Shown here: positions 1 to 64,000 of the stretch, piece after piece
How positions within the stretch are numbered: position 1 is the stretch's first letter
Layout: each line of letters opens with the position of its first letter
Origin: an uncultured Campylobacterales bacterium
GTDB lineage: Bacteria > Campylobacterota > Campylobacteria > Campylobacterales > Sulfurimonadaceae
Length of the DNA stretch: 64,000 nt
Assembly: GCA_964014335.1 (NCBI GenBank)
Contig: CAXGZT010000001.1
Coordinates: forward strand, 926-64,925
Direction: 5' to 3'
Notes under the pieces: generated by a model
The model's database searches: none
Told to the model about the DNA's origin: nothing
The model's input: the letters and a program-made list of their open reading frames with translations, nothing else
Program-made: the position numbers and the translations under genes

Positions 1-1
1 T

Positions 2-1000
2 GTAGGTGATATTTATGCGCAAGGTCACATTAAAGAGTATTACAGAGCTGAAGAAGAGCTTGGTACAATGTCAGCTATCGCTGGTGCTGCAAGAGCGGGT
101 GTTCGTCTGTTTACGGCAACATCAGGACCAGGTTTACTACGTGGTTTAGAAGCAATCGTATCATGGTCAGGTCACCGTGTTCCAGCTGTACTTGGTATCT
201 TGACTCGTGTTGTTAATGCACCTTTATCAATTCAGCCAGATAATATCGAAATGGCATACATGATGCACTGTGGTGCTGTTATGCTACATGCTGAAAACCA
301 GCAAGATACATTCGACATGACACTAGCTGCATTTGCTATTACAGAAAAAGTTGACGTTTATATTCCAGTTGCAGTTGCTACAGAAGGTTTCTTCGTAACA
401 CACGCTAAGGGTTACGTAAACATGACTTCGGAAGATCTGGCTCTAAACGATTTCGATCCAATTGCAGCTCCGGTTCCGGCTATGGATAATGAAACTCCAC
501 CAGCTAGAATCCAGCGTGATGCTCCGGTTCAAAAGTCAAACTTCATGTCTTACCTGATTCACTCAGTATGGCAACAAGAGATCTGGGATTCAAACAAGCG
601 TGCAATGAAATATATCTATGAGTACCTTGGTGGACCGATCGAAGTTCAAAACCCTGAAGCTGATATATTCGTTGTTGCTTCTGGTTGTGCGGCTGCTCAA
701 GCTCGTGAAGCATGGAGATATGCTCAAGAAGATGGTTTAAGTGTTGGTCTTATCAAAGTAAGAGCAATCAGACCATTCCCAATTGACGAAATCAGAGAAG
801 CTGCTAAAAATGCTAAGGCACTAATCGTTCCTGAGCACAACATTATCGGTTGGTTATCTAAAGAAGTTAAAGCAGCTATTCCAAACGGTGGAATTGTTGT
901 AGAAGGTCCAAGAGTATACGGTGGTATGACACTTCCAGTTGAGTTGATTATGAAAGAAATTCACACGTCTCTTGGCTTAGAGTACGATTTAAAATTATAA
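2..1000 (+). CDS. 2-oxoacid:ferredoxin oxidoreductase alpha subunit, copy 1 (5' end outside window)
   Basis: The frame is open from base 2 with no stop. It aligns along its length with the complete alpha paralog at 15631-16830 (TSGPGLLRGLE/TSGPGTLRAME, SIQPDNIEMAYM/TIQPDNLEVSYM, IRPFP, GPRVYGGM/GPRVAGGM). Beta, gamma and delta genes follow. Confidence 0.9.
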   Translation, partial: VGDIYAQGHIKEYYRAEEELGTMSAIAGAARAGVRLFTATSGPGLLRGLEAIVSWSGHRVPAVLGILTRVVNAPLSIQPDNIEMAYMMHCGAVMLHAENQQDTFDMTLAAFAITEKVDVYIPVAVATEGFFVTHAKGYVNMTSEDLALNDFDPIAAPVPAMDNETPPARIQRDAPVQKSNFMSYLIHSVWQQEIWDSNKRAMKYIYEYLGGPIEVQNPEADIFVVASGCAAAQAREAWRYAQEDGLSVGLIKVRAIRPFPIDEIREAAKNAKALIVPEHNIIGWLSKEVKAAIPNGGIVVEGPRVYGGMTLPVELIMKEIHTSLGLEYDLKL

Positions 1001-1013
1001 AGAAGGGTATATT

Positions 1014-1910
1014 ATGAGCTTAAAATATATAACTCCGGCAGAGAGATTTAAAAAATATCTACCAAAAGATTATGTAGAACTAGTTGACTACGGTCCGTTC
1101 GGAAAGACTCAAGATGAAGCTGGTCCAGGTAACATGGGTCAATTCAAAGAGTTAATGGAAGAACACCCGATGTGTTCTGGTTGTTGGATGGCATACTATA
1201 TCAGATTGGTTTTTGCTTCACTTCCATGTCCTGAAGAGACAGTAACACTTGGTACAGCCGGTTGTGGTCGTCTTGCGATCTCTCAAGCTGCTGTTCCATT
1301 TATCTATGGTAACTACGGTGACCAAAATGCGATGGCTTCTGGTCTTACTCGTGCGTTCCGTCTACGTTTCCCGGATAAGCACAAAGACGTTATTACTATC
1401 GCCGGTGACGGTGGTACTATGGATATCGGTTTCTCTATGACTATGCACTCATGGATCCGTGGTGAAAAATTCACAACGATCATGCTTGATAACGAAGTTT
1501 ACGGAAATACTGGTGGTCAAGAGTCTGGTATGTCTCCTAAGGGTGCTATCCTTAAGATGGCTCCACTAGGTAAAAAAGGTGAGAAAATGCCTGCAACTGC
1601 ATTGGCGCAAGCTGCTGGTTGTGTGTATACGGTAAGAATGTCTCCGACAAACATCAAAAAAGCTGCAAAAATCATTCGTAGAGCGATCTTTGTTGCACGT
1701 GAAGTTGGTCCAACATTCATTCACGCTTATACTTCATGTAACATCGAATACTCTATCCCTACTGAGGATGTATTCGCAGATGCAAAAGAGAAAGAGAAAA
1801 CTCGTTTTCAGTTCGAAGAGTACATGACTGATGAAGCTAAAGCAGTAATCGAACGCGTTGAAGCTGAAGAAAAAGCAGCGAAAAGAACTAAAAAAGCAGA
1901 GGCGGTTTAA
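1014..1910 (+). CDS. 2-oxoacid:ferredoxin oxidoreductase beta (TPP-binding) subunit, copy 1
   Basis: TPP motif GDGGTMDIG...NEVYGNTGGQ and N-terminal Cys cluster (CSGC). Paralog of 16832-17701. SD-like AAGGG lies upstream of the ATG. Confidence 0.92.
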   Translation: MSLKYITPAERFKKYLPKDYVELVDYGPFGKTQDEAGPGNMGQFKELMEEHPMCSGCWMAYYIRLVFASLPCPEETVTLGTAGCGRLAISQAAVPFIYGNYGDQNAMASGLTRAFRLRFPDKHKDVITIAGDGGTMDIGFSMTMHSWIRGEKFTTIMLDNEVYGNTGGQESGMSPKGAILKMAPLGKKGEKMPATALAQAAGCVYTVRMSPTNIKKAAKIIRRAIFVAREVGPTFIHAYTSCNIEYSIPTEDVFADAKEKEKTRFQFEEYMTDEAKAVIERVEAEEKAAKRTKKAEAV

Positions 1911-1911
1911 T

Positions 1912-2622
1912 ATGGCTGAGAATACTAAGAAAGAAAGATATAATATTAGAATCTCCGGACTAGGTGGACAGGGTGTTGTTACCACTGCCCACATCCTTGG
2001 TTCTACTATGGATAACGCAGGTAAATATGCATCTTTGGTACCATTCTTTGGTTCTGAAAAACGTATGGCACCGGTTGAAGCGTATGTTAGAGCTTCTAAT
2101 CAACCAATCTACGAAGTAGGTGAAGTTGTTTACCCGGATATCATTATGATCTACCACTCACAGGTTGTTACACACGGTAAATCATACACTATGCCTTTTT
2201 ACACGGGTCTAAAACCAAACAGCTTGATCATTATCAATACTGATCATGATGTTCTTAATGAAGACGATATTAAAGTTCTTAATGATCTAAATGCGACGGT
2301 TGTACAATTTGATGCGACAGGTCTAGCAATGAAAATTGCCGGTACTGAACTTGCGACAAATATGGCGATGATGGGTATGCTTCTTGGTCTTACAAAACTT
2401 GTAAATACTGATAATATCGAAGCAGCGGTAAAAGAGCGTTTCCTAGGAACTTCTTTTGTTGCTTCTGGTGGTACAGCTGCTCTGGATTCTGCAATCGAGA
2501 AAAAGTTTAAGAAAAAAGAAGAGCTGCTTGCTAAAAATATGGAAGTTATCAACAAAACTTTCGAAATGGCTGATTCTGTAGATATCACTGGATCTGACCT
2601 AATCGTCAAATTCGACATATAG
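1912..2622 (+). CDS. 2-oxoacid:ferredoxin oxidoreductase gamma subunit, copy 1
   Basis: GLGGQGVV motif and AGTELATNMAMMG. Paralog of 17701-18402. I place the start at ATG 1912 (MAENTKK), right after the beta stop at 1910, rather than at ORF-track 1858, which lies inside beta. Confidence 0.9.
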   Translation: MAENTKKERYNIRISGLGGQGVVTTAHILGSTMDNAGKYASLVPFFGSEKRMAPVEAYVRASNQPIYEVGEVVYPDIIMIYHSQVVTHGKSYTMPFYTGLKPNSLIIINTDHDVLNEDDIKVLNDLNATVVQFDATGLAMKIAGTELATNMAMMGMLLGLTKLVNTDNIEAAVKERFLGTSFVASGGTAALDSAIEKKFKKKEELLAKNMEVINKTFEMADSVDITGSDLIVKFDI

Positions 2623-2632
2623 GGAGAAATAA

Positions 2633-2857
2633 ATGTATTATGTAGCAAAAGTAGATGCAGCTAAATGTGCTGAGTACAAGTGTAATACTTGTACACTATA
2701 TTGTCCAGAAGCGAATACGCTTATGTTCGACAAAGATCGTAACACATCATGGGTAGATGAAGATAGATGTAAAGGGTGTGCACTTTGTGTATACGTTTGT
2801 ACTGACATGCTTGATCGTAACTGTATTACAATGGAAATGGCTGGTCACGAAGACTAA
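2633..2857 (+). CDS. OFOR delta subunit (2x[4Fe-4S] ferredoxin-like), copy 1
   Basis: 74 aa with CNTCTLYCP and CKGCALCVYVC cluster motifs. 71/74 aa identical to 14765-14989. Confidence 0.9.
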   Translation: MYYVAKVDAAKCAEYKCNTCTLYCPEANTLMFDKDRNTSWVDEDRCKGCALCVYVCTDMLDRNCITMEMAGHED

Positions 2858-2872
2858 TATTTTCAAGACCTT

Positions 2873-2892
2873 AGTCACCCTCCTGGGTGGCT
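2873..2892 (+). terminator. Hairpin after OFOR operon 1
   Basis: AGTCACCC-tcct-GGGTGGCT, an 8-bp stem with one G-U pair, 16 nt after the delta stop. No clear U-tract. Confidence 0.4.
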
Positions 2893-3113
2893 GGGCCAAA
2901 TGGTGTTTCCTGACATCATTTCAACAACATTATCTGCACTTTCATATAAAAATTTCACATTAATCATAGTAAAAGTTTTCTGCCACTTCACTTTAAATTA
3001 AAACACCTTTAAAATAAGCCTGTGCTATACAGAGTATTACTTTAACTGTTTTTCAACAAGTTAATTTTAGACAATAATGATAAAATTACGCAATTAAAAC
3101 CAAAAGGATTGTA

Positions 3114-4370
3114 GTGAAAGTTACAGTAGAAAAAGTAGATGATATAAACTTCATTATGAGCGGTACAGTTGAAAACAGCGTGATTGAAGAAAAGGTTGCA
3201 AAACTTAAAGCTGAAGCAAAAAAAGCAGAGAAGAAAGACGAATCTGCGGATGAAAACCTTGAGCAGGATGCGGCTGGGCAAGTGTTTCAAGACTTCATAA
3301 ATGCCGGGATCAAAGAAGCTAATTTAGACGTTGAAAATATTTTGGGCCAACCCGGACTTAAGAAATATGAGCAACAAGACGATTGTATTTATTTTGAAGT
3401 AGACGTCGCGATTAGCCCTGAGATCAATGTTGATATCGATTATAACGAGATCGCTCCCGCTTATACAAAACCTACTGCCAGTCCTGAAGCGGTAGAAGCC
3501 AAACTTGCTGAATTCGCTCAAAAGCAAGCACCATTTACAAAACTTGAACAACCAAAGGCAATTGAAAACGGCGATGTTGCTGTTATCGATTTTACGGGCT
3601 TCATTGACGGCAAAGTTTTTGAAGGCGGCAGCGCTGACAAGTTTAATATCAAAGTCGGTTCCCAGCAGTTCATTCCTGGCTTTGAAGAGCAACTTGTAGG
3701 AATGGAATATGGCGAACAGAGAGATGTCATCGTAAGCTTTCCAAAAGACTATTCAGCCGAAGATTTAGCGGGTAAAGAAGCCAAGTTTGTGGTAAAACTT
3801 CATGAAATTCAAGAACAGCGTGCCGAGACTATAGATGACGCTTTTGCACAAAAAGTATTAAATAATAAAACAGCTACGCTTGATACACTGAAGAAACAGT
3901 TTGCAGAACAGGTAACGGCCGAAGAGCTATCGCAAATTTATATGCGTGACATTAAACCAAAGCTTGTCGAAAACCTGCTCGCAAAATTTGACTTTACCTT
4001 GCCGAATAATATCGTCGAACAAGAGATAGACGCAAAGGTCCGTGAAAAGACAAGAGGGTTCACTGAAGAGCAACACAAGTCTTATATGGAAGATAAGGGT
4101 AAATTCAAGGAGCTTAGAGAGTCTGTACGCGATGAAGCAAGAAAAAGCATCAAAATGGCACTTATTGTCGAAGCCCTAGCCAAGAAAGAGGGTATTGATG
4201 TACATGAACAAGAGGTAATAGCGGCCCTAGGTTACCAGGCTACGATGACCGGCCAAGACCCTCAGGCACTGGTTAAATACTACCAGGACAACAACTTGAT
4301 GACATCAGCAAAAATGGGACTCACAGAAGATAAACTTTTCGGACATATACTCGGGTTTCATAAGGCGTAA
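3114..4370 (+). CDS. tig: Trigger factor
   Basis: FKBP-type PPIase core (GDVAVIDFTGFIDGKVFEGG...QFIPGFEEQLVGM) flanked by N- and C-terminal trigger-factor-like domains. Apparent GTG start. Confidence 0.9.
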   Translation: MKVTVEKVDDINFIMSGTVENSVIEEKVAKLKAEAKKAEKKDESADENLEQDAAGQVFQDFINAGIKEANLDVENILGQPGLKKYEQQDDCIYFEVDVAISPEINVDIDYNEIAPAYTKPTASPEAVEAKLAEFAQKQAPFTKLEQPKAIENGDVAVIDFTGFIDGKVFEGGSADKFNIKVGSQQFIPGFEEQLVGMEYGEQRDVIVSFPKDYSAEDLAGKEAKFVVKLHEIQEQRAETIDDAFAQKVLNNKTATLDTLKKQFAEQVTAEELSQIYMRDIKPKLVENLLAKFDFTLPNNIVEQEIDAKVREKTRGFTEEQHKSYMEDKGKFKELRESVRDEARKSIKMALIVEALAKKEGIDVHEQEVIAALGYQATMTGQDPQALVKYYQDNNLMTSAKMGLTEDKLFGHILGFHKA

Positions 4371-4377
4371 GGGAACC

Positions 4378-5052
4378 TTGCTACTTATGAATGAGGAAGA
4401 GAATAACTGGATCCAAACGCTTTGGGACTGGGCAGATGAACACTCTGTTTCAGATTTGGAGTGGATAGAGCACGACTCTTATTTAAAGGGCGGTTATTTC
4501 AGAGGACTGCCGCGGGAGAAAGAGGCCTTAGTCAATCTGACCGAACTGAACCTTCTTGGTAGTCAACTCCCATACCTACCCCCAGAGATTGGGAATCTAA
4601 AAAATTTAAGAAAGCTCTATCTTTTAGGGAATCAATTATCAGAACTTCCAGCCGAAATAGGCAATCTGATTCATTTGGAAGAGCTTTATGCCGCCGGAAA
4701 CAGCTTAAAGCAGTTGCCGGTGCAAATCGGTTCTCTGAACAGTCTAAAGCTTCTCCTGCTGCAGGAAAATGATCTTACCGAACTTCCCAAAGAGATCGGG
4801 AAATTACAAAAGCTAGACACATTAGAGCTGGGAAAAAACCGGCTTACATCCCTGCCAACAGAGATAGGACAACTACACAATCTGACCAAATTAACACTAT
4901 GGAAGAATGCACTCACATCACTTCCTAAAGAGATAGAAAGCCTTAAAAATTTAAAACTGCTTGATTGCATCTATAATAAGATCGCGTTAACGCAAGATAA
5001 TGTTCAATGGCTAGAAGAGTTGGTTTCCAAAGAGTGTTCCGTCACCCTGTAA
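4378..5052 (+). CDS. Leucine-rich repeat protein
   Basis: About 7 tandem 23-aa LRRs (LxxLPxEIGxLxxLxxLxLxxNxL). The start could be TTG 4378 or ATG 4387. Confidence 0.75.
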   Translation: MLLMNEEENNWIQTLWDWADEHSVSDLEWIEHDSYLKGGYFRGLPREKEALVNLTELNLLGSQLPYLPPEIGNLKNLRKLYLLGNQLSELPAEIGNLIHLEELYAAGNSLKQLPVQIGSLNSLKLLLLQENDLTELPKEIGKLQKLDTLELGKNRLTSLPTEIGQLHNLTKLTLWKNALTSLPKEIESLKNLKLLDCIYNKIALTQDNVQWLEELVSKECSVTL

Positions 5053-5210
5053 GAAGCACTCTACCGTTTAATAAGGGGCATAACCGATCTTTGATTACGT
5101 GTATCAAAGCACTTGATATAGCTCGTGATAGATTGAATGCAGATAATTCCTTTAAAATATAAAGACTGGTTTCTTATGTTCCATGACTGCACTCCAGTCT
5201 ACCTGAGAAT

Positions 5211-5495
5211 TTAGCACCCGCAAGATGTTCCACAGCCTGAGTCGGAACTTTCCGTACTGCAACTTCCTGTACTGCAGCTTCCAGCATTGGGGTTCTCAAC
5301 CACCCTAATAGCAAACTCATGATCACCGACTCTTTGTGGAACAAATAGATGTGCTGTACAAAAATCTTCGTTCATAAATTCTGCCGCGATGTTTGTATAG
5401 TTATATGCATCTTGTTGATTTTCAAATGTTTTTTCACTCGCATATTCACTTCTTTTAAAACATGCACATTCGTGTTCCATTTTTACTGTATACAT
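5211..5495 (-). CDS. Small Cys/His protein (CxCFK...FCxxH) with Cys-rich tail; paralog of 8041-8361
   Basis: I place the start at ATG 5495 (MYTVKMEHECACFK), preceded by AGAAGGA, because the paralog starts MYKIEMEKECSCFK. C10, C12, C46 and H49 are conserved. The C-terminus is SCSTGSCSTESSDSGCGTSCGC. Confidence 0.6.
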   Translation of the reverse strand: MYTVKMEHECACFKRSEYASEKTFENQQDAYNYTNIAAEFMNEDFCTAHLFVPQRVGDHEFAIRVVENPNAGSCSTGSCSTESSDSGCGTSCGC

Positions 5496-5675
5496 AAATT
5501 TCCTTCTATTAATCATTTGTGGAAGTATAGTCATGATAACTGAAACCGGAGGAGTGTTTAAAGAGCGTTGTTTTTTTATAATAAAAAAATTATTTTCCGC
5601 TTCTTGACTCCTGTCAATAAAGAAGGGCCTCTTTGAAGCTATAATTTATTCATCAGATCTTGTCGAGGAGATGGA

Positions 5676-6077
5676 ATGTTAATGAAAATAGGTGACGTAC
5701 AGCAAGTATCAAATGCAATGATGAATATGCTGCATGAAGAAGAGATAGGGATAATCAATGATTTTCATGATGCGGTAATAGCAAGAGATATAGAGAAAAT
5801 TGATGAGCTTTTCAAGGTTGTTTTATTTGATGTAGAGGATCACTTTAGGACTGAAGAGGAGATGATGGAACAGAGTAAGTTTTATGCCATGCAGATGCAT
5901 AAGTCTGAGCATGATACGATGCGAAAAAAGTTATATGACCTGCACGAAAGATGGGAACTGCTTAAAAGTCCAAAAGAGGTGCAAGAATTTCTAGAAGAGG
6001 AGTTTAAACGTTGGATCACTTTACATATATCAAGATGGGATTCGGAAACGGCAATGCATCTTGGTGATACAAATTAA
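5676..6077 (+). CDS. Hemerythrin-like metal-binding protein
   Basis: Bacteriohemerythrin His/Glu pattern (H..E near N-terminus, EDHFRTEEEMM, HKSEHDTM, C-terminal H...D). GAGGAG SD lies 5 nt upstream. Confidence 0.8.
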   Translation: MLMKIGDVQQVSNAMMNMLHEEEIGIINDFHDAVIARDIEKIDELFKVVLFDVEDHFRTEEEMMEQSKFYAMQMHKSEHDTMRKKLYDLHERWELLKSPKEVQEFLEEEFKRWITLHISRWDSETAMHLGDTN

Positions 6078-6174
6078 AAGTGCTTTAGGTAAACTTTGGG
6101 AGTTTTCTCAAAGAGAATGCAGTATCTATTCCCACAAAAACTGTGAGAATAAGAAATAAGGAAGTACTCAAAAG

Positions 6175-7485
6175 TTAGTTGAGTGCTTGCTCATCATTTT
6201 TGAATTTTTGGAAGTATTTACTAACAATCGTTCCAGTTTGCATATTCTCAATTTTTGAGAAGATAACATAACTAATGATACCGTGGATAACGAGAACAAT
6301 AATTAGTCCTTCAAAGATACCAACCTTAAATACTAACCCGGCACAGACGGTTGCAAGCAGTACAGCATAAGGTCCAAATTCTGCAGTGTGTAACAGACCT
6401 AAGAACATTTTAATACCAACAAACGACATAATAATTGCCAATGCAAAGTACGGTAAATAGTGTAAGTATTGAGAGTTTAATACAAAGAATGTAATTAGTA
6501 CACCAATCACCAATACCGATAGTTTAGTATACGCACCTGCAAGACGGTTTGTTGATGATTTTGCTAATCCATCAAGGTTTGTCATACCACCAAAGAAGCT
6601 GGCACCCATGTTTGATACCCAGATTGATAATAGTGAGTTGTTTGAATTAGATGGACGTTTTAATGGATCGATTTTTTCGATTGCTGCATTACTCATAACT
6701 TGTTCAATAACATCAACCACAGCCAGCATCAACGAGAAGAAGATTGCATAAACCCATAAACCTACTGAATCAAAATCAGGGATTGGCAATGCAAGAGCGA
6801 ACTCAACATCTTTTACATCAAGCATCTTTACATCAACAAATAAAGAAGCCACGATACCATAGACAATCAAAGTAAAATACGGTAACGCTGGTTTTGTATC
6901 TTTAAACATTTTAAATAAAACAAGAAAAAGAATTGTACCGACTATTGACAGTGCAATGATTTGGATACGAGCATCGCTAAAAAACTCTTCACCTACAGCC
7001 ATACCGGCTGGTAACATCCATAAGAAAGGTAAGAATTTAAGAGCAATTTTTAAACCGATACCAGCCAATAAGCCTTCAACCAAGTACGATGGAACAGCCA
7101 TTAAAAGATAGCGTTGCCAGTTAAATTTCCATATGATTGCTTGAAATGTTGCCGTCATAAAAATAATAAAGGCCATGTTTTCCATTCCGAATTTTGCAAC
7201 CCCCATCGCAAGAATTGGGGCTAAACCTGCTGCAATTCCGGGAGCACCTATATAGTTACCTGGACGGAATAGAGCAAATATGAATGCTATGAAGGATGCA
7301 AAAGCAACTGTTGCAAGTCCTACTTGAATTGGATAATCTGACATCAAGGCAATACCAATAGATAATGGGATTGCCATGGTTGCCGTAATGACACCAGCTG
7401 AGAGGTCACGAGTAGCATATTTTGCAACAAATGCTGCAGAGCCGTGATCAACGTTCTGGTTTTGTTTAGTATCTACGTTTTCCAT
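6175..7485 (-). CDS. SulP/SLC26-like anion permease lacking a STAS domain
   Basis: N-terminus RDLSAGVITATMAIPLSIGIALMS resembles the SulP signature, and roughly 11-12 hydrophobic segments follow. At 436 aa the protein ends without a cytoplasmic STAS region. The family call comes from motif recognition only. Confidence 0.55.
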   Translation of the reverse strand: MENVDTKQNQNVDHGSAAFVAKYATRDLSAGVITATMAIPLSIGIALMSDYPIQVGLATVAFASFIAFIFALFRPGNYIGAPGIAAGLAPILAMGVAKFGMENMAFIIFMTATFQAIIWKFNWQRYLLMAVPSYLVEGLLAGIGLKIALKFLPFLWMLPAGMAVGEEFFSDARIQIIALSIVGTILFLVLFKMFKDTKPALPYFTLIVYGIVASLFVDVKMLDVKDVEFALALPIPDFDSVGLWVYAIFFSLMLAVVDVIEQVMSNAAIEKIDPLKRPSNSNNSLLSIWVSNMGASFFGGMTNLDGLAKSSTNRLAGAYTKLSVLVIGVLITFFVLNSQYLHYLPYFALAIIMSFVGIKMFLGLLHTAEFGPYAVLLATVCAGLVFKVGIFEGLIIVLVIHGIISYVIFSKIENMQTGTIVSKYFQKFKNDEQALN

Positions 7486-7963
7486 GTTTTACTACACCTT
7501 TGTAATGTTATTTTATCTTTCACTCAAAAGGCCCGACACTGAGTATCGGAGTGAATGAATTGATTTTAAATTATTCACAAACTTTAGCTTGCGAGTAATT
7601 TTTATCAATGTTAGGAAATTATTCCCAAACAAACTACATAATTGTATATAGAATACTGCCTATAAAATTAAAAAAAAGGACACAAAAATATTTTTTATAT
7701 AAAGAGTTACCATATGTAAACAATTTTTTTTGTATTATCGACTAAATATATCCTATATTTTCCCAGCATTAACCCTCCAAAGGTCCTTATGATGTACCCT
7801 TATAATGCCACTAAAAGTCAAGACACAAATCTAGTTCTCTAAACTCCACCTCATTATGCTACCAGTTCAACACTTTCAAGACAAATATTCATCGGTTTTT
7901 AATAGTTGCGTGCGGAATGAATCTATTAAAATTGTAAAAATGGATCTAAGTCCCGTTTGTGTC

Positions 7964-7987
7964 TTATGATGAGGGGTTAAATCATAA
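7964..7987 (-). terminator. Hairpin downstream of the dab-like operon
   Basis: TTATGAT-N10-ATCATAA about 55 nt past the stop of 8041-8361. Confidence 0.3.
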
Positions 7988-8040
7988 AAGACAGACAGGA
8001 TGACCTCTCTTGAGTTAAAAGAATTTTCCTCTTTTGGACC

Positions 8041-8361
8041 TTAGTTTGAACCACTATCTTTTGGCGGGGCTTGAGTTCCATCAAACCCGATTGTCACCTT
8101 GCTCTTATTTACAAGCTCTCTTGCGTCTTCAATGTCTTCATCATCTTCATCATCTGCGGGTCTTTCGGTAACATGTATTACGATCTTTTCACCATAGTCT
8201 ACCGCTTCAAAGAAGTGTTTCATACAGAATTGCTGATTCATCAAGCACTCTAACACACGCGCTTTATTGATCATATCTTCTCTCGTCTCGAAGGTCATAT
8301 TATTTTCAAAGTCGCTCTTTTTAAAACAACTGCACTCTTTTTCCATCTCTATTTTATACAT
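8041..8361 (-). CDS. Small Cys/His protein (CxCFK...FCxxH) with acidic tail; last gene of dab-like operon
   Basis: AGGA SD lies 7 nt upstream, and the start is 21 nt after the DabA stop. About 35-40% identical over ~68 aa to 5211-5495, with the same conserved C, C, C, H positions. Confidence 0.65.
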   Translation of the reverse strand: MYKIEMEKECSCFKKSDFENNMTFETREDMINKARVLECLMNQQFCMKHFFEAVDYGEKIVIHVTERPADDEDDEDIEDARELVNKSKVTIGFDGTQAPPKDSGSN

Positions 8362-8382
8362 TTTTTTCCTTTAATTTTACGA

Positions 8383-11253
8383 TCACATCTCTTTGATGAC
8401 AATGAACTCGCCATTCTCATATGAGTAGACCTTTTTAGCCTCTCTGTCAATAATGACAGGGCGTATCCATTCGTTTAAAATAAACTCTTTTGCTATCGAG
8501 TTCTCAACGGCTTTTCCCACCTTTTCTAACGGTGCTTCCACGAAGGAAATCAGTCTTACCGGCTCATGGTATGCTTTTCCCTCCAGATGAACCGACTGGG
8601 TTGGCAAACCGATCTTCAAATCACTATAGTTTCCACTAAATACACCCACTTTTGAAACGATGTTATGATACACCTTAGAGCCTGCGCCATACACATGGTT
8701 ATCAACCGTAGAGAAATAATGTTCGAGGTTGATCCACTCGCCTACTACTAAGGGTCCATCGAAAATGCGTGTCAGGATCTCGGCATCATCATTATCAACT
8801 TTCCAGTCATACGAGTGCATAAAAAATCTGTTGTTTAACTCTAAATGCTTTGTATAATCTCTAGGCCCTGCAAATACGCCCATATTACGTGCAAGTCCCC
8901 ACTCCGGTCTAGGCTCGGACCAGTCCATTGCCTTAACCATCATATCATTTTGCGTATGGGCACATGGAAGAGCTTCGGATCTCTCCTGTCTTGACGTTTT
9001 AGAGGCTTCATTAAAATCACGCATGATCTTGAAGAACTTCGGTGCCTCTTCAGCCGTTAATATGTCAGTATCGTAAAACTTGATCTCATCCGTCGTTGTG
9101 ATATGAAGCCCGGGCATAAACTTCGTACTATCCGGGATATCTATACCCTGCTCTTTGATCTTCTCTCTAACCTCTTTGGTATTAGCGATCATACAGAGTG
9201 CCCTTGTATTCGGCAAAGAGATATTACCGCCACAGGCACCACAATCAAGAGCAGACTCAAACGGGTTATTATCCGATATACTACCGTGGCCGATAATCGT
9301 TACAAACTCTGGGAAGTTATCAACCTGACCTATCATTGTCAGGTATTTATATAAATACGAAACCTTCTCGTCAAGTGTAAAGCCTACCATTGCCAGTTTA
9401 TTTCTCTGGTATTCATAATCTGCTGGTGTGATCTGATAAGCAGATTTCAGTTTTTCGATGATCTCGTCTGAAATATCAAGCTTTAGTTCCGTACCAAACA
9501 GAAGGTGGTTTCTTACTGCTTCAATCTCAATCTCAGAGAAATCTTTTTTCGAACTGTCCGCTAAGACAGAGTCAATGATCTTTGTATGAAGTTTTTTGAC
9601 ATAAAACTCAATCTCATAAGATGAGAGCTTGTCAAGCGTATAACTTGTCTTTGGTTTGCTTGGCTTGAACTTTGACAGGAACTTGTTTGTCTTTTGAGGC
9701 AAGAAAGTCTTACCGAATAGATTGATACCAAAAATCCATCCAATCGCCTCAACCATGATATACGGCGTATAAGGATTGTTTTTCAGATCACTCAAAACTT
9801 TTTTAGTCGTTTTATTCATCCCTTTTTTCGAGCTATACTCGTCATGCGATTCAACAGGTATCTCAAACACAACATTGTGCGGTTTAACAATAGCCGGTGC
9901 TAAAAAGAGTTCATGCGCCTTGTCGAACTCAACAAAGTTAATTGGAAGACCAAGAAAACCACCGGCACCATATGTTTTATACGCGCCCATTCCTTCAATA
10001 GATCGACGCATTACCTCAGAACGAACGTCCAAACAAAAGGTAGCCGAAGCAAGAGCCGGTTCCTCCTCCTTTTCTTTAACACCGCTGATCTTTTCAACGT
10101 AAGAACTGATATACGAGTCTTCCAATGATTTAAGCCAGATATACCCCTCTTCCTCTCTTAACTTCTCAATGATTGTCGCAAGTTCGGTTAAAGGAAGATC
10201 GCTTTGCAGAACCTCGTTTGAGTGCTGTATCTGCAAGGCATCAAGATTCAACTCTTTCGTAATATGTTCTGATAAGACCTTAGTCGTCTTTTCATTATCT
10301 TCCAGGGCATCCAGTTCAGCTCCAAAAAGCATGTTTTTGTGCTTAAGAATCTGCAAGATAACATCACTGAGGTTTTCGTTAGCATAGGCTTCAAAAAGCT
10401 CAAAGTTATTGATCCTGTTTTTCTCTACGGCCTTTAGTTCATGATAGAGCCTAACCGCAATATAATCGATCAGTGCAGACGGGTAGTGCTGCTGTGATGC
10501 GTAATCCGGGTCTTCAGAACGATACTTGATGAAACCGGCCCAACCATGCAGTTTAAGAAGATGTGTCAGGAAGTATGACTCTACATCTTTGACACGAAGC
10601 TTTTCCAGGGTCTCTTCCACATAACTCTGAGCATCTTTTTCGTAAGCAAAGTTTTCAAACAATTTAAATGCTTCAAACATACCAAGCTCTCTGTTCGGCA
10701 TATTTAAAGTTGTCTGGTCTTCATCTAAAAAGCGTGAGATAAATTCAATAATATCTTTTTCGACGCTGTCTTTCTTGTCAAGTCCGAAGAGTGCATCATT
10801 GATCTCATACAGGGTCATATGTTTGGTCAATTTATTCAACCAAGCCTTTTCATCATCATAGATCGAGTGCTCTTTTAAATGTGAAAAAAGTGCACTGTCA
10901 ATCTCTTCTTTTTTAGAGATAAACTCTATTCTAAGGCTTCTCCATTGCGGACTTACTTCCATCAGGAACTTCTTGGCAAACTCCATAGGAATCTCAAAGC
11001 CTTTATCAGAAAGAACCTTTTTGATATTCTTCTCAAGTATAGTACTATCGATTTTACCTTCTTTATACAGATCCATATAATAAGAGGAGTCCATATAAAC
11101 CTTACCGCCAAATATGCTTTGAGCCTTACTCAACCCATCTTTAAAATGCAGGTTTTCAAAACCTTTTAAAGGGTTATGGTGAATGAATGATCCGATAGGC
11201 CAGTAATGTGGCACTGTAGCCTTTACAGAGTCTAGTTTTTTTATAATACTCAT
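8383..11253 (-). CDS. dabA: DUF2309 protein, DabA-like subunit of a DIC-accumulating complex
   Basis: 956 aa. FCLDVRSE (Cys 10033-10035, Asp 10027-10029) and GHGSISDNNPFESALDCGACGG (His 9286-9288, Cys 9241-9243; H-x15-C) match the beta-carbonic-anhydrase-like Zn site described for DabA. ATGA overlap with the upstream gene. Confidence 0.85.
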   Translation of the reverse strand: MSIIKKLDSVKATVPHYWPIGSFIHHNPLKGFENLHFKDGLSKAQSIFGGKVYMDSSYYMDLYKEGKIDSTILEKNIKKVLSDKGFEIPMEFAKKFLMEVSPQWRSLRIEFISKKEEIDSALFSHLKEHSIYDDEKAWLNKLTKHMTLYEINDALFGLDKKDSVEKDIIEFISRFLDEDQTTLNMPNRELGMFEAFKLFENFAYEKDAQSYVEETLEKLRVKDVESYFLTHLLKLHGWAGFIKYRSEDPDYASQQHYPSALIDYIAVRLYHELKAVEKNRINNFELFEAYANENLSDVILQILKHKNMLFGAELDALEDNEKTTKVLSEHITKELNLDALQIQHSNEVLQSDLPLTELATIIEKLREEEGYIWLKSLEDSYISSYVEKISGVKEKEEEPALASATFCLDVRSEVMRRSIEGMGAYKTYGAGGFLGLPINFVEFDKAHELFLAPAIVKPHNVVFEIPVESHDEYSSKKGMNKTTKKVLSDLKNNPYTPYIMVEAIGWIFGINLFGKTFLPQKTNKFLSKFKPSKPKTSYTLDKLSSYEIEFYVKKLHTKIIDSVLADSSKKDFSEIEIEAVRNHLLFGTELKLDISDEIIEKLKSAYQITPADYEYQRNKLAMVGFTLDEKVSYLYKYLTMIGQVDNFPEFVTIIGHGSISDNNPFESALDCGACGGNISLPNTRALCMIANTKEVREKIKEQGIDIPDSTKFMPGLHITTTDEIKFYDTDILTAEEAPKFFKIMRDFNEASKTSRQERSEALPCAHTQNDMMVKAMDWSEPRPEWGLARNMGVFAGPRDYTKHLELNNRFFMHSYDWKVDNDDAEILTRIFDGPLVVGEWINLEHYFSTVDNHVYGAGSKVYHNIVSKVGVFSGNYSDLKIGLPTQSVHLEGKAYHEPVRLISFVEAPLEKVGKAVENSIAKEFILNEWIRPVIIDREAKKVYSYENGEFIVIKEM

Positions 11254-11981
11254 AATAGCATCTCCTTAAACCCATTTACGCTTAGTATAAGAAGTAACAC
11301 GACAATCATAAGATGCGTTGCTTTTTCTTTGGATGTCATGTGGACATAATGAATATTTGAGTTTGGTCGACCAAAAAGCGTCTTCTTCATCACTCTCATA
11401 GCAAGGAAAAAATTACCAAAAAACAGCGTTATAATCACAATATACCAAAGCGAACTGGGCTCGCTGTTAAAGATATAGCTTAGAAAATACAGTGAGTTTG
11501 GAAACGGTGGATAAAGCGCCAAAGCAATCAGATAAAATGTCAGATAAGTACCGATATAGGGTCTGACCAGTGTAATCCCCGTTATATGGTGATAATTAGC
11601 ACTTCCATAGTTTTTCTCATAAAACTTCGCGATCAAATAGATACCCATTAATGATACTAGCAATGAGGTACTGTACATCGCACCCTCATTCTCAAAAAGA
11701 ATGAAAAAAGGTGCGTTCACAAAGATAAGGTAATACCCCAGCTTATAGAAGTTTGTTGTCTTGGTCGCTTTATAGATCGAAAATATTGAACTTATAAGTG
11801 CAATCACCACGAAAGAAGCGCTATGCTCATTTGGCATAAACCGTGAAGCCACAACTGCGCCTAAGAGTAAAAGCCCACTGATCAAGAAGATATGTTTACT
11901 CTTCAGCAGTGAAACCTTTTCTAAAAGGATGTAGTATGGCAGCCCGGCAGCTAATATGAACAATGCGATATTAGGTATCAT
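11250..11981 (-). CDS. Polytopic membrane protein, putative third subunit of the dab-like complex
   Basis: 243 aa with about 7-8 hydrophobic segments. ATGA overlaps on both sides imply translational coupling. AMRVMKKTLFGRPN is faintly reminiscent of the C-terminal region of NuoM/N-type antiporter-like subunits. Confidence 0.6.
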   Translation of the reverse strand: MIPNIALFILAAGLPYYILLEKVSLLKSKHIFLISGLLLLGAVVASRFMPNEHSASFVVIALISSIFSIYKATKTTNFYKLGYYLIFVNAPFFILFENEGAMYSTSLLVSLMGIYLIAKFYEKNYGSANYHHITGITLVRPYIGTYLTFYLIALALYPPFPNSLYFLSYIFNSEPSSLWYIVIITLFFGNFFLAMRVMKKTLFGRPNSNIHYVHMTSKEKATHLMIVVLLLILSVNGFKEMLL

Positions 11982-13588
11982 GCTTTATCCTTTTTAAAAA
12001 TTTTGAATAGACTGAAATAGTGTCCCTCTTTTACTAAGAACTTGTAAAACAACCACTTCATGTTATTAGGTTTAAATTCCGCTTTTGGAGTGTCCGTCAA
12101 ATGCTGTTTATACATAAACAACCATCCAATAATCATAATAGCAGCCACTATGATAAGTGATGTCACGATGGTCACATTAAGCGTTGCAGCTTTGTAAAAC
12201 AGCAATGCATCATCTCCATAGATGAAGTGTTCAAGAGCCAATCCGACGAATTCATACGTAAACAAGATAATGATAAACGAACTGACTAAGGCAAATATCA
12301 CCTTAAGTGATTCTGACTTTGACACCTTGAAAAATGACAAGAAAAGCTGGGTACCTGTCAACCAAGCAAATGCCAAAATCACGATTGAAGCATTAAACTC
12401 AAAGAACTCTTCACTCAGCACCATCTTGACACCGATAAAGACAAGTACCGGCAAGATAGTAAAAAACGCCAAATAATTAAAGATCTTTTTGCTATTACTT
12501 TTGATCTTCTCTTCCCAGAAAAGCTCATAAGTAAGACGCTTAGGAAGGTTCGAATCATGTCTCGCCAACTTAATAAGGCCACCCGACTCCAAGAAAAGAG
12601 AGGCTTTAAAGATACCGTGAACCATAAGGTGGTAGATTGCAAGAGAGAAAGCGCCAAGCCCAACTTCCATAATCATGTATCCCATCTGTCCTACTGTTGA
12701 ATATCCAAGAGAACGTTTTATATCAGAGACGACAAGCATAACCAGCGATGCGAAGATAGCGGTGAAGAGGCCGACCACAAAAGCGATGTTAAGTACAGCC
12801 GGTGTCAGTAGTAGCAAGTAGGCGAGCTTATTAAGTAAAATCCCGCCAACATTAACGACTCCCGCATGCATAAGCGCCGAGACAGGCGTAGGAGCCTCAG
12901 ACGTGTATGGCAACCAGATATGAAACGGTGCGATTGCTGACTTCATCATCGCTGCTATCAAGAAAAGCAGTCCTATCATAAAGATTATTGGATTGTCAAC
13001 GGGGTTTTGAGACATGGCCAACCATTTTTCACTCAATATCGCCAGATCAAAACTTCCGAACGTTTTATAAGTCAATACAACTGCAAATATAAATACGAGA
13101 TCAGCCCCTTTATGAACAACCATCGTCCACTTGGCATTTTTAACGGCAGAGTTTGAACCTACGTTGAATGAAACAAGAAGGTATAGACTAATACTCATCA
13201 ACTGCCAGGCTAAAGCAAGTACGATAAGGTTATTACTCATAACCAACAGGTAAATTGCCGAGAAGATAAAGTTTAAAAGAATAAAGAATCTTCGATAACC
13301 CGGTTCGTCCCACATATATTTAGTCGCATATTTACGAATAACCAACCCTAAAATAGCGACATAAGGAACCAATATCGCCGACAGCTCATTGTAGATCACT
13401 AAACCGTCAAAGCCAATGATCGGAGTACCGTTGCTGATAACATGGTATGTTCCATACAGCCCAAGCAGTGCGACCATGCTTGAGAGCATTATACTGATTT
13501 TCGGAATAAGCTCTTTTTTGCTCACAAAAAATAGAATGAACGCTATAACGATCGGAATGCTTGGAATAAGCAATATTATTTTTTCCAC
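11978..13588 (-). CDS. dabB: NuoL/MnhA-like proton-conducting membrane subunit (PF00361-type), DabB-like
   Basis: 536 aa and highly hydrophobic. Antiporter-like motifs are present (WQLMSISLYLLV, PFHIWLPYTSEAPTPVSALMHAGVVNVGG, SLGYSTVGQMGYM). GTG start with AGGAG 6 nt upstream. Confidence 0.85.
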   Translation of the reverse strand: MEKIILLIPSIPIVIAFILFFVSKKELIPKISIMLSSMVALLGLYGTYHVISNGTPIIGFDGLVIYNELSAILVPYVAILGLVIRKYATKYMWDEPGYRRFFILLNFIFSAIYLLVMSNNLIVLALAWQLMSISLYLLVSFNVGSNSAVKNAKWTMVVHKGADLVFIFAVVLTYKTFGSFDLAILSEKWLAMSQNPVDNPIIFMIGLLFLIAAMMKSAIAPFHIWLPYTSEAPTPVSALMHAGVVNVGGILLNKLAYLLLLTPAVLNIAFVVGLFTAIFASLVMLVVSDIKRSLGYSTVGQMGYMIMEVGLGAFSLAIYHLMVHGIFKASLFLESGGLIKLARHDSNLPKRLTYELFWEEKIKSNSKKIFNYLAFFTILPVLVFIGVKMVLSEEFFEFNASIVILAFAWLTGTQLFLSFFKVSKSESLKVIFALVSSFIIILFTYEFVGLALEHFIYGDDALLFYKAATLNVTIVTSLIIVAAIMIIGWLFMYKQHLTDTPKAEFKPNNMKWLFYKFLVKEGHYFSLFKIFKKDKA

Positions 13589-13641
13589 TAAAAACTCCTA
13601 TAATCCACTAAAAATTCCTATCTACTAAAAATTCCTATCTA
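13586..13641 (-). repeat. Three imperfect tandem repeats (17-20 nt) across the dabB start/leader
   Basis: On the minus strand: TAGATAGGAATTTTTAG / TAGATAGGAATTTTTAGTG / GATTATAGGAGTTTTTAGTG. The last copy supplies the SD and the GTG start of dabB. Confidence 0.7.
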
Positions 13642-14764
13642 TTAAATGTTAAGATTCGCCATCAATTATGGCCAGTACACTAACTCATAGTGAAATGAAC
13701 ACGAAGTTTTATCAAAACTACCTTCATAAGACCTTTGAAATTATAAATTAATGTTTTAAATAATGGTTATATAAAAAACACAATTATACCCAAGAGTTGC
13801 ACTTCAAAGTTTGATGCTGCCACTTTATGGTGTGGCTTAATTCAATATCAATGAGAGTGAGCATATCCTCATACTACACGCTTTCTTCTGCTATAGTCCA
13901 ATAGACATTTTAGATAAAAGCCTCGACTCCTTCAACATGCAGACCTTCAATAAACCATCAATTGCGGAGGAGTTTAAAGCAGCATCTACCTAAACATCGG
14001 AATTCTTAATTTTTTAAATTGTATCCAACCACTGCTTAATCGCTTTACTATGAAGATTTTTAGCATTTATGTTTTTAAGTCAAGTTAAATATGCAAATTG
14101 CAATCAATTACGAAAGCTAAATTTTAGGTGCATCAGCAGTCGTTACTAACGCCACTCTGAGCTTTGAGTAAAAAAACTCAAGCGCAGTAGATGTCGCATA
14201 GGCCATACTTTAATATAGAGGTCATGATCTCCCGACAATATTTAGAGCACAACATTCTGTTTTTCCAGACACTTGTTACTTTTTGTAATGTAATTTCCCC
14301 CTGGTCAACAGGTGACAGGCGAACATTGTTGAAATGAAGTCACTGCCAATGATCAAACACTTTAGCAATCAAAGGCTCGTAGTTAACCAAACTCTACTGA
14401 GCGATGACTCCATTCAGCCAACAGAGAGTTAAAATGAGCTTTTAGCCGCGATATTTTCATACTGATGACCCTCTTGTCATTCATGCTTTGGAGAGAACTC
14501 TGCGTGTAAATAATTAAATAAATCCTTGCGTTATTTCTTTACCTGTTTGTAGCAATTCAAGTTTATTTATAAAAGTATTTTAATCTCTAAATTAAGGAAG
14601 AGTGAAAGGTTTTTTAAGTAAAGTCCCATTTGAGAAACATATTGAAAAACATAAACGTAGCTGATGAAAAATTTGTTATGAATACTGTAAGTGATTCGTT
14701 CTTGTAATTTTTTTGATGCTACATAACTAAATTATATATGTTCAATTCATCATATGGAGTATAA

Positions 14765-14989
14765 ATGTATTATGTAGCAAAAGTTAATTCTGACATGTGT
14801 GCTGAGTACAAATGTAACACGTGTACACTATATTGTCCAGAAGCCAACACGCTAATGTTCGATAAAGATAGAAATACATCTTGGGTAGATGAAGATAGAT
14901 GTAAAGGGTGTGCACTTTGTGTGTACGTATGTACTGATATGCTTGATCGTAACTGTATTACGATGGAAATGGCTGGTCACGAAGACTAA
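14765..14989 (+). CDS. OFOR delta subunit (2x[4Fe-4S]), copy 2
   Basis: 74 aa, same Cys motifs as copy 1. GGAG SD upstream. First gene of operon 2. Confidence 0.9.
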   Translation: MYYVAKVNSDMCAEYKCNTCTLYCPEANTLMFDKDRNTSWVDEDRCKGCALCVYVCTDMLDRNCITMEMAGHED

Positions 14990-15047
14990 TAAACTATAAT
15001 TTATATTTAATTCAAGTTATAGTGTAGAAAAATTTAGAGGAGAACTT

Positions 15048-15617
15048 ATGGCAAATCAAGGTCCTGCGTATTATTCACCGTATCCTGCGGCTACGTATGA
15101 AGGTGTAATCACACCTCCAGAAGGAAAAGCACTTTTATTAGAAGATGTGGTAGATGAAGAAATTGCAATGAGAGAGATTGCAAAACAGATGTTGACAAGA
15201 GAAAATGCGACTATTTTCCCTGGTCCGCAAGTATTATACGGTTTCAACGAAGAAGCGAAGAAGAAAGCTACACTTATCAAAGAGATGGCAGAAGTTCTTA
15301 ATGCTAAGATGATCCCAATGTATGACTACAGACCAAAATATCCAAAGATTGATGCTGAAGTAGAGATCAATCCGAATCATCCAAACTTAACAATTTGGCA
15401 CAACGATATTAAAGCAGCAATCTTTATCGGTGTTCACTGTCATTATGCAAATGTTGCATTAAAGATCGTAAGAGCAGAGACTGACTGTTATACAATTGCA
15501 ATTTGTGGTTTGTCAGGGCATGAAGATGCTATGGCTACATTAAGAGACCAGCATTCTTCAGAGCTTGAGAAATTCATCAAAATAGCTAAAGAAGTTAAAG
15601 CTGAGCTTGGTAAATAG
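15048..15617 (+). CDS. Fifth (epsilon-like) subunit of a five-subunit OFOR
   Basis: 189 aa with a GAGGAG SD, sitting tightly between the delta and alpha genes. Size and position fit the extra subunit of Hydrogenobacter-type five-subunit Por/For enzymes. The assignment rests on context, not on a recognised motif. Confidence 0.55.
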   Translation: MANQGPAYYSPYPAATYEGVITPPEGKALLLEDVVDEEIAMREIAKQMLTRENATIFPGPQVLYGFNEEAKKKATLIKEMAEVLNAKMIPMYDYRPKYPKIDAEVEINPNHPNLTIWHNDIKAAIFIGVHCHYANVALKIVRAETDCYTIAICGLSGHEDAMATLRDQHSSELEKFIKIAKEVKAELGK

Positions 15618-15630
15618 GTAGGAGATAATA

Positions 15631-16830
15631 ATGAGTAAAATTACTGATATGACAGAAACACACAACTGGTCTGGACAGAAATTAGTTTCTACAGACCACC
15701 TGCTTTTCGAAGCTCCAAGAGAAAAGCACTTCATGACTGGTTCTGAAGTTTTAAAAGAAGCGGTAAAAAGATGTACGGTTGATGCGTCTGTATCATACCC
15801 TATTACACCACAGTCTGAAGCGGCTCACCTTATCGGTGAACTATGGGCTGAAGGTTATGTAGGTACATACTTCCGTGGTGAGAATGAGTTTGGTGTTATG
15901 TCTGAGGTTGCTGGTTGTGCGATGGCCGGTGCTAGAACGATCACAACGACTTCTGGTCCGGGTACACTGCGTGCAATGGAAAACTTTGCACAATGGTCTG
16001 GTACAAGAATCCCTTGTCAACTTATCCTTATGGCTCGTGGTATCAACTCACCACTAACTATTCAGCCGGACAACTTGGAAGTTTCTTACATGCTAGAAAC
16101 TGGCTGTCAAATCTGGTACGCTGAAAACGTGCAAGAACTATTCGACATGTCAATCGCAGCATTCACAGTAGCTGAAAAGCCGGATGTTCATGTTCCGATT
16201 ATTACAGTTGTAGATGGTTTCTTTGTATCTCACACACGTGAAGCGGTTATGCTTCCGGCTGATGATATTGCATTACACCCATACAACCCATATGCGGCTC
16301 CGTTACCTCCGATTGACTCTGAGACTCCTCCGGGACGTTTCCTAAGAGATCCATTCGTAATGAAGTCTAACTATATCTCTTATGCGACACACGCTTCATG
16401 GCAGTTTGAAGTAAGATCTGCAGTTGAGCGTTCACGTCCATATGCTGAGCATTACCTAAAAGGTCTTGTTCATGTTACTGGTGATGAAGATGCTGAGATT
16501 GCATTTGTTACTTGCGGTACTGCATCTAATCAAGCAAAAGAAGCACAAAGAGATTTAGCTAAGCAGGGTGTCAAGTCTAAAGTTATTAAACTTAGAACTA
16601 TCAGACCATTCCCAGAAAAAGAACTTCTTGCAGCACTTGACGGTGTTAAGCATGTTTTCGTACCGGAATTCAACGTTGTTGGTTGGTTAGAGAAAGAAGT
16701 TAAAACAGCACTTTACAAGAAACATGACGCTGAAATAGTTGGCGGTCCAAGAGTTGCTGGTGGTATGAGCTTACCTTCTGAAGCAATTCTTAAAGAAGTA
16801 TTTGAACACATTAACGTAGAAGGAGCATAA
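15631..16830 (+). CDS. 2-oxoacid:ferredoxin oxidoreductase alpha subunit, copy 2
   Basis: 399 aa. YPITPQSE, TTSGPG, IQPDN and IRPFP motifs. Confidence 0.92.
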   Translation: MSKITDMTETHNWSGQKLVSTDHLLFEAPREKHFMTGSEVLKEAVKRCTVDASVSYPITPQSEAAHLIGELWAEGYVGTYFRGENEFGVMSEVAGCAMAGARTITTTSGPGTLRAMENFAQWSGTRIPCQLILMARGINSPLTIQPDNLEVSYMLETGCQIWYAENVQELFDMSIAAFTVAEKPDVHVPIITVVDGFFVSHTREAVMLPADDIALHPYNPYAAPLPPIDSETPPGRFLRDPFVMKSNYISYATHASWQFEVRSAVERSRPYAEHYLKGLVHVTGDEDAEIAFVTCGTASNQAKEAQRDLAKQGVKSKVIKLRTIRPFPEKELLAALDGVKHVFVPEFNVVGWLEKEVKTALYKKHDAEIVGGPRVAGGMSLPSEAILKEVFEHINVEGA

Positions 16831-16831
16831 G

Positions 16832-17701
16832 ATGGCAATTGATATTTATAAAATCAACCCTGAGTTTAGAGACATTATGCCTAAAGAGATCATTGATCTT
16901 GAGGAAAATGCAACATGGGCTCAAAACCAAGAGAAACCTCGTGGTATTAAAGAGCTTCCAGAAACAAAAGAGATTCTTGAAGAGCACTCACTATGTGCTG
17001 GTTGTCCGGAAGCTGCAGCTTTACGTTATGTACTTTCTGCACTGCCTAAACCGGAAGAGACAATCATCGTTAACTCAACGGGTTGTACGTCTTTAATGTT
17101 CCCGCACATCGCACTACATACTGTACACTCACTATTTGGTAACCAAAATGCAGTTGCATCTGGTATCAAAAGAGTTCTTGACTGGAGATTTCCAGATACT
17201 GAGAAAGATGTTGTCGTTCTAGCGGGTGACGGTGCTACAGTTGATATCGGTCTTGACTATACACTTCAATCTTTCTTCCGTCAGGAAAAGATCACGACGA
17301 TCTGTTTTGATAATGAAGTATATGCAAATACTGGTGGTCAAGAGTCCGGTGCTACGGCAAAGGGTCAAGTATTTAAAATGGCTCCAACTGGTAAAAAGTT
17401 TGAAAAAGTACCTATGTGGGAACTTGCTACGACTTCTGGCTGTCACTACTCTATCAACATGACTGCATCTGCTCCAAAAGCGGTTGCTAAAGCAGTTAGA
17501 GAAGCGATCCTGGTTGCAAGAGAAATCGGACCGACATTCATCAATCTTTATACTCCATGTATCCTTGAGATTGGACTAAGTGCAAACGAAGGTCTTGGTG
17601 AGATGAAAGATCAAGATAAAGGTAGATTTACAGCATACAAGCATATTTCTCCAGAAGCAGAAGAGTTCTTGAAAAAATGTAAAGCGGAAGGAAAATTATA
17701 A
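16832..17701 (+). CDS. 2-oxoacid:ferredoxin oxidoreductase beta (TPP) subunit, copy 2
   Basis: GDGATVDIG...NEVYANTGGQ and a CAGC Cys motif. Confidence 0.92.
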   Translation: MAIDIYKINPEFRDIMPKEIIDLEENATWAQNQEKPRGIKELPETKEILEEHSLCAGCPEAAALRYVLSALPKPEETIIVNSTGCTSLMFPHIALHTVHSLFGNQNAVASGIKRVLDWRFPDTEKDVVVLAGDGATVDIGLDYTLQSFFRQEKITTICFDNEVYANTGGQESGATAKGQVFKMAPTGKKFEKVPMWELATTSGCHYSINMTASAPKAVAKAVREAILVAREIGPTFINLYTPCILEIGLSANEGLGEMKDQDKGRFTAYKHISPEAEEFLKKCKAEGKL

Positions 17702-18402
17702 TGGCAAAAGATTCAATCAAAGTAAGACTTCCGGGTCTAGGTGGTCAGGGTGCGGTAACTGCTGCACACATCGCAGCAACAGCAGCAGATACTGATGGTT
17801 ACTATGCTGTATCTAACCCATTCTTTGGTGCAGAAAAGCGTATGGCTCCGTCTGAGTCTTATGTAAGACTCGGTACTGTGCCTATTTACGATAGAGGGGA
17901 AGTTATTTACCCTGATATCGTTATGATTTTCCACCCACAAGTTATTACTATGGGTAAATCATACACTATGCCTTTTTATGCAGGTATTAAAGAAAATGGT
18001 CTGGTTATCATCAACTCTGACAAAGACCTTTTAACTGATACGGATAGAAAGATCCTTGATGACCTAAACGTTAAAGTACTTACAAAAGACTTTACTCAGT
18101 TCGCTATCGATAAAGCTGGTACAGAACTTGCAACAAACATGGCTATGCTAGGTGCACTATTTGGTGCTCTTGGTACAGTTTCTAAGCCTGCTATTGAAGA
18201 AGGTATCAAAGACCGTTTCCTTAAGAAATATACAGCTTCAGGTGGTACGGCTACACTTGACTCGGTTATTGAGAAAAAATTCAAGAAGAAACAGGAACTT
18301 ATCCAGAAAAACCTTGACACTGCATCTGCAGCATTTGATCTAACTGCTGCATGGGCAAAAGAAGTTGGTCTAGAGCAAATTCTAGAGCCTGCTAAGAAGT
18401 AA
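17701..18402 (+). CDS. 2-oxoacid:ferredoxin oxidoreductase gamma subunit, copy 2
   Basis: GLGGQGAVT and AGTELATNMAMLG. TAATG overlap with beta. Confidence 0.9.
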   Translation: MAKDSIKVRLPGLGGQGAVTAAHIAATAADTDGYYAVSNPFFGAEKRMAPSESYVRLGTVPIYDRGEVIYPDIVMIFHPQVITMGKSYTMPFYAGIKENGLVIINSDKDLLTDTDRKILDDLNVKVLTKDFTQFAIDKAGTELATNMAMLGALFGALGTVSKPAIEEGIKDRFLKKYTASGGTATLDSVIEKKFKKKQELIQKNLDTASAAFDLTAAWAKEVGLEQILEPAKK

Positions 18403-18411
18403 TACTTCATA

Positions 18412-18440
18412 TTACAACTGTGCCTTTGGTACAGTTGTAA
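18412..18440 (+). terminator. Hairpin after OFOR operon 2
   Basis: Perfect 10-bp stem TTACAACTGT-N9-ACAGTTGTAA, 10 nt after the gamma stop. Confidence 0.5.
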
Positions 18441-18554
18441 CACCCCCTTGATTCATTAAATTTCTTTCATAAACCTTTGCATTTAACACAAGAGATTATG
18501 AAATAAATTTATTGCAAACACCCACTTACACCAAGTAATTTATAAGGCATAGAC

Positions 18555-19526
18555 ATGATTCAATCATTTATCATTACAGGATTTTTAGGCGTCGGAAAGA
18601 CTACAATGCTCACCAATACGGTCAAAGAACATTTTTCTGACAAGAAAGTCGCTATTATTGTAAACGAGTTTGGTGATATCGGCGTAGATGGTAATATACT
18701 CAGCAATGTATACAGTGAAGTACTTGAGATATCAGAAGGGTGTATCTGTTGTCAACTGGCCCAAGAGTTTGAAAGCGGTGTCATAGAGATCATGAATAAA
18801 TATAATCCTGAGATAATCTTTGTAGAGACCTCAGGTGCATCTGAACCTTTTCCCATCTTTTTATCCTTGCAAAATCTCGGAATCTCCGTTGAGGGCGTTA
18901 TTTGTGTTGTTGACTCCAAAAACCTTGATTCCTATAAGGACAACTCCACGGCCAAGTATCAGATTGGCGGCTCAAACATACTCGTGTTAAACAAGACCGA
19001 TCTCGTGAGCGATAATGAATTAGAAGCTGTAAAGAGAGATGTCATTGCAATCAAAGAAGAATACAATATTAAAAACACTCTTACGGGTCAGACTATATTT
19101 AATAACTATGTCGTAAACAGTGCCGAGCAGGGCCTCGTCGCCAAAGAAGTTTTTGAAGGTGTTTACAAAGTTGATGAGATTGTTGGGTTAGCAAAAGATT
19201 ATGAACGCCTTGATCACACGATAAAAGACTCGATCACCCAGAAAGTTGCTTACCTCAAAGAGGACATTGAGTTTATGGATGTGGATGAAGTCTTAAAAAG
19301 CCTTCCCAAAAGCATCTACCGGGTAAAAGGCGTCGTACGGGTAAAAGATGTGCCAAATCCCATCGTGATAAACTACTCATTCGGCAATGTCTCATTTGAA
19401 GAGTTAGATGAGTATACTGAACCGTCCATTATGATATTTATCGGGGCAGCAATAGAGAGTGACGTGAATCAGTTAAATAAAAAGTTTGATTTTTTAAACG
19501 TGCCTCAATTTAAAATAAGCAGATAG
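18555..19526 (+). CDS. COG0523 (CobW/ZigA/YeiR-type) metallochaperone GTPase
   Basis: P-loop GFLGVGKTT plus the hallmark CxCC motif (GCICCQL). Confidence 0.85.
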   Translation: MIQSFIITGFLGVGKTTMLTNTVKEHFSDKKVAIIVNEFGDIGVDGNILSNVYSEVLEISEGCICCQLAQEFESGVIEIMNKYNPEIIFVETSGASEPFPIFLSLQNLGISVEGVICVVDSKNLDSYKDNSTAKYQIGGSNILVLNKTDLVSDNELEAVKRDVIAIKEEYNIKNTLTGQTIFNNYVVNSAEQGLVAKEVFEGVYKVDEIVGLAKDYERLDHTIKDSITQKVAYLKEDIEFMDVDEVLKSLPKSIYRVKGVVRVKDVPNPIVINYSFGNVSFEELDEYTEPSIMIFIGAAIESDVNQLNKKFDFLNVPQFKISR

Positions 19527-19780
19527 TCTTTATTCCCAAGATAGACTTCTTGAAGCAGTAGTGCGGATTTTAGTGACTCCTGCTTTAAAGACTGCTGCGC
19601 CCGCTGTCAATCATAATTTTATATACCCGATACCTGCAGTAAAAAGCTTATCAGACTTAAGATCTGGCACCTCAAGATGCGGAGGCACAAGTCCTCTCTC
19701 ATCCGCGCCAATGACCCGTATTTATAGAATCCCCGCGTAGAAGTTCTTTAAGTCGATTGAGGAAGTGTCTGGAAAATAGT

Positions 19781-20389
19781 TCAGTTATCTCTATTTAGAC
19801 GCAAGACATAGCCCTTTCCCTGGACCGTGTCGATAAGACCCGTCCCTATACGCTTGCGAAGACGCAGGACAAGGTTACGCAGAGCATGTCCGCGATCCTC
19901 GACGCCGCCCCAGATAACACACTCCAAATAATCATGCGTAAGGGGACGATTGATATTTGTCATAAAGGTATGCATGAGGTTAGACTCTTTTTGACTCAAA
20001 TGAACATCTTCATTATCAATATACAAGACCCTTCCGGAAACATCATATCTGACGTTTTCGCTAAGGTTCAGATGATTGTCATTCATCAGTTTCGAAACTT
20101 TGATATCCAGTTCAAGCAGATCGAAGGGTTTCTTCAAGTAATCATCACAGCCAACCTCATAAGCATTCATGATCGTCTCGATATCGTTATCCCCGCTCAC
20201 CATGATGATAGGGACCTGAGGGTACTTGAGTCGAAGCTCTTTTACTAAAGCGATTCCGCTTGATTGAGAAAGGTTGATATCGATGATGTAAAGATCGTAA
20301 ACGCTCTCTTTGACACCTTCCAAAACGCTGTCTGCATCAATATAATCGTCACAGAGCCAAGCCCTTTCTTCAAAAAAATTATGCATCAA
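19781..20389 (-). CDS. OmpR-family response regulator (start uncertain, possibly ATT near 20434)
   Basis: Receiver domain (LYIIDINL, MVSGDND, DDYLKKPF) plus a winged-helix C-terminus (GKGYVLR). The in-frame upstream codons ALVVEDDTVFLS encode the missing beta1/acidic pocket but contain no ATG, GTG or TTG. Confidence 0.75.
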   Translation of the reverse strand: MMHNFFEERAWLCDDYIDADSVLEGVKESVYDLYIIDINLSQSSGIALVKELRLKYPQVPIIMVSGDNDIETIMNAYEVGCDDYLKKPFDLLELDIKVSKLMNDNHLNLSENVRYDVSGRVLYIDNEDVHLSQKESNLMHTFMTNINRPLTHDYLECVIWGGVEDRGHALRNLVLRLRKRIGTGLIDTVQGKGYVLRLNRDN

Positions 20390-20656
20390 GGATAAAAAAA
20401 CCGTATCATCTTCTACTAGTGCACATCGTCTAATAATCGATCCTTTTGAGAAAAAATCATTTTTAATGCAGTCATTTTATCATAATAGTATAAAGTTGGG
20501 AAGAAGAAGTACCGGGAGGGTAGACCCGGGCACTTTAACATGTAAAAAGTAAATAAATTATCTAGACAGGCGTACAATCGGGGAAAGAGTCACGACCTGT
20601 TTCCAGCCTTAGCATGCATAAGTTGGATGTCAAAATTCTAATACAAAAGAGTTAAT

Positions 20657-20673
20657 AGAGTGTAAATCACTCT
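20657..20673 (-). terminator. Hairpin overlapping the MCP stop codon
   Basis: AGAGTG-N5-CACTCT, followed on the minus strand by T-rich sequence. Confidence 0.45.
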
Positions 20674-22088
20674 ACAACCATTGCATCCAGTACACTAAAC
20701 AGCTCATCGCTTGCTCTTTCCATCTCTTCGAAATTTGCTATAACGATCGCCGGGTTCCCGCCATCAAAAGTCGTGCCCTCTTCCACAAAATGCATATTAG
20801 CATGCAGTTTCTCATGCACAGTTTTATGCGGTACGTTAATCTGCCTAAAGGCCTGAGTATGGCTGAATCTCTTAGCGGCTTCGGAATGCATCCACTCTCC
20901 GAGCCTGCATGTTTCAGCACTCTCAAAACTCTGGCCTTTTTTCTCATCCAAGGTGGTGGAATACGCAAAAGATTTCAAAATAATATGATCTATCTTAGCC
21001 AAGGTTACGAAAAGGCGGTTTTGAATCAGGTTGGCCGATTTCGCCGACGTTTTCGCTGTTTCATAAAAACCGGAAAAGGTCTCTTCAAAATTTTGGATCT
21101 CGTCGCTTGAACTCGTTGCCAACTCCGAGACATGTACAGAATTGCTCTGTATCTCGCTTGACTCTTGCTGCAGAGTCGAGATCGTTATCTCAATCTCCTG
21201 AGTTGCCTTTTGCGTACGTTCTGCAAGTTTTCTCACCTCATCGGCAACGACGGCAAATCCCCGTCCATGTTCTCCGGCACGTGCAGCTTCTATCGCAGCA
21301 TTTAGGGCTAAAAGGTTTGTCTGGTCGGCAATATCTTTGATGAGTCCCACTATTTCAGAAATCTCCTGTGAACGGCTGTGCAGGCTTATGACACCCTCAT
21401 GAGACGCACCGATAAGTTCATTAAGCTCTGAAAGCTTTTTACTTACAGAATAAACACTCTCCCTGCTCTTTTCCGCTTCATCCGCCGTGATCTGGGCATT
21501 CTCTACTATCCCTTCGGATTCCTCTTCGGCATTATGAACATCATCTTGGATCAATTTTAAACCGCCGGCAAAACCGCCGCCCAGATTATTAAATTTTGCG
21601 GCCACTTCACCGCGGACCTTTGTCCTATGACCCAGGGAGATCGCCTCGATCGAGTCATTTAGCTGTATACATGTTTCTCTCAGCATTCCATGCAAACCAC
21701 CCGGAAAGGTGCGTCGGAAAGTCTTCCCGTCTGACGCCATGGCGATAGAGGTAGATACGTCACGCATAAAGGCTTCCAACTGATCGAGAACATCATTAAC
21801 GGCCCAGGCCAACTCTTCTTGCCCCTTGTCTTCCGAAGAGATATGCGTAATCCTCTGCTCAAGGTCTCCTCTTGCCGTCGCATTAAGTACCCTGCGAATC
21901 TCGTCTCGAAGACGTACACTCATCTTAGACGTATTCGATTGCACAAACACAGAAGAGACAACGACCGCTAAACCGATGGCGGATATAATATACTCACCGT
22001 TAACAAGAGTATAAACCGTGACAAGCAGCAGCCCTGTCAGAAGCAATAGGCTCTGTTTATTCTTGAATAGTGATGATAAGTTCGTCAT
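20667..22088 (-). CDS. Methyl-accepting chemotaxis protein with C-terminal CZB (chemoreceptor zinc-binding) domain
   Basis: Two N-terminal TM segments and a HAMP-like region. MCP signalling core [41 protein letters not shown]-like KIDHIILK...CRLGEWMH...H..H at the C-terminus. Confidence 0.88.
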
Positions 22089-22542
22089 AGCTCATTCCTT
22101 TCTCTGCCAATAAGTCCGTTAATACTTTTGCTGAAGCTTCTACGCCGGCACTCTTTTCTACTTGAATCATCTTGGCGTACAGAGGTTTAATAATCTCGAT
22201 CGCCTTTGGATTTGGTTTACGTCTGACGGAATAATATCCGATGATATTTCCATGCACGTCCAAAGAGGCCGTCACATTGGCAAATACCCAGTACTCGTTT
22301 TTGTTTTTGGTTTCATTAATAACGTAAGCAAAGACTTCTTCTTTCTTCTGTATGCGATCCCATAAAAGTTTGAAGACCGCCTTCGGCATATCCGGATGAC
22401 GAATAATACTATGAGGTTTCCCCAGCAACTCCTCTTCGCTGTACTCAGCCATATTCATAAAAATACGATTACAATAAGTAATCTTTCCTCTTAAGTCTGT
22501 TTTTGAGACGATAAAATCATTCTCATCCATCTTACGTTCCAT
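22057..22542 (-). CDS. Stand-alone PAS-domain signal protein (CetB/Aer-like)
   Basis: [44 protein letters not shown] is a typical Aer/CetB-type PAS. I chose the start at ATG 22542 (MERKMDEN), with GAAGG upstream. The 3' end overlaps the MCP start by 32 nt. Confidence 0.8.
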
Positions 22543-22652
22543 AAGTGACCCTTCCCATTTTATCCACGCATTATAACACAAGCATTTGGTAATAGAATCA
22601 CATCAAAATAAAAATATTAATAAGGGGTATAAATAAAGCTGAGGAGTGTATA

Positions 22653-22740
22653 TGGCAGAGAGGAAGGGATTCGAACCCTCGGTGAATTGCTCCACACACG
22701 CGTTCCAGGCGTGCGCCTTCGACCACTCGGCCACCTCTCT
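22653..22740 (-). tRNA. tRNA-Ser (anticodon GGA)
   Basis: Hand-folded 88-nt cloverleaf. Acceptor AGAGAGG/CCTCTCT, D-arm GCCGAGTGGTCGAAGGC, anticodon stem-loop CACGC-CTGGAAC-GCGTG, long variable arm, T-loop TTCGAAT, encoded CCA. Confidence 0.9.
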
Positions 22741-22909
22741 ACATTTTTGGAGAAAGGAATTATACTTTGTCTTAAAGTAAATATTACTTAAACTGCCATA
22801 TGGAGCCCTATTATAGGCAAAGAAAAAACGGTTTCATAAAGGTTTGCACAGATGTATGGTTACTCTTCATAATAAATATCTATTCAGAGTTGTTTCTAGA
22901 TAACACAGC

Positions 22910-23074
22910 CTACTCTTCAATAGGCTCAAACTCTTCTTTTCGTTCACCGCAATCAGGGCATACCCAATCATCCGGCAGGTCCTCAAAGGGTGTACCCGGA
23001 GCGATGTCTGCCTCTGGGTCACCCAGGGCCGGATCGTAGATATAGCCACAGGTCGGACATCTATATTTTTTCAT
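22910..23074 (-). CDS. Rubredoxin
   Basis: 54 aa, [15 protein letters not shown]...WVCPDCG (two CxxC pairs). AAGGAG SD. The ORF-track start at 23155 is probably over-extended. Confidence 0.9.
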
Positions 23075-23227
23075 CACTTTCTCCTTAAAAAAAATTAAAC
23101 TCTGCTCACGAGAGGAGTCACACCGGCGGCTCTCCTTCCTCACATTGTAAATCACGCAATATTAATTTCCACGATGGGTTCACAATTAGTTTCTACTATT
23201 AGAAATCATTTAACGAAGGAGAAACAA

Positions 23228-23569
23228 ATGAAAAGTTTAATCAGAGTTTTATTAATAGGCACGCTTCTTGGGAGTACTGGCGCTTCATCCCTGATGGCGG
23301 ATGTTAAAAAAGGTCAAAAACATTATCTCAAAACCTTTAAATCAAAATTTAAAATGAACGGTACCAAGTTTGCGGCCTTACATACCCAAGAGGAGTGGAT
23401 CAGCTTGTTTGAAGAGGAGGGAAAAGGATTTGTGCTTGAGTTTTCACAGCGGTTTCCGAAGTCAAAAAAGCTTCTCTCCAAGCCAAAGGTGTGGAAAAAG
23501 CTTCAGCATGTCAGAGACTTTGCCATTGAATATGCAAGTGATTCAGGAAACGTACCCTCTTGCGGATAA
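23228..23569 (+). CDS. Secreted hypothetical protein
   Basis: Start at ATG 23228 with an AAGGAG SD. Signal-peptide-like N-terminus MKSLIRVLLIGTLLGSTGASS. No recognised domain. Confidence 0.55.
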   Translation: MKSLIRVLLIGTLLGSTGASSLMADVKKGQKHYLKTFKSKFKMNGTKFAALHTQEEWISLFEEEGKGFVLEFSQRFPKSKKLLSKPKVWKKLQHVRDFAIEYASDSGNVPSCG

Positions 23570-23609
23570 GCTATGCACTGCATAAAAAAAATATTATGAA
23601 GGATCAATA

Positions 23610-23903
23610 ATGAAAAGAGTTATACTTACACTAATGTTCATGAGCACGATCATGATGGCCTCAGACGGAGCTGACTTGTACAACAAATGTTCAAGCTGTC
23701 ACGGAGTTATGGGCGACAAAAAAGCCCTCGGTAAGAGCAAGATCATCAATGAGATGTCTCAAGATGACTTAATAACTGCGATGAAAGGCTATCAGGACGG
23801 TTCTTACGGAGGCTCCATGAAGGCCTTGATGAAAGGTCAAGTCGCCAAACTGGATGAGGCACAGATAAAAAGCCTTGCAGAGCATATCTCAAGCCTTAAA
23901 TAG
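23610..23903 (+). CDS. Class I cytochrome c (c553-like)
   Basis: Signal peptide, a single CSSCH haem motif, and a distal Met region (GGSMKALMKG). Confidence 0.85.
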   Translation: MKRVILTLMFMSTIMMASDGADLYNKCSSCHGVMGDKKALGKSKIINEMSQDDLITAMKGYQDGSYGGSMKALMKGQVAKLDEAQIKSLAEHISSLK

Positions 23904-24294
23904 GCTTGCAGTATAATAAAGCTATGAAACCAGAAGATACACAGAGCTGGATACTCATAGCATTTATCACTGTTTTGCTACTAAGCCTATATAAGATATA
24001 TATATGCTCTTTAGCAAACCTTCTAATGGACAAGACACCCAAACAGAGCATAAAGAACTAAGTGATATTATTATCTTGTTTATACGTAACAACACGATAT
24101 CATAGCCAAAGAATAAAGCCCTCTTTGCACAGATGATACGAGCAGAGGCTTTTGATCATCGGCTCTACAAAAGTTTGAATCTCAACCGCTTCAACCGACT
24201 GGTGCAACAACTCTTTTATATCTATAAGGCCAACTCACTTCCTGAACTGACAAAGTGTATTCAGGCTCAAAACCTCGAGTCCGTCGCTAAAGAC

Positions 24295-25272
24295 TCAGGG
24301 ACGATTGCTCTTTAAAAAAGTATAAATATCTTTATAGCTCTGCCAGGGGCTCACTGATATATAGGTGATCTCATGCTCCAAACAGAACTCTTCCGTTATC
24401 TTCGCTGCTTTCAAGAGATAAAAACGTGGCGCTTTGGGATAAAGATGATGTTCGACCTGGGTATTCAGTCCGCCATAGAACCAGTGAATAAGCTTTCCGC
24501 CTCTAACATTTCGACTCGTCCTGTTTTGCAGCTCCAGCCATGTGAACTCCCTGTACTTCTCTTCAGGGAACATTTCCAGGCCCAAATGGTTCGTGATGAT
24601 CACGGCGCCGAACCAGGCTGACCACAGCAGGTAGATACCGATCACGACAGAGAGACCCTCTGACCAACCCAATGTATTTATGATGTAGATCGGGATGAAA
24701 GCATTCAAAGCCACTGCCGCCAGCTCACCCCAATACCTCTTCTTCAGTACATAATTAAGCGACTGTATCCAAAAGACAAAATAGAGGAGTGTCAAAAGCG
24801 GCCAAAAAAGGATATGCTGATTCCTGTGAAACCAGGACGGATAGTGATACTGCCCGGTAAAGGCGCCTCCGGCTGCATCTATATCCATATCTTTTCCGAC
24901 AATATTCGTAAAGGTATGGTGCAAAAAGTTATGTTTGTTTTCCCACCATGAACGTGATATTCCCATGATCCCGTTTGCAAATATATAAGAGAGGTTCTTG
25001 TTCATCTGGCGCGAAGCAAAATACTGCCCGTGTATAAGATCGTGTGCGACAAAGGTCGAACGCATTATCGTAGTCGCAAAAAGAACCACGCTGACGAAGG
25101 GATGAAAGTTATTGACGGAATAGAGCGAAACAGCCAAAAGTGTGACCACGATAATAAACTCTGCCGTTGCCCGGCGCGGACATTTTGTATAGAGCCCTTC
25201 TGCCTTTATCTTTGTTTTCAAGTCGGCAAAGAGATAGTTAAACTCTTCATTCGTATATTTTTTTGCTGTCAT
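24295..25272 (-). CDS. Membrane fatty-acid desaturase
   Basis: Three His boxes: HDLIHG, HNFLHH, QVEHHLYP. Hydrophobic N-terminal segments. Confidence 0.85.
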   Translation of the reverse strand: MTAKKYTNEEFNYLFADLKTKIKAEGLYTKCPRRATAEFIIVVTLLAVSLYSVNNFHPFVSVVLFATTIMRSTFVAHDLIHGQYFASRQMNKNLSYIFANGIMGISRSWWENKHNFLHHTFTNIVGKDMDIDAAGGAFTGQYHYPSWFHRNQHILFWPLLTLLYFVFWIQSLNYVLKKRYWGELAAVALNAFIPIYIINTLGWSEGLSVVIGIYLLWSAWFGAVIITNHLGLEMFPEEKYREFTWLELQNRTSRNVRGGKLIHWFYGGLNTQVEHHLYPKAPRFYLLKAAKITEEFCLEHEITYISVSPWQSYKDIYTFLKSNRP

Positions 25273-25375
25273 AATAAACCCTTATAAAATCAAAACGGTG
25301 GTTTTAGTTTTATAAAAACTTGAGAGAACTATACTAAACGAGGGGGTGGGGAATAAAAACCCTGTAAAAGGATCT

Positions 25376-25594
25376 TTATTTGTAACGGTAGGTAATACGG
25401 CCCTTATCAAGACTATAAGGTGTAAGTTCAAGCTTAACCTTATCGCCTGGCAGGATCTTGATATAGTGCATACGCATCTTTCCTGCGATATGGCACAAGA
25501 TCACGTGACCATTTTCAAGCTCAACACGAAATGTCGCATTTGGAAGTGCTTCGATAATTTTACCGTCAACTTCGATAACATCAGTTTTTGCCAT
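25376..25594 (-). CDS. infA: Translation initiation factor IF-1
   Basis: 72 aa, [30 protein letters not shown]...RITYRYK. The ORF-track start at 25660 is over-extended into map. Confidence 0.95.
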
Positions 25595-25604
25595 CTTCTT
25601 TCCT

Positions 25605-26363
25605 TTATAAAGTTGATAGAATCTCGGCTTTGCCGTTGATAACCGCGACGGTGTGTTCATAATGCGAACCCCTTAAACCGTCTTCACTTACCACGTCCCA
25701 GCCGTTTTCTAATATTTTTGGTTGGCCATTCTTTTGGCATATCATAGGCTCTAGGCAAAAAACCATCCCATTCTTGATCTTCGGTCCCGCCTTTGGATTA
25801 GGAGCATCCAAATAGTTGGGGATTTCAGGATCTTCATGAGGTTTTTTCCCGATTCCATGTCCACAAAAGTTGCGCAAGGGAATATACCCTCGTCCCTTAA
25901 TAAACTTCTCTAATTCAAAAGAGAGCTCTTTAAAGCGCATCCCGTTTCTTATAACGTCTATCGCGTGATAGAGGCTATCTTTTGCACAAGCAATCAAATC
26001 TTCATCTTCTTTGCTTATCTTGCCCACACCGACACTGATCGCAGCATCACCGAACCAGCCCTCGAGCTCAGTACCGATATCAAAACCGATAACGTCGCCC
26101 TCTTGCAATTTATAGTCCGTAGGGATACCGTGAATAATGACCTCGTTAAGTGAGCAACATACAGAAGAAGGAAAGCCGTAAAGGCCTTTAAACGAAGGTT
26201 TTGCACCCTGAGCACGAATAAAATCCTCAGCCATCGCATCCAGTTCTACCAGAGATGTACCGACTGTGGCATTTTCGCGCATGAGGTTCAAAGCGCCTGC
26301 AACAATCTTGTTGGCAGCGCGCAGTTTTTCTATCTCTGCAGGCTTACGAAGCGCAATCGCCAT
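25605..26363 (-). CDS. map: Methionine aminopeptidase type I
   Basis: Conserved HGIP, FCGHGIG and HYEHTV metal-ligand regions. Confidence 0.95.
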
Positions 26364-26365
26364 GG

Positions 26366-27643
26366 TTATAAACCAACCGCCGAAAGTGTCTCGTATTTTT
26401 GCATATAGACCTGAGCTTCGATCTTACGCATCGTATCAAGTGCTACTTGAACAACGATGAGAACCGCCGTCCCTCCGAAGAAGAACGGTACTCCCATACC
26501 CTTAACGATAACCCATGGAAGTGTTGCCACCAGTCCAAGGTAGATCGCTCCGGTGAAGGTCAAGCGGCTGGCCGTCTCGTTTAGAAACTCGGCTGTATGT
26601 GATCCCGGACGTACACCCGGGATAAAACCGCCCTGACGTTTAAGGTTCTCAGAGATATCTTTTGCATTGAAGGTGATCGATGCATAAAAATAGGCAAAGA
26701 AAACGACAAAAGCAAAGGTGAAAAGGTTGAAGAAATATGAGTTTGGATTCATAAGATCTGCAAGCATTTTCACTGCATCAGAAGTATTCTCGTTGATGTT
26801 TCCAGAAAGGATAGTCCCCGGGAACATCAAGATAGCTGATGCAAAGATAACCGGAATAACACCGGAGAGATTCACCTTTATCGGAATATAATTCATCACG
26901 CGCTTGTTCTGGTTTTGCATCATTACTTTTTTAGCATAAGTGATTGGCACACGGCGTTCACCAAGCTCGACGTAAATAATAATACCGACCGTAACAAGAA
27001 TAACTGCAATGATACCGATGACCATCAAGAAGTTCATACCGCCCGTGTTAAGAAGCGTAATAGTCGAACCGATCGCTGAAGGGATCGAAGAGACGATACC
27101 CGCAAAGATGATCAAAGAGATACCGTTACCGATACCGCTTTGCGTGATCTGTTCGCCGATCCACATCAATAACATCGTCCCGGCCAACATCGAGATCGCT
27201 GCAATAAGCAAGAACTCATTCATGCTCGCGACCAAGATGGCCGAAGAACCGTCAGGTCCGGTCAGGTTTTGAAGCCCGACAGATACTCCGATAGCCTGGA
27301 CTATAGTAATAACAATCGTCGCATAACGAATAATCTGCATATATTTGACCATGCCGTCACGCTCTTTTTTCATCTGGCCTAGCGCAGGAAAGGTAGCGGC
27401 AAGAAGTTCCATGATGATAGAAGCGGTGATATAAGGCATGATACCAAGGGATATGATAGATAGACGCTCGGCTGCATTACCGTTGAACATATTGAATAGT
27501 CCAAGCGCATTGTCAGAGTTGCTGTCGAAGAAAGATTTGATTACCTCTACATCCACACCCGGTACCGGCACATATGCCAGCATTCGGTATAGGAATAAGA
27601 AGCCAAGAGTAATAAGAATTTTATTTACTAAAGACTTACTCAC
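26366..27643 (-). CDS. secY: Preprotein translocase subunit SecY
   Basis: 10-TM protein with typical SecY motifs (LGIMPYITASII, GGFIPGVRPG). Position after rplO. Confidence 0.97.
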   Translation of the reverse strand: MSKSLVNKILITLGFLFLYRMLAYVPVPGVDVEVIKSFFDSNSDNALGLFNMFNGNAAERLSIISLGIMPYITASIIMELLAATFPALGQMKKERDGMVKYMQIIRYATIVITIVQAIGVSVGLQNLTGPDGSSAILVASMNEFLLIAAISMLAGTMLLMWIGEQITQSGIGNGISLIIFAGIVSSIPSAIGSTITLLNTGGMNFLMVIGIIAVILVTVGIIIYVELGERRVPITYAKKVMMQNQNKRVMNYIPIKVNLSGVIPVIFASAILMFPGTILSGNINENTSDAVKMLADLMNPNSYFFNLFTFAFVVFFAYFYASITFNAKDISENLKRQGGFIPGVRPGSHTAEFLNETASRLTFTGAIYLGLVATLPWVIVKGMGVPFFFGGTAVLIVVQVALDTMRKIEAQVYMQKYETLSAVGL

Positions 27644-27645
27644 AA

Positions 27646-28044
27646 TTATTTTCCAGTAACTGTAACGTTCTCATCTTTAATTTTACCGGCAAGCTCTTTT
27701 GCAGATGCGCCTACCAGTTTAATTTTAGAGATCGAGTTTGCTACCTTGTGAACCGAACGGATAGATTCCATTGTGATTTCACTAAGTTCTGCTACTGCTT
27801 TAACACGCTCTACGTTAATAACGTACGGCTTGATCTTACGAGAGAAAAAACCGATCTTAGGTAGACGTTTTGCCAATGGCATCTGCCCACCCTCAAAGTT
27901 ACGCTTACGCTTGTAACCTGAACGTGATTTTTGACCTTTTTGACCACGTGTAGCAGTCTTACCCATTCCTGAAGCCTGACCGCGACCTACACGTTTACGA
28001 CCTTGAGTAGAACCCTCGGCCGGTGAAAGATTTTCTAATGCCAT
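27646..28044 (-). CDS. rplO: 50S ribosomal protein L15
   Basis: [26 protein letters not shown] motif and operon position. Confidence 0.96.
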
Positions 28045-28047
28045 CTC

Positions 28048-28491
28048 TTATCCTTTTAGACGATCAAGCGCGTTGATTGTCGCACGTACAACCGTTGACG
28101 GGTTGTTTGATCCGATAGATTTAGTCAAGATATCCTGGAAGCCCGCAAGTTCAAGAACCGGACGCATCGCACCACCGGCGATAAGACCAGTACCTTCAGA
28201 TGCCGGACGCATTACGATGCGAGATCCGTTGAACTTCTCTTCGATATCGTGAGCAATAGTCGTACCTTTGATACTTACGTTAGTAATGTTCTTAAATGCA
28301 TTATCTACTGCTTTTTTGATAGCGTCAGGAACTTCTTTCGCTTTTCCGTAACCATAGCCGACTTGACCATTTTTGTTACCTACTACGATAAGCGCAGTAA
28401 AACGGAAACGACGACCACCCTTAACAACTTTTGTTACACGACCGATGTTTACAATCGATTCTTCAAATTCGTCTCTATTGATTTCCATCAT
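28048..28491 (-). CDS. rpsE: 30S ribosomal protein S5
   Basis: [22 protein letters not shown] motif. Confidence 0.97.
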
Positions 28492-28497
28492 ACAGCC

Positions 28498-28854
28498 TTA
28501 CATCGAGATTTCATTAGCGCGTACAGCGTCACCAAACGCTTTTACAACACCATGATAGATATAACCATTACGGTCAAAAGTAACTTCAGAGATACCGGCA
28601 GCTTTAAGAGCGGCAGCCATGGCTTCACCGACTTTAGCAGCATCTTCTTTGTTTGCTTTCAGGTTCAAAGCTTTTGAGTGCACAGAAGCCAAAGTCGTTC
28701 CTGTTGCATCATCAATCGCTTGAGCAGAGATAAAACGGTTAGAACGGAACACTGAAAGACGTGGACGCGCTGCATAACCAGAAATTTTACCACGGATACG
28801 GCGCTTACGCTGAATACGTGTTTTGTTTTTAGTTTTTAATACTTTTGCGTTCAT
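28498..28854 (-). CDS. rplR: 50S ribosomal protein L18
   Basis: RPRLSVFRSNRFISAQAIDD motif. Confidence 0.96.
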   Translation of the reverse strand: MNAKVLKTKNKTRIQRKRRIRGKISGYAARPRLSVFRSNRFISAQAIDDATGTTLASVHSKALNLKANKEDAAKVGEAMAAALKAAGISEVTFDRNGYIYHGVVKAFGDAVRANEISM

Positions 28855-29390
28855 TATTTCGCTCCTGTCTTACCAGCTTTACGTACAATATGCTCTTCAA
28901 CATATTTAACACCTTTACCCTTGTAAGGCTCAGGTGGACGGAAAGCACGGATCTCAGCTGCAGCTTGACCAACTTGTTGGTTGTCACTACCTTTGATAGT
29001 AATGACATTTTTATCTACAGACATTTCAAGACCATCTACGATATCGTAGTTGATATCATGAGAGTGTCCAAGTTGAAGGTTAAGTACCTTACCCTTTACC
29101 GCTGCTCTGTAACCAACTCCGTTGATCTCAAGCTGCTTAGTAAAGCCAGTAGTCAAACCTTTTACAATGTTTGCAGCCAGTGCACGGTATGTACCCCAGA
29201 AAGCACGGTCTTCACGAGCATCAGACTTAGTAGAAAAAGTCAAAACCTGACCGTCCAAAGCGATACCAACATTTCCTTTAGTATCAAGAGTACGCGTGTT
29301 TTTGCCTTTTTCAAAAGATATAACATCTCCATCAACACTGATTTTAATATCAGCCGGAGCTTCGACAGGTAATTTACCAATACGTGACAT
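28854..29390 (-). CDS. rplF: 50S ribosomal protein L6
   Basis: [10 protein letters not shown]-terminus and operon position. Confidence 0.97.
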
Positions 29391-29399
29391 GTTATCTCC

Positions 29400-29795
29400 T
29401 TACCAAACTGTACAAAGGACTTCTCCACCAATGCCAAGCTCGAAAGCTTTGTCATTAGGAAGAACACCCTTAGATGTAGATACTACGATAGTACCGTAGC
29501 CGTTTTTAAAACGTTTAATCTCTGAAGCTGGCTTGTATACACGACGGCCAGGCTTAGAAACGCGTTTCATCTCATTGATCACTGTCTTACCAGCATCGTC
29601 ATACTTAAGTACGACGTTGATCGATTTTTTAACACCGTCTTCAAGAACGTTAAAGCTATCGATGTAGCCCTTGTCTTGAAGAATCGCAACCATTGCTTCT
29701 ACACTTTTAGAGTGAAGAAGAGTAGTGGCGTCTAAACGTCTCATTGATGCATTACGGATACGCGTCAATGAGTCTGAAATTAAATCATTTACCAT
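29400..29795 (-). CDS. rpsH: 30S ribosomal protein S8
   Basis: [18 protein letters not shown]-terminus. Confidence 0.97.
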
Positions 29796-29860
29796 TTTTT
29801 TTCCTTATTTGCTAAATATACCGAATATATTTGCGATTGTTAGGAGTTTCGAGCCGATTA

Positions 29861-30046
29861 CTACCAGCTTGACTTTCTAACACCTGGGATTAGACCCTCG
29901 TTTGCCATTTTTCTAAAACATACACGACAAATACCAAAGTCACGAAGAACAGAGTGTGGGCGACCACAGATCTGACAGCGAGTATAAGCGCGTACAGCAA
30001 ACTTTGGAGTACGCTTTTGTTTTGCGATCATTGACTTCTTAGCCAT
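29861..30046 (-). CDS. rpsZ: 30S ribosomal protein S14 (type Z, zinc-ribbon)
   Basis: 61 aa, with [10 protein letters not shown]...CRVCFR. Confidence 0.96.
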
Positions 30047-30596
30047 TTTGAGATCCTTTTGTAAATGGCATACCGAATTTTTCTAATAAAGCGAATGCTT
30101 CAGTATCAGATTCAGTAGATGTTACCATTGTAATATTCATACCGTGAACTTGCATGATTGAATCATACTCGATCTCAGGGAAGATCAACTGCTCGGTAAG
30201 ACCGAAGTTAAAGTTACCATGACCGTCAAAACCGTTACGCTTGATACCACGGAAATCTTTCACACGCGGAAGCGCGATAGAGATCAGCTTGTCAACGAAG
30301 TTATACATGTTTTCACCACGAAGTGTCACACGGATACCTACCGGCATACCTTCACGAACCTTGAAACCTGCAACAGATTTCTTAGCCGTAACGATTGCAG
30401 CACGCTGACCAGCGATAATACTGATAGTATCAGCGATGTTCTGGATAAGCTTAGTATCTTTCATTGCAAAACCGGCACCAACAGAGATGATGACTTTTTC
30501 TAGTTTTGGTGTTTTCATTACATTTTTGATCTCTAGCTCTTTTTGAAGAGCCGGAGCGATCTCAGATGTGAAACGTTCTTTTAATCTAGCACCCAT
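30039..30596 (-). CDS. rplE: 50S ribosomal protein L5
   Basis: RLKERF...; [28 protein letters not shown]. Confidence 0.96.
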
Positions 30597-30598
30597 AA

Positions 30599-30829
30599 TT
30601 ACGCCTCCACTTTACGAACATTAGAGACATCCATCGGCATCTCTTTATTCATGAAGCCACCCTTAGGGTTCTCTTCAGTTGGCTTGACAGTTTTCTTTGC
30701 AATCTTACAGCCCGCAACGATCACTTTACCCTCTTTAGGCATTACTTTAAGCACTTCTGCTTTAGTACCCTTGTCATTTCCGGCGATTACTTCTACAGTA
30801 TCACCTTTTTTGAATGCAATTTTTGCCAT
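30599..30829 (-). CDS. rplX: 50S ribosomal protein L24
   Basis: [15 protein letters not shown] (KOW motif). Confidence 0.96.
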
Positions 30830-31197
30830 TATACGACCTCCGGTGCCAGAGATACGATTTTCATGAAACCAGCGTAACGTACTTCACGGCTAACAGGGCC
30901 GAAAATACGAGTACCTATTGGCTCTTTCTTCGCATCTAGGATTACAGCTGCATTATCGTCGAAACGGATAAGAGAACCGTTTTCACGTTGAACCTCTTTT
31001 TTCGTACGAACGATAACCGCTTTGACTACAGCGCCTTTTTTTACTTTTCCCGTTGGAGTCGCTTTCTTTACAGAAGCAACAATTACATCACCAACAGAAG
31101 CGTAACGGCGCTTAGAACCGCCAAGTACTTTGATACACATGATCTCTTTAGCACCTGTATTGTCTGCTACGTTTAATCGTGAGAAACCTTGAATCAT
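30829..31197 (-). CDS. rplN: 50S ribosomal protein L14
   Basis: [19 protein letters not shown]-terminus. Confidence 0.97.
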
Positions 31198-31445
31198 TAC
31201 TTAGCTCCTACTACAACGCTTTTCAAACGGAAAGACTTGCGCTTAGAGATCGGTGCACATTCGATTGCAATAATCTCGTCACCAACATTAAGTTCGTTCT
31301 TCTCATCATGAATAACGTATTTTTTAAACTTCTTGACAACCTTGTGATAACGAGAGTGCATTACACGACGCTCTACAACCATAGTTGCAGACTTATCACC
31401 GGCGATTGTTACTACTTTACCTTGAATTTCTCTTTTATGTGTCAT
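31197..31445 (-). CDS. rpsQ: 30S ribosomal protein S17
   Basis: [27 protein letters not shown]. Confidence 0.96.
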
Positions 31446-31455
31446 TCAAGTCTCC

Positions 31456-31647
31456 TTACGCGTTTGCTAGCACACGAAGTGCTGTCTGGATACGTGCAAT
31501 ATCTTTCTTAGCAACACGAAGTTCGCTAGTGTTTTGAAGTTGCATCATTTGCTTTTTGATCTTCAGCGTGAAAAGCTCAGTTTTCTTCTCTTTTAAAAGA
31601 GCGTTCAGATCAGCTACGTTTTTATCTGCTAAATCAGAATATTTCAT
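31456..31647 (-). CDS. rpmC: 50S ribosomal protein L29
   Basis: 63 aa with an L29-like helical sequence. Lies between rplP and rpsQ. Confidence 0.93.
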
Positions 31648-32059
31648 TGTTCATCTCCGCAGTAATGATTTTTGTTTTGAATGGAAGCTTGTGCATTGCA
31701 AGGATCAGTGCTTCACGTGCAAGATCTTCTTCTACACCAGCCATTTCAAAAATTACACGACCTGGCTTGATATTCATAGCCCAGTGATCGATAGGACCTT
31801 TACCCTTACCCATACGTACTTCAAGAGGACGTTTTGTGATAGGCTTGTCAGGGAAAACACGAATCCAGATCTTACCTTGACGCTTAATCTTACGAGTCGA
31901 AGTGATACGAGCCGCTTCGATCTGGCGAGAATTAATACGTCCGGCTTCAACCGCTTTGATCGCGATATCGCCGAAAGCAAGTTTGTTACCGCTGCTCGCT
32001 TTACCACGATTACGGCCTTTCATCTGCTTTCTGTATTTAGTTCTTTTTGGCATCAACAT
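31634..32059 (-). CDS. rplP: 50S ribosomal protein L16
   Basis: [20 protein letters not shown]-terminus. Confidence 0.97.
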
Positions 32060-32061
32060 GA

Positions 32062-32778
32062 TTATTCAGCCTTTCCGCTATTTTCGCGTTTTGGAGCACG
32101 TTTAGGACGGCGCTCTTTTTTCTCTTCAACAGCTTCGGCAGGAATACCTTTAGAAAGTACCTCGCCTTTGAAGACCCAAACTTTAATACCGATAATTCCG
32201 TATGTAGTTTGAGCTTCAGCGAAACCGTAATCGATCTTTGCACGAAGAGTATGAAGAGGAACACGTCCCTCTCTATACCACTCAGTACGTGCCATTTCAG
32301 CACCACCGAGACGACCAGCTACTGCAATCTTGATACCTTTTGCACCGGCACGAAGAGCATTTTGCATAACTTTTTTCATCGCACGGCGGAAGGCAACACG
32401 ACGCTCAAGTTGAGTCGCTACGTTCTCTGCAACAAGTTGACCAGAGATCATCGCTTTTTTCTCTTCTTTAATATTGATGGCAACTGTTTTGCCGATCAAG
32501 TTTTGAAGACGAGTTTTAAGCTTCTCGATATCTGCACCTTTTTTCCCGATGATGATACCAGGACGGGCTGCTACCAGAGTAACGCGAAGGCGCTTAGCAG
32601 TACGCTCGATGATGATATTAGAGATACCAGCATAGTAAAGCTCTTTTTTCAAGAACGTACGGATTTTGTGATCTTCACCAAGACTTGCAGGTGCATTCTT
32701 GAAATCAGGATACCAGCGGCTTTCCCAGTTTCTATTGATGCCCAGGCGTAGTCCAATAGGATTTACTTTATGACCCAT
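32062..32778 (-). CDS. rpsC: 30S ribosomal protein S3
   Basis: [24 protein letters not shown]-terminus. Confidence 0.97.
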
Positions 32779-32779
32779 T

Positions 32780-33097
32780 CTATTTGCCCTCTACTTCTAC
32801 TAAGATGTGTGCTGTCGGTTTGCGGATACCTGAAGCCATACCACGAGCACGTGGACGGAAACGTTTAAGTACCGGACCTGCATCAACACGACAAGATGTG
32901 ATAACACAATCTTCAGGTTCTTGACCAGCGTTTGCTACTGCAGAAGCAATAACTTTAGAGATGATCTTTGCCGCTTTGTTCGGAGTGAATTCTAAAGCTG
33001 CAAGAGCCTCTTCAGCGTTCATACCTTGAACTTCTCTTGCGATTAGGCGAGATTTAATCGGTGAAACACGGATAAATTTTAATAATGCTCTAGCCAT
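32780..33097 (-). CDS. rplV: 50S ribosomal protein L22
   Basis: [16 protein letters not shown] and operon position. Confidence 0.96.
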
Positions 33098-33099
33098 GA

Positions 33100-33378
33100 T
33101 TAACCCACCTTCTTCTGTACAGAACCCTTATGGCCCTTGAATGTACGCGTTGGAGCAAATTCTCCAAATTTATAACCAATGTGGTTCTCTGTGATATATA
33201 CAGGAACAAATTGGCGACCGTTGTGTACGTTGAACGTAAGACCAACCATATCTGGAAGGATCATAGAACGACGTGACCACGTTTTAATTGGTTTATTGTT
33301 TTTAGTCTCTTTTGCAGTGATCACTTTTTTCATTAGGTGAGCGTCTACAAATGGACCTTTTTTTACTGAACGAGCCAT
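33100..33378 (-). CDS. rpsS: 30S ribosomal protein S19
   Basis: [13 protein letters not shown]-terminus. Confidence 0.97.
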
Positions 33379-33379
33379 A

Positions 33380-34225
33380 TTAGCCTACCCTTTTCGCATT
33401 TGGTTTACGACGTGTAATAATAAGTTTATCACTTGCTTTCTTACGACGAGTCTTCGCACCCTTAGTCGGTTTACCCCATGGAGTAACTGGATGACGACCT
33501 GAGTTTGTTTTACCTTCACCACCACCGTGCGGGTGATCAATCGGGTTCATCGCAGAACCACGAGTCTGAGGACGAATACCAAGGTGACGAGAACGACCAG
33601 CCTTAGCGATAACGATGTTACCGAACTCTTCATTACCTACAGAACCGATAGTAGCGATACACTCACCCAATACGTAACGCATCTCAGAAGATGGGAGACG
33701 AAGTGAAACGTATTTTCCCTCACGACCCATGATTTGAGCAGAACCGCCGGCAGTACGAACCATCTGGCCGCCTTTACCAGGTTTCATCTCAATGTTGTGA
33801 ACCAAGGTACCCACTGGAATGTTCATTAGTTTCATCGCGTTACCAGGCTTGATATCAAGACCAGAAGCAGATGATTGAATAACATCACCAACATTAAGGT
33901 CTTTTGCTTGAAGCACATAACGCTTCTCGCCATCAGCATAGTTAATAAGTGCGATACGACAGTTACGGTACGGGTCGTACTCGATCGCTACAACTGTTCC
34001 CGGGATATCAAACTTGTTACGTTTGAAATCGATGATACGGTAAAGCTTTTTAGCTCCCGCTTGCTTGTGGCGAGATGTAATACGACCATTGTTGTTACGA
34101 CCAGCAGTTGTTGGTAGTTTTTTCAACAGTGAACGAACACTCGCCTTAGCAGTGATGTCTGAACTGTCAACGTTTGTATAGAAACGACGACTCGGTGTGA
34201 CCGGTTTATATGTTTTAATAGCCAT
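33380..34225 (-). CDS. rplB: 50S ribosomal protein L2
   Basis: [15 protein letters not shown]...; [14 protein letters not shown]. Confidence 0.97.
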
Positions 34226-34226
34226 C

Positions 34227-34508
34227 TTATACCGCCAAACTTTGAATTTCTGCGCCCTCTGGTAGAGTCACATAAAACTTTTTGAAGTCATTCTGTTTAC
34301 CAGCTACGCCACGGAAACGTTTAACTTTTCCGTTTTGATTTAAAGAGTTAACGCGAAGTGGCTTGATGCCGAAGTACTCGCGGAAAACTTCTTTAAGACC
34401 GTTTTTAGTCATACGAGGAGATGTCTGAACAACGATCACGCCATCTTCTTGAAGACCTAAAGATTTCTCAGTATAAAGAATCGCTTTGATATCTGTAATA
34501 TCTGCCAT
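34227..34508 (-). CDS. rplW: 50S ribosomal protein L23
   Basis: 93 aa, L23-like, between rplD and rplB. Confidence 0.94.
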
Positions 34509-34509
34509 C

Positions 34510-35121
34510 TTAAGCTCCCTCTACTAGTTTGTCAAAAACTGCTTTTTCAATTACTACAGAGCGAAATGTAGCTGCAAGATAAGCGTTTAATTCGTTACCT
34601 TCGATAAGGTAAGATTTATCAATGTTTCTGAAAGCTAAAAATGTTTTATCATCAATAAGCTCTTTAACGATCAACACATCACGTTGACCAAGTTTGTTGA
34701 AGATTGCCTGTGCATCTTTAGTTTTTCCAGATTCGACTGAAATAGAATCAACGATGAAAAGCTTACCTTCATCAGCAAGAGAGTTAAGTGCACAGTTAAG
34801 AGCAACTTTCTTCTGCTTTTTGTTGATTTTTTGAACATAGTTACGGTTGTTTGAAGGACCGAAAACAGTTCCACCGCCAACCCAGATAGGTGAACGAGTC
34901 GAACCGGCACGAGCACCACCACGACCTTTTTGAGCCCATGGCTTCTTACCACCACCGCTTACTTCACCACGAGTTTTCGTTTGTGCAGTGTTAGAACGTA
35001 AAGATGCTTGGTATGATTTAACATATAACCAAACGTTGTGTGGGTTAATACCCTTGTAAGACTCAGGAAGAGCTACTTTAGAAGCCTCTTCGAATTTGTC
35101 ATTAAGTACAATTGCGCTCAT
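34510..35121 (-). CDS. rplD: 50S ribosomal protein L4
   Basis: [24 protein letters not shown] motif. Confidence 0.96.
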
Positions 35122-35699
35122 TATTTAGCAACCTTTACACGACCTAGTCCACCGTTGGCACCTGGAACAGAACCTTTAACAGCAAGGATTCCGTTTTCAG
35201 CGTCATAAGAGACTACTTCGTTTTTAACAGTAACTTTTGCGTTACCGTATTGTCCAGACATTTTACGTCCTTTCATTACACGACCTGGCCATTCACAGTT
35301 ACCGATCGATCCACCAGTACGGTGAAAACGGTGACCGTGTGAACCTGGTCCACCACCAAAGTTCCAGCGTTTTACAACACCAGAAAAACCACGACCTTTA
35401 GAAGTCATCGAAGTCTTAAGAACTTTTGCTTCGCTAAGCGCTGAAAGATCTAAGTCACCCGCTTCAGTGTTTGCAACATTAAGCGTTGCGAAACGGTTGA
35501 AGTTAGCGTCCAAAGAGTATTTCTTCTGCTTACCAGCGATAGCTTTGTTCGCTTTTTTACCTGAACCGTATGCAACGATAGCAGTACCGTCTGTTACTTC
35601 ACATACCTTAGTCTCAACCACTTTAAGCAGTGTAACCGGTACCGAAGGAACAGTAATAGTACGACTCATGCCGATTTTTTCTACAATAAATTCCATCAA
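35121..35699 (-). CDS. rplC: 50S ribosomal protein L3
   Basis: [19 protein letters not shown] motif. Confidence 0.96.
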
Positions 35700-35706
35700 T
35701 TATTCC

Positions 35707-36018
35707 TTACTTGTCCATTGAACGTACTTCTACGTCAACTTCAGGTGCAAGATCTAGTTTCATCAGAGAGTCAACTGTATCAGGTGTCGCAGACACGATG
35801 TCAATAAGACGTGCGTGCAGACGAATTTCGAATTGCTCACGCGCTTTTTTATTAACGTGAACAGACTTAAGAACCGTATACTTACGGATCTTCGTAGGGA
35901 TAGGGATTGGCCCGCGGATTTCAGCACCAGTACGTTTTACAGCTTCAACAATTGAAGCGACTGATCTGTCAAGAACGCGGTGATCATAAGCTCTAAGCTT
36001 TAATCTAATTTTTTCCAT
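35707..36018 (-). CDS. rpsJ: 30S ribosomal protein S10
   Basis: [15 protein letters not shown]-terminus. First gene of the S10 operon. Confidence 0.97.
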
Positions 36019-36328
36019 AATTTTCCTTTAAAGAACTCGTTAATTCCGCAGGTCTGCATAGCAAAAAAGCAGAACTAACCCAAATTGGAACGGAAATTAT
36101 AGCTGTTTAGTTTCATTCGGTCAAGGGTTTTAGGGGGATTGAAGGATATTTTACATCAATTTGTTTCCTTTTAAAAAGGAATGAGCTGCTCGGTAAAAGA
36201 ATAAAATGCTTGATAAACGGAATAAAATTTCGATAAACTGAAGAAAAAAAACCAACTGATTATTTTCTTCCTTTAAAAAAGGAAATGATATACTTGCATA
36301 AACGCCAAAATACTATAAAGGGTCGTTT

Positions 36329-37399
36329 ATGCTAGATGCCTTGTACAACTTATCCACCAGAAAGACAAACCTTGTGAGCAGGAAGCAACAGATATCTTCT
36401 GCCTTTACCATCATCAAAGGTGCTGGAAAGACAGGTAAAACATCTATTATCAAACAGTATCTTTCCGCCTTGCCAAGCTCTTCATACCTATACATAGATA
36501 TGAGTGACCTTCGGATAGATATCGAGACTGTCAGGCAAGAACTGATCCCCTTCTGCAGTGACCATGAGATAGATACCCTCGTTATAGAAAACTACACCAA
36601 AGCCATACCGCTTCCAAAGGTTTCCCAGATCATCCTCTCAACCGAAGAGGAGTTGGAGATAGAGGGCTTTGAGCATTTGAATGTCTATAATCTTGACTTT
36701 GAAGAGTTTCTTGCCTTCGACTCCCGTTACGACACCTTGGAAAATGCCTTTACCCACTTTCTGCAAACCGGTTCCTATCCGGAGCTTTATTTTGCGCATA
36801 GCGACAACAGACAGAAACAGCTCCAAAACATTCTCAGGCTATCGCTAACCCCCCTTGAACTGCAGATAATGATCCACTCCGCCAAACTTGTGGGTCAGAG
36901 GGTATCTGCTTTTCAGATGTTTGAGCGTCTGAAACTGCAGCAGAAACTTTCAAAAGATATGTTTTACAAGACCTTTTACGGGTTGATTGAAAAGGGGTAC
37001 CTCTACTGGGTTGAGAAGTATGAACATTCCCGTTCCGCCAAAAAGCTCTACACTCTGGACTTCAATATTAAAAATGCGCTTACTCTGCAAAAAGACTTTT
37101 CCAGACTCTTTGAGACACTTGTCTTTCTGGAGATGTTGAAAAAAGGCTCCGAGATCTATTATGCGGAAGGAATCGACTTTTATATGCCCAAAGAGAACCG
37201 TATCGTCCTGACTATGCCGTTTTCAAACGAAGATGTCCTTTTTAAAAAGATTGAGAGCATAGAAGCCTTTATCATAGAAAACGGCGTCTTGCATGTCGAA
37301 GTCGTCACGATGAGCGCAGAGACAAAGCTCGGACTCCCTTATGCGGTCATAGAGATGATGCCTTTTACCCAGTGGGCTATCGTAGCAGGAGAAGAGTAA
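36329..37399 (+). CDS. P-loop ATPase (AAA/DUF4143-like, COG1373-type)
   Basis: Walker A GAGKTGKTS near the N-terminus. Overall size and architecture resemble the 'ATPase + DUF4143' family. The family call is tentative. Confidence 0.55.
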   Translation: MLDALYNLSTRKTNLVSRKQQISSAFTIIKGAGKTGKTSIIKQYLSALPSSSYLYIDMSDLRIDIETVRQELIPFCSDHEIDTLVIENYTKAIPLPKVSQIILSTEEELEIEGFEHLNVYNLDFEEFLAFDSRYDTLENAFTHFLQTGSYPELYFAHSDNRQKQLQNILRLSLTPLELQIMIHSAKLVGQRVSAFQMFERLKLQQKLSKDMFYKTFYGLIEKGYLYWVEKYEHSRSAKKLYTLDFNIKNALTLQKDFSRLFETLVFLEMLKKGSEIYYAEGIDFYMPKENRIVLTMPFSNEDVLFKKIESIEAFIIENGVLHVEVVTMSAETKLGLPYAVIEMMPFTQWAIVAGEE

Positions 37400-37545
37400 A
37401 ACTCATGAATTGATTCTGAGGTACTCAGACCTGGAACCGAGGATTAGTTTAAACTGATATATATCATCAAAGAGACGTCTCTACTCCTGTTCTAATTCTA
37501 CTTTTGCTACTATTTCAAAAATTAACGATAAAAGAGAGCCTCCCT

Positions 37546-37962
37546 ATGACCCTAAGTGTTTTCACGAATACCCAGATCATCTCCCTGGAAGATGGTGCTG
37601 CCGACATGTTTATGAACTATATTCTTACGCCCGATGAATCCAGACAGGTCCAGGCGGTACAGACCTACGAAGAGAAGATGATGACACGCGCCATTAACCT
37701 TCCCCTGAGAAACGGTATAGATGAAGTCAACAAAAAAATGATCCTCGCGGGTCTGGCCGACCTTGAAACCGGAGACAGGTTCTTATGCAATAGGGCCAAT
37801 ATCACGGATACGGAATCGGCAGAAGCAAAATATTATCTTCGTTTAGTCGGGAACCTTAACAACGGACAGAACCTAAGCCCGGAGCAGGCACAGGCAAAAG
37901 CCAGAGCAGACGAGAAAGAGTTTGATATCTTGTCGAAGGCAGTTGAAGAGGATAAACAGTAG
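37546..37962 (+). CDS. Hypothetical protein
   Basis: ORF with coding-like composition and no recognised motif. Start at ATG 37546 or upstream at 37504. Confidence 0.4.
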   Translation: MTLSVFTNTQIISLEDGAADMFMNYILTPDESRQVQAVQTYEEKMMTRAINLPLRNGIDEVNKKMILAGLADLETGDRFLCNRANITDTESAEAKYYLRLVGNLNNGQNLSPEQAQAKARADEKEFDILSKAVEEDKQ

Positions 37963-38170
37963 GCCAAAAGGACGAAAACAGCGATCCAAATAGCTACTTT
38001 ATGTTCGCAAGTTCTTCCAATGACATCGATGCGGCGATACGGTAACCCTGAAATCGGTCTATCCCTATTATCTTTAATGTCGTTGTATATCCTCTCTGAT
38101 GCCGCATACTCCGCTACCCTCTTGCGATCTACTTTTCGGCAAAGAAGTGTATTGTCGCGACGTCGATGTG

Positions 38171-38202
38171 CTAACACTCGGCTAACACAGCTACGTCATA
38201 CT
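38171..38202 (+). promoter_or_regulatory. Direct-repeat operator + -10 box (promoter of peptide genes 1-2)
   Basis: CTAACAC-TCGG-CTAACAC-N8-CATACT. Same architecture as 38726, 39219 and 43267(-). Confidence 0.6.
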
Positions 38203-38231
38203 GCCTCATCCAAATATTAAGAGGAACAAAC

Positions 38232-38366
38232 ATGAAAAAAAGTATCGCAGTGATTTCATTATTGATCGCATTCAGTTCGAGCGCATTCGCTCATCACATG
38301 GCAGTATATGACGGTGCCGGTATCAATATCCCGGACTCTTCTCCGCACTTGGACATGGTATTTTAG
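38232..38366 (+). CDS. Secreted mini-peptide precursor 1 (signal peptide + 24-aa HHM...HxxM peptide)
   Basis: MKKSIAVISLLIAFSSSAFA|HHMAVYDGAGINIPDSSPHLDMVF. AGAGGA SD. Below the ORF-track size cutoff. Confidence 0.8.
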   Translation: MKKSIAVISLLIAFSSSAFAHHMAVYDGAGINIPDSSPHLDMVF

Positions 38367-38420
38367 ATCCTGTTCTTAATACAGAAATAAAAACGTAAAT
38401 TTTAAAACAAGGAAACGAAA

Positions 38421-38555
38421 ATGAAAAAAAGTATCGCAGTAATTACATTATTAATCGCATTCGGTTCGAGCGCATTTGCTCATCACATGGCAGTATATGA
38501 GGATGCAGGTATCAATATCCCGGACTCCTCTCCGCATTTGCTAATGGTATTTTAA
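38421..38555 (+). CDS. Secreted mini-peptide precursor 2
   Basis: MKKSIAVITLLIAFGSSAFA|HHMAVYEDAGINIPDSSPHLLMVF. AAGGAAA SD. The mature part is identical to peptide 5 despite 10 synonymous codon differences. Confidence 0.85.
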   Translation: MKKSIAVITLLIAFGSSAFAHHMAVYEDAGINIPDSSPHLLMVF

Positions 38556-38585
38556 TCTCCTCAATTACGCAAAAAACAGAAGAGA

Positions 38586-38605
38586 CAGGCTTTTTATTCA
38601 GCCTG
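38586..38605 (+). terminator. Hairpin after peptide gene 2
   Basis: CAGGCT-ttttattc-AGCCTG, 30 nt after the stop. Confidence 0.4.
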
Positions 38606-38725
38606 CCTCAATCCCCTTATGCTTCTTCATCCGCATATCCTTTTTAAAAACAGACCCTTACACCGAGACAAGCCTGTCGTCGATCAAAACAGGTAAAAAA
38701 CTTATCCGCACCGGCATATCCGAAG

Positions 38726-38757
38726 GTAATATTCGGCTAACACTTCTTCGATATAAT
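38726..38757 (+). promoter_or_regulatory. Direct-repeat operator + -10 box (promoter of the K/Q/G-rich protein gene)
   Basis: GTAATAT-TCGG-CTAACAC-N8-TATAAT. The upstream half-site is degenerate. Confidence 0.5.
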
Positions 38758-38783
38758 ATTTCAACCAACCAAAAGGATTAGAT

Positions 38784-39047
38784 ATGAAAAAAATTATAAT
38801 TGCACTGGCAGCCTTCTCCTTGCTTACTCTTCCTGCAGCCCTTGCAAAAGGTGCCAAGGGCGGCGGCGGAAAAAATGGCGGCGGCATGTATAAAAGCGGC
38901 TCGAAAAACAAAACCCAGAACAAACATGAATATAAGTACCAGTACAAGAGTAAAGGCGATAGTCAGCAAAACCGGTATCAGAACCAAAACCAAGAGAGGA
39001 CTGTACAGGGAAAAAGTAACCAAGAGCAGAAAAAAAGCAAGAAATAA
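38784..39047 (+). CDS. Secreted low-complexity K/Q/N/G-rich mini-protein
   Basis: Signal peptide MKKIIIALAAFSLLTLPAALA, then GAKGGGGKNGGGMYKSGSKNKTQNKHEYKYQYKSK...QEQKKSKK. AAAGGA SD. Confidence 0.65.
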   Translation: MKKIIIALAAFSLLTLPAALAKGAKGGGGKNGGGMYKSGSKNKTQNKHEYKYQYKSKGDSQQNRYQNQNQERTVQGKSNQEQKKSKK

Positions 39048-39080
39048 GGCCTTCTTTCATTTACGTTCAGATTCCCTTTG

Positions 39081-39102
39081 GCCGCAGAGACTCTTCTGTG
39101 GC
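39081..39102 (+). terminator. Hairpin after the K/Q/G-rich gene
   Basis: GCCGCAGAG-actc-TTCTGTGGC, 9 bp with two G-U pairs. Confidence 0.4.
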
Positions 39103-39218
39103 AGCTCTCTTCTAAAAATCCGCGCAATTTATCAAAGTAGCATTTGCCTGCTATCATCATCGAGGATCATAGTCCTTTTCATCCTCCACTCCATTTTCTC
39201 CCTTCCTTATCAGAGGAA

Positions 39219-39250
39219 CTAACACTCGGCTAACGCAAGTACGTCATACT
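39219..39250 (+). promoter_or_regulatory. Direct-repeat operator + -10 box (promoter of peptide genes 3-5)
   Basis: CTAACAC-TCGG-CTAACGC-N8-CATACT. Confidence 0.6.
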
Positions 39251-39277
39251 GACATCACTAAAACAGAAGGAGTAACC

Positions 39278-39412
39278 ATGAAAAAAGGTATTGCAGTTCT
39301 TACGATATTAATCGCATTCGGTTCAAGCGCATTTGCTCTTCCTACATCATCGCATGATGGGATGGGTGTCAAGATTGTTGAGTGGTCTCCGCAATTGCTT
39401 GCAGAGATTTAA
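39278..39412 (+). CDS. Secreted mini-peptide precursor 3 (divergent mature part)
   Basis: MKKGIAVLTILIAFGSSAFA|LPTSSHDGMGVKIVEWSPQLLAEI. AAGGAG SD. It keeps the signal peptide, one HxxM and the SP.L core. Confidence 0.7.
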   Translation: MKKGIAVLTILIAFGSSAFALPTSSHDGMGVKIVEWSPQLLAEI

Positions 39413-39449
39413 AAAAACAGAAATTCAAACATATCATAAAGGAAATATA

Positions 39450-39584
39450 ATGAAAAAAAGTATCGCAATCATTACGATGTTGGCAGCACTAAGTTCGAGC
39501 GCATTCGCTCATCACATGGCACAGTCGGATAGAGCGGGTGTTAATATCCCAAGCTGGTCTCCACATTTATCGATGGTCTTTTAA
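39450..39584 (+). CDS. Secreted mini-peptide precursor 4
   Basis: MKKSIAIITMLAALSSSAFA|HHMAQSDRAGVNIPSWSPHLSMVF. AAGGAAA SD. ORF-track entry 39333-39584 is an over-extension of this gene. Confidence 0.8.
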   Translation: MKKSIAIITMLAALSSSAFAHHMAQSDRAGVNIPSWSPHLSMVF

Positions 39585-39631
39585 GATCATCCAAACGGAT
39601 AGAATTTAAATTAAAAAATAAGGAGATTACA

Positions 39632-39766
39632 ATGAAAAAAAGTATCGCAATTATTACAATGTTAGCAGCACTGAGTTCGAGCGCATTCGCTCATCACATG
39701 GCAGTATATGAAGACGCAGGCATCAATATTCCTGACTCTTCTCCGCATCTGTTGATGGTGTTCTAA
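39632..39766 (+). CDS. Secreted mini-peptide precursor 5
   Basis: MKKSIAIITMLAALSSSAFA|HHMAVYEDAGINIPDSSPHLLMVF. AAGGAG SD. Confidence 0.85.
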   Translation: MKKSIAIITMLAALSSSAFAHHMAVYEDAGINIPDSSPHLLMVF

Positions 39767-39791
39767 TCCCCTCTCTGTTCAGTCGTGTATA

Positions 39792-39813
39792 AAGCAGGCT
39801 TGCATGCCTGCTT
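39792..39813. terminator. Hairpin between the convergent peptide array and the NDH-2-like gene
   Basis: Perfect 8-bp stem AAGCAGGC-ttgcat-GCCTGCTT. Confidence 0.5.
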
Positions 39814-39850
39814 CTCTCCTCTCTCCTAAGAGTCAAGCCCACTGATCGTT

Positions 39851-41071
39851 TCACCCGTCAGATGTTTTTGTACGCTTCTTAAAGCCGGTATTAACCCGCA
39901 GTTTTAGACCTATATAATAGGTATAGGTGATCAGTTTCTTCAACAGATAGGCGCTATATCCTTTTACCTTGATCAGCTTAAACATCTCGCCCACGGCATA
40001 CTTCCCTCCTAAGGCAACGAAGACACCGTCAATAGAAGCGTCGAAAGCTCTAAGCTCTTTGTGCTCAAGCTCTTGCTTGATACACCCTGCCGCATATTCG
40101 GCGCTTCGCTCGGCCGTTTGCGCCGTCGGAGCCAGGATATTCCCTTTGGCGTCACGCAGTTCAACGCAGTCACCGATGGCGAATACGCTCGGTTCGTCGG
40201 GTATGCGCAGATACTTATCGACAAGGAACTGGTTGATACTGTTCTTTTCGACCTCCCGCGAGAGCTCAAAAGAGGGGACTTTGATTCCTCCGGTAAATAT
40301 CATAAAGAAAAAGTCGAGTACTCTGCCGTCTTTAAAATGGACAGTTGAACTCTCAACACGCTCGATAAAGGCATCCGTCATGATCTTGATACCCAGCTCT
40401 TCCAGCCGTTCGGATGTCCTGCTGACGATATAATCACTCATACCGGGCAGGATCCTGGCGCCGGCATCGATAAGGTATATCTTTATCTCCTGAGCCGATG
40501 AACCGATACTTTCCGTATGTTTTTTGATGACATCGGCCATTTCGGCGGCGATCTCGACACCGCTGAGCCCTGCTCCGCCTATAGCGATATTAAGCAGATC
40601 TTTCGCGCTATCCGGAGGACTTTCAATCTTACTGTAGAGGAGTTTTTCGAAGGCTGTTCTGAAGTTAAAGGCGTTACGCAACTTCTTGACACCGAAACTG
40701 TTCTCTCTAAGCCCTTCGATAAAAGAAAAAAAGTTCGTCTCCGCTCCGATGGCAATAATCGCGTAATCATACTGAAGCTTTATGTCCGAAAGGTGGACTC
40801 TCTTCTTCTCAAAGTCCACCAGAGTCACCTCATCATGAACAAACTCTACCCATTTTTTAAAGCCCAGACACCAACTCTTAAGATCAATCGCTACCCCGTG
40901 CAGATCAAAACGCCCGGCAATATAACCGTAGGCCTCGGTTTGAAGATAGTGGTAGGGATGTTTGTCTATCAACGTGATATGCAGACCTTCAATGCCTGCA
41001 AGATGTTCCACCGCACGCAGTCCGCCGTAACCGCCGCCTATGACTATGACCTTTTTCATACGCTTGCCCAT
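39851..41071 (-). CDS. NDH-2-like FAD-dependent pyridine nucleotide-disulfide oxidoreductase
   Basis: N-terminal dinucleotide fold KVIVIGGGYGG, a second GGAGLSGVE fold and FAIGDC. The start may be ATG 41059 (MKKVIV). Confidence 0.8.
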   Translation of the reverse strand: MGKRMKKVIVIGGGYGGLRAVEHLAGIEGLHITLIDKHPYHYLQTEAYGYIAGRFDLHGVAIDLKSWCLGFKKWVEFVHDEVTLVDFEKKRVHLSDIKLQYDYAIIAIGAETNFFSFIEGLRENSFGVKKLRNAFNFRTAFEKLLYSKIESPPDSAKDLLNIAIGGAGLSGVEIAAEMADVIKKHTESIGSSAQEIKIYLIDAGARILPGMSDYIVSRTSERLEELGIKIMTDAFIERVESSTVHFKDGRVLDFFFMIFTGGIKVPSFELSREVEKNSINQFLVDKYLRIPDEPSVFAIGDCVELRDAKGNILAPTAQTAERSAEYAAGCIKQELEHKELRAFDASIDGVFVALGGKYAVGEMFKLIKVKGYSAYLLKKLITYTYYIGLKLRVNTGFKKRTKTSDG

Positions 41072-41201
41072 TAAGTTTTATACGATTATGTCTAAATAGA
41101 GATTAAAGCGTGTTGTAGTCTTGTACGAAGAGGTGCAGGACCCAGCTGTGACTTCCTAAACCGGAAGTCATGCTCTGCGTCTGTTTTGAAAGATCTGCTT
41201 A

Positions 41202-43214
41202 TTAGAAACGGTAACGAAGGTTAGCGTAGATGTAACGTCCAGGTTCGTTAAGCAGCATGATGTCATTACCGCCACCAGATGCCAAAAGCGTAAGGTCCTG
41301 ATAAGTATTGGAAACTGCATACGTGTGGTCAAAGACATTATCCATACCCAGAGTGATATCAAACCCCTTCGTCAGATCTCTGTTCCACTTGATATTGGCG
41401 ATCGCATAACCGGAAATAGCCTGTTCGCCGTTGTCTTCATCAAAGTCACTCCAGTTGTCAGCTGCGATCACTTCAAGCTTTGTACTTGTCATATCCGTAT
41501 CATAGTTAAGAGCTGCATTTACCTTTAACGGTGGAATCTCTGCGAGATCTCTATCAGTCTGCCCGCTAAGAGGGGCATCTTTTTTACCGCGCTGATAAGC
41601 CAGGCCTGCATCGAACGAGAGTGCATCAGAAGCTGCATAAAAAGCATTAAACTCAGCACCATATACTTTTGCATCCACATTTTCGAACTTGTTAATCATA
41701 GGATTTGTTGCTCTGTAAACAATAAAATCCTTTAACCATGAGTGGAATACTTTTATTTTTGCATACGCATTTTCATACTGTTTTTTGGCACCTAAGTCGA
41801 TCTCATAGTTTTTTGTCTGGTCTAGGTTTGGTGTACCGACAAGTGTACCACCTCCCATACGGCTTATAAAATATAGTTCCCTTGCATCTGGTACACGAGA
41901 TGATTTACCTGCTCCGATAAAGTATTGTGTTGTCTCGTCTGCGTTATATGTAACGAATGCATATCCATTCAACGAACTATAATCATTGTCTTGTTCTGTT
42001 CCAGAAGTATCAATCGAAGTATCATCATAACGAAGACCTGCATCAAGGTCCACTTGACCAAAACTCTGTTCAAGCTTAGCAAATACAGCTATATTGTCTG
42101 TGTCTACGTCATCAATACTTTTTAGCCCAGTAGCTACATGGTCAACAATATATTCGCCATCCCAATTTCTTCGGCTTGCATCTAACCCTACTGTTATGTC
42201 TGCTTCACCAAGTTCCATTAAGTTTTTCAACTTAAGTCCGTCAACAGATGTCGTCAATGAACTAACTACATCCCCCATTATAGCTGTCGATTTTCTATAT
42301 CTGTTGGACATTGGATGGTCGACTTCAGAATGATAGGCTTGAAAGTCAAGCTTTTTAGAGAGTGAGCCCATATCTGTAATCGAATACTCAAAATTATAGA
42401 TATCTGAGTCATCATAAAGTGCATCCATCTTGCTCGAAGGGTACAGAACATCGTCACTACGATTCGCCGTATAACTTAGTCTCAACTCTTGATTGTCCGT
42501 CGGATTAAAGAAAAGTTTACCCATAAAGGTCATCTTGTCAAAGGCTTCCATATCTCTATTTTGAGGCTTGTAAGCCGTACCAGCTATTGATGTCCCTTCC
42601 ACATAATTATCAACCTGATCAGCCAAGGTATTTCCATCCCCGTCTTTATACTGATCGCTTGACTCTTTTGAAGCACCAAGAAGAACACGAACCTTATCTG
42701 TCCCGCCGCTTGCCGTAGCAGAGACTTTTTTATAGTTGAAACTTCCCGCATTCAGGTTCACTTCACCTGAGAACTCTTGAGTCGGTTTTTTTGTCTTGAT
42801 ATCGACTAAACCGCTCAGTGTACCGAAGTTTTCAACATCGTAAGGACCTGTCGTGATCTCTACGCTTTCTATATTGTTTGTCAAAATATGGGAGGTTGGC
42901 GGGTCCATTCTGTTTGGACAGGCACCGTAGGTCTTTGTCCCGTCGGCCACGATATTGATATTGTCTTTTTTCTGTCCGCGCAGGATGATATCGTTCGCGA
43001 TGCCGCTGCGTCTTACCAGGGAGATACTCGGTACACTCCTCGTCAGTGACTCCGCCAGATCAGCCGACTTCAGCTCTTCCCCGCTGACGTCATTGATCTT
43101 TAGGCTATTGACCGAGGCCTCGATTTGGGCCGGCTCCAACTCAATGGTTTCAGCCAGAAGCATAGGGCTTAAAACCAGTGATAATACGATTGTCTTATTG
43201 AGTAGTTTATTCAT
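41202..43214 (-). CDS. TonB-dependent outer-membrane receptor, OprC/NosA-like (putative copper)
   Basis: Signal peptide, plug region (ILRGQKKDNINIVADG), C-terminal ...ANLRYRF. Carries CxxxM (GACPNRMDPP; Cys 42918-42920, Met 42906-42908) and HxM (DHPM; His 42315-42317, Met 42309-42311). Confidence 0.8.
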   Translation of the reverse strand: MNKLLNKTIVLSLVLSPMLLAETIELEPAQIEASVNSLKINDVSGEELKSADLAESLTRSVPSISLVRRSGIANDIILRGQKKDNINIVADGTKTYGACPNRMDPPTSHILTNNIESVEITTGPYDVENFGTLSGLVDIKTKKPTQEFSGEVNLNAGSFNYKKVSATASGGTDKVRVLLGASKESSDQYKDGDGNTLADQVDNYVEGTSIAGTAYKPQNRDMEAFDKMTFMGKLFFNPTDNQELRLSYTANRSDDVLYPSSKMDALYDDSDIYNFEYSITDMGSLSKKLDFQAYHSEVDHPMSNRYRKSTAIMGDVVSSLTTSVDGLKLKNLMELGEADITVGLDASRRNWDGEYIVDHVATGLKSIDDVDTDNIAVFAKLEQSFGQVDLDAGLRYDDTSIDTSGTEQDNDYSSLNGYAFVTYNADETTQYFIGAGKSSRVPDARELYFISRMGGGTLVGTPNLDQTKNYEIDLGAKKQYENAYAKIKVFHSWLKDFIVYRATNPMINKFENVDAKVYGAEFNAFYAASDALSFDAGLAYQRGKKDAPLSGQTDRDLAEIPPLKVNAALNYDTDMTSTKLEVIAADNWSDFDEDNGEQAISGYAIANIKWNRDLTKGFDITLGMDNVFDHTYAVSNTYQDLTLLASGGGNDIMLLNEPGRYIYANLRYRF

Positions 43215-43235
43215 TATTTATCCTTAATCGGGACA

Positions 43236-43267
43236 ATCATAATGAGCTAGTGTTACAAAAGTGTTAA
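43236..43267 (-). promoter_or_regulatory. Direct-repeat operator + -10 box (promoter of the TonB-dependent receptor)
   Basis: On the minus strand: TTAACAC-TTTT-GTAACAC-N8-TATGAT, 21 nt before the ATG. It overlaps the HK stop codon. Confidence 0.6.
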
Positions 43268-44457
43268 TTTGATTTTTTAAGTTTCAGATCCAGTGTGATT
43301 TCGGTCCCCTTGTTAAGTTCCGAATCAATCTTGATCTCTATACCATACTCCTTGGAGATCATCTCCACGATATTGAGTCCTATCCCAAAGCCGCCGACGC
43401 TCTTATTTGCCCGCTGGTACCGTCCAAAGATTCGTCCGATCTTCTCTTTGGATATCCCTATCCCCGTATCTGCGACCTTTAAAAAGTGTTCTTGAAGCTC
43501 TACTCTTATACTACCGCCGACACGGTTGTACTTGATAGCATTGGAGAGCAGGTTATCGACAAGCCGTCCCAGCTTATTTTTGTCTATCACAATCATCATA
43601 CCCGGCACTATCGATCTCTCCAGGCTCAACTTCTTCTGTTCCATGGCGATCTTGAAATATTCCAACCTCTCTTCAATAAAAACAGAGAGGTCGACCTCCT
43701 CGTCTTTAACCGCTATATCATGATGAAGGACGAGATAGGTCAGATCATTGTAGATATTGGAGATCGTTCTAGAAGCAATATCGATACGGTTTATTTTTCT
43801 CAGCTCTTTGGGCTCCAGCCTGCTCGTATCTATGGTTTCAATATTGGCTATTATGGCGGCTACCGGTGTATTCAGCTCATGCGTCGTATCCTTGATAAAG
43901 TTATCCAAGAGCTCTATAGACTCTTTCATCGGACGCAGGAAAAGCCGCATCAGATACATGCCTACGGAGATCAACGCGACAAGCAGAGCTGCCCCGTAGG
44001 TGATGATATCACGAATGGCGCTGGAAAACCACAAACCGTCATCCTTCGTCTCATACACCAGGTATTTGATCCCCTTTTTGTTTTTTTCGATCTGCAGAAC
44101 AAAATGGATATAGCCTTTTGAGAGTCCGATCATCCTGTCCAGGTTCACATCATCGCTTTTCATATACGAAGCGATCTGCTTTTTGTGGCTGTCATACACG
44201 GCTGTATTATAGGCGATGTCCTGGGGAAACTTCTCTCTGCTGCTTAAGTAGGTGTATCGCAGAAGAGGATAGTAGTTTTCATTGACCAGCTGCATTGAGA
44301 GACGGTGTTCGGAGAGCATCACCTCTTTTGCATTCGTATAATAGATACTGCCCAGGAGAGTCAGAATCAGCAGAGACATGACCGTGTACAGGAGTAAAAA
44401 AGCCCTTAACGACTTGGACTCAGGAGTATTTATACCCATAGCGCTTAATGCTAACAA
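43264..44457 (-). CDS. Sensor histidine kinase (two TM segments, periplasmic loop)
   Basis: H-box HELNTPVAAI, N-box LLSNAIKYN, G-boxes DTGIGIS and GGFGIGLNIV. Start uncertain (44457 or 44439); it overlaps the RR 3' end. Confidence 0.88.
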   Translation of the reverse strand: MLALSAMGINTPESKSLRAFLLLYTVMSLLILTLLGSIYYTNAKEVMLSEHRLSMQLVNENYYPLLRYTYLSSREKFPQDIAYNTAVYDSHKKQIASYMKSDDVNLDRMIGLSKGYIHFVLQIEKNKKGIKYLVYETKDDGLWFSSAIRDIITYGAALLVALISVGMYLMRLFLRPMKESIELLDNFIKDTTHELNTPVAAIIANIETIDTSRLEPKELRKINRIDIASRTISNIYNDLTYLVLHHDIAVKDEEVDLSVFIEERLEYFKIAMEQKKLSLERSIVPGMMIVIDKNKLGRLVDNLLSNAIKYNRVGGSIRVELQEHFLKVADTGIGISKEKIGRIFGRYQRANKSVGGFGIGLNIVEMISKEYGIEIKIDSELNKGTEITLDLKLKKSN

Positions 44458-45082
44458 TCCTATCCTTTCCGATGACTTTGCGAAGGTTTTTGATATAGGT
44501 CCTCAGCGAAGTGGGACTCGGCTCTTCATCATAAGCCCATAGATGCTGATTGATAACCTCATGTGTTATCTGCGTATTCGCATGCTGCAAAAAGAGCTTG
44601 AGCAGAAGCTTCTCCTTCTGGTTCAGAGGTACTTTCACGCCCCCGTCCAACAGCTCATCCGCCTGAATATCATAAGAGAGGTTCTCATCAATCTCCAGCC
44701 TCTCCTTTGCATTATGATAGAAGTTTCGTTTTAAGATATTGTTGATGCGAAGAAGAAGCTCTTCAAGAGAAAAAGGCTTTCGGATATAGTCGTCACAGCC
44801 GCTTTCAAAGCCGCGGGAAAGATCATCCGTGGAGTCAAGCGAAGTGATGAAGATCGCGGGGACCGTTGCACCCCTCTCGCGCGAAGACTTGAGCAGTTCA
44901 AAGCCGTTGGGAGAGGGAACATTCACATCCAGCAGAAGAAGATCATAGTTTTTTTCATATATACACTCTTCTGCACGCTTACCCTCATAAACAGATTCAA
45001 CATCAAAGCCCTCATCGCTTAAGAACTCTTCGATTGTCTCATTGAGATTGACATCATCTTCCAAAAGAAGGATTTTTTTCAT
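44420..45082 (-). CDS. OmpR-family response regulator
   Basis: MKKILLLEDD, LLLLDVNVP (phospho-Asp) and DDYIRKPF. Winged-helix C-terminus (LRTYIKNLRKVIG...YGYKY). Confidence 0.9.
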   Translation of the reverse strand: MKKILLLEDDVNLNETIEEFLSDEGFDVESVYEGKRAEECIYEKNYDLLLLDVNVPSPNGFELLKSSRERGATVPAIFITSLDSTDDLSRGFESGCDDYIRKPFSLEELLLRINNILKRNFYHNAKERLEIDENLSYDIQADELLDGGVKVPLNQKEKLLLKLFLQHANTQITHEVINQHLWAYDEEPSPTSLRTYIKNLRKVIGKDRIVSIKRYGYKYS

Positions 45083-45129
45083 TTGTTGCCTTGGTCACGG
45101 TTCCATTGAACCACGCTTAAACCTGTCTC

Positions 45130-46524
45130 TTACAGTTCACATTTTTGGAGGAAAAGTGCCATCGTAAACTTCGTTTTGCTTTTCTTGTCATACGAAAAGG
45201 TATCCTCCGATTGTTGGGAGAGGGCCTCTGTCCGTCCCATCGTCTTGAGTCGCCAGCTTATCGTATCGCTGATTTCCGCCTTGGCCATGTTTTTTGGATC
45301 ACGTACAAAGTAGATTCTGTCGTCATTCCTCGCCTTAACCCCGTAGCCGAACATCCTTTCCCCGGCCTCTTCTACGGTAAAGATGACCTCCCCTTCCAAA
45401 AGGACCTGTTGTCCGGAAAGCTGGTCCGGGTTAATATATGCGCCGCAGACCTTCTTTGCTTTGGTACGGCGTATAGCCTCTGCCTTTTGGGCGATTTTTT
45501 GTTTTCTATACTCCTCTTGTCTGCGTGCTTTTTCTCTGGCAAGGGCCTCTGCCTTGGCCAGATTCAGTGCTGCCGTCTTCCTCTCTTTCTCTTTTTTTGC
45601 CCTCAACAGGGCTTCCTGACGTGCCGCCGCTTCCTCTGCTGCCGCTTGTGCTTCTGCCCTATGTATCCAATATTCAGGGTTTTGAAAAGAGAAGAAACGT
45701 TCCTCTTCCTGCAGGGGAAGCTTGTGTTCATCTATAAAAGCCATCTCCTCCCTCGTCGGTTCGTTTTGTAAAAGAGGGAAAAGAAATACAAAATTCTCGG
45801 TATCCTCATCTTCGATAAACTCTTCAATCGTCACTTCCATGCCCGATTGAATCTTGGCGTTGTCCAAAGCGAGTCTGCGCAGTTCCGCCAGGTACTCCAA
45901 CGCCAACGGACCTTTTGTGATCTCCGACTCATCCAGAAGATGTCCTATCGCCTCGTTCCTGTGCGCCTCATTCATATAAGGAATACACCTCTCTTCGAGA
46001 AAGGCGAAGGGCGGCTGCTGGCGTTTTATGACAGAGAGGCAGATAGAATCAAAATCATATACGGGCGTACCGAACTGTGCATAAAAACTCGGACGCGTAA
46101 AAAACTCTCTCTTCATGAACTCCCCTGCACTATGGGGAGTATATTTTTGCATATGGAAAACGGAGATAGCCTCATAGCTGATTCCTAAGGCTTTCCACTG
46201 AGTCGCTTCTTTGGCATTCACTCCAAGCCTTGCCCATTTCGGATACTCCCTATTCTCTATGCCCTCTTCTTTCCATGCTTTCTCTTCCGCATTGTTTAAG
46301 ATCTTGCCCTTGTATACATATGCACTTGGGTCATCCGCACTTTTATGTGCCGGACCCTTCTCCTGCTTCTTTAAAGAGCTCCCGTCTTGGAGAAAACGCT
46401 GCTTATGTCCTGCTTCGAGCTTGGCCAGCATGGCTGCCCTTGACTTCTCTTCGGGTGTCGGTTCCCCGCCGCAACCGGCTAGGAACAATAAAGCGGATAC
46501 AGAGAAAAAAAATAGTTGTTTCAT
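45130..46524 (-). CDS. Lipoprotein with coiled-coil region, function unknown
   Basis: Lipobox LFLAGC. Charged Ala/Lys/Glu-rich coiled-coil segment (AAEEAAARQEALLRAKKEKERK...). Lies 48 nt upstream of the RR gene on the same strand. Confidence 0.6.
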   Translation of the reverse strand: MKQLFFFSVSALLFLAGCGGEPTPEEKSRAAMLAKLEAGHKQRFLQDGSSLKKQEKGPAHKSADDPSAYVYKGKILNNAEEKAWKEEGIENREYPKWARLGVNAKEATQWKALGISYEAISVFHMQKYTPHSAGEFMKREFFTRPSFYAQFGTPVYDFDSICLSVIKRQQPPFAFLEERCIPYMNEAHRNEAIGHLLDESEITKGPLALEYLAELRRLALDNAKIQSGMEVTIEEFIEDEDTENFVFLFPLLQNEPTREEMAFIDEHKLPLQEEERFFSFQNPEYWIHRAEAQAAAEEAAARQEALLRAKKEKERKTAALNLAKAEALAREKARRQEEYRKQKIAQKAEAIRRTKAKKVCGAYINPDQLSGQQVLLEGEVIFTVEEAGERMFGYGVKARNDDRIYFVRDPKNMAKAEISDTISWRLKTMGRTEALSQQSEDTFSYDKKSKTKFTMALFLQKCEL

Positions 46525-46683
46525 GCGTGGCCTTTTGATTCATACATTATAGTATAAATCTAAAAAGTTACGGAAAAATTAATGCAAAGATGGGAAGAAG
46601 ATGAGATAAGCCTATACGAGGGGAGCAAATCAATGAGGATGAAGGTCCATTGGCTATAATTCATAAAAAATCAAAGAAGTTTT

Positions 46684-47196
46684 ATGGCCCGCTGGAAAGA
46701 TGTGAAAAAAGGAAATATCAAAACCGAAAAGAGCACTCAGACTAAAATCTATTATGCCGGTTTCTGGTCACGCTTTTTGGCCCTTAGCGTAGATGTCTTT
46801 ATGATAGGAATTCCCATCTCTCTGCTGGTCTACTTCATATTCGGATACGAAACCATGCAGAGTCAGCCCGGGTTTATAGACGCAATAGAGGGAATTAAAC
46901 CCGAGAAAGAGCCTAATGTTCTCATCCCTCTGCTTACGATGTCATTATGGTCGCTGATCACCCTGGCTTTTTGGTACAAGACGGGCCAGACCCCGGGCAA
47001 AAAGATGGCCAAGATCGAGATTGTTGACGATAAGAGCTCTCATAAAGCATCCTTCCTCCAGCTCTTCGTTCGGCTGATCTTCTTCATCATGCCCATTTTT
47101 GCCTTTTTCAGTCTCTTCGTCATGCTCTTTCATCCGAAAAAACGGACCCTGCACGACATGCTAAGCGGTACCTCCGTTATCTATAAAACCCTCTAA
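46684..47196 (+). CDS. RDD-family membrane protein
   Basis: AGFWSRFLALSVDVFMIGIP..., GQTPGKKMAKIEIV and LHDMLSGTSVI are typical of RDD domains. Confidence 0.7.
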   Translation: MARWKDVKKGNIKTEKSTQTKIYYAGFWSRFLALSVDVFMIGIPISLLVYFIFGYETMQSQPGFIDAIEGIKPEKEPNVLIPLLTMSLWSLITLAFWYKTGQTPGKKMAKIEIVDDKSSHKASFLQLFVRLIFFIMPIFAFFSLFVMLFHPKKRTLHDMLSGTSVIYKTL

Positions 47197-47208
47197 GGTA
47201 TCTCTCTT

Positions 47209-48363
47209 ATGGCATTTATGATAGCTTCTTTTTACTTCTTCTATTTTTCCATTGTTGCCGTTTATATCATTTTTATGCCCAAGGTCCTGCTGATGGTAGG
47301 CTACTCGCCCTCGCAGATCGGTATTCTCTTTGCCGCAGCTCCCCTCGTGCGCTTTATGATCCCCTTTCTGTTTTTAAAATATATTGCCCTGACGCCGAGG
47401 ATCTTTAACGCAGCGCTTCTGCTCACCCTTGTCTCTTCTTTGCTTTTCTATCCCTTTATAGAGTTTTTTTGGCCCCTTCTTATCACCAACGTTCTGCTTG
47501 GAGTAGGTATGAGTCTCAGCCTTCCCTATGTGGAGAGCACTGCCCTCTCTCATATACCCAAAGAGAGCTATGGAAAGGTACGCCTCTTTGGCTCAGTCGG
47601 TTTTATCCTCGTCTCTTTGGTCCTGGTCAACTATCTCGATACCGCTGCGAGTGCCATCGGCTTTTTGAACTTCAGTGCTTTTTTCACTCTGATATTCGGG
47701 TTTCTTGTCTTTAAGTATGAAGGAAAACATGCACTTCCTTCGAAACAGGGGGGCAAGGCCTTCAATATTCTGCAGCACTGGCCCTTATGGCTGAGCCTTT
47801 TTCTTATGCAGGTGGGATTTGGCGGTTTCTATAATTTTTTCACCATCTACACGAGCTCCCATCCTATCGGCATAGAGGAGTTCAATATCTCGCCCCTGGA
47901 TATGACGGTTTATCTTTGGAGTTTCGGTGTGATATGCGAGGTCTTTATGCTCTACTTCCAGGCCCCTCTGCTGAAGCGTTCTCTGCTCAAAGTTTTACAG
48001 TTCACCATAGCTATTACTGTTTTGCGATGGCTTATCCTCGCCCTCTTTCCCGAAAACCTGATCCTGCTTTTTATTTCACAAAGTATTCATGCCCTCAGCT
48101 TTGCCCTCTATCACTCCGCAGCGATTATGTACCTGCATTCGCTCTACAGCGACAAAAAGCTTTCCCAACAGTTTTTTGCGGGAATCGCTTACGGTTTGGG
48201 AGGGTTTTTGGGCGCCTTCGGAGCAGGGTTTATTTATGAATATTCCGAGCAGGGACTCTACCTCGTCGCGGCCTTCGTTACCTTGCTCAGTTTTATCTTT
48301 TTATGGATCGAAAACACCCGCACTCTATCATCGGCTGAAGAGACGAACCTCACTGCCCGATAG
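47209..48363 (+). CDS. MFS-type transporter
   Basis: 384 aa with about 12 hydrophobic segments in a 6+6 arrangement. The subfamily was not recognised. Confidence 0.65.
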   Translation: MAFMIASFYFFYFSIVAVYIIFMPKVLLMVGYSPSQIGILFAAAPLVRFMIPFLFLKYIALTPRIFNAALLLTLVSSLLFYPFIEFFWPLLITNVLLGVGMSLSLPYVESTALSHIPKESYGKVRLFGSVGFILVSLVLVNYLDTAASAIGFLNFSAFFTLIFGFLVFKYEGKHALPSKQGGKAFNILQHWPLWLSLFLMQVGFGGFYNFFTIYTSSHPIGIEEFNISPLDMTVYLWSFGVICEVFMLYFQAPLLKRSLLKVLQFTIAITVLRWLILALFPENLILLFISQSIHALSFALYHSAAIMYLHSLYSDKKLSQQFFAGIAYGLGGFLGAFGAGFIYEYSEQGLYLVAAFVTLLSFIFLWIENTRTLSSAEETNLTAR

Positions 48364-49500
48364 CCCGAGCAGCGTGTTTGTGTTCCAAAGGTAGTTCTCG
48401 ACGCGTCCCGGACGTCCCTCTTCATCGACGAAGCTGATGATCACCAGCTTCGTCCCCTGATCTTTGGCCGCCCGAGCTCCCTCTTGCGTCTGCGTCGACA
48501 CTATCGTCCACCTGATCTTCTCCTGATAAGGACTCGCTTCATTGGAGTATCTGCCCCCTCCCCCGAGCGAAATGGAGAACTTTTCATTTTCGAATCTCCA
48601 CTCTCCCGCAAACCTATCACCGGGGTCTTTGATCTCATCCGCCTTTGTATCGACTCCGACAGTGGCAATACGGGAGACGTTGGCTTCATCCAGCTCTTGC
48701 GTAGAGTTTAAAAACTTATAGGCATAAGCGCTCAAAGGGTCCTCTTTGCCAAAACGGTAGACGAAGGAGAGCTTCTGGCGCGTATCCCTCTTTACGACAT
48801 CGTGTGCCGGCTGGGAATCATAATCAAACTCAAGCTGATAACTCAGATCAAGCACCCGCGTAAGATGTATCGTCAATTCTGCCGATGAAGCCGTCAGGTA
48901 GTCTGAGCCGTTGTCGAGTTTAGGCTGATAATACCCCAGATAACTGAGTTCCAGACTCCGGTTCACCGACATCTTATACGAGAGATACGAACTCGCGCGG
49001 TAGTTGTGTTCATACGGGTCTATCTCGTCTTCCGTATAACCGATTCTTTCATCCATGAGGGAGAGTCCCGCAAACAGTTTTCCGTAGCGCTTTGAGTCTG
49101 CTAGCTTGTAACGCGGACCCGTGCCGAAGACGGTGCGTTTGCGAAGATTTTTGAACTTGTCCTGTTTTAGCTGGGTGTAAAACTCCATCGCCCAGTCCGG
49201 ATCGAAAAGCTGATGGATATGACGCAGATGGACAAAGGCGTTATCCGCATTGGGCTGGCCGTTTGCCTTGTCATTCTCAACCGAACCCTGTATCCAGGTT
49301 ATCGTCTTGTTCGTATCGTACTGGATGCGTCCGCCGTATTCTGCCTCATCCTTGTCCGTATTGCCGCGGCTTATCTGAAAAGAGCCGTAGGCGGAACCGC
49401 TGAAGCCATTTTCTTTCTCGCCAAAATCCACCGAAGCGATATCGATAATGGCAAGAGTATCAAAAATAAAAAACTGGAAAAGGAGTAAAAGTCGTATCAT
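48328..49500 (-). CDS. DUF481-like outer-membrane beta-barrel protein with C-terminal extension
   Basis: I place the start at ATG 49500 (MIRLLLLFQFF signal). SRGNTDKDE...GTGPRYKL and alternating beta-strand pattern as in YdiY/DUF481. An extra ~130-aa C-terminal region is present. Confidence 0.6.
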   Translation of the reverse strand: MIRLLLLFQFFIFDTLAIIDIASVDFGEKENGFSGSAYGSFQISRGNTDKDEAEYGGRIQYDTNKTITWIQGSVENDKANGQPNADNAFVHLRHIHQLFDPDWAMEFYTQLKQDKFKNLRKRTVFGTGPRYKLADSKRYGKLFAGLSLMDERIGYTEDEIDPYEHNYRASSYLSYKMSVNRSLELSYLGYYQPKLDNGSDYLTASSAELTIHLTRVLDLSYQLEFDYDSQPAHDVVKRDTRQKLSFVYRFGKEDPLSAYAYKFLNSTQELDEANVSRIATVGVDTKADEIKDPGDRFAGEWRFENEKFSISLGGGGRYSNEASPYQEKIRWTIVSTQTQEGARAAKDQGTKLVIISFVDEEGRPGRVENYLWNTNTLLGLSGSEVRLFSR

Positions 49501-49580
49501 CGATCGCACCTGAAATAAATGCGAAATTATAGATAAAACTCTCTGAAAAGGAGTTAACACCGCCTAAACGGCGCTCTTCT

Positions 49581-50462
49581 TTAGTAGTTGATGATCAAAG
49601 ACGCCAGAAAGACCCTGTCTGTGCGTTCCTTGCCCAAGGCGGGGATGTTTTTGTAATCCACTTGATAACTCATACCCAAAGAGAAGATACTGTTGATCCT
49701 GCTCTCTATCGAGCTCTTCGAATAGACAAAGTAATTTTCAAATTGATCCATTTGAGATTTGAAATGGGCATCTTCAGTGAAAGAGAGCTTATCCAGAATC
49801 TGCCATCTATATTTAAATCCGGCTAACCATGCCGCATATTCATTCGTCCCGCCGTTTTCGATACTGTCTTTCGAATACAGAGCATTGCCTCGCACACTTA
49901 GGGTGTGCGCATCGCGCTTGAGAAGCTTATACCCAAAACCCGGACCCGTATAAAACTGATAATCAAAACCGGAAAACTTGTCTTCCCCGTACGAGATTAC
50001 GTAGTTAAAATAGAGCCCCTTGATAATGTCCCTATCGTACTGAAAGGCAGCCAGCCATTTGTTATTGTCCTCGATCCCGTTACTGCTTGATTGCAGGGCG
50101 TCAAGGTCCAGCGTCATCGTGTTTTTCTTACGTTTACGTTCTCCGTGGAAACCAAGACCGAACCTTGTTGTTTTGGTATTTCCCTGGGTGTTACTGTATG
50201 AGAGGTCCGTTTTTGTCCTGTATCTGGCCTCTTCGCTGTGTTGTTCGACCTTTTTGATACGTTTCTCAGCCTCTGCCAATTTGGCCTTTGCCGTTTTTAT
50301 TTCAGCCTTTGCCTCATCCGCGATCTTCGTTGCCGATTCCAGTTCCGCCTTGTCGCGGGCTATCTCTTCTTCGCTCAGTCCTGCCGAAAACAGGCTTGCC
50401 GCCAACAACGGCGCCATCCATAGACCCTTTCTTAGCCCAAGGCTAATCTTCTTCCTCTTCAT
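49581..50462 (-). CDS. DUF481-like outer-membrane protein
   Basis: Signal peptide, coiled-coil linker, then YSNTQGNTKT...GPGFGYKLL and a terminal aromatic residue (INY). Confidence 0.65.
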   Translation of the reverse strand: MKRKKISLGLRKGLWMAPLLAASLFSAGLSEEEIARDKAELESATKIADEAKAEIKTAKAKLAEAEKRIKKVEQHSEEARYRTKTDLSYSNTQGNTKTTRFGLGFHGERKRKKNTMTLDLDALQSSSNGIEDNNKWLAAFQYDRDIIKGLYFNYVISYGEDKFSGFDYQFYTGPGFGYKLLKRDAHTLSVRGNALYSKDSIENGGTNEYAAWLAGFKYRWQILDKLSFTEDAHFKSQMDQFENYFVYSKSSIESRINSIFSLGMSYQVDYKNIPALGKERTDRVFLASLIINY

Positions 50463-50472
50463 CTCTTTTCCC

Positions 50473-51345
50473 CTAACTATCGGTTCTGTTTACATGCACA
50501 TCCATTTGCGGATAGGGAATGCTAATACCTTTTTCATCAAAAGTCAACTTGACCCTTTCCACCATGTCAAAATAGACATCCCAATAGTCTGCGCTTTTAA
50601 CCCAGGGACGAAACGCGAAGTCTACCGAAGAGTCCCCCAGCTCCTTCACGCCGACAAAGGGTTTCGGGTCGGCCAGGACCCGTTCATCCTCCTTGATGAT
50701 ATCTTCCAGGACCGATTTCGCAAGCTTCAGATCATCATCATAACCGATACCGAATACCAGGTCGATACGGCGCGTCTCTTTTGCCGAGAAGTTTGTTATG
50801 TTGCCTCCCGTCACCGCCGTATTCGGAACGATTATCACCTTGTTGTCTACCGTGTGCAGGGTCGTAGCAAACATAGAGATACCCTCAACAGCACCCGTCT
50901 CTCCGCCGACGGTCACAAAGTCACCGACATTGAAAGGACGAAAAAAGATCAGTAAAACGCCTGAACCCACATTTCCAAGGGTACCCTGAAGCGCCAGACC
51001 TATGGCCAGACCGGCAGCTGCTAAAATCGCCGCAAATGATGTCGTATTGACGCCCAATGCATTGAGCGCAGCCAAAATAACGACGATCATAAGTAAAATA
51101 TAGACGATACTCTCAATAAAACTCACAAGAGTAGCATCAATGTCGTTCTTGCGCATCAGTTTCACTACAAGCGCCTGAATACGTTTCGCTATCCATTTAC
51201 CGATAATAAAGATGATGAAGGCACCTATAATCTTTGGACCATACTCGAAACCATACTCAATCGCCATATCAACATACTTTGAAGTATGATCGATGACTTC
51301 TTTACTGTTATCTACCAAAACATCTTTTGCTTTTTCCGTATCCAT
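50473..51345 (-). CDS. Small-conductance mechanosensitive channel (MscS family)
   Basis: Three TM segments followed by GNVGSGVLLIFFRPFNVGDFVTVGGETGAVEGISMFATTLHTVDNKVIIVPN. Confidence 0.88.
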   Translation of the reverse strand: MDTEKAKDVLVDNSKEVIDHTSKYVDMAIEYGFEYGPKIIGAFIIFIIGKWIAKRIQALVVKLMRKNDIDATLVSFIESIVYILLMIVVILAALNALGVNTTSFAAILAAAGLAIGLALQGTLGNVGSGVLLIFFRPFNVGDFVTVGGETGAVEGISMFATTLHTVDNKVIIVPNTAVTGGNITNFSAKETRRIDLVFGIGYDDDLKLAKSVLEDIIKEDERVLADPKPFVGVKELGDSSVDFAFRPWVKSADYWDVYFDMVERVKLTFDEKGISIPYPQMDVHVNRTDS

Positions 51346-51473
51346 AGAAACCTCTCCCTTCCCAGCCTAAAGCTCAAACATCAACGCATTATTATAACTA
51401 GAAAACAACAATAGATGGTTTTCATATTTTGTCATGTTATCTGAACTCTGCAGGGGGGATAGGGGAGGTAGGG

Positions 51474-51770
51474 TTAAACTTTAATGTCTAGTTTATGCAG
51501 GGGAGCAGAGCTCTTTTTTTCTTCTTCTTTGTGCTCTTTGTTTTTCTCGTTCTCTTCTTCTTCGCGTTTTTTACGCTCCGCATCTTCGTTCGTTTCGCCC
51601 GTCTCTTCGGTCGGACGGACTTCCTGGACCTCTTCCTCTTTTTCATTTGTGATAGCAGCAGCCGCCAGGTTTTGAAGGTCAAACCTATTATGAATTGCAT
51701 TTTTTTCGCTGGCCACGGTTGCCATCTGCTGATTAACATAAATGGCATTGCCTATCGGTCCGACTGCCAT
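51474..51770 (-). CDS. Hypothetical protein with Glu/Lys-rich C-terminus
   Basis: 98-aa ORF with no recognised motif. Several overlapping frames are also open here because of low complexity. Confidence 0.35.
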   Translation of the reverse strand: MAVGPIGNAIYVNQQMATVASEKNAIHNRFDLQNLAAAAITNEKEEEVQEVRPTEETGETNEDAERKKREEEENEKNKEHKEEEKKSSAPLHKLDIKV

Positions 51771-51790
51771 AACTAATCCTTTCTTTCTTG

Positions 51791-53122
51791 TTAATGCTCT
51801 TTCAAAACACTAAGCGTCTTATACTTATTATACAGCACATTTGCTTCGGACTGTACTTTTACCTCACGTCTATTAGTATAATCGACCAAAAATGAACCTG
51901 TTTTAGTCGTTGAAAAATCGACGCAGAGTTTTGCCGCTGCACGAAGCAGCTTGTCGCTTACGTTCTGCTTGCTGGTCTGAATGATGACATGGGTGGAAGG
52001 CATATCCTTGATATGCATCCAGATATCGCCTGCACGGGCAATCTTGAGCAGTTCGATATTCCCCTTTTTGTTTTTGCCGAGCATCACCTTTTGCCCCTCT
52101 ATCCAGAAGACCTCGTAAGGTTTCGGCGGCTCTTTCTTGGCCTTTTTCTTCTGAGGGGGGAGAAGGAGCTGCAGCTCTTCGGGTGTCCGGGTCAGCAGGA
52201 TATTCGCCTTGAAACGCTCCAGGAAGTCGATCTTTTCATTCAGTCCTTCGCGTTCGATGTGCATATTGGAGGCCTTCTGCTTCGCCTTTTTGGCCTTTTT
52301 AAAGAAGAGCTCTCCCACCTCGGCCGCCGTCCGCGCGCCCTCGGGAAGCTCCAGTTCGACCTCCTTCCCGCTAAAGTCGTGCAGCCGCACGGAGGTGGAG
52401 TAGGGCTTGATCAGGTGCATATTCGCCAGAGCAAGGTTTCCCTTTTCAAAGTTCTCCTCCGCTTCCGCAAGAAGCTTATCCTCGCTTTGAAGCTTGCCCA
52501 GCTCCCTCTTCATACGTTCTATCTTCTTCTGCACACGGGAAGCTTCGACATTCTGTCTGGTATGCAGCTGCTTCTGCGTCCGCTCCCTGTAGACCGCTTT
52601 AAGATAGGCCTCGATATCCTCTATCCTCTCGCCCTCTTTTGGCGTAAAAGAGGGTTTTTCCAGATCGGCAAGTTTGACGCCCGGTTTGATCTCTCTGTAG
52701 GAGTTCATGATATCTACATGACGAAGCGCATCCAGGACGACACCCTCCTCATCGAGCAAGATAGCGTTCGTATACTTGCCCGTAAACTCCAGCTGCAAAA
52801 AAGCCTTGCTCGCCTTATAGGCCCCGCTCTGGCGCACCCCGATACGCAGGACCTTGTCCCCGTTGACGATCTCCATGCTCTCGACGTCGCTTCGCCCCAA
52901 ATACTTGTGAAGAAGCACGTCAAAAGGCGCCTGGTAATGCTTCATCCGCACGGAGTCCTCACGCATATAGATAGCGCTGTTCCCCTTTTTCAGGTCAAAA
53001 TAGAGATCGTGCGAACCGTCGAATGCGATCTTGATGATATTGTCCCCCACCCGATGCGCCGCGGAGATACGTCTATATTTTTTCAGATAATCAACAATCT
53101 GTTTAAAAGCATAAAATTTCAT
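51791..53122 (-). CDS. NFACT-family (fibronectin-binding protein A / DUF814) protein
   Basis: N-terminal NFACT-like region and a C-terminal DUF814 signature (DIWMHIKDMPSTHVIIQ). Confidence 0.7.
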   Translation of the reverse strand: MKFYAFKQIVDYLKKYRRISAAHRVGDNIIKIAFDGSHDLYFDLKKGNSAIYMREDSVRMKHYQAPFDVLLHKYLGRSDVESMEIVNGDKVLRIGVRQSGAYKASKAFLQLEFTGKYTNAILLDEEGVVLDALRHVDIMNSYREIKPGVKLADLEKPSFTPKEGERIEDIEAYLKAVYRERTQKQLHTRQNVEASRVQKKIERMKRELGKLQSEDKLLAEAEENFEKGNLALANMHLIKPYSTSVRLHDFSGKEVELELPEGARTAAEVGELFFKKAKKAKQKASNMHIEREGLNEKIDFLERFKANILLTRTPEELQLLLPPQKKKAKKEPPKPYEVFWIEGQKVMLGKNKKGNIELLKIARAGDIWMHIKDMPSTHVIIQTSKQNVSDKLLRAAAKLCVDFSTTKTGSFLVDYTNRREVKVQSEANVLYNKYKTLSVLKEH

Positions 53123-53249
53123 AGTTTCCTCATTAAAAAGAATTTTAACATAAGGGTCTTTATAAAGGAGTCTGTACTTAAATATATAAATACTTGATAT
53201 TTAATTTAATTTTGTAATTTCATAGAGTAATATTTACGAAACGCTTAAC

Positions 53250-54011
53250 TTGGAGTTTACATTGAAAAAAATATTATTATATACAGCAATACTTTTTAGT
53301 CTTACAGGTTGTATCAACACAACTGTCACTAGTGTCAATAACCCAACATACAAAGAGCATAAGATATACAAAATTGCAATAGACACACCTACTGAATCGT
53401 TAATTACATCTCAAAAGATTGCTGAATCCTTTAAATACTCATTTTCTAAAAAGAACATTGAGGCTATCCCTATGAATACGATATTTCCACCTACAAGAAA
53501 GTATACTATTGAGGAAATGAGAAAGTTTTTTATTGACAACAACTTTGACTCATATTTGTCTCTAGAGGTAAAAGCTTCACAAAGGTCAAGTCAAACTGTT
53601 GGATATAACGCTAACACCACAACACAAATATATGGAAATTCAACTTACAGTAGTATTACATATGGGGGAGCAACCCAAGGTTCAGGTTCATATAACGCAA
53701 CTACCTATGGAACAACAACTACCACGCCAATTGTTGCACACAATCAAGATACGAAAGCTAGAATCACTCTGCATGATGTGAATACAGGGGCTGTAATTTG
53801 GTTTGCAGACACCTACACACAAGCAGGTGGTGCATTATATATGGGAGATACAATAACTATAGATGATATTGTTTTAAAAACAATAAATAAATTAGTTGAA
53901 GATGGACATATAGATATACCAATAGAGCAAGCATATGTTTCATCAGCTGACAATAATCAATCAGGTGATTTTCGCGATTCAATAAATTCTTTCGTTGATA
54001 GTATATTTTAA
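53250..54011 (+). CDS. Lipoprotein, Thr/Asn/Tyr/Gly-rich, function unknown
   Basis: Lipobox LFSLTGC. Low-complexity central tract (NANTTTQIYGNSTYSSITYGGATQGSGSYNATTYGTTTTTP). Visibly more AT-rich than flanking genes. TTG start is uncertain. Confidence 0.6.
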   Translation: MEFTLKKILLYTAILFSLTGCINTTVTSVNNPTYKEHKIYKIAIDTPTESLITSQKIAESFKYSFSKKNIEAIPMNTIFPPTRKYTIEEMRKFFIDNNFDSYLSLEVKASQRSSQTVGYNANTTTQIYGNSTYSSITYGGATQGSGSYNATTYGTTTTTPIVAHNQDTKARITLHDVNTGAVIWFADTYTQAGGALYMGDTITIDDIVLKTINKLVEDGHIDIPIEQAYVSSADNNQSGDFRDSINSFVDSIF

Positions 54012-54123
54012 GACAGCTGATTTTAAATGAATCTCCACTTTTTTTGACAGAAGTATAAGCTTCTGTATCAAATCAATGCGTCACCGCTTGAACGCGTCAG
54101 AGCCTCTGCAGAGCCGAATGTAG

Positions 54124-54196
54124 ACTCTTTTCTCTCGTTAAAAAAATGACTCTGTTTGAGCAAAGCGAGTTTGGCATTTTTAGAGAGAAAAGAGTC
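54124..54196. repeat. Perfect 14-bp inverted repeat with 45-nt spacer upstream of leuC
   Basis: GACTCTTTTCTCTC (54124-54137) and GAGAGAAAAGAGTC (54183-54196). A second short hairpin AGCCC-gtc-GGGCT follows at about 54215-54227. Confidence 0.6.
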
Positions 54197-54422
54197 GCAA
54201 TGAGGGTATCCGACAGCCCGTCGGGCTCGAAGCCGCGGAGAGAGCTTTTTCGTTCTTTTTTGCGGAAAAAAAGGACAGACACGCTAAAAGAAAAGTTCTT
54301 ATGCAAGTACATATCTACTCTGATAAAAAGTAATAGACAAATTCTATAAAGAAACTCACATCTTCATTTAGCTATAATCGCGGAATTAATTAAAGCTGCA
54401 AACAGCTATTTATGAGGTAACC

Positions 54423-55691
54423 ATGGGACAGACCATAACCGAAAAAATATTTTCTGAACACGTAGGCAAAAAAGTATACGCAGGCGAGATCGTTCGCTCA
54501 CCTATCGATATGATCATCGGTAACGACATCACGACTCCGATCTCTATCAAGGCGTTTGAAGAGAGCGGCGCGGAGAAACTGGCAAATCCGGACGGTTTTG
54601 CGCTGGTACTTGACCACTTCATTCCGGCTAAGGATATCGCATCGGCGAACCAGGCGAAAATCTCCAGAGAGTTCGCTTACAAGCACGACCTTAAGAACTA
54701 TTTCGACGAGAAAGACATGGGTATCGAGCATGCCCTTCTTCCCGAGAAGGGTCTTGTCGTTCCGGGCGATGTCATCATCGGTGCGGATTCACATACCTGT
54801 ACGCACGGTGCACTCGGTGCTTTCTCAACGGGTATGGGCTCGACCGACCTGGCTTTCGGGATGATCACGGGCGGGAACTGGTTCAAGGTTCCCGAGACGA
54901 TCAAGGTCGTCTTTACAGGCAAACTTCAGCCGAACGTCTACGGAAAAGATCTTATCCTTGAGGTCATCCGCCGTATCGGTGTTGACGGTGCGCTTTATCA
55001 GGCCCTTGAGTTTACGGGCGATACGATCTCTACGCTGAGCATGGATGATCGTTTCTCTCTGTGTAACATGGCTATCGAAGCGGGTGCTAAAAACGGTATC
55101 ATCGCCGTTGACGACATCACAAAAGCATTCTTGGCAGAGCGGGAGCTTGCACGCGAGCCGAAGCTCCACTACTCCGATGAAGACGCGAAGTATCTTAAAG
55201 TGATCGAGATCGACGTGAACGAGCTTGAGCCTGTTATCGCCTATCCCTCGCTTCCGTCAAACGGGAAACCCTTAAGCCGGGCCGTAGCGGACAAGATCGC
55301 GGTCGATCAGGTCTTCATCGGTTCATGTACGAACGGCCGCCTATCTGACCTCAAGATGGCAGCGGAGATCCTGAAAGGAAAACGCGTTGCAAAACGTACA
55401 CGCCTTATCGTTACCCCTGCTACGCAGAATATCCTGAAGCAGGCCGAAAAAGCGGGATACCTCGACATCCTAATCGACGCGGGTGCCGTTGTCTCCAATC
55501 CGACCTGTGGCGCTTGTTTGGGCGGATACATGGGAATCCTGGGAGACGGCGAAGTAGCAATCGCAACGACTAACCGTAACTTCGTAGGGCGCATGGGCGC
55601 AAGAAGCTCGGGCATCTACCTTGCAAACTCTGCTGTTGCCGCGGCTTCGGCGATTACGGGTTATATCACCGATCCTCAAAGCATAGACTAA
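54423..55691 (+). CDS. leuC: 3-isopropylmalate dehydratase large subunit (aconitase-family, short archaeal-type)
   Basis: MGQTITEKIF..., GADSHTCTHGALGAF, IGSCTNGR and NPTCGACLG (Fe-S ligand regions). No leuD is adjacent. Confidence 0.85.
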   Translation: MGQTITEKIFSEHVGKKVYAGEIVRSPIDMIIGNDITTPISIKAFEESGAEKLANPDGFALVLDHFIPAKDIASANQAKISREFAYKHDLKNYFDEKDMGIEHALLPEKGLVVPGDVIIGADSHTCTHGALGAFSTGMGSTDLAFGMITGGNWFKVPETIKVVFTGKLQPNVYGKDLILEVIRRIGVDGALYQALEFTGDTISTLSMDDRFSLCNMAIEAGAKNGIIAVDDITKAFLAERELAREPKLHYSDEDAKYLKVIEIDVNELEPVIAYPSLPSNGKPLSRAVADKIAVDQVFIGSCTNGRLSDLKMAAEILKGKRVAKRTRLIVTPATQNILKQAEKAGYLDILIDAGAVVSNPTCGACLGGYMGILGDGEVAIATTNRNFVGRMGARSSGIYLANSAVAAASAITGYITDPQSID

Positions 55692-56758
55692 GCGCTGAGC
55701 ACTCGGTTTCGGCCGGAACTCTTCGCCTTGTAAAGTGCCTGGTCGGCCAAACTGATCATCTTTTCGATACTCAACCTCTCTTCAATCTCAATCACCCCGA
55801 AAGAAGCCGTAATACCTTTTCCCTCTAATAGGACCTTCTCTTCCAGTCCGCTTCGGATACGTTCGGCAATGGACATGGCGGCAACGGCATTCGTCTGCGG
55901 CAGTAAAACGATGAACTCTTCGCCGCCGTAACGCGCTGCAGTGTCTACCTCCCGAATGCTCTCCAAAGTTATCTCGGCCACCCTGGCCAAGACCTCATCC
56001 CCTTTTTGATGCCCGTAGGTGTCATTCACTCTTTTAAAATGATCGATATCAAAAATAATCAAAGAAAAGACCTCTCTGTGTCTTCTGTAGCGTGCAAATA
56101 GATACTCTATCCTGCTCATCATCGCAGCACGGTTGCTCAAACCGGTCAGGCTGTCTGTAGACGCTTCCGCTTCCTTCTCTTTGTACAGCTCTTCAAGTTT
56201 TACATTCGCCTCTTGCAAGGCCTTACTCTGTTTTGAGATCACTACTTGATAACTTTTGTTGGTCTGAACATACATGACAATAAAAAAGCTGATCAGGACC
56301 TGAACACTGATGAGCTTAAAGAGTTCCATATAGGTAAACTCGGCCGGGCTTATCGCAGAAAACGTGATGTATAAAAACGAAAGACCAAAAAGCAGGGCAA
56401 AGAGCACTACCTCCCGCAAAGGGCGTAGAATAATAATAATAACGGGCAGGAATATAAAAAGAATGCTGCTTTCGATCGCGCTTTCATTATAGAGAAGGTT
56501 CCAGTAGATCGGCAGGGCCATGAAGAAGATGAAAATACGGCTTGAGAATGTATACCTGAGCCTGTGTGAGGTTTCCAGATACAAAAGGGCCAGACTCACC
56601 AGGGCAAAGGAAAACTCCAAAAAAGCTAAAAACTTGGAGTAAAAAAGATAATCCAGTCCGGCCATTAAAAAGGCAACAACGATTACGCTTTTTAAGATCA
56701 TACGGTAAACGGTTTTTTCCAATTCCCGGTCTTCAAACCATGTTGAAAAGTTCTTCAT
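55688..56758 (-). CDS. Membrane-anchored diguanylate cyclase (GGDEF)
   Basis: About 6 TM segments, a coiled-coil linker, then DSLTGLSNR...RYGGEEF. Start at ATG 56758 with AGGA upstream. Confidence 0.88.
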   Translation of the reverse strand: MKNFSTWFEDRELEKTVYRMILKSVIVVAFLMAGLDYLFYSKFLAFLEFSFALVSLALLYLETSHRLRYTFSSRIFIFFMALPIYWNLLYNESAIESSILFIFLPVIIIILRPLREVVLFALLFGLSFLYITFSAISPAEFTYMELFKLISVQVLISFFIVMYVQTNKSYQVVISKQSKALQEANVKLEELYKEKEAEASTDSLTGLSNRAAMMSRIEYLFARYRRHREVFSLIIFDIDHFKRVNDTYGHQKGDEVLARVAEITLESIREVDTAARYGGEEFIVLLPQTNAVAAMSIAERIRSGLEEKVLLEGKGITASFGVIEIEERLSIEKMISLADQALYKAKSSGRNRVLSA

Positions 56759-56844
56759 AAGCTTCCTACACAATATTGCTATTTATTCTAGCTTTTTGTA
56801 AATATATCATATTTTACTGTATGAAGACTTCGAAAGCCTTTTTC

Positions 56845-57690
56845 CTATCCGCTCTTCTTTGTCAAATGAATAAATATTGCGAACACAAGGATAAGCATAG
56901 AGACGGCAGCGATGAGCATCGCCGCATAAGGAAGGTCCTTGTAGTCAAAAAGGGAGATCTTGAAAACGACCAAAAGAGACTCGATCAACAGGGCGATGAT
57001 AATAGAGACCGAAAACTTTAAGAGCGTTTTGGCATTAAAGCCCTCGCTTTTGTGATGTGTATTGGGCAGGACCTCCTGATCTAAGATCGTTTTCCCCAAA
57101 TCATACACGGCCAGCCCCAAAGTCAGTGCGATGATAGGCTTGAACACTGTCTCCAGGGTCAGCGTCTTCAAACCGATAAAATAGCTTCCAAAGTCATAAA
57201 AACCGTATCCCACCAGAAAAACGCCGAAGAACAAAAGCCCCCCGCCTATACAGGCATAAGCAAGCTTATTGACAAGGTTCATCCCTTTTTTTGTCTCTAT
57301 CAGGTCGAAGCGTTCCAGGAGATAGCGCACCCTCAGGTCCAAAAAGAGGTATCCCCTCTGCGTTCTGCAGACAACGGTAACACACAGATGATCTGTTGCA
57401 ACCGAGATATAAGGCTCGCTGACAAAAAACTCCTTGCCCTCCTCTTTCAACAGATATTTTCGGCTTTGACTGTCGGCCACATCTTCTCTTCTGCTGCGAT
57501 AAATATTCTGCGAGTCTTGAATGCAGTTTTCATCCGTCGTATAGACGAGTTCCAAAGAGGGAAAGCTTTTATAAAGCTTTTTTTCAATCTGCTCCAGAGA
57601 CAGATTCAAATCGATCTGTTGTAATGCCGCGTGGATAAAGGGAAGTATTAGGTTTTTATTCTTGTTATATATATTCACTAAATTTTGCAT
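56845..57690 (-). CDS. Membrane protein with N-terminal sensor-like domain
   Basis: 281 aa with a soluble N-terminal ~135 aa followed by 4 hydrophobic segments. The family was not recognised. Confidence 0.5.
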
Positions 57691-57813
57691 GACAGATTAT
57701 ACAACGGTTCTGGATTAAAAAAGTGCATAAAATGTTTATATTTTAATCTTATCTTCTTTTTTAGGCAAGGTGATGCTATAATTTATCCTTACACCTACAA
57801 CTCTAGGAAAAGA

Positions 57814-58287
57814 ATGAACCTAACACATTTAGACGAAAATGACAGACCGAAGATGGTCGATGTCTCTGATAAGAATCAGACTACGCGCGTCGCCGTGGCC
57901 AGCGGAAAAATAAGCATGAGCCAAGAGGCTTATGATGCTATTTTGGCCCAAAAGACGAAAAAGGGACCCGTCATACAGACTGCCGTTATCGCGGCTATCA
58001 TGGGTGTGAAAAAGACCAGTGAACTTATCCCCATGTGTCACCCGCTAAACCTTTCGGGGATCAACTGCGATATAGAAGAGCTGCCCGAACTTCCCGGGTT
58101 TAAACTCTTCGTCACCGCGAAGCTGACCGGCCAGACGGGTGTTGAGATGGAGGCCTTGACCGGAACCAGCATAGGCCTTCTGACCATCTACGACATGGTA
58201 AAAGCCATTGACAAGAGCATGGTTATCTCAGATGTGCAACTTGAGTCCAAAGAAGGAGGAAAAAGTGGTGAATATAAACGATCTTGA
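57814..58287 (+). CDS. moaC: Cyclic pyranopterin monophosphate synthase
   Basis: [18 protein letters not shown]..., LIPMCHPL and GVEMEALTG motifs. Start at ATG 57814. Confidence 0.93.
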
Positions 58288-58534
58288 TCAGAAACTTGAG
58301 CTCGATTACCCCTGTACCTGGTGCTACAAGCTTATTTCGGAACATGAAAAACATACAAAAGAGGCTGTTCTTGATGTAATATCCGAAAGAATACATACTC
58401 TGAGCCACTCTAACAGCAGTAAATCAGGCAAATACGTCAGCATGAATTTAGAACTTTTAGTGCAAAATGAAGATGACAGGAACTTTATTTATGAAGCACT
58501 CAAAGCCCATCAGAAAATAAAAATGGTCTTATAA
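58265..58534 (+). CDS. DUF493/YbeD-like small protein
   Basis: [12 protein letters not shown]... resembles the YbeD N-terminus (F/YPC.. motif). Probable GTG start around 58265-58268, overlapping the moaC end. Confidence 0.55.
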
Positions 58535-58546
58535 ACAAGGATAAAC

Positions 58547-59614
58547 ATGAACAGCGAAAAACTAGAACGTGACTTATTGGATAAATGCGTGAGACTTGAA
58601 GGTCTTGATGAGAGTGAGCAAAAAAAAGAAGTCACCGATGTTTTAGCGCATCTGGAGAAAGAGTGGAGCGTCGACATCTCTCAGATAGGGGGTCATGAAC
58701 TTAAGGCCCTCAGTTCATCTATAATCTCTCAAGCGACCAGGAGTTTGACCGACGAACTCGAAAGCCTTCTCCTGCAAAAAGAGCGTATAGAACGTCAGCT
58801 TGATAAGAAGACGCACGAGCTTCAGAGTCACAAGCACCGTCTCTTTTCTCTGATTGAAGAGAGCATCAAGGAGAAAGGAGCAAGCACAGAGACCATCCAC
58901 AGACTGCATAGTCTTGAGATTCAATCCATGGATCTGCTGACTCTTCTTGAGGAGATGGTCGAATCTGCCATTATAACGACCTTGGAAAAGGGCTCAAACA
59001 TCGAAGAGACCATAGAAGAGCTTGCCAAAGAGATCACCCTGCAGACTCTTGATGAAGGTATCCTCTCGGCCATTCGAATCCGCCATATCATCTCTACCAT
59101 TCTGCAGACAGCCATTGATGTTGCCGAAGCCACACCAAACTCGGCCAATGCGATTCTGGAGGGGACGATCAAAGGAATGCGCACGGGTCTTATCCGCGCG
59201 CTGGATCGTTTCAAACAGAAGTTTCTGTTCACTCCGGATGAGGCGAAGATGGTATTTATCGAAGACCCTCGGACCCTGTATAACGAGTTGCATCACACCG
59301 ATGCCCTTTTCATTCAGACTATCGAGGCCCTGGCCGCGCAAAGTACTCCGAGCATCAAGGCCGAACTGGAAAATATTCTTGCCGATATACGTTACGACAT
59401 GGAGGAGTTGACGCTCATCTCAAAAGAGACCTTGGAGATTTTAGGTGACAGGCTTTCCGTTTTTGCAAAAGAAGCGATGCAAAAAAGCTCGAATATCCTT
59501 CAGTCTAAAAAAGCACAAGAGGCAAAAAAGATGGGTGTGCATGCCTGGGGCGTTGCGCGTTCCGTGCTTGACGGGGCTATCAAAGGCGCCAAGGATGCGA
59601 TAGACAAGAAATAA
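58547..59614 (+). CDS. Hypothetical helical protein
   Basis: 355-aa ORF with an SD-like AAGGA upstream. Helical, coiled-coil-like composition and no recognised domain. Confidence 0.5.
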   Translation: MNSEKLERDLLDKCVRLEGLDESEQKKEVTDVLAHLEKEWSVDISQIGGHELKALSSSIISQATRSLTDELESLLLQKERIERQLDKKTHELQSHKHRLFSLIEESIKEKGASTETIHRLHSLEIQSMDLLTLLEEMVESAIITTLEKGSNIEETIEELAKEITLQTLDEGILSAIRIRHIISTILQTAIDVAEATPNSANAILEGTIKGMRTGLIRALDRFKQKFLFTPDEAKMVFIEDPRTLYNELHHTDALFIQTIEALAAQSTPSIKAELENILADIRYDMEELTLISKETLEILGDRLSVFAKEAMQKSSNILQSKKAQEAKKMGVHAWGVARSVLDGAIKGAKDAIDKK

Positions 59615-59672
59615 TGCCTTAAAACGCTTACCCTGAAGAGGCTCCAAGGTGCTGCTCACACCTTTTATGTTT

Positions 59673-60413
59673 CTATTTGATCGCCAAAGGCTTTGGTCCG
59701 CTACTCTTCTCATACCCCATGAAACCGTTTCCCTCGATAACTCTGGCTATAAGACGGTTGTACACTTCTCGCATCTGCGAATAGTTCGTCATGGTTGCCG
59801 CAGCGTCCAGACCGGTGAAAGCCTTCTGCGTCGATCGCCTCTCCGCGCGAAGGGAGCGAAACTCTTTATACGAACGATGGCGGTTAAGATTAAGCATATA
59901 ACGCGCAATAGAATCATCCAGGGTGTCAAAAATACGGAGCTTATGGGTGGCGTTCTCATCCCGTCCTTCGGGTATTATCCCTTTCTTTCCCCAGGTCCAC
60001 TCCCCAAAAAGATTATTCCCTTCTCTGGCGAAACGGCTGTCCCCCCAGGCACTCTCTACGGCAGATTGTGCCAGGACCAAGGAGACAGGGATAAGATCGA
60101 TCTTTTCCAGATACTCCTGCTCGTTATACATCTCTTTTATACGGTATTTTTTGGAGATCTTTATCAGTCTGATCATATCGTAACGGGTTTTTAGACTATT
60201 GGTAAAAAGGTATTTGTGAAAAAATTTTTTGATGAAGGCGCGGTCAGACAAGATCTGTTTCTCGGCCTTTTTAATCTTCGGAAGGAGGGTGCCCACAAAG
60301 GCTGCTTTCTTCACCCTTGAATCGCGAATCTTATAATACTTCTCGCCGAAACCCGGTTCAAAGGCACTTATGTTTGAGAACAAAAAAAGCAATACAAGCC
60401 AAACCCTAATCAA
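59673..60413 (-). CDS. Glucosaminidase-domain protein (Bax/FlgJ-like muramidase)
   Basis: LAQSAVESAWGDSRFAREGNNLFGEW matches the mannosyl-glycoprotein endo-beta-N-acetylglucosaminidase signature. Signal peptide present. Confidence 0.8.
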   Translation of the reverse strand: MIRVWLVLLFLFSNISAFEPGFGEKYYKIRDSRVKKAAFVGTLLPKIKKAEKQILSDRAFIKKFFHKYLFTNSLKTRYDMIRLIKISKKYRIKEMYNEQEYLEKIDLIPVSLVLAQSAVESAWGDSRFAREGNNLFGEWTWGKKGIIPEGRDENATHKLRIFDTLDDSIARYMLNLNRHRSYKEFRSLRAERRSTQKAFTGLDAAATMTNYSQMREVYNRLIARVIEGNGFMGYEKSSGPKPLAIK

Positions 60414-60430
60414 TAAGTCACCCGCCTATC

Positions 60431-61171
60431 TTATATCTGTGTTACAAAGACTTTTCGTACATCTCCGGTAAAGGTTATTATACCATCTTCGTATCCCAAA
60501 TAAAGCTGGTCTCCGCTTGTGGGAATGACCAGACTCTTCTCACCTACTCTCTTCTCCCCGTTTGCCCGGTAAAAACAAGCTGCCATACCTGTCCCGCAGG
60601 CGAGTGTCTCATCCTCGACCCCACGCTCATAGGTACGTACTTTAATATGGTCCTTTTCTATGGCTGCAATATTCACATTGCAGTTGTATCTATGGCGGAG
60701 TTCTCTGGCTTCTTGAATGTCGAAGTTCTTTATATCTGCATCAAAAGTAACCAGATGCGGAACACCCGTATCTATAAGCCACCAGTTTTTTCCATTTATA
60801 TTGATCTCTTTATCCAGGATCTTCGGCGGAGTCAGGTCGCTCTTGACACGATCACCATCTACTTCACAGGCGATCTCCCCTGCCAGAGTCAAAAAGCGCA
60901 TACGCGCAGGAGCCAGACCGTTGTTCAAGGCATAATGGGCACAGGCCCGAGTACCGTTTCCGCACATCTCGGCAGAACTTCCGTCGGCATTATAAAAGCA
61001 CCATTCAAAATCAAGATCGGGGTGTGGAACAAGTACGATAAGCCCATCCGCACCAACGCCTTCTTGGCGATGGCAAAGCTTTTTAGCCAGGGCAGAGAAA
61101 TCCTCTTTTATAAAGCTATGAAAAATAACAAAATCGTTTCCGCTTGCCGAATATTTTGCGACCTGTCTCAT
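60431..61171 (-). CDS. dapF: Diaminopimelate epimerase
   Basis: SASGNDFVIF, CGNGTRA and ACGTG (the two catalytic Cys regions). Confidence 0.92.
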   Translation of the reverse strand: MRQVAKYSASGNDFVIFHSFIKEDFSALAKKLCHRQEGVGADGLIVLVPHPDLDFEWCFYNADGSSAEMCGNGTRACAHYALNNGLAPARMRFLTLAGEIACEVDGDRVKSDLTPPKILDKEININGKNWWLIDTGVPHLVTFDADIKNFDIQEARELRHRYNCNVNIAAIEKDHIKVRTYERGVEDETLACGTGMAACFYRANGEKRVGEKSLVIPTSGDQLYLGYEDGIITFTGDVRKVFVTQI

Positions 61172-61792
61172 CTACTTGTACCTTTCACTATAATTATTAT
61201 CTTCTTTGAGTCTATCTACAAAGGCTTCACATTCAGCTTGAAGATGTTTCAGGTTCTTACTGTTGTCAATGACCCAGGTCGAGCGTTTTTTCTTCTCGTC
61301 TATGCTCATCTGAGAGTTGATACGAACCATGGCTTCTTCTTCGCTCAGCCCATTCCGCTTCATATAACGTTCAAGCTGGATCTGCGGCGGTGTATAAACA
61401 ACAACGCTGTCTTTGATGTCATAAGCACCGTTTTCAAAAAACAGGGGGATATCGATCAGATAAGGGAATTCACGTGCATCAAAGTCTAAAGAGCGTCTCT
61501 CTATCTCTTCTCTGATAAGGGGGTGTATAAAGGCTTCAAGCTCTTTCTTCTTCTTTTCGTCTGAGAAGATTATCTTGCCGAGGTTCGCACGTAGAACCCT
61601 TCCCTTTCGTACGAACTCCTCGCCAAACATCTCTGCGATCTTTTCATGATGAAGATCTAAAAGTTCATGGGCGATGGCGTCAGCGTCTATAACGGCAATG
61701 CCGTAAAGTTTCATAATACTGGCTACCGTACTCTTGCCTGTGGCTATTCCGCCCGTCAAAGCGATAGCATACTTATAAAGCTTATCCGTCAT
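61172..61792 (-). CDS. coaE: Dephospho-CoA kinase
   Basis: IALTGGIATGKSTV P-loop and typical length. Confidence 0.9.
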   Translation of the reverse strand: MTDKLYKYAIALTGGIATGKSTVASIMKLYGIAVIDADAIAHELLDLHHEKIAEMFGEEFVRKGRVLRANLGKIIFSDEKKKKELEAFIHPLIREEIERRSLDFDAREFPYLIDIPLFFENGAYDIKDSVVVYTPPQIQLERYMKRNGLSEEEAMVRINSQMSIDEKKKRSTWVIDNSKNLKHLQAECEAFVDRLKEDNNYSERYK

Positions 61793-62337
61793 TAATTCTT
61801 GATAATGCCTCTGTATGTCGAACGGATATAGTTTGGCATGGCAAAGCTTGAGACATGGATATCACAGTTATAGTAAGAGAGGCCGTCGATCAGGTCTGTG
61901 CGGTGCAGGATAACATCTGCCGTCGGATGATACTCTTTACTCGCAAGAATCATTGTCTTGCCTTCTGCCTTATATGGCATAACGACTTTAAAATACTCGC
62001 CTATCGCATTAAGCTGCTCTTTACTGGCAGACTCGTCATCAAGAGAAGCATTAAGAGAGGAGATAAGCCCATCTTCTTTAACGATGCGGTTTAGGTGAGC
62101 GTATGTCGCACGCGAAATTTCTGCGGACGAGTCGATCAATACGATATCGTAAGCGCTATCCGCACCGTTGGCAATACTGTCCAGTCCGCCAACTGTTATC
62201 TCTAGGCCCTTATGGCGCGCAAGCTCGTTTTGAATCCCTTCCGGTGCATTACTGATCAAAAGTAAGCTTTTAGGAGCCTTGTGCGAACACACAGGAACGT
62301 GTGCCATCATTTCATTATAAACAAATTCTTTACTCAT
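61792..62337 (-). CDS. Short spermidine-synthase-like protein
   Basis: 181 aa resembling the C-terminal catalytic part of aminopropyltransferases (YDIVLIDS..., HPTAD...). It lacks the usual N-terminal domain. Tentative. Confidence 0.45.
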   Translation of the reverse strand: MSKEFVYNEMMAHVPVCSHKAPKSLLLISNAPEGIQNELARHKGLEITVGGLDSIANGADSAYDIVLIDSSAEISRATYAHLNRIVKEDGLISSLNASLDDESASKEQLNAIGEYFKVVMPYKAEGKTMILASKEYHPTADVILHRTDLIDGLSYYNCDIHVSSFAMPNYIRSTYRGIIKN

Positions 62338-62464
62338 ATTACATTATCCTAAATAGATTAGCCAATCGTGACTGTTTTTTAATTATCGGGATTTTAGCAT
62401 GTTAGGATTAAAGAGGTTTGAAAGGAAAAGTCTAAATTAAAGAACTTAGACTTAAAAGGAGTAC

Positions 62465-63088
62465 TTACAAGTAGGTACAAATCTCATCCAGAGGCAAACG
62501 CACCTTCTCAGGCTGATCCTTCAATCTCTTTCCAAAGGTGACAATCAAGGCCACCGACCTCTCTTCTCCGTCAATCCCCAGACTCTTCTCCACTGCTTTT
62601 TGATCAAAGCCTTCAATAGGACAGCTGTCAATACCTTCAGTGGCCGCATATGTCATCATATTCCCCGCAGCAATATAAACCTGTTTTGCCGCCCAATCCT
62701 TGTAAAAACGGGGGTTCCCTTCTGCCTTCGCTCCCAGGAAATCACCGTATACACCCATATAAAGGTCAAACATCTCTTGTGGCATGTTTTTACGTCTGAA
62801 CATCTCTTCGACATAAGGAGAGCCCGGCTCGATCAAGCTGTTTTTCGTCACAAAAACAATCAGGTCGCTGCATGAAGTGATCTGCACTTGATCCCAGCAG
62901 GAAGGACGAAGCCTCTCTTTAATATCCTGAGACTGTACCAGCAAAAACGACCAAGGTTCCATTCCGAAAGAAGAGGGCGAGAGCCGTCCCACTTCTAAAA
63001 TATTCCGGACTGTTTCCTTATCGATCTTTTTCGTCTCGTCAAAGATTTTGCAGGCATGTCTAAAGTTCATCGCATCCAGAAAGTTCAT
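62465..63088 (-). CDS. Nitroreductase-family NAD(P)H:flavin oxidoreductase
   Basis: RHACKIFD..., GRLSPSSFGMEPWSFLLV. Confidence 0.85.
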   Translation of the reverse strand: MNFLDAMNFRHACKIFDETKKIDKETVRNILEVGRLSPSSFGMEPWSFLLVQSQDIKERLRPSCWDQVQITSCSDLIVFVTKNSLIEPGSPYVEEMFRRKNMPQEMFDLYMGVYGDFLGAKAEGNPRFYKDWAAKQVYIAAGNMMTYAATEGIDSCPIEGFDQKAVEKSLGIDGEERSVALIVTFGKRLKDQPEKVRLPLDEICTYL

Positions 63089-63090
63089 CT

Positions 63091-63633
63091 CTATGCTCTC
63101 CTTGATAGTTTTTCTTTGTCTAGAACCTTAGCCAAAATATTCACAGGAAAACTTGAAGAGAGAAATCTATACTCATTGTCGACATAGGCGAAAGAGTCTC
63201 TAGCCCGCATCAAAGAGAGTCTCATCTGGTCTAACTGCTGCGTTACGGGTGAACTGAACGCCGAGATATGTTCTTTGGCATCATGTTCTAGATGAAGCAA
63301 GAACTCATAAAACTCTTTTGCTTTCAGGCCATCCACGTCGCCCAATACCGGAAAATCTGAATGATGCTCTCTGACGTAGTCCTGAAGTTTTTCATAAAAG
63401 TCCTTGTCATGGGTCATGAGGGGTTCCAGTTCCTTTAGGATATAAGAGAGCTGATGACAATGTTTTTGCATCAGAACATGAAGTTCATAAGACTCTTTTT
63501 CAAGCTTTTGGCGTTTATTCATCCATATGATATAAAAGATAGCTATCGTGACTAACAAGACTAACAAAGTAAACCCGAGCATTAAAAGAACTGTCATATC
63601 GAGACCCTTTAGAAATTTCACTAATAGTAACAA
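63091..63633 (-). CDS. Membrane-anchored hypothetical protein
   Basis: A single N-terminal TM segment then a helical domain. Start ambiguous (63633 or 63597). Confidence 0.45.
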   Translation of the reverse strand: MLLLVKFLKGLDMTVLLMLGFTLLVLLVTIAIFYIIWMNKRQKLEKESYELHVLMQKHCHQLSYILKELEPLMTHDKDFYEKLQDYVREHHSDFPVLGDVDGLKAKEFYEFLLHLEHDAKEHISAFSSPVTQQLDQMRLSLMRARDSFAYVDNEYRFLSSSFPVNILAKVLDKEKLSRRA

Positions 63634-63651
63634 TTAAAAACTGAAATAATT

Positions 63652-63981
63652 CTATGGTTTTGAGACTAATTCGACTCTTTTTTGTTCCAAAAGTAGAGAC
63701 AGCTCCTGATATCTGGGATTGTAAGGGCTCTCGAAGCTTCCTAATAAGACTATATATTTTTCATAATTTTTCCAGACCCTATCTGAAGAGTCGGGACGGC
63801 CCCGTTTTATAAGTTCAAATGATACCGCTGCATTGATGAACCCCTTGATCAGTTTCATCTCTGTATCATCTTCGAAACGTCGCGGAAACCATATCTTTTC
63901 CAAGGTTTCATGTGCGTCATAATAACGTGTTTCATTTATACACTCAACAAACTCGTTTATCAACTCTTCGTGCCTAGTCAT
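63652..63981 (-). CDS. DUF309-like protein
   Basis: INETRYYDAHETLEKIW...FINAAVSF matches the DUF309 pattern (F..g.Y.eAHE.LE..W). Confidence 0.6.
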   Translation of the reverse strand: MTRHEELINEFVECINETRYYDAHETLEKIWFPRRFEDDTEMKLIKGFINAAVSFELIKRGRPDSSDRVWKNYEKYIVLLGSFESPYNPRYQELSLLLEQKRVELVSKP

Positions 63982-64000
63982 CGTTTTCCTCTAATATCTG

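What the first reader, a model, noticed from the sequence alone, without database searches (positions are those of the whole stretch)
1..18440. Carbon-fixation island: two OFOR operons bracket candidate inorganic-carbon uptake genes
Two paralogous multi-subunit 2-oxoacid:ferredoxin oxidoreductase operons are present (...A-B-G-D at 2-2857 and D-E-A-B-G at 14765-18402). These are the CO2-fixing pyruvate and 2-oxoglutarate synthase types of the reductive TCA cycle. Between them lie a DabAB-like operon, a SulP-like permease, a hemerythrin and two copies of a small Cys/His protein. DAB-type and SulP-type DIC transporters are best known next to Calvin-cycle or carboxysome genes. Here they sit physically beside rTCA carboxylating enzymes, which suggests a CO2-concentrating module feeding ferredoxin-dependent carboxylases. 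Which operon is POR and which is OGOR cannot be decided from sequence alone.
Basis: partly seen in the sequence, partly recalled or inferred. Interest (0 to 1): 0.65.

Follow-up and report, generated by a model that had tools for sequence, protein, structure and literature searches.

The report
Inorganic-carbon pumps beside rTCA carboxylase operons
A marine sulfur-oxidising bacterium keeps its two oxygen-tolerant CO2-fixing enzymes of the reverse TCA cycle next to a CO2 pump and a bicarbonate-type transporter; the layout is strongly conserved, but its main elements have already been described in the literature.

Summary
Window 1-19526 holds two five-subunit (Aquifex/Hydrogenobacter-type) 2-oxoacid:ferredoxin oxidoreductase operons. 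Between them lie a three-gene DAB/DAC CO2 pump, two paralogous small Cys/His proteins, a SulP permease without a STAS domain and a hemerythrin. A COG0523 GTPase follows the second operon.

New here:
- Gene order and subunit sizes assign operon 1 to 2-oxoglutarate synthase and operon 2 to pyruvate synthase.
- The linkage is near-obligate. Starting from DabA, 29 of 30 full-flank loci have an OFOR gene within 10 kb. Starting from POR alpha, 17 of 18 Campylobacterota-type loci have DAB. It persists through at least six gene arrangements and reaches Hydrogenothermaceae, but not Aquificaceae-like clusters.
- The SulP is about 80% identical to one inside a Thiomicrorhabdus carboxysome locus.
- The small Cys/His proteins are uncharacterised but follow DabA in 56 of 59 loci.

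However, DAC-OFOR co-location in rTCA phyla (Scott 2024, 2026), five-subunit Por/Oor with hemerythrin in Campylobacterota (Molari 2023; a 2026 preprint) and DIC uptake by the same three-subunit DAC architecture (Sulfurovum sp. AR) are published. Functional coupling is inferred, not shown. The OFORs use CO2 while DAB makes bicarbonate, and metatranscriptomes show OFOR transcripts far above DAB transcripts. Verdict: a real and coherent locus, a new member of a known kind.

The parts
2..1000 (+). OGOR (For-type) alpha subunit; about 67 N-terminal residues and the preceding CODH-like subunit gene lie beyond the window start
   Evidence: POR_N and PFOR_II domains. 44.5% identical to the OFOR-2 alpha, aligning from its residue 68. 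In relatives a ~237-aa PF02552-like gene precedes it.
1014..1910 (+). OGOR beta subunit (TPP-binding)
   Evidence: TPP_enzyme_C.
1912..2622 (+). OGOR gamma subunit (start at ATG 1912, not at the TTG of the longest ORF)
   Evidence: PF01558. TIGR02175 110 bits, above the 81.1 cut-off. Sequence read.
2633..2857 (+). Ferredoxin-like 2x[4Fe-4S] subunit, copy 1 (last gene of the OGOR operon)
   Evidence: Fer4 families. 94.6% aa and ~91% nt identical to copy 2.
3114..4370 (+). Trigger factor (housekeeping; a neighbour, not a component)
   Evidence: TIGR00115 276.8 bits against a cut-off of 180.2. Follows the OGOR operon in many Sulfurimonas loci.
4378..5052 (+). Leucine-rich-repeat protein (neighbour; role unknown)
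   Evidence: LRR families. Travels with tig in relatives.
5211..5495 (-). Small Cys/His protein A: CxC...CxxH core plus a Cys-rich C-terminal tail. The likely start is the internal ATG at 5495.
   Evidence: Translation. Alignment of 120 homologues. No Pfam or NCBIfam family.
5676..6077 (+). Bacteriohemerythrin
   Evidence: PF01814. TIGR02481 53.9 bits against a cut-off of 51.75. Directly follows DabA in Hydrogenothermaceae loci L045 and L047.
6175..7485 (-). STAS-less SulP-family permease; candidate bicarbonate transporter
   Evidence: PF00916 only. No PDB relative. 76-80% identical homologues in Thiomicrorhabdus, Hydrogenovibrio and Thioglobus. Lies inside the T. indica alpha-carboxysome locus.
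8041..8361 (-). Small Cys/His protein B: CxC...CxxH core plus an acidic tail. Immediately downstream of DabA.
   Evidence: A homologue of protein A or B lies within 1.5 kb after DabA in 56 of 59 loci.
8383..11253 (-). DabA, the cytoplasmic (C) subunit of the DAC
   Evidence: PF10070, E=1.6e-208. Zn ligands and Asp-Arg dyad conserved against PDB 9rd0.
11250..11981 (-). Small membrane 'T' subunit of the three-subunit DAC
   Evidence: No family. At least five strongly hydrophobic segments. Present in 58 of 58 loci. Its size matches the 729-bp T gene of Sulfurovum sp. AR.
11978..13588 (-). DabB, the NuoL/Mrp-like membrane (M) subunit of the DAC
   Evidence: PF00361 and PF00662. Hits DabB2, PDB 9rd0_B, at 1.3e-39.
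13589..14764 (.). 1.2-kb divergent intergenic region between the DAB and POR operons (presumed promoters)
   Evidence: No ORF of note. No Rfam family reaches its gathering score in the window apart from one tRNA. The same divergent layout occurs in 56 related loci.
14765..14989 (+). Ferredoxin-like 2x[4Fe-4S] subunit, copy 2 (first gene of the POR operon)
15048..15617 (+). CODH-epsilon-like fifth subunit of POR (189 aa)
   Evidence: PF02552, E=6.7e-49. 78% identical to the 189-aa subunit of an Aquifex-type PFOR cluster.
15631..16830 (+). POR alpha subunit
   Evidence: POR_N and PFOR_II. 72-79% identical to Aquificota-type loci.
16832..17701 (+). POR beta subunit
   Evidence: TPP_enzyme_C.
17701..18402 (+). 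POR gamma subunit
   Evidence: PF01558. TIGR02175 113.4 bits, above the 81.1 cut-off.
18555..19526 (+). COG0523 (CobW/ZigA-like) metallochaperone GTPase. Follows POR gamma in nearly all relatives.
   Evidence: cobW and CobW_C domains. Walker A GVGKTT and GCICC motif. Synteny.

Best explanation
This is a conserved autotrophy neighbourhood of a marine Sulfurimonas/Sulfuricurvum-like Campylobacterales genome.

Two five-subunit, Aquificota-type (reported oxygen-tolerant) carboxylases of the reductive TCA cycle flank the other genes:
- 2-oxoglutarate synthase (window 2-2857, gene order CODH-like/alpha/beta/gamma/Fd);
- pyruvate synthase (14765-18402, gene order Fd/CODH-like/alpha/beta/gamma), followed by a COG0523 GTPase.

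Between them lies a three-subunit DAC/DAB complex (M-T-C). It uses the membrane potential to hydrate incoming CO2 to HCO3- in the cytoplasm. This lineage has also acquired a carboxysome-type, STAS-less SulP that probably imports HCO3-, and a hemerythrin that probably buffers or senses O2 near the Fe-S enzymes.

Together the transporters raise the cytoplasmic inorganic-carbon pool, so that the rTCA carboxylations can run where O2 is high and CO2 is low. HCO3- serves pyruvate or other biotin carboxylases directly. CO2 for POR, OGOR and isocitrate dehydrogenase is reached after re-equilibration.

Shown: gene identities, catalytic residues and the conserved linkage. Known from the literature: DIC accumulation by this DAC architecture, and POR/OGOR activities of the Aquifex orthologue layouts. 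Inferred: co-regulation, the direction of benefit to the OFORs, the substrate of the SulP, and the role of the two small Cys/His proteins (guessed to be metal-binding accessory or regulatory proteins of the DAC).
For: - Domain content.
- DabA keeps C407, D409, R411, H656 and C671. These equal C351, D353, R355, H524 and C539 of H. neapolitanus DabA2.
- Operon gene sizes of 1611, 732 and 2871 bp match the Sulfurovum sp. AR three-subunit DAC (1614, 729 and 2880 bp). That complex raises DIC in E. coli and rescues a C. necator strain lacking carbonic anhydrase.
- The biochemically assigned A. aeolicus clusters are PFOR = Fd, CODH-like (21.3 kDa), alpha, beta, gamma and OGOR = CODH-like (27.6 kDa), alpha, beta, gamma, Fd. 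The window and its relatives show the same orders, with CODH-like subunits of 189 aa and ~237 aa. An Aquifex-like locus carrying the diagnostic Uma2 insert is 72-78% identical to OFOR-2.
- Linkage: 29 of 30 loci forward, 17 of 18 reverse, through at least six arrangements, including the Hydrogenothermaceae.
- SulP contexts: a carboxysome locus; isocitrate dehydrogenase; biotin carboxylase with PurK, PurE and a beta-CA. T. pelophila SulP-CS takes up DIC.
- Published parallels.
Against: - POR and OGOR use CO2, whereas the DAC product is HCO3-. No carbonic anhydrase, shell or other barrier is encoded in the locus, so a carboxysome-like concentrating step is missing.
- In eight sediment and seawater metatranscriptomes, contigs at least 85% identical to the OFOR operons reach depths from a few to several thousand (hundreds to thousands in the two deepest sediment runs). 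Those on the DAB operon stay at 0-12, about the level of tig. The comparison is biased because DAB sequences diverge faster and contig depth is a crude measure.
- Aquificaceae-like five-subunit clusters have no DAB within 10 kb. L011 and L133 are exceptions within the Campylobacterota.
- Besides the window, the SulP sits in this neighbourhood in 2 of the 154 related loci (L001-L154) that were scanned.
- DABs also serve heterotrophs, so linkage need not mean a dedicated CCM.
Confidence: 0.62

Rival explanations
1. Co-inheritance without dedicated coupling. The five-subunit OFOR pair and the DAC arrived together on a horizontally spreading segment, or simply sit in a recombination-prone region. 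The DAC serves the general cellular need for bicarbonate (anaplerosis, PurK, biotin carboxylases), as DAB/MpsAB does in heterotrophs. It is not a concentrating mechanism for POR and OGOR.
For: - The five-subunit variant is sporadic within genera and is proposed to be horizontally acquired from Aquificota.
- DACs occur in heterotrophs.
- The product is HCO3-, not the CO2 that OFORs use.
- Transcript depths of the OFOR and DAB operons differ by two to three orders of magnitude.
- The near-identical Fd-subunit repeats and the many rearrangements point to a plastic region.
Against: - The linkage survives at least six different rearrangements, with DAB always 1-2 kb from an OFOR operon. That argues for selection on proximity.
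- A second, unrelated DIC transporter type (SulP) has independently landed in the same neighbourhood in two layouts: the window, and L005/L007.
- The same SulP clade sits beside other carboxylases elsewhere.
Confidence: 0.25
2. The SulP-like permease is not a DIC transporter. It would be an ordinary anion permease (sulfate, thiosulfate or dicarboxylate) that happens to lie in this locus.
For: - PF00916 covers many substrates.
- NCBIfam hits only DauA and sulP, and only weakly.
- There is no STAS domain and no PDB relative, not even BicA.
- One T. pelophila SulP failed to rescue CA-free E. coli.
- Contexts L157 and L160 show no carbon link.
Against: - An 80%-identical homologue lies inside the alpha-carboxysome locus of Thiomicrorhabdus indica.
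- 88-89%-identical Sulfurimonas homologues lie next to isocitrate dehydrogenase, or next to biotin carboxylase, PurK, PurE and a beta-CA.
- The clade appears among the named hits only in chemolithoautotrophic lineages of two phyla.
Confidence: 0.25
3. The OFOR operons are catabolic or non-rTCA 2-oxoacid oxidoreductases (for example for branched-chain or aromatic 2-oxoacids), so there is no carbon-fixation module.
For: No alpha, beta or Fd-like subunit reaches an NCBIfam cut-off; only the gamma subunits pass the subfamily model TIGR02175. The best hits include VOR, oxalate and phenylglyoxylate enzymes at low scores.
Against: - The CODH-epsilon-like fifth subunit is reported so far only from five-subunit OFORs of the Aquificaceae type.
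- Subunits are 72-81% identical, in the same order, to Aquificota clusters whose PFOR and OGOR activities were identified by activity staining and mass spectrometry.
- The same genes are among the most expressed in S. pluma and in the metatranscriptomes examined here.
Confidence: 0.03

Closest known systems
Three-subunit DIC-accumulating complex (DAC, M-T-C) of Sulfurovum sp. AR; DAB1 and DAB2 of Halothiobacillus neapolitanus
   Same: PF10070 cytoplasmic subunit with the Cys2His zinc site and Asp-Arg dyad. NuoL-like PF00361 subunit. A small membrane gene between them. Gene sizes nearly identical to the Sulfurovum AR genes.
   Different: The window's DabA is about 60-69% identical to DabA in Sulfurovum-labelled loci; identity to strain AR itself was not measured. 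Two small CxC...CxxH proteins follow DabA. They were not part of the three-gene sets listed for heterologous expression, and none of the papers read here mentions them. The DAB2 whose structure is solved is a two-subunit form that matches only parts of this DabA (best stretch 623-937).
Five-subunit Por (porEDABG) and For (forDABGE) of Hydrogenobacter thermophilus and Aquifex aeolicus
   Same: The same five subunit types, the same two gene orders and the same size difference between the CODH-like subunits. 72-81% identity to Aquificota-type loci.
   Different: - The two ferredoxin-like subunits are 94.6% identical here, and many Sulfurovum-type loci carry a single gene for them between the two operons. 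A. aeolicus has its own ferredoxin-like subunit gene in each cluster (Fd2 and Fd3).
- The clusters flank a DAC here, which Aquificaceae-like clusters do not.
- No biochemistry exists for any Campylobacterota enzyme of this type.
Five-subunit OOR/POR cluster of Sulfurimonas pluma and of surface-ocean Campylobacterota MAGs (Molari 2023; bioRxiv 10.64898/2026.09.02.748891)
   Same: The same enzyme variant and phylum. The por and oor operons lie close together, with hemerythrin in the neighbourhood.
   Different: Those papers do not mention DAB/DAC: 'DabA' and 'inorganic carbon' each occur 0 times in Molari, and 'DAB' 0 times in the preprint. Here the DAC is the most constant neighbour.
Co-location of DIC-toolkit genes with rTCA carboxylase genes (Scott et al. 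2024 AEM; 2026 FEMS Microbes)
   Same: The same observation and the same hypothesis. DAC and CA genes are commonly within 10 genes of OFOR genes in Campylobacterota, Aquificota and Nitrospirota, and co-expression could help the carboxylases.
   Different: Their survey used 76 finished genomes and did not sort OFORs by substrate or type. This report ties the linkage to the five-subunit pair, assigns POR and OGOR, quantifies the linkage in 154 loci, and adds the small proteins and the carboxysome-type SulP.
Carboxysome-locus SulP (SulP-CS) of Thiomicrospira and Thiomicrorhabdus
   Same: 80% identity to the SulP inside the T. indica carboxysome locus, with the same length and no STAS domain. A carboxysome-adjacent SulP of T. 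pelophila takes up DIC in E. coli.
   Different: The host uses the rTCA cycle and has no carboxysome in this locus. Identity to the T. pelophila protein that was actually tested was not measured.

Membership tests
DAB / DAC vectorial carbonic anhydrase pump | Cytoplasmic subunit of family PF10070 (DabA) | tested here: met
   E=1.6e-208, covering profile positions 2-747 of 747.
DAB / DAC vectorial carbonic anhydrase pump | Zinc site Cys2His plus the Asp-Arg dyad (C351, D353, R355, H524, C539 in DabA2) | tested here: met
   FCLDVRSE and GHGS...LDCGAC align with the PDB 9rd0 sequence. C407, D409, R411, H656 and C671 are invariant in 13 homologues.
DAB / DAC vectorial carbonic anhydrase pump | Adjacent PF00361 (NuoL/Mrp-like) membrane subunit in the same operon | tested here: met
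   DabB 11978-13588 overlaps the next gene by 4 bp. Hits DabB2 at 1.3e-39. Present in 58 of 58 loci.
DAB / DAC vectorial carbonic anhydrase pump | For the three-subunit type: a small membrane 'T' gene between M and C | tested here: met
   243-aa hydrophobic protein at 11250-11981. Definition taken.
DAB / DAC vectorial carbonic anhydrase pump | Energy-dependent accumulation of DIC from CO2 | not testable with these tools
   Reported for the Sulfurovum sp. AR complex of the same architecture. Not measured for this protein.
Five-subunit 2-oxoacid:ferredoxin oxidoreductase (Aquificota Por/For type) | Five genes together: alpha, beta (TPP), gamma, a 2x[4Fe-4S] ferredoxin-like subunit and a CODH-epsilon-like (PF02552) subunit | tested here: met
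   All five are present for OFOR-2. OFOR-1 shows four in the window; the fifth is present upstream in relatives and is cut off here.
Five-subunit 2-oxoacid:ferredoxin oxidoreductase (Aquificota Por/For type) | Operon orders as in the characterised enzymes (POR: Fd, CODH-like, alpha, beta, gamma; OGOR: CODH-like, alpha, beta, gamma, Fd) | tested here: met
   CODH-like subunits of 189 aa and ~237 aa against 21.3 and 27.6 kDa in A. aeolicus.
Five-subunit 2-oxoacid:ferredoxin oxidoreductase (Aquificota Por/For type) | Carboxylating activity with low-potential ferredoxin, and tolerance to O2 | not testable with these tools
   Known only for H. thermophilus and A. aeolicus.
SulP-type bicarbonate transporter (BicA-like) | SulP transmembrane domain PF00916 | tested here: met
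   E=9.2e-23.
SulP-type bicarbonate transporter (BicA-like) | C-terminal STAS domain, as in BicA and most SulP/SLC26 proteins (stated from my own knowledge) | tested here: not met
   436 aa with PF00916 only. No PDB relative at E<0.01. It should therefore not be filed as BicA-like. Its closest relatives, including the carboxysome-locus one, also lack STAS.
SulP-type bicarbonate transporter (BicA-like) | Demonstrated HCO3- transport | not testable with these tools
   Only genomic context is available, plus a tested carboxysome-adjacent SulP in T. pelophila whose relatedness to this protein was not measured.
CO2-concentrating mechanism in the strict sense | Active DIC uptake plus a device that delivers CO2 to the carboxylase (a compartment or a co-localised carbonic anhydrase) | tested here: not met
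   Candidate uptake systems are present. No CA, shell protein or other barrier was found among the ORFs scanned in 1-19800.
CO2-concentrating mechanism in the strict sense | Induction by low DIC | tested here: inconclusive
   Only field metatranscriptomes could be examined. OFOR depth is far above DAB depth, but the conditions are not controlled and the mapping is biased.
COG0523 metallochaperone GTPase | Walker A motif plus the CxCC metal-binding motif, and a CobW_C domain (motif definition from my own knowledge) | tested here: met
   GVGKTT and GCICC in the translation. PF02492 and PF07683. Scores are below all NCBIfam equivalog cut-offs.

The most novel reading that the evidence does not exclude
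The five-subunit POR/OGOR pair, the three-subunit DAC with its two CxC...CxxH proteins, the COG0523 GTPase and (variably) hemerythrin and SulP would form one transferable 'oxic, low-CO2 autotrophy cassette'. It would have moved as a unit between Aquificota (Hydrogenothermaceae) and Campylobacterota, and it would be what lets the rTCA cycle work in oxygenated seawater. Within it, the small Cys/His proteins and the GTPase would be new dedicated metal-delivery or regulatory factors for the pump, and a single ferredoxin-like subunit would be shared by both carboxylases.
Probability: 0.3. Interest if true: 0.65.

Novelty: new member of a known kind. Interest (0 to 1): 0.4.

Why it matters
How rTCA autotrophs obtain enough CO2 in oxygenated, alkaline seawater is an open question, raised explicitly in the 2024 and 2026 surveys. 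This locus shows that, in Campylobacterota, the oxygen-tolerant carboxylase pair and a validated type of CO2 pump are almost never separated. That makes one concrete hypothesis testable in culture: an 'oxic plus low-CO2' module.

It also flags three cheap targets:
- two uncharacterised small Cys/His proteins that always accompany the pump;
- a carboxysome-type SulP shared at ~80% identity between Calvin-cycle and rTCA chemolithoautotrophs;
- a ferredoxin-like subunit apparently shared by both carboxylases.

For engineering carbon fixation, a compact DAC-plus-OFOR gene set is a natural blueprint.

Tried and rejected
- NCBIfam equivalog models could not name POR or OGOR; all alpha and beta scores were far below the cut-offs.
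- PDB sequence searches with both alpha subunits gave the same ranking, with Methanosarcina-type PorA first, so they did not discriminate between substrates.
- For small protein B, AlphaFold2 gave a moderate model (pLDDT 70.7, beta-beta-alpha-beta-beta). Foldseek against the PDB gave nothing below E=0.4. Pfam and NCBIfam gave nothing.
- A profile search of 1.8 billion representatives found only 106 relatives, mostly 66-70 aa. Standalone members sit in unrelated contexts, so context gives no function.
- The T subunit has no PDB relative even at E=10.
- Rfam found only one tRNA in the window.
- Promoter and terminator scans were not above the shuffled controls.
- A k-mer screen of the divergent DAB-POR intergenic region in 56 loci gave only short AT-rich matches. 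I did not interpret them.
- The rank correlation of DabA with POR-alpha identity across loci was weak (0.40) and contaminated by paralogue cross-hits. I did not use it as evidence for co-transfer.
- The supplementary tables of Scott 2026 and the paper by Schmid 2021 are not held.
- No RNA run holds the window's own strain. Only related sequences in metatranscriptomes were available.

Full report
**What is there.**

- OFOR-1 occupies 2-2857 on the plus strand: alpha (cut by the window edge), beta, gamma (true start at ATG 1912) and a 74-aa 2x[4Fe-4S] subunit.
- OFOR-2 occupies 14765-18402: a 74-aa ferredoxin-like subunit, a 189-aa CODH-epsilon-like subunit (PF02552), then alpha, beta and gamma.
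- On the minus strand between them lie DabB (11978-13588), a 243-aa membrane protein (11250-11981), DabA (8383-11253; PF10070, E=1.6e-208) and a 106-aa Cys/His protein (8041-8361).
- After a gap come a SulP-family permease (6175-7485), a hemerythrin on the plus strand (5676-6077) and a paralogous Cys/His protein (5211-5495).
- The interval also holds a bona fide trigger factor and an LRR protein (3114-5052). A COG0523 GTPase with a GCICC motif follows OFOR-2 (18555-19526).

DabA homologues place the organism among marine Sulfurimonas/Sulfuricurvum-like Campylobacterales; the best non-self hit is 91% identical. The DNA is found in marine metagenomes. The rest of the window is ordinary chromosome: the S10/spc ribosomal cluster with SecY, two-component systems, a TonB receptor and others.

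**The two OFORs.** Both belong to the five-subunit type first described in Hydrogenobacter and Aquifex. In relatives, a ~237-aa CODH-like gene precedes the OFOR-1 alpha gene. OFOR-1 therefore has the order CODH-like/alpha/beta/gamma/Fd, and OFOR-2 has Fd/CODH-like/alpha/beta/gamma.

In A. aeolicus, activity staining plus mass spectrometry assigned the cluster Fd, CODH-like (21.3 kDa), alpha, beta, gamma to PFOR. It assigned CODH-like (27.6 kDa), alpha, beta, gamma, Fd to OGOR (PMC10052474). The orders and the two CODH-like sizes (189 aa and ~237 aa) match.

A metagenomic locus (L152) reproduces the published Aquifex PFOR cluster, including its odd Uma2 insert. Its CODH-like subunit is 78% identical and its alpha subunit 72% identical to OFOR-2. 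I therefore assign OFOR-2 to pyruvate synthase and OFOR-1 to 2-oxoglutarate synthase. This is an inference from orthology and synteny, not from biochemistry. NCBIfam models and PDB searches could not discriminate.

**The DAB operon.** DabA keeps the zinc ligands and the Asp-Arg dyad of H. neapolitanus DabA2, whose cryo-EM structure and mutagenesis define the active site. DabB matches DabB2 and NuoL.

The 243-aa hydrophobic protein between them corresponds to the 'T' subunit of three-subunit DACs. Gene sizes here (1611, 732 and 2871 bp) are almost those of the Sulfurovum sp. AR complex (1614, 729 and 2880 bp). That complex raises internal DIC in E. coli and rescues a Cupriavidus strain lacking carbonic anhydrase (PMC11934965, citing Schmid 2021). 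The pump function is therefore well grounded for this architecture.

**Is the neighbourhood conserved?** I tested this in both directions.

- Forward, from DabA. I took 74 loci from species-representative genomes (53-86% identity) and scanned them with all window proteins. DabB and the T gene are present in 58 of 58 loci. A small Cys/His gene follows DabA in 56 of 59. Of 30 loci with at least 7 kb on both sides, 29 carry OFOR genes, 28 the POR-type alpha, 25 the OGOR-type alpha, and 24 both.
- Reverse, from POR alpha. In metagenome contigs chosen without reference to DabA, 17 of 18 full-flank loci at 80% identity or more carry the DAB operon. None of the loci at 72-75% identity (Aquificaceae-like) does. 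Two loci at 75-77% identity and two Hydrogenothermaceae MAGs do.

The linkage persists through at least six arrangements: divergent, convergent, tandem and co-directional. That argues for selection on proximity rather than inertia. The window's own arrangement is shared with L002, L045 and L047.

**The SulP.** It has no STAS domain and no relative in the PDB. It should not be called BicA-like.

It does belong to a tight clade (76-94% identity) found in Sulfurimonas, Sulfurovum and Sulfuricurvum, and in the gammaproteobacterial chemolithoautotrophs Thiomicrorhabdus, Hydrogenovibrio, Thiomicrospira and Ca. Thioglobus. The contexts of members of this clade are:

- In Thiomicrorhabdus indica, the 80%-identical gene lies inside the alpha-carboxysome locus.
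- In one Sulfurimonas-like contig it follows isocitrate dehydrogenase.
- In a Sulfurimonas contig it lies between a biotin carboxylase and PurK/PurE, near a beta-CA and a second SulP that has a STAS domain.
- Two other contexts are uninformative.

A carboxysome-adjacent SulP of T. pelophila takes up DIC in E. coli, while another SulP from the same organism does not. A bicarbonate transporter role is therefore likely but unproven. Besides the window, the gene lies in this neighbourhood in 2 of the 154 related loci (L001-L154; L005 and L007).

**The small Cys/His proteins.** The two copies share a ~65-residue core with an invariant CxC...CxxH. Copy B carries an acidic tail, and copy A a Cys-rich tail. 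They have no Pfam or NCBIfam family. Every source that names one calls it hypothetical.

A profile search of 1.8 billion representatives finds only 106 relatives, mostly 66-70 aa. The few that carry a source name are from Campylobacterota. The AlphaFold2 model (pLDDT 70.7) is a beta-beta-alpha-beta-beta domain with no PDB match. Standalone members lie in unrelated contexts.

The heterologous constructs listed in PMC11934965 contain only the three DAC genes. These proteins are therefore not essential for activity. My best guess is that they are metal-binding accessory or regulatory factors. Confidence in that guess is low.

**Mechanism and its weak points.** The most economical reading is a module for oxic, low-CO2 water. 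It would combine carboxylases of the type reported as O2-tolerant, a PMF-driven CO2-to-HCO3- trap, in some lineages a bicarbonate importer, and a hemerythrin. For the hemerythrin there is a Campylobacter precedent of protecting Fe-S enzymes (title cited; that the protected enzymes are Por and Oor is my own recollection).

The weak points are these:

- POR, OGOR and isocitrate dehydrogenase use CO2, not HCO3-.
- The locus has no carbonic anhydrase and no barrier against CO2 leakage.
- In eight sediment and seawater metatranscriptomes, contigs at least 85% identical to the OFOR operons have depths from a few to several thousand (hundreds to thousands in the two deepest sediment runs). Those on the DAB operon reach 0-12, similar to tig. 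This comparison is biased, because DAB sequences diverge faster and contig depth is crude. It gives no support for stoichiometric co-expression.

**Comparison with the literature.**

- Scott et al. (2024, 2026) already report that DAC and CA genes are commonly co-located with OFOR genes in Campylobacterota, Aquificota and Nitrospirota, and they propose facilitated carboxylation.
- Molari et al. (2023) described five-subunit OOR/POR in S. pluma.
- A 2026 preprint describes adjacent five-subunit por and oor operons with hemerythrin and globin genes, and proposes acquisition from Aquificota. It does not mention DAB.

The finding is thus a clear new instance of a published pattern. What this analysis adds is:

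- the tie between the DAC and specifically the five-subunit pair;
- the POR/OGOR assignment;
- the quantified two-way synteny;
- the small accessory proteins;
- the carboxysome-type SulP;
- the shared or duplicated ferredoxin-like subunit.

**Verdict.** Novelty: a new member of a known kind. Interest is about 0.4.

Noticed in passing
window 2633-2857 and 14765-14989: The two ferredoxin-like subunit genes are ~91% identical in DNA and 94.6% identical in protein, and the similarity stops at the gene ends. The alpha and beta paralogues are only 42-45% identical. The two genes form 225-bp direct repeats 12.1 kb apart. This suggests gene conversion or a recent duplication, and a substrate for rearrangement.
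   Followed up: partly
L030, L036-L039, L102, L108 and others (Sulfurovum-type loci); window joints 2625->14764, 2805->14954: Many relatives have a tandem form: OGOR (CODH-like, alpha, beta, gamma), ONE ferredoxin-like gene, POR (CODH-like, alpha, beta, gamma), CobW-like gene. The single small gene is at once the last gene of one canonical operon and the first of the other. Metatranscriptome contigs show this joined form as RNA. This implies a subunit shared by both carboxylases.
   Followed up: partly
window 18555-19526: A COG0523 GTPase with Walker A and GCICC motifs follows POR gamma in nearly every related locus, including the Hydrogenothermaceae. ZnuA/ABC-3 zinc-uptake genes lie near the SulP homologues in L159 and L160. 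Whether the GTPase serves DabA's zinc site or the OFORs is unknown.
   Followed up: no
L045 and L047 (Hydrogenothermaceae MAGs): In the Aquificota version of the island, a hemerythrin 52-55% identical to the window's takes the place directly after DabA that the small Cys/His protein holds in Campylobacterota.
   Followed up: no
window 6001-8000: The SulP segment has the lowest G+C of the window (0.354 against 0.40-0.48). The protein is ~80% identical to gammaproteobacterial homologues. Both facts are consistent with recent horizontal acquisition.
   Followed up: partly
window 19781-22581: Just beyond the island lie an OmpR-type response regulator, which recurs downstream of the CobW-like gene in L079 and L082, and a chemoreceptor with a CZB zinc-binding domain preceded by a PAS protein. 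A possible regulatory or taxis link was not examined.
   Followed up: no
L161 6001-6207; L162 6001-6213: Standalone 68-70-aa members of the CxC...CxxH family occur at the end of a CheA/CheW-CZB/ParA/response-regulator cluster in a Sulfurimonas MAG and in Arcobacter roscoffensis. The domain is therefore not restricted to DAB operons.
   Followed up: partly
window 13589-14764: The divergent region between DabB and the POR operon is unusually long (1.2 kb) and has no convincing ORF or Rfam match. A short motif, AAAGGTTTTTTA near 14605, recurs in 19 of 56 related intergenic regions.
   Followed up: partly
window 22653-22740; 25605-36018: A tRNA-Ser (GGA) and the S10/spc ribosomal protein cluster with SecY and methionine aminopeptidase. 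These show that the island sits in core chromosome.
   Followed up: yes

Follow-up and report, generated by a model that had tools for sequence, protein, structure and literature searches.

The dab locus of the window (the whole 64,000-nucleotide stretch of DNA analysed here, from an uncultured bacterium of the Sulfurimonadaceae) very probably encodes a predicted energy-coupled CO2-uptake complex of the DAB1 type, i.e., a three-subunit DAC, with the genes in the order dabB-dabC-dabA. The locus is a real, divergent example of a three-subunit DAB1 pump that has already been described, and it does not overturn the current understanding of DAB pumps. The proposal of the earlier note on this DNA, a DabAB/DAC-type pump with a third coupled membrane subunit, is borne out by the Pfam matches, the alignment of the Zn site, the ATGA overlaps and the homology of the middle protein to DabC. 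One previously unreported feature of the locus is the Cys-rich proteins encoded downstream of dabA.

The finding is otherwise largely ordinary, because three-subunit DAB1/DAC complexes have been published and the extra protein is the known DabC subunit. The genes Hneap_0907-0909 of Halothiobacillus neapolitanus (DabA1, DabC and DabB1, respectively) were named a three-subunit DAC (PMC13144422), and the DAB1 heterotrimer of Thermocrinis albus was resolved by cryo-EM at 2.13 Å in 2026, in a study that also demonstrated the need for DabC in two species in vivo (bioRxiv 10.64898/2026.05.01.722082). The three-subunit versions mentioned in the earlier note thus exist in the literature, and the novelty that it implied for the third subunit does not hold. 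The role of the short membrane protein, which it called undefined, has already been proposed to be structural or allosteric, without proton conduction, which makes that remark outdated in part. T. albus and H. neapolitanus are the only species for which the heterotrimer and the requirement for DabC have been published. The present locus extends the structurally characterised three-subunit DAB1 pump to the rTCA-cycle Campylobacterota, of which Sulfurimonas and Sulfurovum dominate sulfidic and hydrothermal-vent habitats.

Operon structure and the DabA-DabB core

All four open reading frames listed in the earlier note are present as described on the minus strand. The gene dabB (11978..13588; 536 aa, GTG start) encodes a predicted NuoL/NdhF-like proton-conducting membrane subunit, dabC (11250..11981; 243 aa) a polytopic membrane subunit of a divergent Campylobacterota subfamily, and dabA (8383..11253; 956 aa) a predicted cytoplasmic, beta-carbonic-anhydrase-like catalytic subunit. 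The region originally noted ends at 13641, slightly past the start of the longest dabB reading frame (13588). The fourth gene (8041..8361) encodes an orphan Cys-rich protein of 106 aa and starts 21 nt downstream of dabA. Two ATGA overlaps indicative of translational coupling, of the dabB stop with the dabC start (11981-11978) and of the dabC stop with the dabA start (11253-11250), were read directly from the minus-strand sequence at the places given earlier.

The -4 overlap between dabC and dabA was found in many other DAB1 loci. The arrangement B(~560)-C(~250)-A(~1040), in which stop and start codons overlap, recurs in the loci of H. neapolitanus, Acidithiobacillus, Guyparkeria and Aquificaceae, and the presence of a small transmembrane protein between dabB and dabA agrees with at least 16 canonical DAB1 loci. 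The H. neapolitanus DAB1 locus (L084) is unfused, as in the window, and its middle membrane protein of ~250 aa overlaps dabA, whereas in T. albus DabC is fused to DabB (DabBC). The hosts also differ, H. neapolitanus being a CBB/carboxysome organism and the window host an rTCA campylobacterotan. Promoter-like sites showed no enrichment in comparison with shuffled sequence.

The 956-aa protein matched PF10070 (DabA/DUF2309) over profile positions 2-747 of 747 (E = 1.6e-208, 695 bits), in agreement with the DUF2309 identity first assigned to it. In the phmmer alignment with the H. neapolitanus DabA2 structure 9rd0_A (E = 5e-76), residues C407, D409, H656 and C671 fall exactly on C351, D353, H524 and C539 of that chain, and R411 is aligned as well. 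All four ligands of the beta-carbonic-anhydrase-type Zn site are therefore kept on proper alignment, and the Halothiobacillus ligand numbering given in the earlier note was correct. The ligands are also conserved across a 15-sequence DabA1 alignment. The previously quoted motifs FCLDVR (406-411), GHGS (655-658) and LDCGACGG are all present.

The window protein carries both DabA1 motifs for coupling to DabB, NNPFESALDCGACGG (662-676) and DWSEPRPEWGL (777-787), which align, in the forms NNP[Y/F]ESALDCGACGG and DWxxxRPEWGL, with those of 14 other DabA1 sequences. The DabA1-type motif NNPYESALDCGACGG is strictly conserved in 50 DabA1 sequences; the window motif differs from it by one Y-to-F change, which is also present in Nitrospirota DabA. 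Residue L787 occupies the position of the bicarbonate-destabilising Leu. The three functional parts of the T. albus DAB1 are common to both systems: its DabA residues C449/D451/R453/H694/C709/L825 correspond to C407/D409/R411/H656/C671/L787 of the window, and both systems have NNPxESALDCGACGG, DWxxxRPEWGL and the H-x3-H-x3-K arrangement in TM11 of DabB. Apart from the Y-to-F change, the window DabA differs from that of T. albus in its lid motif, which reads GAGGFLG (429-435) instead of GI(A/G)GFFG (GIAGFFG in characterised DabA1), and in having A452-P453 where canonical DabA1 carries the lid Cys-Pro. Because the lid/gate motif departs in this way, the gating details of the window DabA may differ from those of characterised DabA1. 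The window protein is also ~80 aa shorter than T. albus DabA; a missing domain was ruled out, as the difference consists only of scattered deletions of 6-11 residues.

The two-subunit DAB2/DAC systems (H. neapolitanus DabA2B2, PDB 9rd0; Hydrogenovibrio Tcr_0853/0854) have the same DabA-DabB core and Zn ligands; however, they are without DabC, whereas the window DabA has the DabA1-type motif and a DabC partner.

The 536-aa DabB matched PF00361 (E = 1.3e-42), as had been expected of it, and PF00662. Its best sequence matches in the PDB were NdhF, NuoL and DabB2 (9rd0_B, E = 1.3e-39), and its top NCBIfam matches were NuoL models, below the model cutoffs. The proton-pathway motifs include K216 (KSAIAPFHIWLP), H241 (ALMHA) and H320/H324/K328 (HLMVHGIFK), of which H241 probably corresponds to H229 of T. 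albus, as the numbering of the two proteins is offset by a constant 12 residues. At TM5, the window protein has Q129 (WQLM). The replacement of the TM5 Glu of NuoL by this residue was considered as an oddity and rejected, as either WH or WQ is usual for DabBs here: WH occurs in H. neapolitanus DAB1 and WQxxS, like in the window, in Nitrospirota DabB.

Proposed mechanism and role of the pump

According to the structures and genetics of T. albus DAB1 and H. neapolitanus DAB2, CO2 would diffuse into the cell, and protons passing through DabB along the proton-motive force would cause conformational changes that gate the buried active site of DabA. The gated DabA would hydrate CO2 to HCO3- in one direction only, since access to its active site is proposed to be controlled by the proton-driven gating, and bicarbonate would build up in the cytoplasm. 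DabC, itself without proton conduction, would be indispensable to DabB and DabA as a structural or allosteric partner. The cyanobacterial NDH-1MS/MS' complexes (NdhD3/F3-CupA and NdhD4/F4-CupB) follow a similar principle, combining an antiporter-like NuoL/M pair with Zn-dependent vectorial CO2 hydration. However, the Cup proteins are unrelated to DabA, and these complexes are redox-coupled within a complete NDH-1, whereas DAB is a stand-alone system driven by the proton-motive force.

The dab locus is linked to a five-gene oxoacid:ferredoxin oxidoreductase cluster, an association that several Sulfurimonas and Sulfurovum genomes have kept, and the pump would most likely supply inorganic carbon to these carboxylating enzymes encoded next door. 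The occurrence of the system in an rTCA autotroph, pointed out earlier as noteworthy, is not new: DAC genes beside 2-oxoacid:ferredoxin oxidoreductase genes have already been surveyed in rTCA Campylobacterota (PMC13147460; PMC10880623).

The same genes might instead serve general bicarbonate supply or pH/ion homeostasis, in the manner of MpsAB in heterotrophs, and not autotrophic carbon concentration, with DabC and the small proteins as dispensable accessories. A homeostatic role would suit the absence of a carboxysome and of RubisCO here, and also the substrate of the rTCA carboxylases POR and OGOR, which is CO2 and not HCO3-. Likewise, DAB/Mps systems are common in heterotrophs (bioRxiv 10.64898/2026.05.01.722082). 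However, such a role is improbable in view of the conserved linkage described above, which the published survey reads as support for carboxylase supply (PMC13147460), and of DabC, which is strongly constrained here and essential in the two tested systems.

The 243-aa protein as a divergent DabC

The middle protein, of 243 aa, is a strongly divergent DabC homologue of the DAB1 class. It had no family match in Pfam or NCBIfam and is ~16% identical to canonical DabC, including that of H. neapolitanus, to which it is nevertheless homologous. The canonical set was composed of open reading frames taken from genome loci, including those of H. neapolitanus and Aquificaceae (L109 and L119). In the hhalign comparison, the 243-aa family matched canonical DabC with a probability of 95.4% (E = 1.8e-8) over 211 columns, nearly full length and collinear, while the reversed and block-shuffled controls gave E ≥ 0.1. 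Reciprocally, the canonical-DabC HMM found the 243-aa protein with E = 6.9e-10. When 1.84 billion proteins were searched in depth with the profile of the 243-aa family, only 32 representative clusters were returned, without a direct match to canonical or fused DabBC proteins; the matches expected in the C-terminal third of ~750-aa fused DabBC proteins were not found. The homology therefore rests on profile-profile comparison, the HMM search of a small database, fold and synteny.

The AF2 model of the protein (pLDDT 77, pTM 0.80) had only ND4/NuoM of complex I as its top Foldseek matches (TMq 0.62-0.78), and the predicted fold is that of the NuoL-proximal half of NuoM. Direct hhalign comparison of the family with E. 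coli NuoM, NuoN and NuoL was not significant (E = 0.009 to 0.2); the link to NuoM became significant only transitively, via the long DabC of Nitrospirota. In the Nitrospirota three-gene DAB (e.g., L013, L033 and L052), the B-middle-A order is the same as in the window, and the middle protein of ~437 aa is homologous to both the window DabC (E = 5e-8) and canonical DabC (E = 9e-18). Unlike the short window protein, it has nearly the full length of NuoM and is clearly NuoM-like (E = 1.3e-14). In the transitive profile alignment, the proton-pathway residues H322, H348 and E407 of NuoM are replaced by the hydrophobic, invariant F78, L107 and F166 in the 243-aa family. The T. albus DabC is likewise a NuoM-like half without proton-pathway residues. 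Set beside the Nitrospirota form and NuoM, the short DabC suggests an origin of this subunit from a NuoM-like one that became truncated and degenerate. The family has 57 invariant columns across 18 sequences, with identity down to 61%, a pattern indicative of strong purifying selection.

It is highly improbable that the protein is not DabC but an unrelated, lineage-specific membrane protein inserted between dabB and dabA, and so a truly new third subunit. The missing Pfam and NCBIfam matches, the low identity and the 32 clusters of the deep search, none of them an annotated or fused DabBC, would be expected of such a protein. However, they are set against a nearly full-length profile match well clear of its controls and confirmed in the reciprocal search, a size, gene position and -4 overlap with dabA equal to those of canonical DabC, a NuoM-like half fold common to both, and the fact that both families lead to the long DabC of Nitrospirota, and from there to NuoM. 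That the PF00361 protein and its 243-aa neighbour are instead what is left of a cation antiporter module of the Mrp or complex-I-like type, without a carbon function, is extremely improbable: PF00361 proteins are generic antiporter-like subunits and the best NCBIfam matches are NuoL models below cutoff, but both genes are coupled in translation to dabA, whose full-length product keeps the Zn site intact and has the motifs for contact with DabB, no further nuo or mrp genes adjoin the operon, and the middle protein has no proton-pathway residues. The identification as DabC gives an annotation handle on a Campylobacterota "hypothetical protein" family for which there is no Pfam model.

Cys-rich proteins downstream of dabA

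The small Cys/His protein mentioned in the earlier note as part of the operon is real and conserved, but it is not among the known DAB components. Its CxC...CxxH core consists of C10, C12, C46 and H49 and is followed by an acidic tail. No Pfam family, including PF00543, matched it. Its homologues formed 249 clusters, and every cluster with a named source belongs to Campylobacterota and is annotated as "hypothetical". In 9/9 Campylobacterota loci, and also in L121, L126 and L127, the gene directly after dabA encodes a homologue; ~110 non-Campylobacterota DAB1 loci are without one. We infer the membership of the protein in the DAB system from this conserved position only. Its AF2 model has a b-b-a-b-b core (pLDDT ~80), with no significant match among PDB folds (best E = 0.39).

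After dabA, Campylobacterota loci have one or two orphan CxC...CxxH proteins, while in other phyla a P-II gene occupies that slot. The P-II gene, a companion of most DAB1 operons that follows dabA in the T. albus and Nitrospirota systems, is absent at the window locus. The 106-aa protein was rejected as a divergent P-II, given the absence of PF00543 and an hhalign probability of 0.1% against the DAB-linked P-II family; by fold, too, no P-II chain was present among the 50 PDB matches listed.

We tentatively consider the small CxC...CxxH pair a possible lineage-specific accessory module of DAB1 in the P-II slot and, secondarily, the Campylobacterota DabA, DabB and DabC a possible DAB1 subclass of their own, in which the lid/gate is altered (GAGGFLG, A-P); both ideas are more doubtful than the assignment of the pump itself. 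One possibility is that the proteins replace P-II as a regulator that senses metals or redox state; another is that they deliver or buffer Zn for the active site of DabA. Their presence in the place of P-II points to a potentially different regulation or maturation of the pump in Campylobacterota.

The 106-aa gene is followed by a 555-nt gap with a terminator-like hairpin, which separates the dab genes from a SulP-type gene (6175..7485; 436 aa, PF00916, 81 bits, without a STAS domain). The SulP protein, considered as a putative BicA-like bicarbonate transporter (SulP-C/D of Scott et al.), had no relative in the PDB at E ≤ 1e-3, and the gene was rejected as a conserved part of the system, as it is absent from all of the related loci examined. 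No known RNA (Rfam) was matched in the gap, and a degraded second Cys-rich paralogue within it was likewise rejected, as tblastn gave no match there. The real copy was located by tblastn on the minus strand at 5211..5495 (~94 aa if translated from the Met at 5495, in a reading frame that reaches 5534 upstream). It has no Pfam match, and in the alignment of both paralogues it has the same CxC...CxxH core with a Cys/Ser/Gly-rich tail. It is 58% identical to the second paralogue of a Sulfurimonas locus (L080; E = 2e-31). In the relatives, the second paralogue directly follows the first, whereas in the window the two are separated by a SulP/hemerythrin insertion.

Gene content and residue conservation of the dab locus

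The four minus-strand ORFs claimed by the earlier note are present exactly as it described them: dabB (13588..11978, 536 aa), dabC (11981..11250, 243 aa), dabA (11253..8383, 956 aa) and a Cys-rich ORF (8361..8041, 106 aa), and both claimed ATGA stop/start overlaps were seen by direct reading. As that note expected, the Pfam analysis assigned the 956-aa protein to PF10070 (DabA; 695 bits, whole model covered) and the 536-aa protein to PF00361, here together with PF00662. The 243-aa and 106-aa proteins have no match in Pfam or NCBIfam.

Among solved structures, the 956-aa protein has a single relative, H. neapolitanus DabA2 (9rd0_A, E=5e-76). The residue-by-residue alignment placed C407, D409, R411, H656 and C671 of the window DabA on C351, D353, R355, H524 and C539 of 9rd0_A, so the Zn-ligand numbering and spacing given in the earlier note are correct. 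Moreover, both DAB1 DabA–DabB coupling motifs were found, NNPFESALDCGACGG at 662-676 and DWSEPRPEWGL at 777-787, and L787 corresponds to the Leu that destabilises bicarbonate. The Campylobacterota DabAs form a recognisable subgroup, with the lid motif GAGGFLG as against GIAGFFG and, in most of them, A-P in the lid as against C-P in canonical DabA1; they are ~80 aa shorter through small deletions dispersed along the sequence.

In DabB, K216, H241 and H320/H324/K328 are kept; by a constant 12-residue offset, H241 and H320/H324/K328 would correspond to H229 and H308/H312/K316 of T. albus. Having Gln in place of the NuoL TM5 Glu is not an oddity of the window protein but normal for DabBs, which carry WH in Proteobacteria and Aquificota and WQ in Nitrospirota and Campylobacterota.

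Identity and distribution of the 243-aa subunit

DabC as an additional subunit has been treated in two structural papers from 2026 and, before them, in genetic work, and the three-subunit versions mentioned in the earlier note are published. According to Lo et al. (PMC13144422), H. neapolitanus has, besides a DAB2 of two subunits, a DAC of three (DAB1) that is encoded by Hneap_0907 (DabA1), 0909 (DabB1) and 0908 (a small transmembrane protein, hypothetical). Phillips et al. (bioRxiv 10.64898/2026.05.01.722082) presented the T. albus DAB1 structure at 2.13 Å, a DabA/DabB/DabC heterotrimer; by their account DabC sets DAB1 operons apart, has no Pfam family and bears hydrophobic residues at the NuoM proton-pathway positions. 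Their Supplementary Table 6 gives 50 DabA1 operons with DabC, which in Aquificota is fused to DabB; among the entries examined, none is from Campylobacterota.

The word-index homologues of the 243-aa protein all come from Sulfurimonas, Sulfuricurvum or Campylobacterales and are labelled "hypothetical proteins"; they also put the window in a Sulfurimonas-like organism. The family profile (n=18 members, 57 invariant columns) matched only 32 clusters among 1.84 billion representatives, the distant ones being proteins of 380-460 aa whose C-terminal half is what matches and to which Pfam gives a weak PF00361. The top Foldseek matches of the AF2 model (pLDDT 77, pTM 0.80) were all complex I ND4/NuoM, with a query-normalised TM-score of 0.62-0.78.

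The profile–profile analysis linked the window family with canonical DabC (probability 95.4%, E=1.8e-8; 211 collinear columns, 16% identity) and with the long form of Nitrospirota (94.8%, E=5e-8). Canonical DabC likewise matched the long form (99%, E=9e-18), which in turn matched E. coli NuoM (98.3%, E=1.3e-14) ahead of NuoN (66.9%, E=5e-5) and NuoL (4.8%, E=8e-3). All controls (the reversed alignment, eight block-shuffled alignments, SulP and DabB) gave E>=0.1, which supports the match with canonical DabC, and the reciprocal canonical-DabC HMM recovered the window protein at E=6.9e-10. Mapped through the long-DabC profile chain, NuoM H322/H348/E407 fall on F78/L107/F166, which are invariant or nearly so across the 243-aa family and whose equivalents in canonical and long DabC are hydrophobic too. 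Because of this homology, the NuoM-like fold and the hydrophobic replacements in the proton pathway, the 243-aa protein, judged by its sequence, is a DabC homologue with every testable defining feature of DabC, and the claim of a DabAB/DAC-type pump with a third membrane subunit is supported.

To collect canonical DabC sequences, the genome collection was scanned for the DabA1 motif NNP[Y/F]ESALDCGACGG in degenerate back-translated form, which gave 120 loci. The arrangement B(~560)-C(~250)-A(~1040), in which stop and start codons overlap, is that of Aquificaceae (L109, L119) and of Proteobacteria, among them H. neapolitanus L084 (middle gene of 250 aa), A. ferrianus L008 and Guyparkeria L097; fused versions occur in L012 and L042. 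The Sulfurimonas and Sulfurovum operons, B(~540)-C(244-247)-A(~957), are identical to that of the window, and those of Nitrospirota are B-C'(~437)-A. The long DabC (~435-439 aa; L013, L017, L026, L033, L034, L040, L045, L052, L053, L075, L088, L091) has L/L/F at NuoM K234/K265/E407 though it is clearly NuoM-like, which suggests that the short DabC arose through truncation of a degenerate NuoM-like subunit. Two motif matches per 8-kb block were seen in a Sulfurovaceae MAG (L029), where a partial dabA copy is followed by a frame-shifted full copy that could reflect tandem duplication or assembly error, and in Nitrosomonas eutropha (L025), whose two dabA genes lie ~3.8 kb apart.

Cys-rich proteins in the post-dabA position

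A P-II family gene (PF00543, E=7e-20; 108-125 aa), which we take to be of the carboxysome-associated CPII type, lies directly 3' of dabA in 61 non-Campylobacterota DAB1 loci from Proteobacteria, Nitrospirota, Nitrospinota and Aquificota (e.g., L013, L014, L062, L064, L097), often overlapping the dabA stop by 1 nt. The Campylobacterota loci have no P-II gene after dabA; the 106-aa ORF family fills this slot in all nine that reach past dabA (9/9), and also in loci L121, L126 and L127. It was not found in ~110 non-Campylobacterota DAB1 loci, it has no Pfam match, and kinship with P-II was ruled out (hhalign probability 0.1%). Usually there are two tandem paralogues, the first with an acidic and the second with a Cys/Gly-rich tail, sharing a CxC...CxxH signature (C10, C12, C46, H49). 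The predicted b-b-a-b-b core gave no significant PDB fold match. Going by their position, they may have a role in the DAB system; that they bind metal through a Cys3His site, or serve in regulation or Zn handling, is speculative.

In relatives the second paralogue directly follows the first, but in the window it is displaced by ~2.5 kb (5495..5211, minus strand, with the tail ...SCSTGSCSTESSDSGCGTSCGC; the ORF reaches 5534). Between them lie a 436-aa STAS-less SulP-family permease (7485..6175, minus strand; PF00916), for which no PDB relative reached E<=1e-3, and, between SulP and the second paralogue, a bacteriohemerythrin (5676..6077). Neither is a conserved neighbour; none of the related loci examined has them, which gives the pair the look of an insertion. 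The SulP protein could be a bicarbonate transporter. A terminator-like hairpin (7532-7550, minus strand) stands 47 nt upstream of its start codon, and the 555-nt gap ending there contains neither an ORF nor a match to Rfam. The second paralogue adjoins a gene for a leucine-rich-repeat protein of 224 aa (4378-5052, plus strand), a kind of protein that is unusual in bacteria.

Proposed mechanism and upstream genes

The Zn site and the proton-pathway residues are intact, the coupling motifs are present, and DabC is a NuoM half without proton-pathway residues. Going by published structures and genetics, the system very probably works as a whole as follows: the proton-motive force would drive proton flow through DabB, this flow would remodel access to the buried DabA site, CO2 would there be hydrated one-way to cytoplasmic bicarbonate, and DabC would be required as a structural or allosteric subunit. 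The window encodes a divergent representative of the already described DAB1 (DabBCA) class, and its novelty is therefore modest; what may be new beyond that lies in the Cys-rich orphan proteins in place of P-II and the distinct lid/gate signature of the Campylobacterota subclass.

Upstream of dabB and divergent from it lies a five-gene 2-oxoacid:ferredoxin oxidoreductase cluster (14765-18402, plus strand) encoding ferredoxin-type delta, CO_dh-type, alpha, beta and gamma subunits (Fer4, CO_dh-type, POR_N, TPP_enzyme_C, POR). A CobW/COG0523-type GTPase, of a family that includes Zn chaperones, comes next (together 14765-19526, plus strand). The linkage with dab is also present in related Sulfurimonas and Sulfurovum contigs, and is seen in L121 and L126. 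The occurrence in an rTCA autotroph, considered noteworthy in the earlier note, is not new, since Scott and colleagues had reported DAC genes in Sulfurimonadaceae and, for Campylobacterota, that DIC transporters are commonly encoded together with oxoacid:ferredoxin oxidoreductases (PMC13147460; PMC10880623). The minus strand at 20667-22088 encodes a chemoreceptor that bears a zinc-binding CZB domain.

Follow-up and report, generated by a model that had tools for sequence, protein, structure and literature searches.

A paired TAACAC direct repeat shared by copper-type receptor and secreted peptide genes as a putative OmpR/PhoB-family operator in Campylobacterota

The window, which is the whole stretch of 64,000 nucleotides analysed here, derives from an uncultured Campylobacterales bacterium of the Sulfurimonadaceae. 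On its forward strand, it carries peptide genes 1 (38232-38366) and 2 (38421-38555), each encoding 44 residues with a Sec-type signal and a predicted mature peptide of the form HHMAVY..SPHL.MVF. These are followed by a gene for a secreted low-complexity K/Q/G/N-rich protein of 87 residues (38784-39047), whose homologue adjoins the receptor in locus L006, and by peptide genes 3 (39278-39412), 4 (39450-39584) and 5 (39632-39766). The minus strand encodes an NDH-2-like flavoprotein (39851-41071), a TonB-dependent receptor of the OprC (copper) type (41202-43214), a membrane histidine kinase (HK) as the putative sensor (43264-44457), an OmpR/PhoB-family response regulator (RR) as the proposed operator-binding protein (44420-45082), and a conserved 464-residue lipoprotein (45130-46524). 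The lipoprotein gene lies directly upstream of the RR-HK pair and probably belongs to the same operon; the repeat described below was not found in the promoter region of this operon.

Four sites with one layout, recorded in an initial annotation of this DNA, were all re-read exactly. Each consists of a 7-bp half-site, 4 bp, a second 7-bp half-site, 8 bp and a -10 hexamer. The site of the peptide 1-2 unit (38171-38202, plus strand) reads CTAACAC TCGG CTAACAC AGCTACGT CATACT, with half-sites at 38171-38177 and 38182-38188 and the -10 at 38197-38202. Upstream of the K/Q/G-rich protein (38726-38757, plus strand), GTAATAT TCGG CTAACAC TTCTTCGA TATAAT combines a degenerate distal half-site with an intact proximal one, and the peptide 3-5 unit is preceded by CTAACAC TCGG CTAACGC AAGTACGT CATACT (39219-39250, plus strand). 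The receptor site, TTAACAC TTTT GTAACAC TAGCTCAT TATGAT (43267-43236, minus strand), contains the kinase stop codon (43266-43264) within its distal half-site. The 11-bp half-site period noted in that annotation is present at all four sites, as well as in related sites examined in other loci. The assignment of the sites to these four units also holds, with the ATG 29, 26, 27 and 21 nt past the end of the respective -10 in the full-architecture scan. Peptides 4 and 5 have no operator of their own; neither has peptide 2, consistent with a peptide 1-2 operon. All four sites overlap the -35 position at a spacing of N8 to the -10, which is the arrangement of OmpR/PhoB class II sites. However, sigma-70 promoters of Campylobacterota generally lack a conserved -35, so a site in place of the -35 speaks less strongly for activation here.

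To assess the repeat statistically, the window was scanned at several stringencies. The pattern TAACAC-N5-TAACAC with at most 1 mismatch gave 3 matches against 0.13 expected, a count reached in 0 of 100 shuffles, while the same pattern with 3 mismatches was uninformative (56 matches, 50 expected). A full architecture required the repeat (no more than 2 mismatches), a -10-like hexamer at N7-9, a ribosome-binding site, and an ATG within 12-45 nt that starts an ORF of 40 residues or longer. It occurred 4 times in the window, compared with a mean of 0.01 and a maximum of 1 in 200 block shuffles. The receptor operator is the top match of the position weight matrix (PWM) in the window (score 26.9), and the three peptide and K/Q/G sites, taken individually, reach 10-14 bits against an independent PWM, inside the range of shuffle maxima. 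No further paired copy had been reported, but one candidate was found at 20635-20666 on the minus strand (TTTACAC TCTA TTAACTC TTTTGTAT TAGAAT; 2 mismatches, -10 at N8). It follows the stop codon of a chemoreceptor gene about 240 nt upstream of an orphan response regulator, has no ORF directly downstream and is not significant alone. The NDH-2-like gene, previously placed in the regulon, finds no support: it is missing from every orthologous locus, and the motif upstream of it (41116-41085, minus strand) is poor and outside the top 25 PWM matches in the window.

The repeat is found upstream of receptor orthologues in 27 Campylobacterota loci. When 14 receptor promoters, drawn from Sulfurimonadaceae, Sulfurovum and one 'Helicobacteraceae' metagenome-assembled genome, were aligned, no columns other than TTAA.AC, TAACAC and two positions of the -10 were invariant, at a mean column identity of 55%. 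The repeat constitutes a true phylogenetic footprint. Spacing from repeat to -10 is N8-N9 in the Sulfurimonadaceae receptor promoters, and a consensus TATAAT lies 11 nt away in two Sulfurovum promoters. The order RR-HK-operator-receptor is kept in loci L003-L009, its HK-proximal part is seen in the contig-end loci L001 and L002, and Sulfurovum shows RR-HK-[op]-DUF2202-[op]-TonB-[op]-receptor. Among Arcobacteraceae receptor loci, the majority have the repeat but lack two-component genes within 10 kb, so adjacency of the RR-HK pair is not universal. Gammaproteobacterial receptor orthologues carry sigma-54-type promoters instead. In metagenomes, most proteins encoded behind the motif are exported, among them DUF2202 lipoproteins and a single multicopper oxidase, and several loci show [op]-DUF2202-RR-HK on one strand. 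An OmpR-type RR/HK or receptor homologue occurs in the same short contig for 32 of 59 promoter-like metagenome matches compared with 3 of 57 repeat-like control matches, a contrast inflated by the partly non-bacterial DNA of the control. The local regulon of the initial annotation stands insofar as the four window units share an operator; it is not merely local, as the operator type is used across Campylobacterota.

The peptide genes show the same association in other genomes, where each peptide cluster has the motif ahead of its first gene, each scattered single peptide gene likewise has one, and genes internal to clusters have no operator. In a set of 15 peptide promoters, no two of them identical and many set in unrelated genomic surroundings, CTWACAC-N4-CTWACAC-N8-(-10) is kept 26-29 nt before the ATG, and the spacing between repeat and -10 in operator-bearing peptide promoters is N8. 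Sites orthologous to the peptide 3-5 operator are present in L004 and L188, and the L006 homologue of the K/Q/G-rich protein is preceded by CTAACGT ttca CTAACAC taatccta TATAAT. These very small secreted His-His peptides form an undescribed family, tied by the operator to a copper-type receptor. This cargo is more novel than the operator, which would be a conventional type of response-regulator site.

The link to copper comes from the receptor and from the other genes behind the operator. The receptor has the plug and 22-strand barrel of TonB-dependent receptors (PF07715 and PF00593), and its best relative in the PDB is OprC (4e-30, ~108 bits). Against the TIGR01778 equivalog model it scores 212 bits, with a cut-off of 472, and would at best be a distant member of that type. 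OprC binds copper through Cys143, Met147, His323 and Met325 (PMC8610252). Counterparts of all four ligands occur in 80 of 80 receptor orthologues, as GAC-PNR-M (C-x3-M) and (D/E)H-P-M (H-x-M), and local alignment sets the receptor DHPM on His323/Met325. In L191, a similar operator precedes a multicopper oxidase that contains a Met-rich insert and lies divergent to an RR-HK pair; others precede a Met-rich LTXXQ protein, secreted proteins rich in His/Met, and DUF2202 lipoproteins bearing Cys, Met and His. Copper status is probably the signal sensed by the two-component system. Copper usually regulates an uptake receptor and a multicopper oxidase in opposite directions, which weighs against a firm assignment of the sign of regulation.

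The response regulator combines a receiver (PF00072) with a Trans_reg_C winged helix (PF00486) and is genetically linked to the sites. Among proteins of solved structure, DrrD, BasR/PmrA and PhoP of M. tuberculosis are closest to it, and its scores with the PmrA and PhoB models stay well under their curated cut-offs. Regulator and kinase also fall far short of the curated cut-offs of the heavy-metal CopRS/CusRS families (TIGR01387/TIGR01386), the regulator reaching 115 bits against a cut-off of 279 and the kinase 77.8 against 292.6. In the kinase sensor domain, no obvious metal-binding signature was seen beyond a conserved EHRLSM. Regulators only 33-56% identical to that of the window adjoin similar operators, so the motif is not diagnostic of one particular regulator.

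The initial proposal of one shared OmpR/PhoB direct-repeat operator at the -35 position gains support from the conservation across genomes, the association with peptide genes and the RR-HK-operator-receptor synteny. We put a probability of roughly 70% on the reading that the paired heptamer would serve the adjacent OmpR-family system, which probably senses copper status, as a class II activator site in the style of PhoB. A head-to-tail dimer of an OmpR/PhoB-family protein would bind (N)TAACAC-N4-(N)TAACAC, 8 bp before a sigma-70-type -10; the regulator at 44420-45082, phosphorylated by the membrane kinase at 43264-44457, is the most likely candidate. Positioned at about -38 to -21, it would bring in RNA polymerase as a class II activator, like PhoB at the pho box, and all four units (the peptide 1-2 and 3-5 units, the K/Q/G-rich protein and the OprC-type receptor) would be switched on together. 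The likely input would be periplasmic copper status, and the output a set of exported proteins built around the copper receptor. The identity of the regulator, activation over repression and copper as the signal are the parts of this scheme that we infer.

The same operator and regulator could also serve repression, with the phosphorylated form on -38 to -21 blocking RNA polymerase, so that an acquisition regulon (the receptor, the peptides and, in relatives, TonB/ExbB) would be shut off at copper sufficiency. The site overlaps the core promoter, and most orthologue receptor promoters have a consensus TATAAT behind a T-rich tract and could fire unaided; in Pseudomonas, moreover, copper stress lowers oprC expression by an unknown route (PMC8610252). 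Nevertheless, dozens of unrelated promoters keep the -10 at N8 (occasionally N9) from the repeat, a constant phasing needed by an activator that contacts polymerase and not by a repressor. The imperfect -10 boxes of the peptide promoters (CATACT, CATAAT, TACAAT) also speak against repression, as does SulR of Sulfurimonas, which sits at a similar position in a system that activates transcription. Repression is unlikely in our judgement. We regard it as improbable that the operator is real but is served by a different OmpR-family regulator, either the orphan at 19781-20389 or one outside the window, with the adjacent system controlling something else. Such a regulator would account for the Arcobacteraceae receptor loci in which no two-component system adjoins the repeat, for the several paralogous regulators associated with the same motif type and for the candidate site at 20635-20666 upstream of the orphan. 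The conserved gene order in L003-L009 (partial in L001/L002) and again in Sulfurovum argues for the adjacent system, however, as do the [op]-DUF2202-RR-HK arrangements on metagenome contigs, and the C-terminal DNA-binding region of the orphan differs, as judged by eye and unaligned.

Chance or duplicated promoter-gene cassettes without a common regulator, or an alternative (ECF-type) sigma promoter of the form AAC..CGT, are very improbable. Sites 1 and 3 are indeed alike through spacer and -10, the peptide clusters are paralogous, and a CGT is kept just before the -10 in peptide promoters. However, the motif is common to unrelated genes (receptor, K/Q/G-rich protein, TonB, ExbB, DUF2202 and multicopper oxidase), the half-sites are fixed while the spacers vary, and block shuffles of the window yield the 0.01 complete architectures expected by chance. 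Receptor promoters, furthermore, have an ordinary TATAAT and no CGT, and a spacing of AAC-N18-CGT does not fit ECF promoters.

The preferred reading, a class II activator site for the adjacent system, was compared with well-characterized regulators. The sites of E. coli PhoB (the pho box), PmrA/BasR and PhoP likewise consist of two 7-bp direct repeats with 4 bp between them and an 11-bp period, and PhoB-type class II sites likewise lie at the -35 position, a short fixed distance from the -10, under a winged-helix regulator. The PhoB and PmrA box sequences differ from the TAACAC half-site. Unlike in the PhoB, PmrA and PhoP systems, the targets here are a copper-type receptor and secreted peptides. 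CrdRS of H. pylori (HP1365/HP1364) is likewise an OmpR-type regulator with a membrane kinase from Campylobacterota; it is copper-responsive and activates a secreted copper-resistance protein. CrdR binding is reported to need paired AC-rich motifs with the core AACACC-ATTT-CCACAA; this core contains the AACAC of the window half-site, while spacing and second motif are not confidently alignable. In contrast to the window regulon, the known CrdR targets are the resistance and efflux genes crdAB and czcBA, with no OprC-type importer or 44-residue peptides.

Closer in taxonomy, SulRS of Sulfurimonas hydrogeniphila activates soxABXY1Z1 transcription in response to thiosulfate, and likewise comprises an OmpR-type regulator encoded beside its target operon in the same family of organisms. 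In footprinting, SulR covered positions -51 to -17 across TTACA direct repeats, two of which are needed for binding, and leaders are short, with transcription starts 22-27 nt before the ATG (PMC12936845). Its consensus, TTTAYATTTAKKAGWTACAMTTA, differs, with repeats ~13 nt apart compared with 11 here, and its targets are sox genes under a thiosulfate signal, whereas the neighbours of the window system are a receptor and a lipoprotein. With no flanking sox genes and a motif that differs in both sequence and spacing, the window system falls outside SulRS-sox. On the receptor side, OprC of Pseudomonas aeruginosa is likewise TonB-dependent, and its CxxxM (plug) and HxM (barrel) ligands are kept in the window receptor. 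The redox enzyme gene that follows the window receptor echoes the oprC-PA3789 pairing, PA3789 being orthologous to the reductase FoxB (PMC8610252). The regulation of oprC was stated as unknown in the same work (PMC8610252), whereas the window receptor has an evident predicted two-component operator.

The four sites of the initial annotation, which had proposed one operator type ahead of four units forming a local regulon, were recovered base for base when the window sequence was re-read. They lie at 38171-38202, 38726-38757 and 39219-39250 on the plus strand and at 43267-43236 on the minus strand, and form the promoters of peptides 1-2, the K/Q/G-rich protein, peptides 3-5 and the OprC-type receptor, respectively. 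Each operator consists of two heptamers ending in TAACAC or a close variant, with 4 bp between them and the hexamer cores spaced 11 bp, followed after 8 bases by a -10-like hexamer (CATACT, TATAAT, CATACT and TATGAT, in order). The distance from the -10 to the ATG is 29, 26, 27 and 21 nt, and an AGGA-type ribosome-binding site precedes each ATG. The promoter module thus described covers 32 bp; in the receptor operator, the stop codon of the histidine kinase (HK) gene falls within the distal half-site.

TAACAC-N5-TAACAC with at most one mismatch matches three times in the 64 kb (0.13 expected), a number reached in 0 of 100 shuffles, and the same repeat allowing three mismatches occurs in the window at chance level. 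The complete architecture, defined as a repeat with at most two mismatches, a -10 at N7-9, a ribosome-binding site and an ORF starting with ATG, was found four times; shuffles gave 0.01 on average and 1 at most. A PWM trained on non-window sites only ranked the four sites 1st, 2nd, 4th and 5th within the window. Single-site significance was not found for the three peptide and K/Q/G sites, whose PWM scores of 10-14 bits lie inside the range of shuffle maxima (10.8-17.8); the sites owe their significance to the combined architecture and to conservation. A generic promoter and terminator scan was uninformative, and an Rfam scan of the whole window returned one tRNA only.

The source organism is a member of the Sulfurimonadaceae. 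In minus-strand order, the locus comprises a 464-aa lipoprotein, the OmpR-family response regulator (RR, 44420-45082), HK (43264-44457), the operator, the TonB-dependent receptor (41202-43214) and, last, an NDH-2-like flavoprotein (39851-41071). Encoded on the plus strand are peptides 1-2 (starts 38232 and 38421, 44 aa each), the secreted K/Q/G-rich protein (start 38784, 87 aa) and peptides 3-5 (starts 39278, 39450 and 39632). The homologous loci L003-L009 share the order MFS, RDD protein, lipoprotein, RR, HK, operator, receptor, variable cargo and two conserved genes; L001 and L002 end at the contig end, leaving only the HK-proximal part of the synteny visible. The interval from the receptor to a conserved 152-aa gene (window 39800-43214, compared with L001-L009) is a cargo slot. 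The variable cargo amounts to the NDH-2-like gene, five peptides and the K/Q/G-rich protein in the window, three peptides in L004, a K/Q/G-rich homologue only in L006, and none in L001-L003. It arrives with its own operator, which reads CTAACAC-tccg-CTAACCT-N8-CATACT in L004 and CTAACGT-ttca-CTAACAC-N8-TATAAT in L006.

Membership of the NDH-2-like gene, initially considered probable, is not supported: the gene is missing from all orthologous loci, and its upstream motif falls outside the top 25 PWM matches. This sole motif (41116-41085(-), ACAACAC-GCTT-TAATCTC-N8-CATAAT) has a poor proximal half-site. Autoregulation of the lipoprotein-RR-HK operon was also rejected, as its promoter region (~46540-46600) has TATACTATAAT and the repeat is absent. 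At L006 6335-6660, the promoter of this operon is preceded by about 300 nt that seem non-coding and look structured, with CTCTTACAC ATTA TTCACAC N8 TTTATAAT upstream of them; the window holds nothing comparable.

About 60 database relatives were found for the peptides, all of about 44 aa and confined to Sulfurimonas- and Sulfuricurvum-like organisms. In the family alignment (A2), conservation is at least 90% at residues H21, H22, M23, H39 and M42, and the signal-peptide core is variable; the mature part is conserved more than this core, and His-His-Met stands at the predicted new N-terminus. The predicted mature peptide, HHMAVYEDAGINIPDSSPHLLMVF, is about 24 residues long, begins with an invariant-like His-His-Met and carries SPHL.M in its C-terminal part. 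Elsewhere, the peptide genes are scattered singles in unrelated contexts, each after CT[AT]ACAC-N4-CT[AT]ACAC-N8-[CT]A[TC]AAT. Among 22 distinct peptide genes, the operator precedes every singleton and the first gene of each cluster, with its -10 ending 26-29 nt ahead of the ATG, and is absent from internal cluster genes, which supports peptides 1-2 and peptides 3-5 as operons. The operator is also common to a sister family (HHPSPSDTAGGNISSNSGHLNLVF) and to a variant without His-His (the peptide 3 type). Pfam and NCBIfam matched neither the peptides, nor the K/Q/G-rich protein, nor most of the small secreted regulon members.

Relatives of the receptor were found at 80 loci. TTAACA(C)-N4-(K)TAACA(C) was present ~55 nt before the receptor ATG at all 27 Campylobacterota loci whose upstream sequence could be used, and these loci span Sulfurimonadaceae, Sulfurovum, Arcobacteraceae and Sulfurospirillum. 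When 14 receptor promoters were aligned, the only invariant columns were TTAA.AC, TAACAC and two -10 positions, at a mean column identity of 55%. The gene order in Sulfurovum is RR-HK-operator-DUF2202-operator-TonB-operator-receptor, and other loci carry the site also before a second receptor and an ExbB-like gene (the latter read by eye). At L081 4368-7011, a receptor-type operator (TTAACAC-TTTT-GTAACAT) stands ahead of three genes, the last of them for a peptide. The other two code for membrane proteins: first a polytopic one of 448 aa, whose C-terminal cytochrome c domain gave the only family assignment for the pair, and then one of 398 aa. Gammaproteobacterial receptor orthologues (L019-L066; Sedimenticola and other sulfur oxidisers) carry a sigma-54-type TGGCAT-N5-TTGCW in place of the TAACAC repeat, ~60-90 nt upstream of the receptor ATG at no fewer than 12 loci. 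Judged from these promoters, the receptor gene is the same in that class and its predicted regulatory logic differs.

A metagenome search with CTWACAC-N4-CTWACAC-N8-YAYAMT returned at least 120 loci. Among the matches listed, about half were microsatellite-like repeats and 59 were promoter-like, with a ribosome-binding site and an ATG 18-42 nt past the -10; signal-peptide-like N-termini were seen in 52 of these 59 downstream proteins. Among the proteins encoded downstream of these 59 matches are His-His peptides, the variant family HHPSPSDTAGGNISSNSGHLNLVF, secreted proteins of ~80 aa, proteins rich in His, Met and Gln, an LTXXQ (Spy/CpxP-like) protein rich in Met, a multicopper oxidase that has a Met-rich insert and whose gene diverges from an RR-HK pair, and 16 DUF2202 lipoproteins found by regular expression, of which the scanned representatives were confirmed by Pfam. 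Several operator-controlled DUF2202 lipoproteins have conserved VGCM and GCC..G..CHPEYP motifs, and their sequences suggest soft-metal binding by this domain of unknown function. In L093, L106, L113 and L012 the motifs read EVGCMVEV and GCC.LG..(Y/F)CHPEYP, and some of these proteins have long His-rich tails.

An OmpR-type RR/HK or a receptor homologue accompanied 32 of the 59 promoter-like contigs versus 3 of the 57 repeat-like contigs among the matches listed (Fisher's exact test, p = 3e-9; total lengths similar), the latter being an imperfect control set in which many contigs are probably not bacterial. Several of the contigs listed show the order operator-DUF2202-RR-HK on one strand. The regulators in promoter-like contigs are 33-56% identical to the window RR, and the motif thus belongs to a group of paralogous systems and not to a single regulator. 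The nearest solved relatives of RR are DrrD, BasR/PmrA and M. tuberculosis PhoP, which bind to direct repeats as dimers in a head-to-tail arrangement. The OmpR-type SulR of Sulfurimonas hydrogeniphila has a footprint from -51 to -17 over TTACA direct repeats, and SulRS activates soxABXY1Z1 transcription, with starts 22-27 nt ahead of the ATG (PMC12936845), so that the mechanism operates in the Sulfurimonas group. Binding of RR at the operator is very likely. Activation rather than repression is probable, favoured by an N8 spacing that is strictly kept in many unrelated promoters and by the peptide promoters, whose -10 boxes are imperfect. The sites had been described as replacing a -35 element; their position is as described, and the missing -35 is weak evidence for activation, since Campylobacterota promoters generally lack this element. 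Most likely, the adjacent two-component system would respond to copper status and activate transcription by a PhoB-style class II mechanism.

That the window holds no other paired copy was claimed too broadly. A further repeat with a -10 at N8 (TTTACAC-TCTA-TTAACTC-N8-TAGAAT) was found at 20635-20666(-), but without an ORF directly downstream. It lies directly after a chemoreceptor stop codon, ~240 nt, non-coding, upstream of the orphan OmpR-type regulator (19781-20389). Its PWM score of 13.9 is inside the range of shuffle maxima, and Rfam gave no match nearby; as a fifth site, it could direct the expression of a long leader or a small RNA. The frame of the orphan regulator extends upstream (20389-20440(-)) as ..IIRRCALVEDDTVFLSLMHNFF.., a typical receiver N-terminus, and ATG, GTG and TTG starts are all absent from this extension. 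The gene may have a non-canonical start codon or be decaying.

Two other readings of the operator were weighed. Its AAC..CGT resemblance to an ECF-sigma promoter was rejected because of the spacing and because receptor promoters are without CGT. A phosphate-starvation (Pho) signal would fit pst/phoU beside one peptide gene (L083) and a CHAD-domain gene before another (L085), and was set aside because each is only one context out of many that are unrelated. We lean towards copper as the signal. The receptor's best solved relative is OprC, whose copper ligands are Cys143, Met147, His323 and Met325 (PMC8610252). GAC-PNR-M and (D/E)H-P-M are kept in 80 of 80 receptor orthologues, and in a local alignment the receptor DHPM falls on His323/Met325 of OprC; the receptor counts as a distant member of TIGR01778, since its score is under the cut-off. 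The copper-responsive, OmpR-type CrdR of H. pylori is reported to need paired AC-rich motifs with the core AACACC-ATTT-CCACAA. As regulon members, the receptor, TonB and ExbB point to acquisition; multicopper oxidases and Met-rich proteins are usually stress-induced. The operator would mark a Campylobacterota-wide two-component copper-acquisition regulon with the hitherto undescribed family of Sec-exported His-His peptides as its most typical cargo; these would be ribosomally made copper carriers for the OprC-type receptor, serving it as periplasmic shuttles or chalkophore-like ligands. This combined reading is unlikely as a whole, at a probability of roughly 0.2.

In the habitats of sulfur-oxidising Campylobacterota, sulfide makes copper scarce, and their respiration and N2O reduction depend on this metal. 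The circuit proposed for the locus is compact and testable, with a single kinase and a single regulator, a 32-bp promoter module and four target units. Used as a search key, the operator leads in these organisms to mostly unannotated exported proteins: the 44-aa His-His peptides, DUF2202 lipoproteins with Cys/Met/His motifs, ~80-aa secreted proteins and a multicopper oxidase. The papers searched contained no description of the system, of OprC in Sulfurimonas or of a link between DUF2202 and copper. The operator itself is of a conventional type, as is the regulatory mechanism, and the value lies in the regulon that it defines: a regulatory handle on an OprC-type receptor and a delimited group of exported proteins that lack annotation, foremost the His-His peptides. 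For Pseudomonas, the regulation of OprC-type copper import is described as unknown (PMC8610252); if the combined reading given above is right, an OprC-type copper importer would for the first time have a defined route of regulation.
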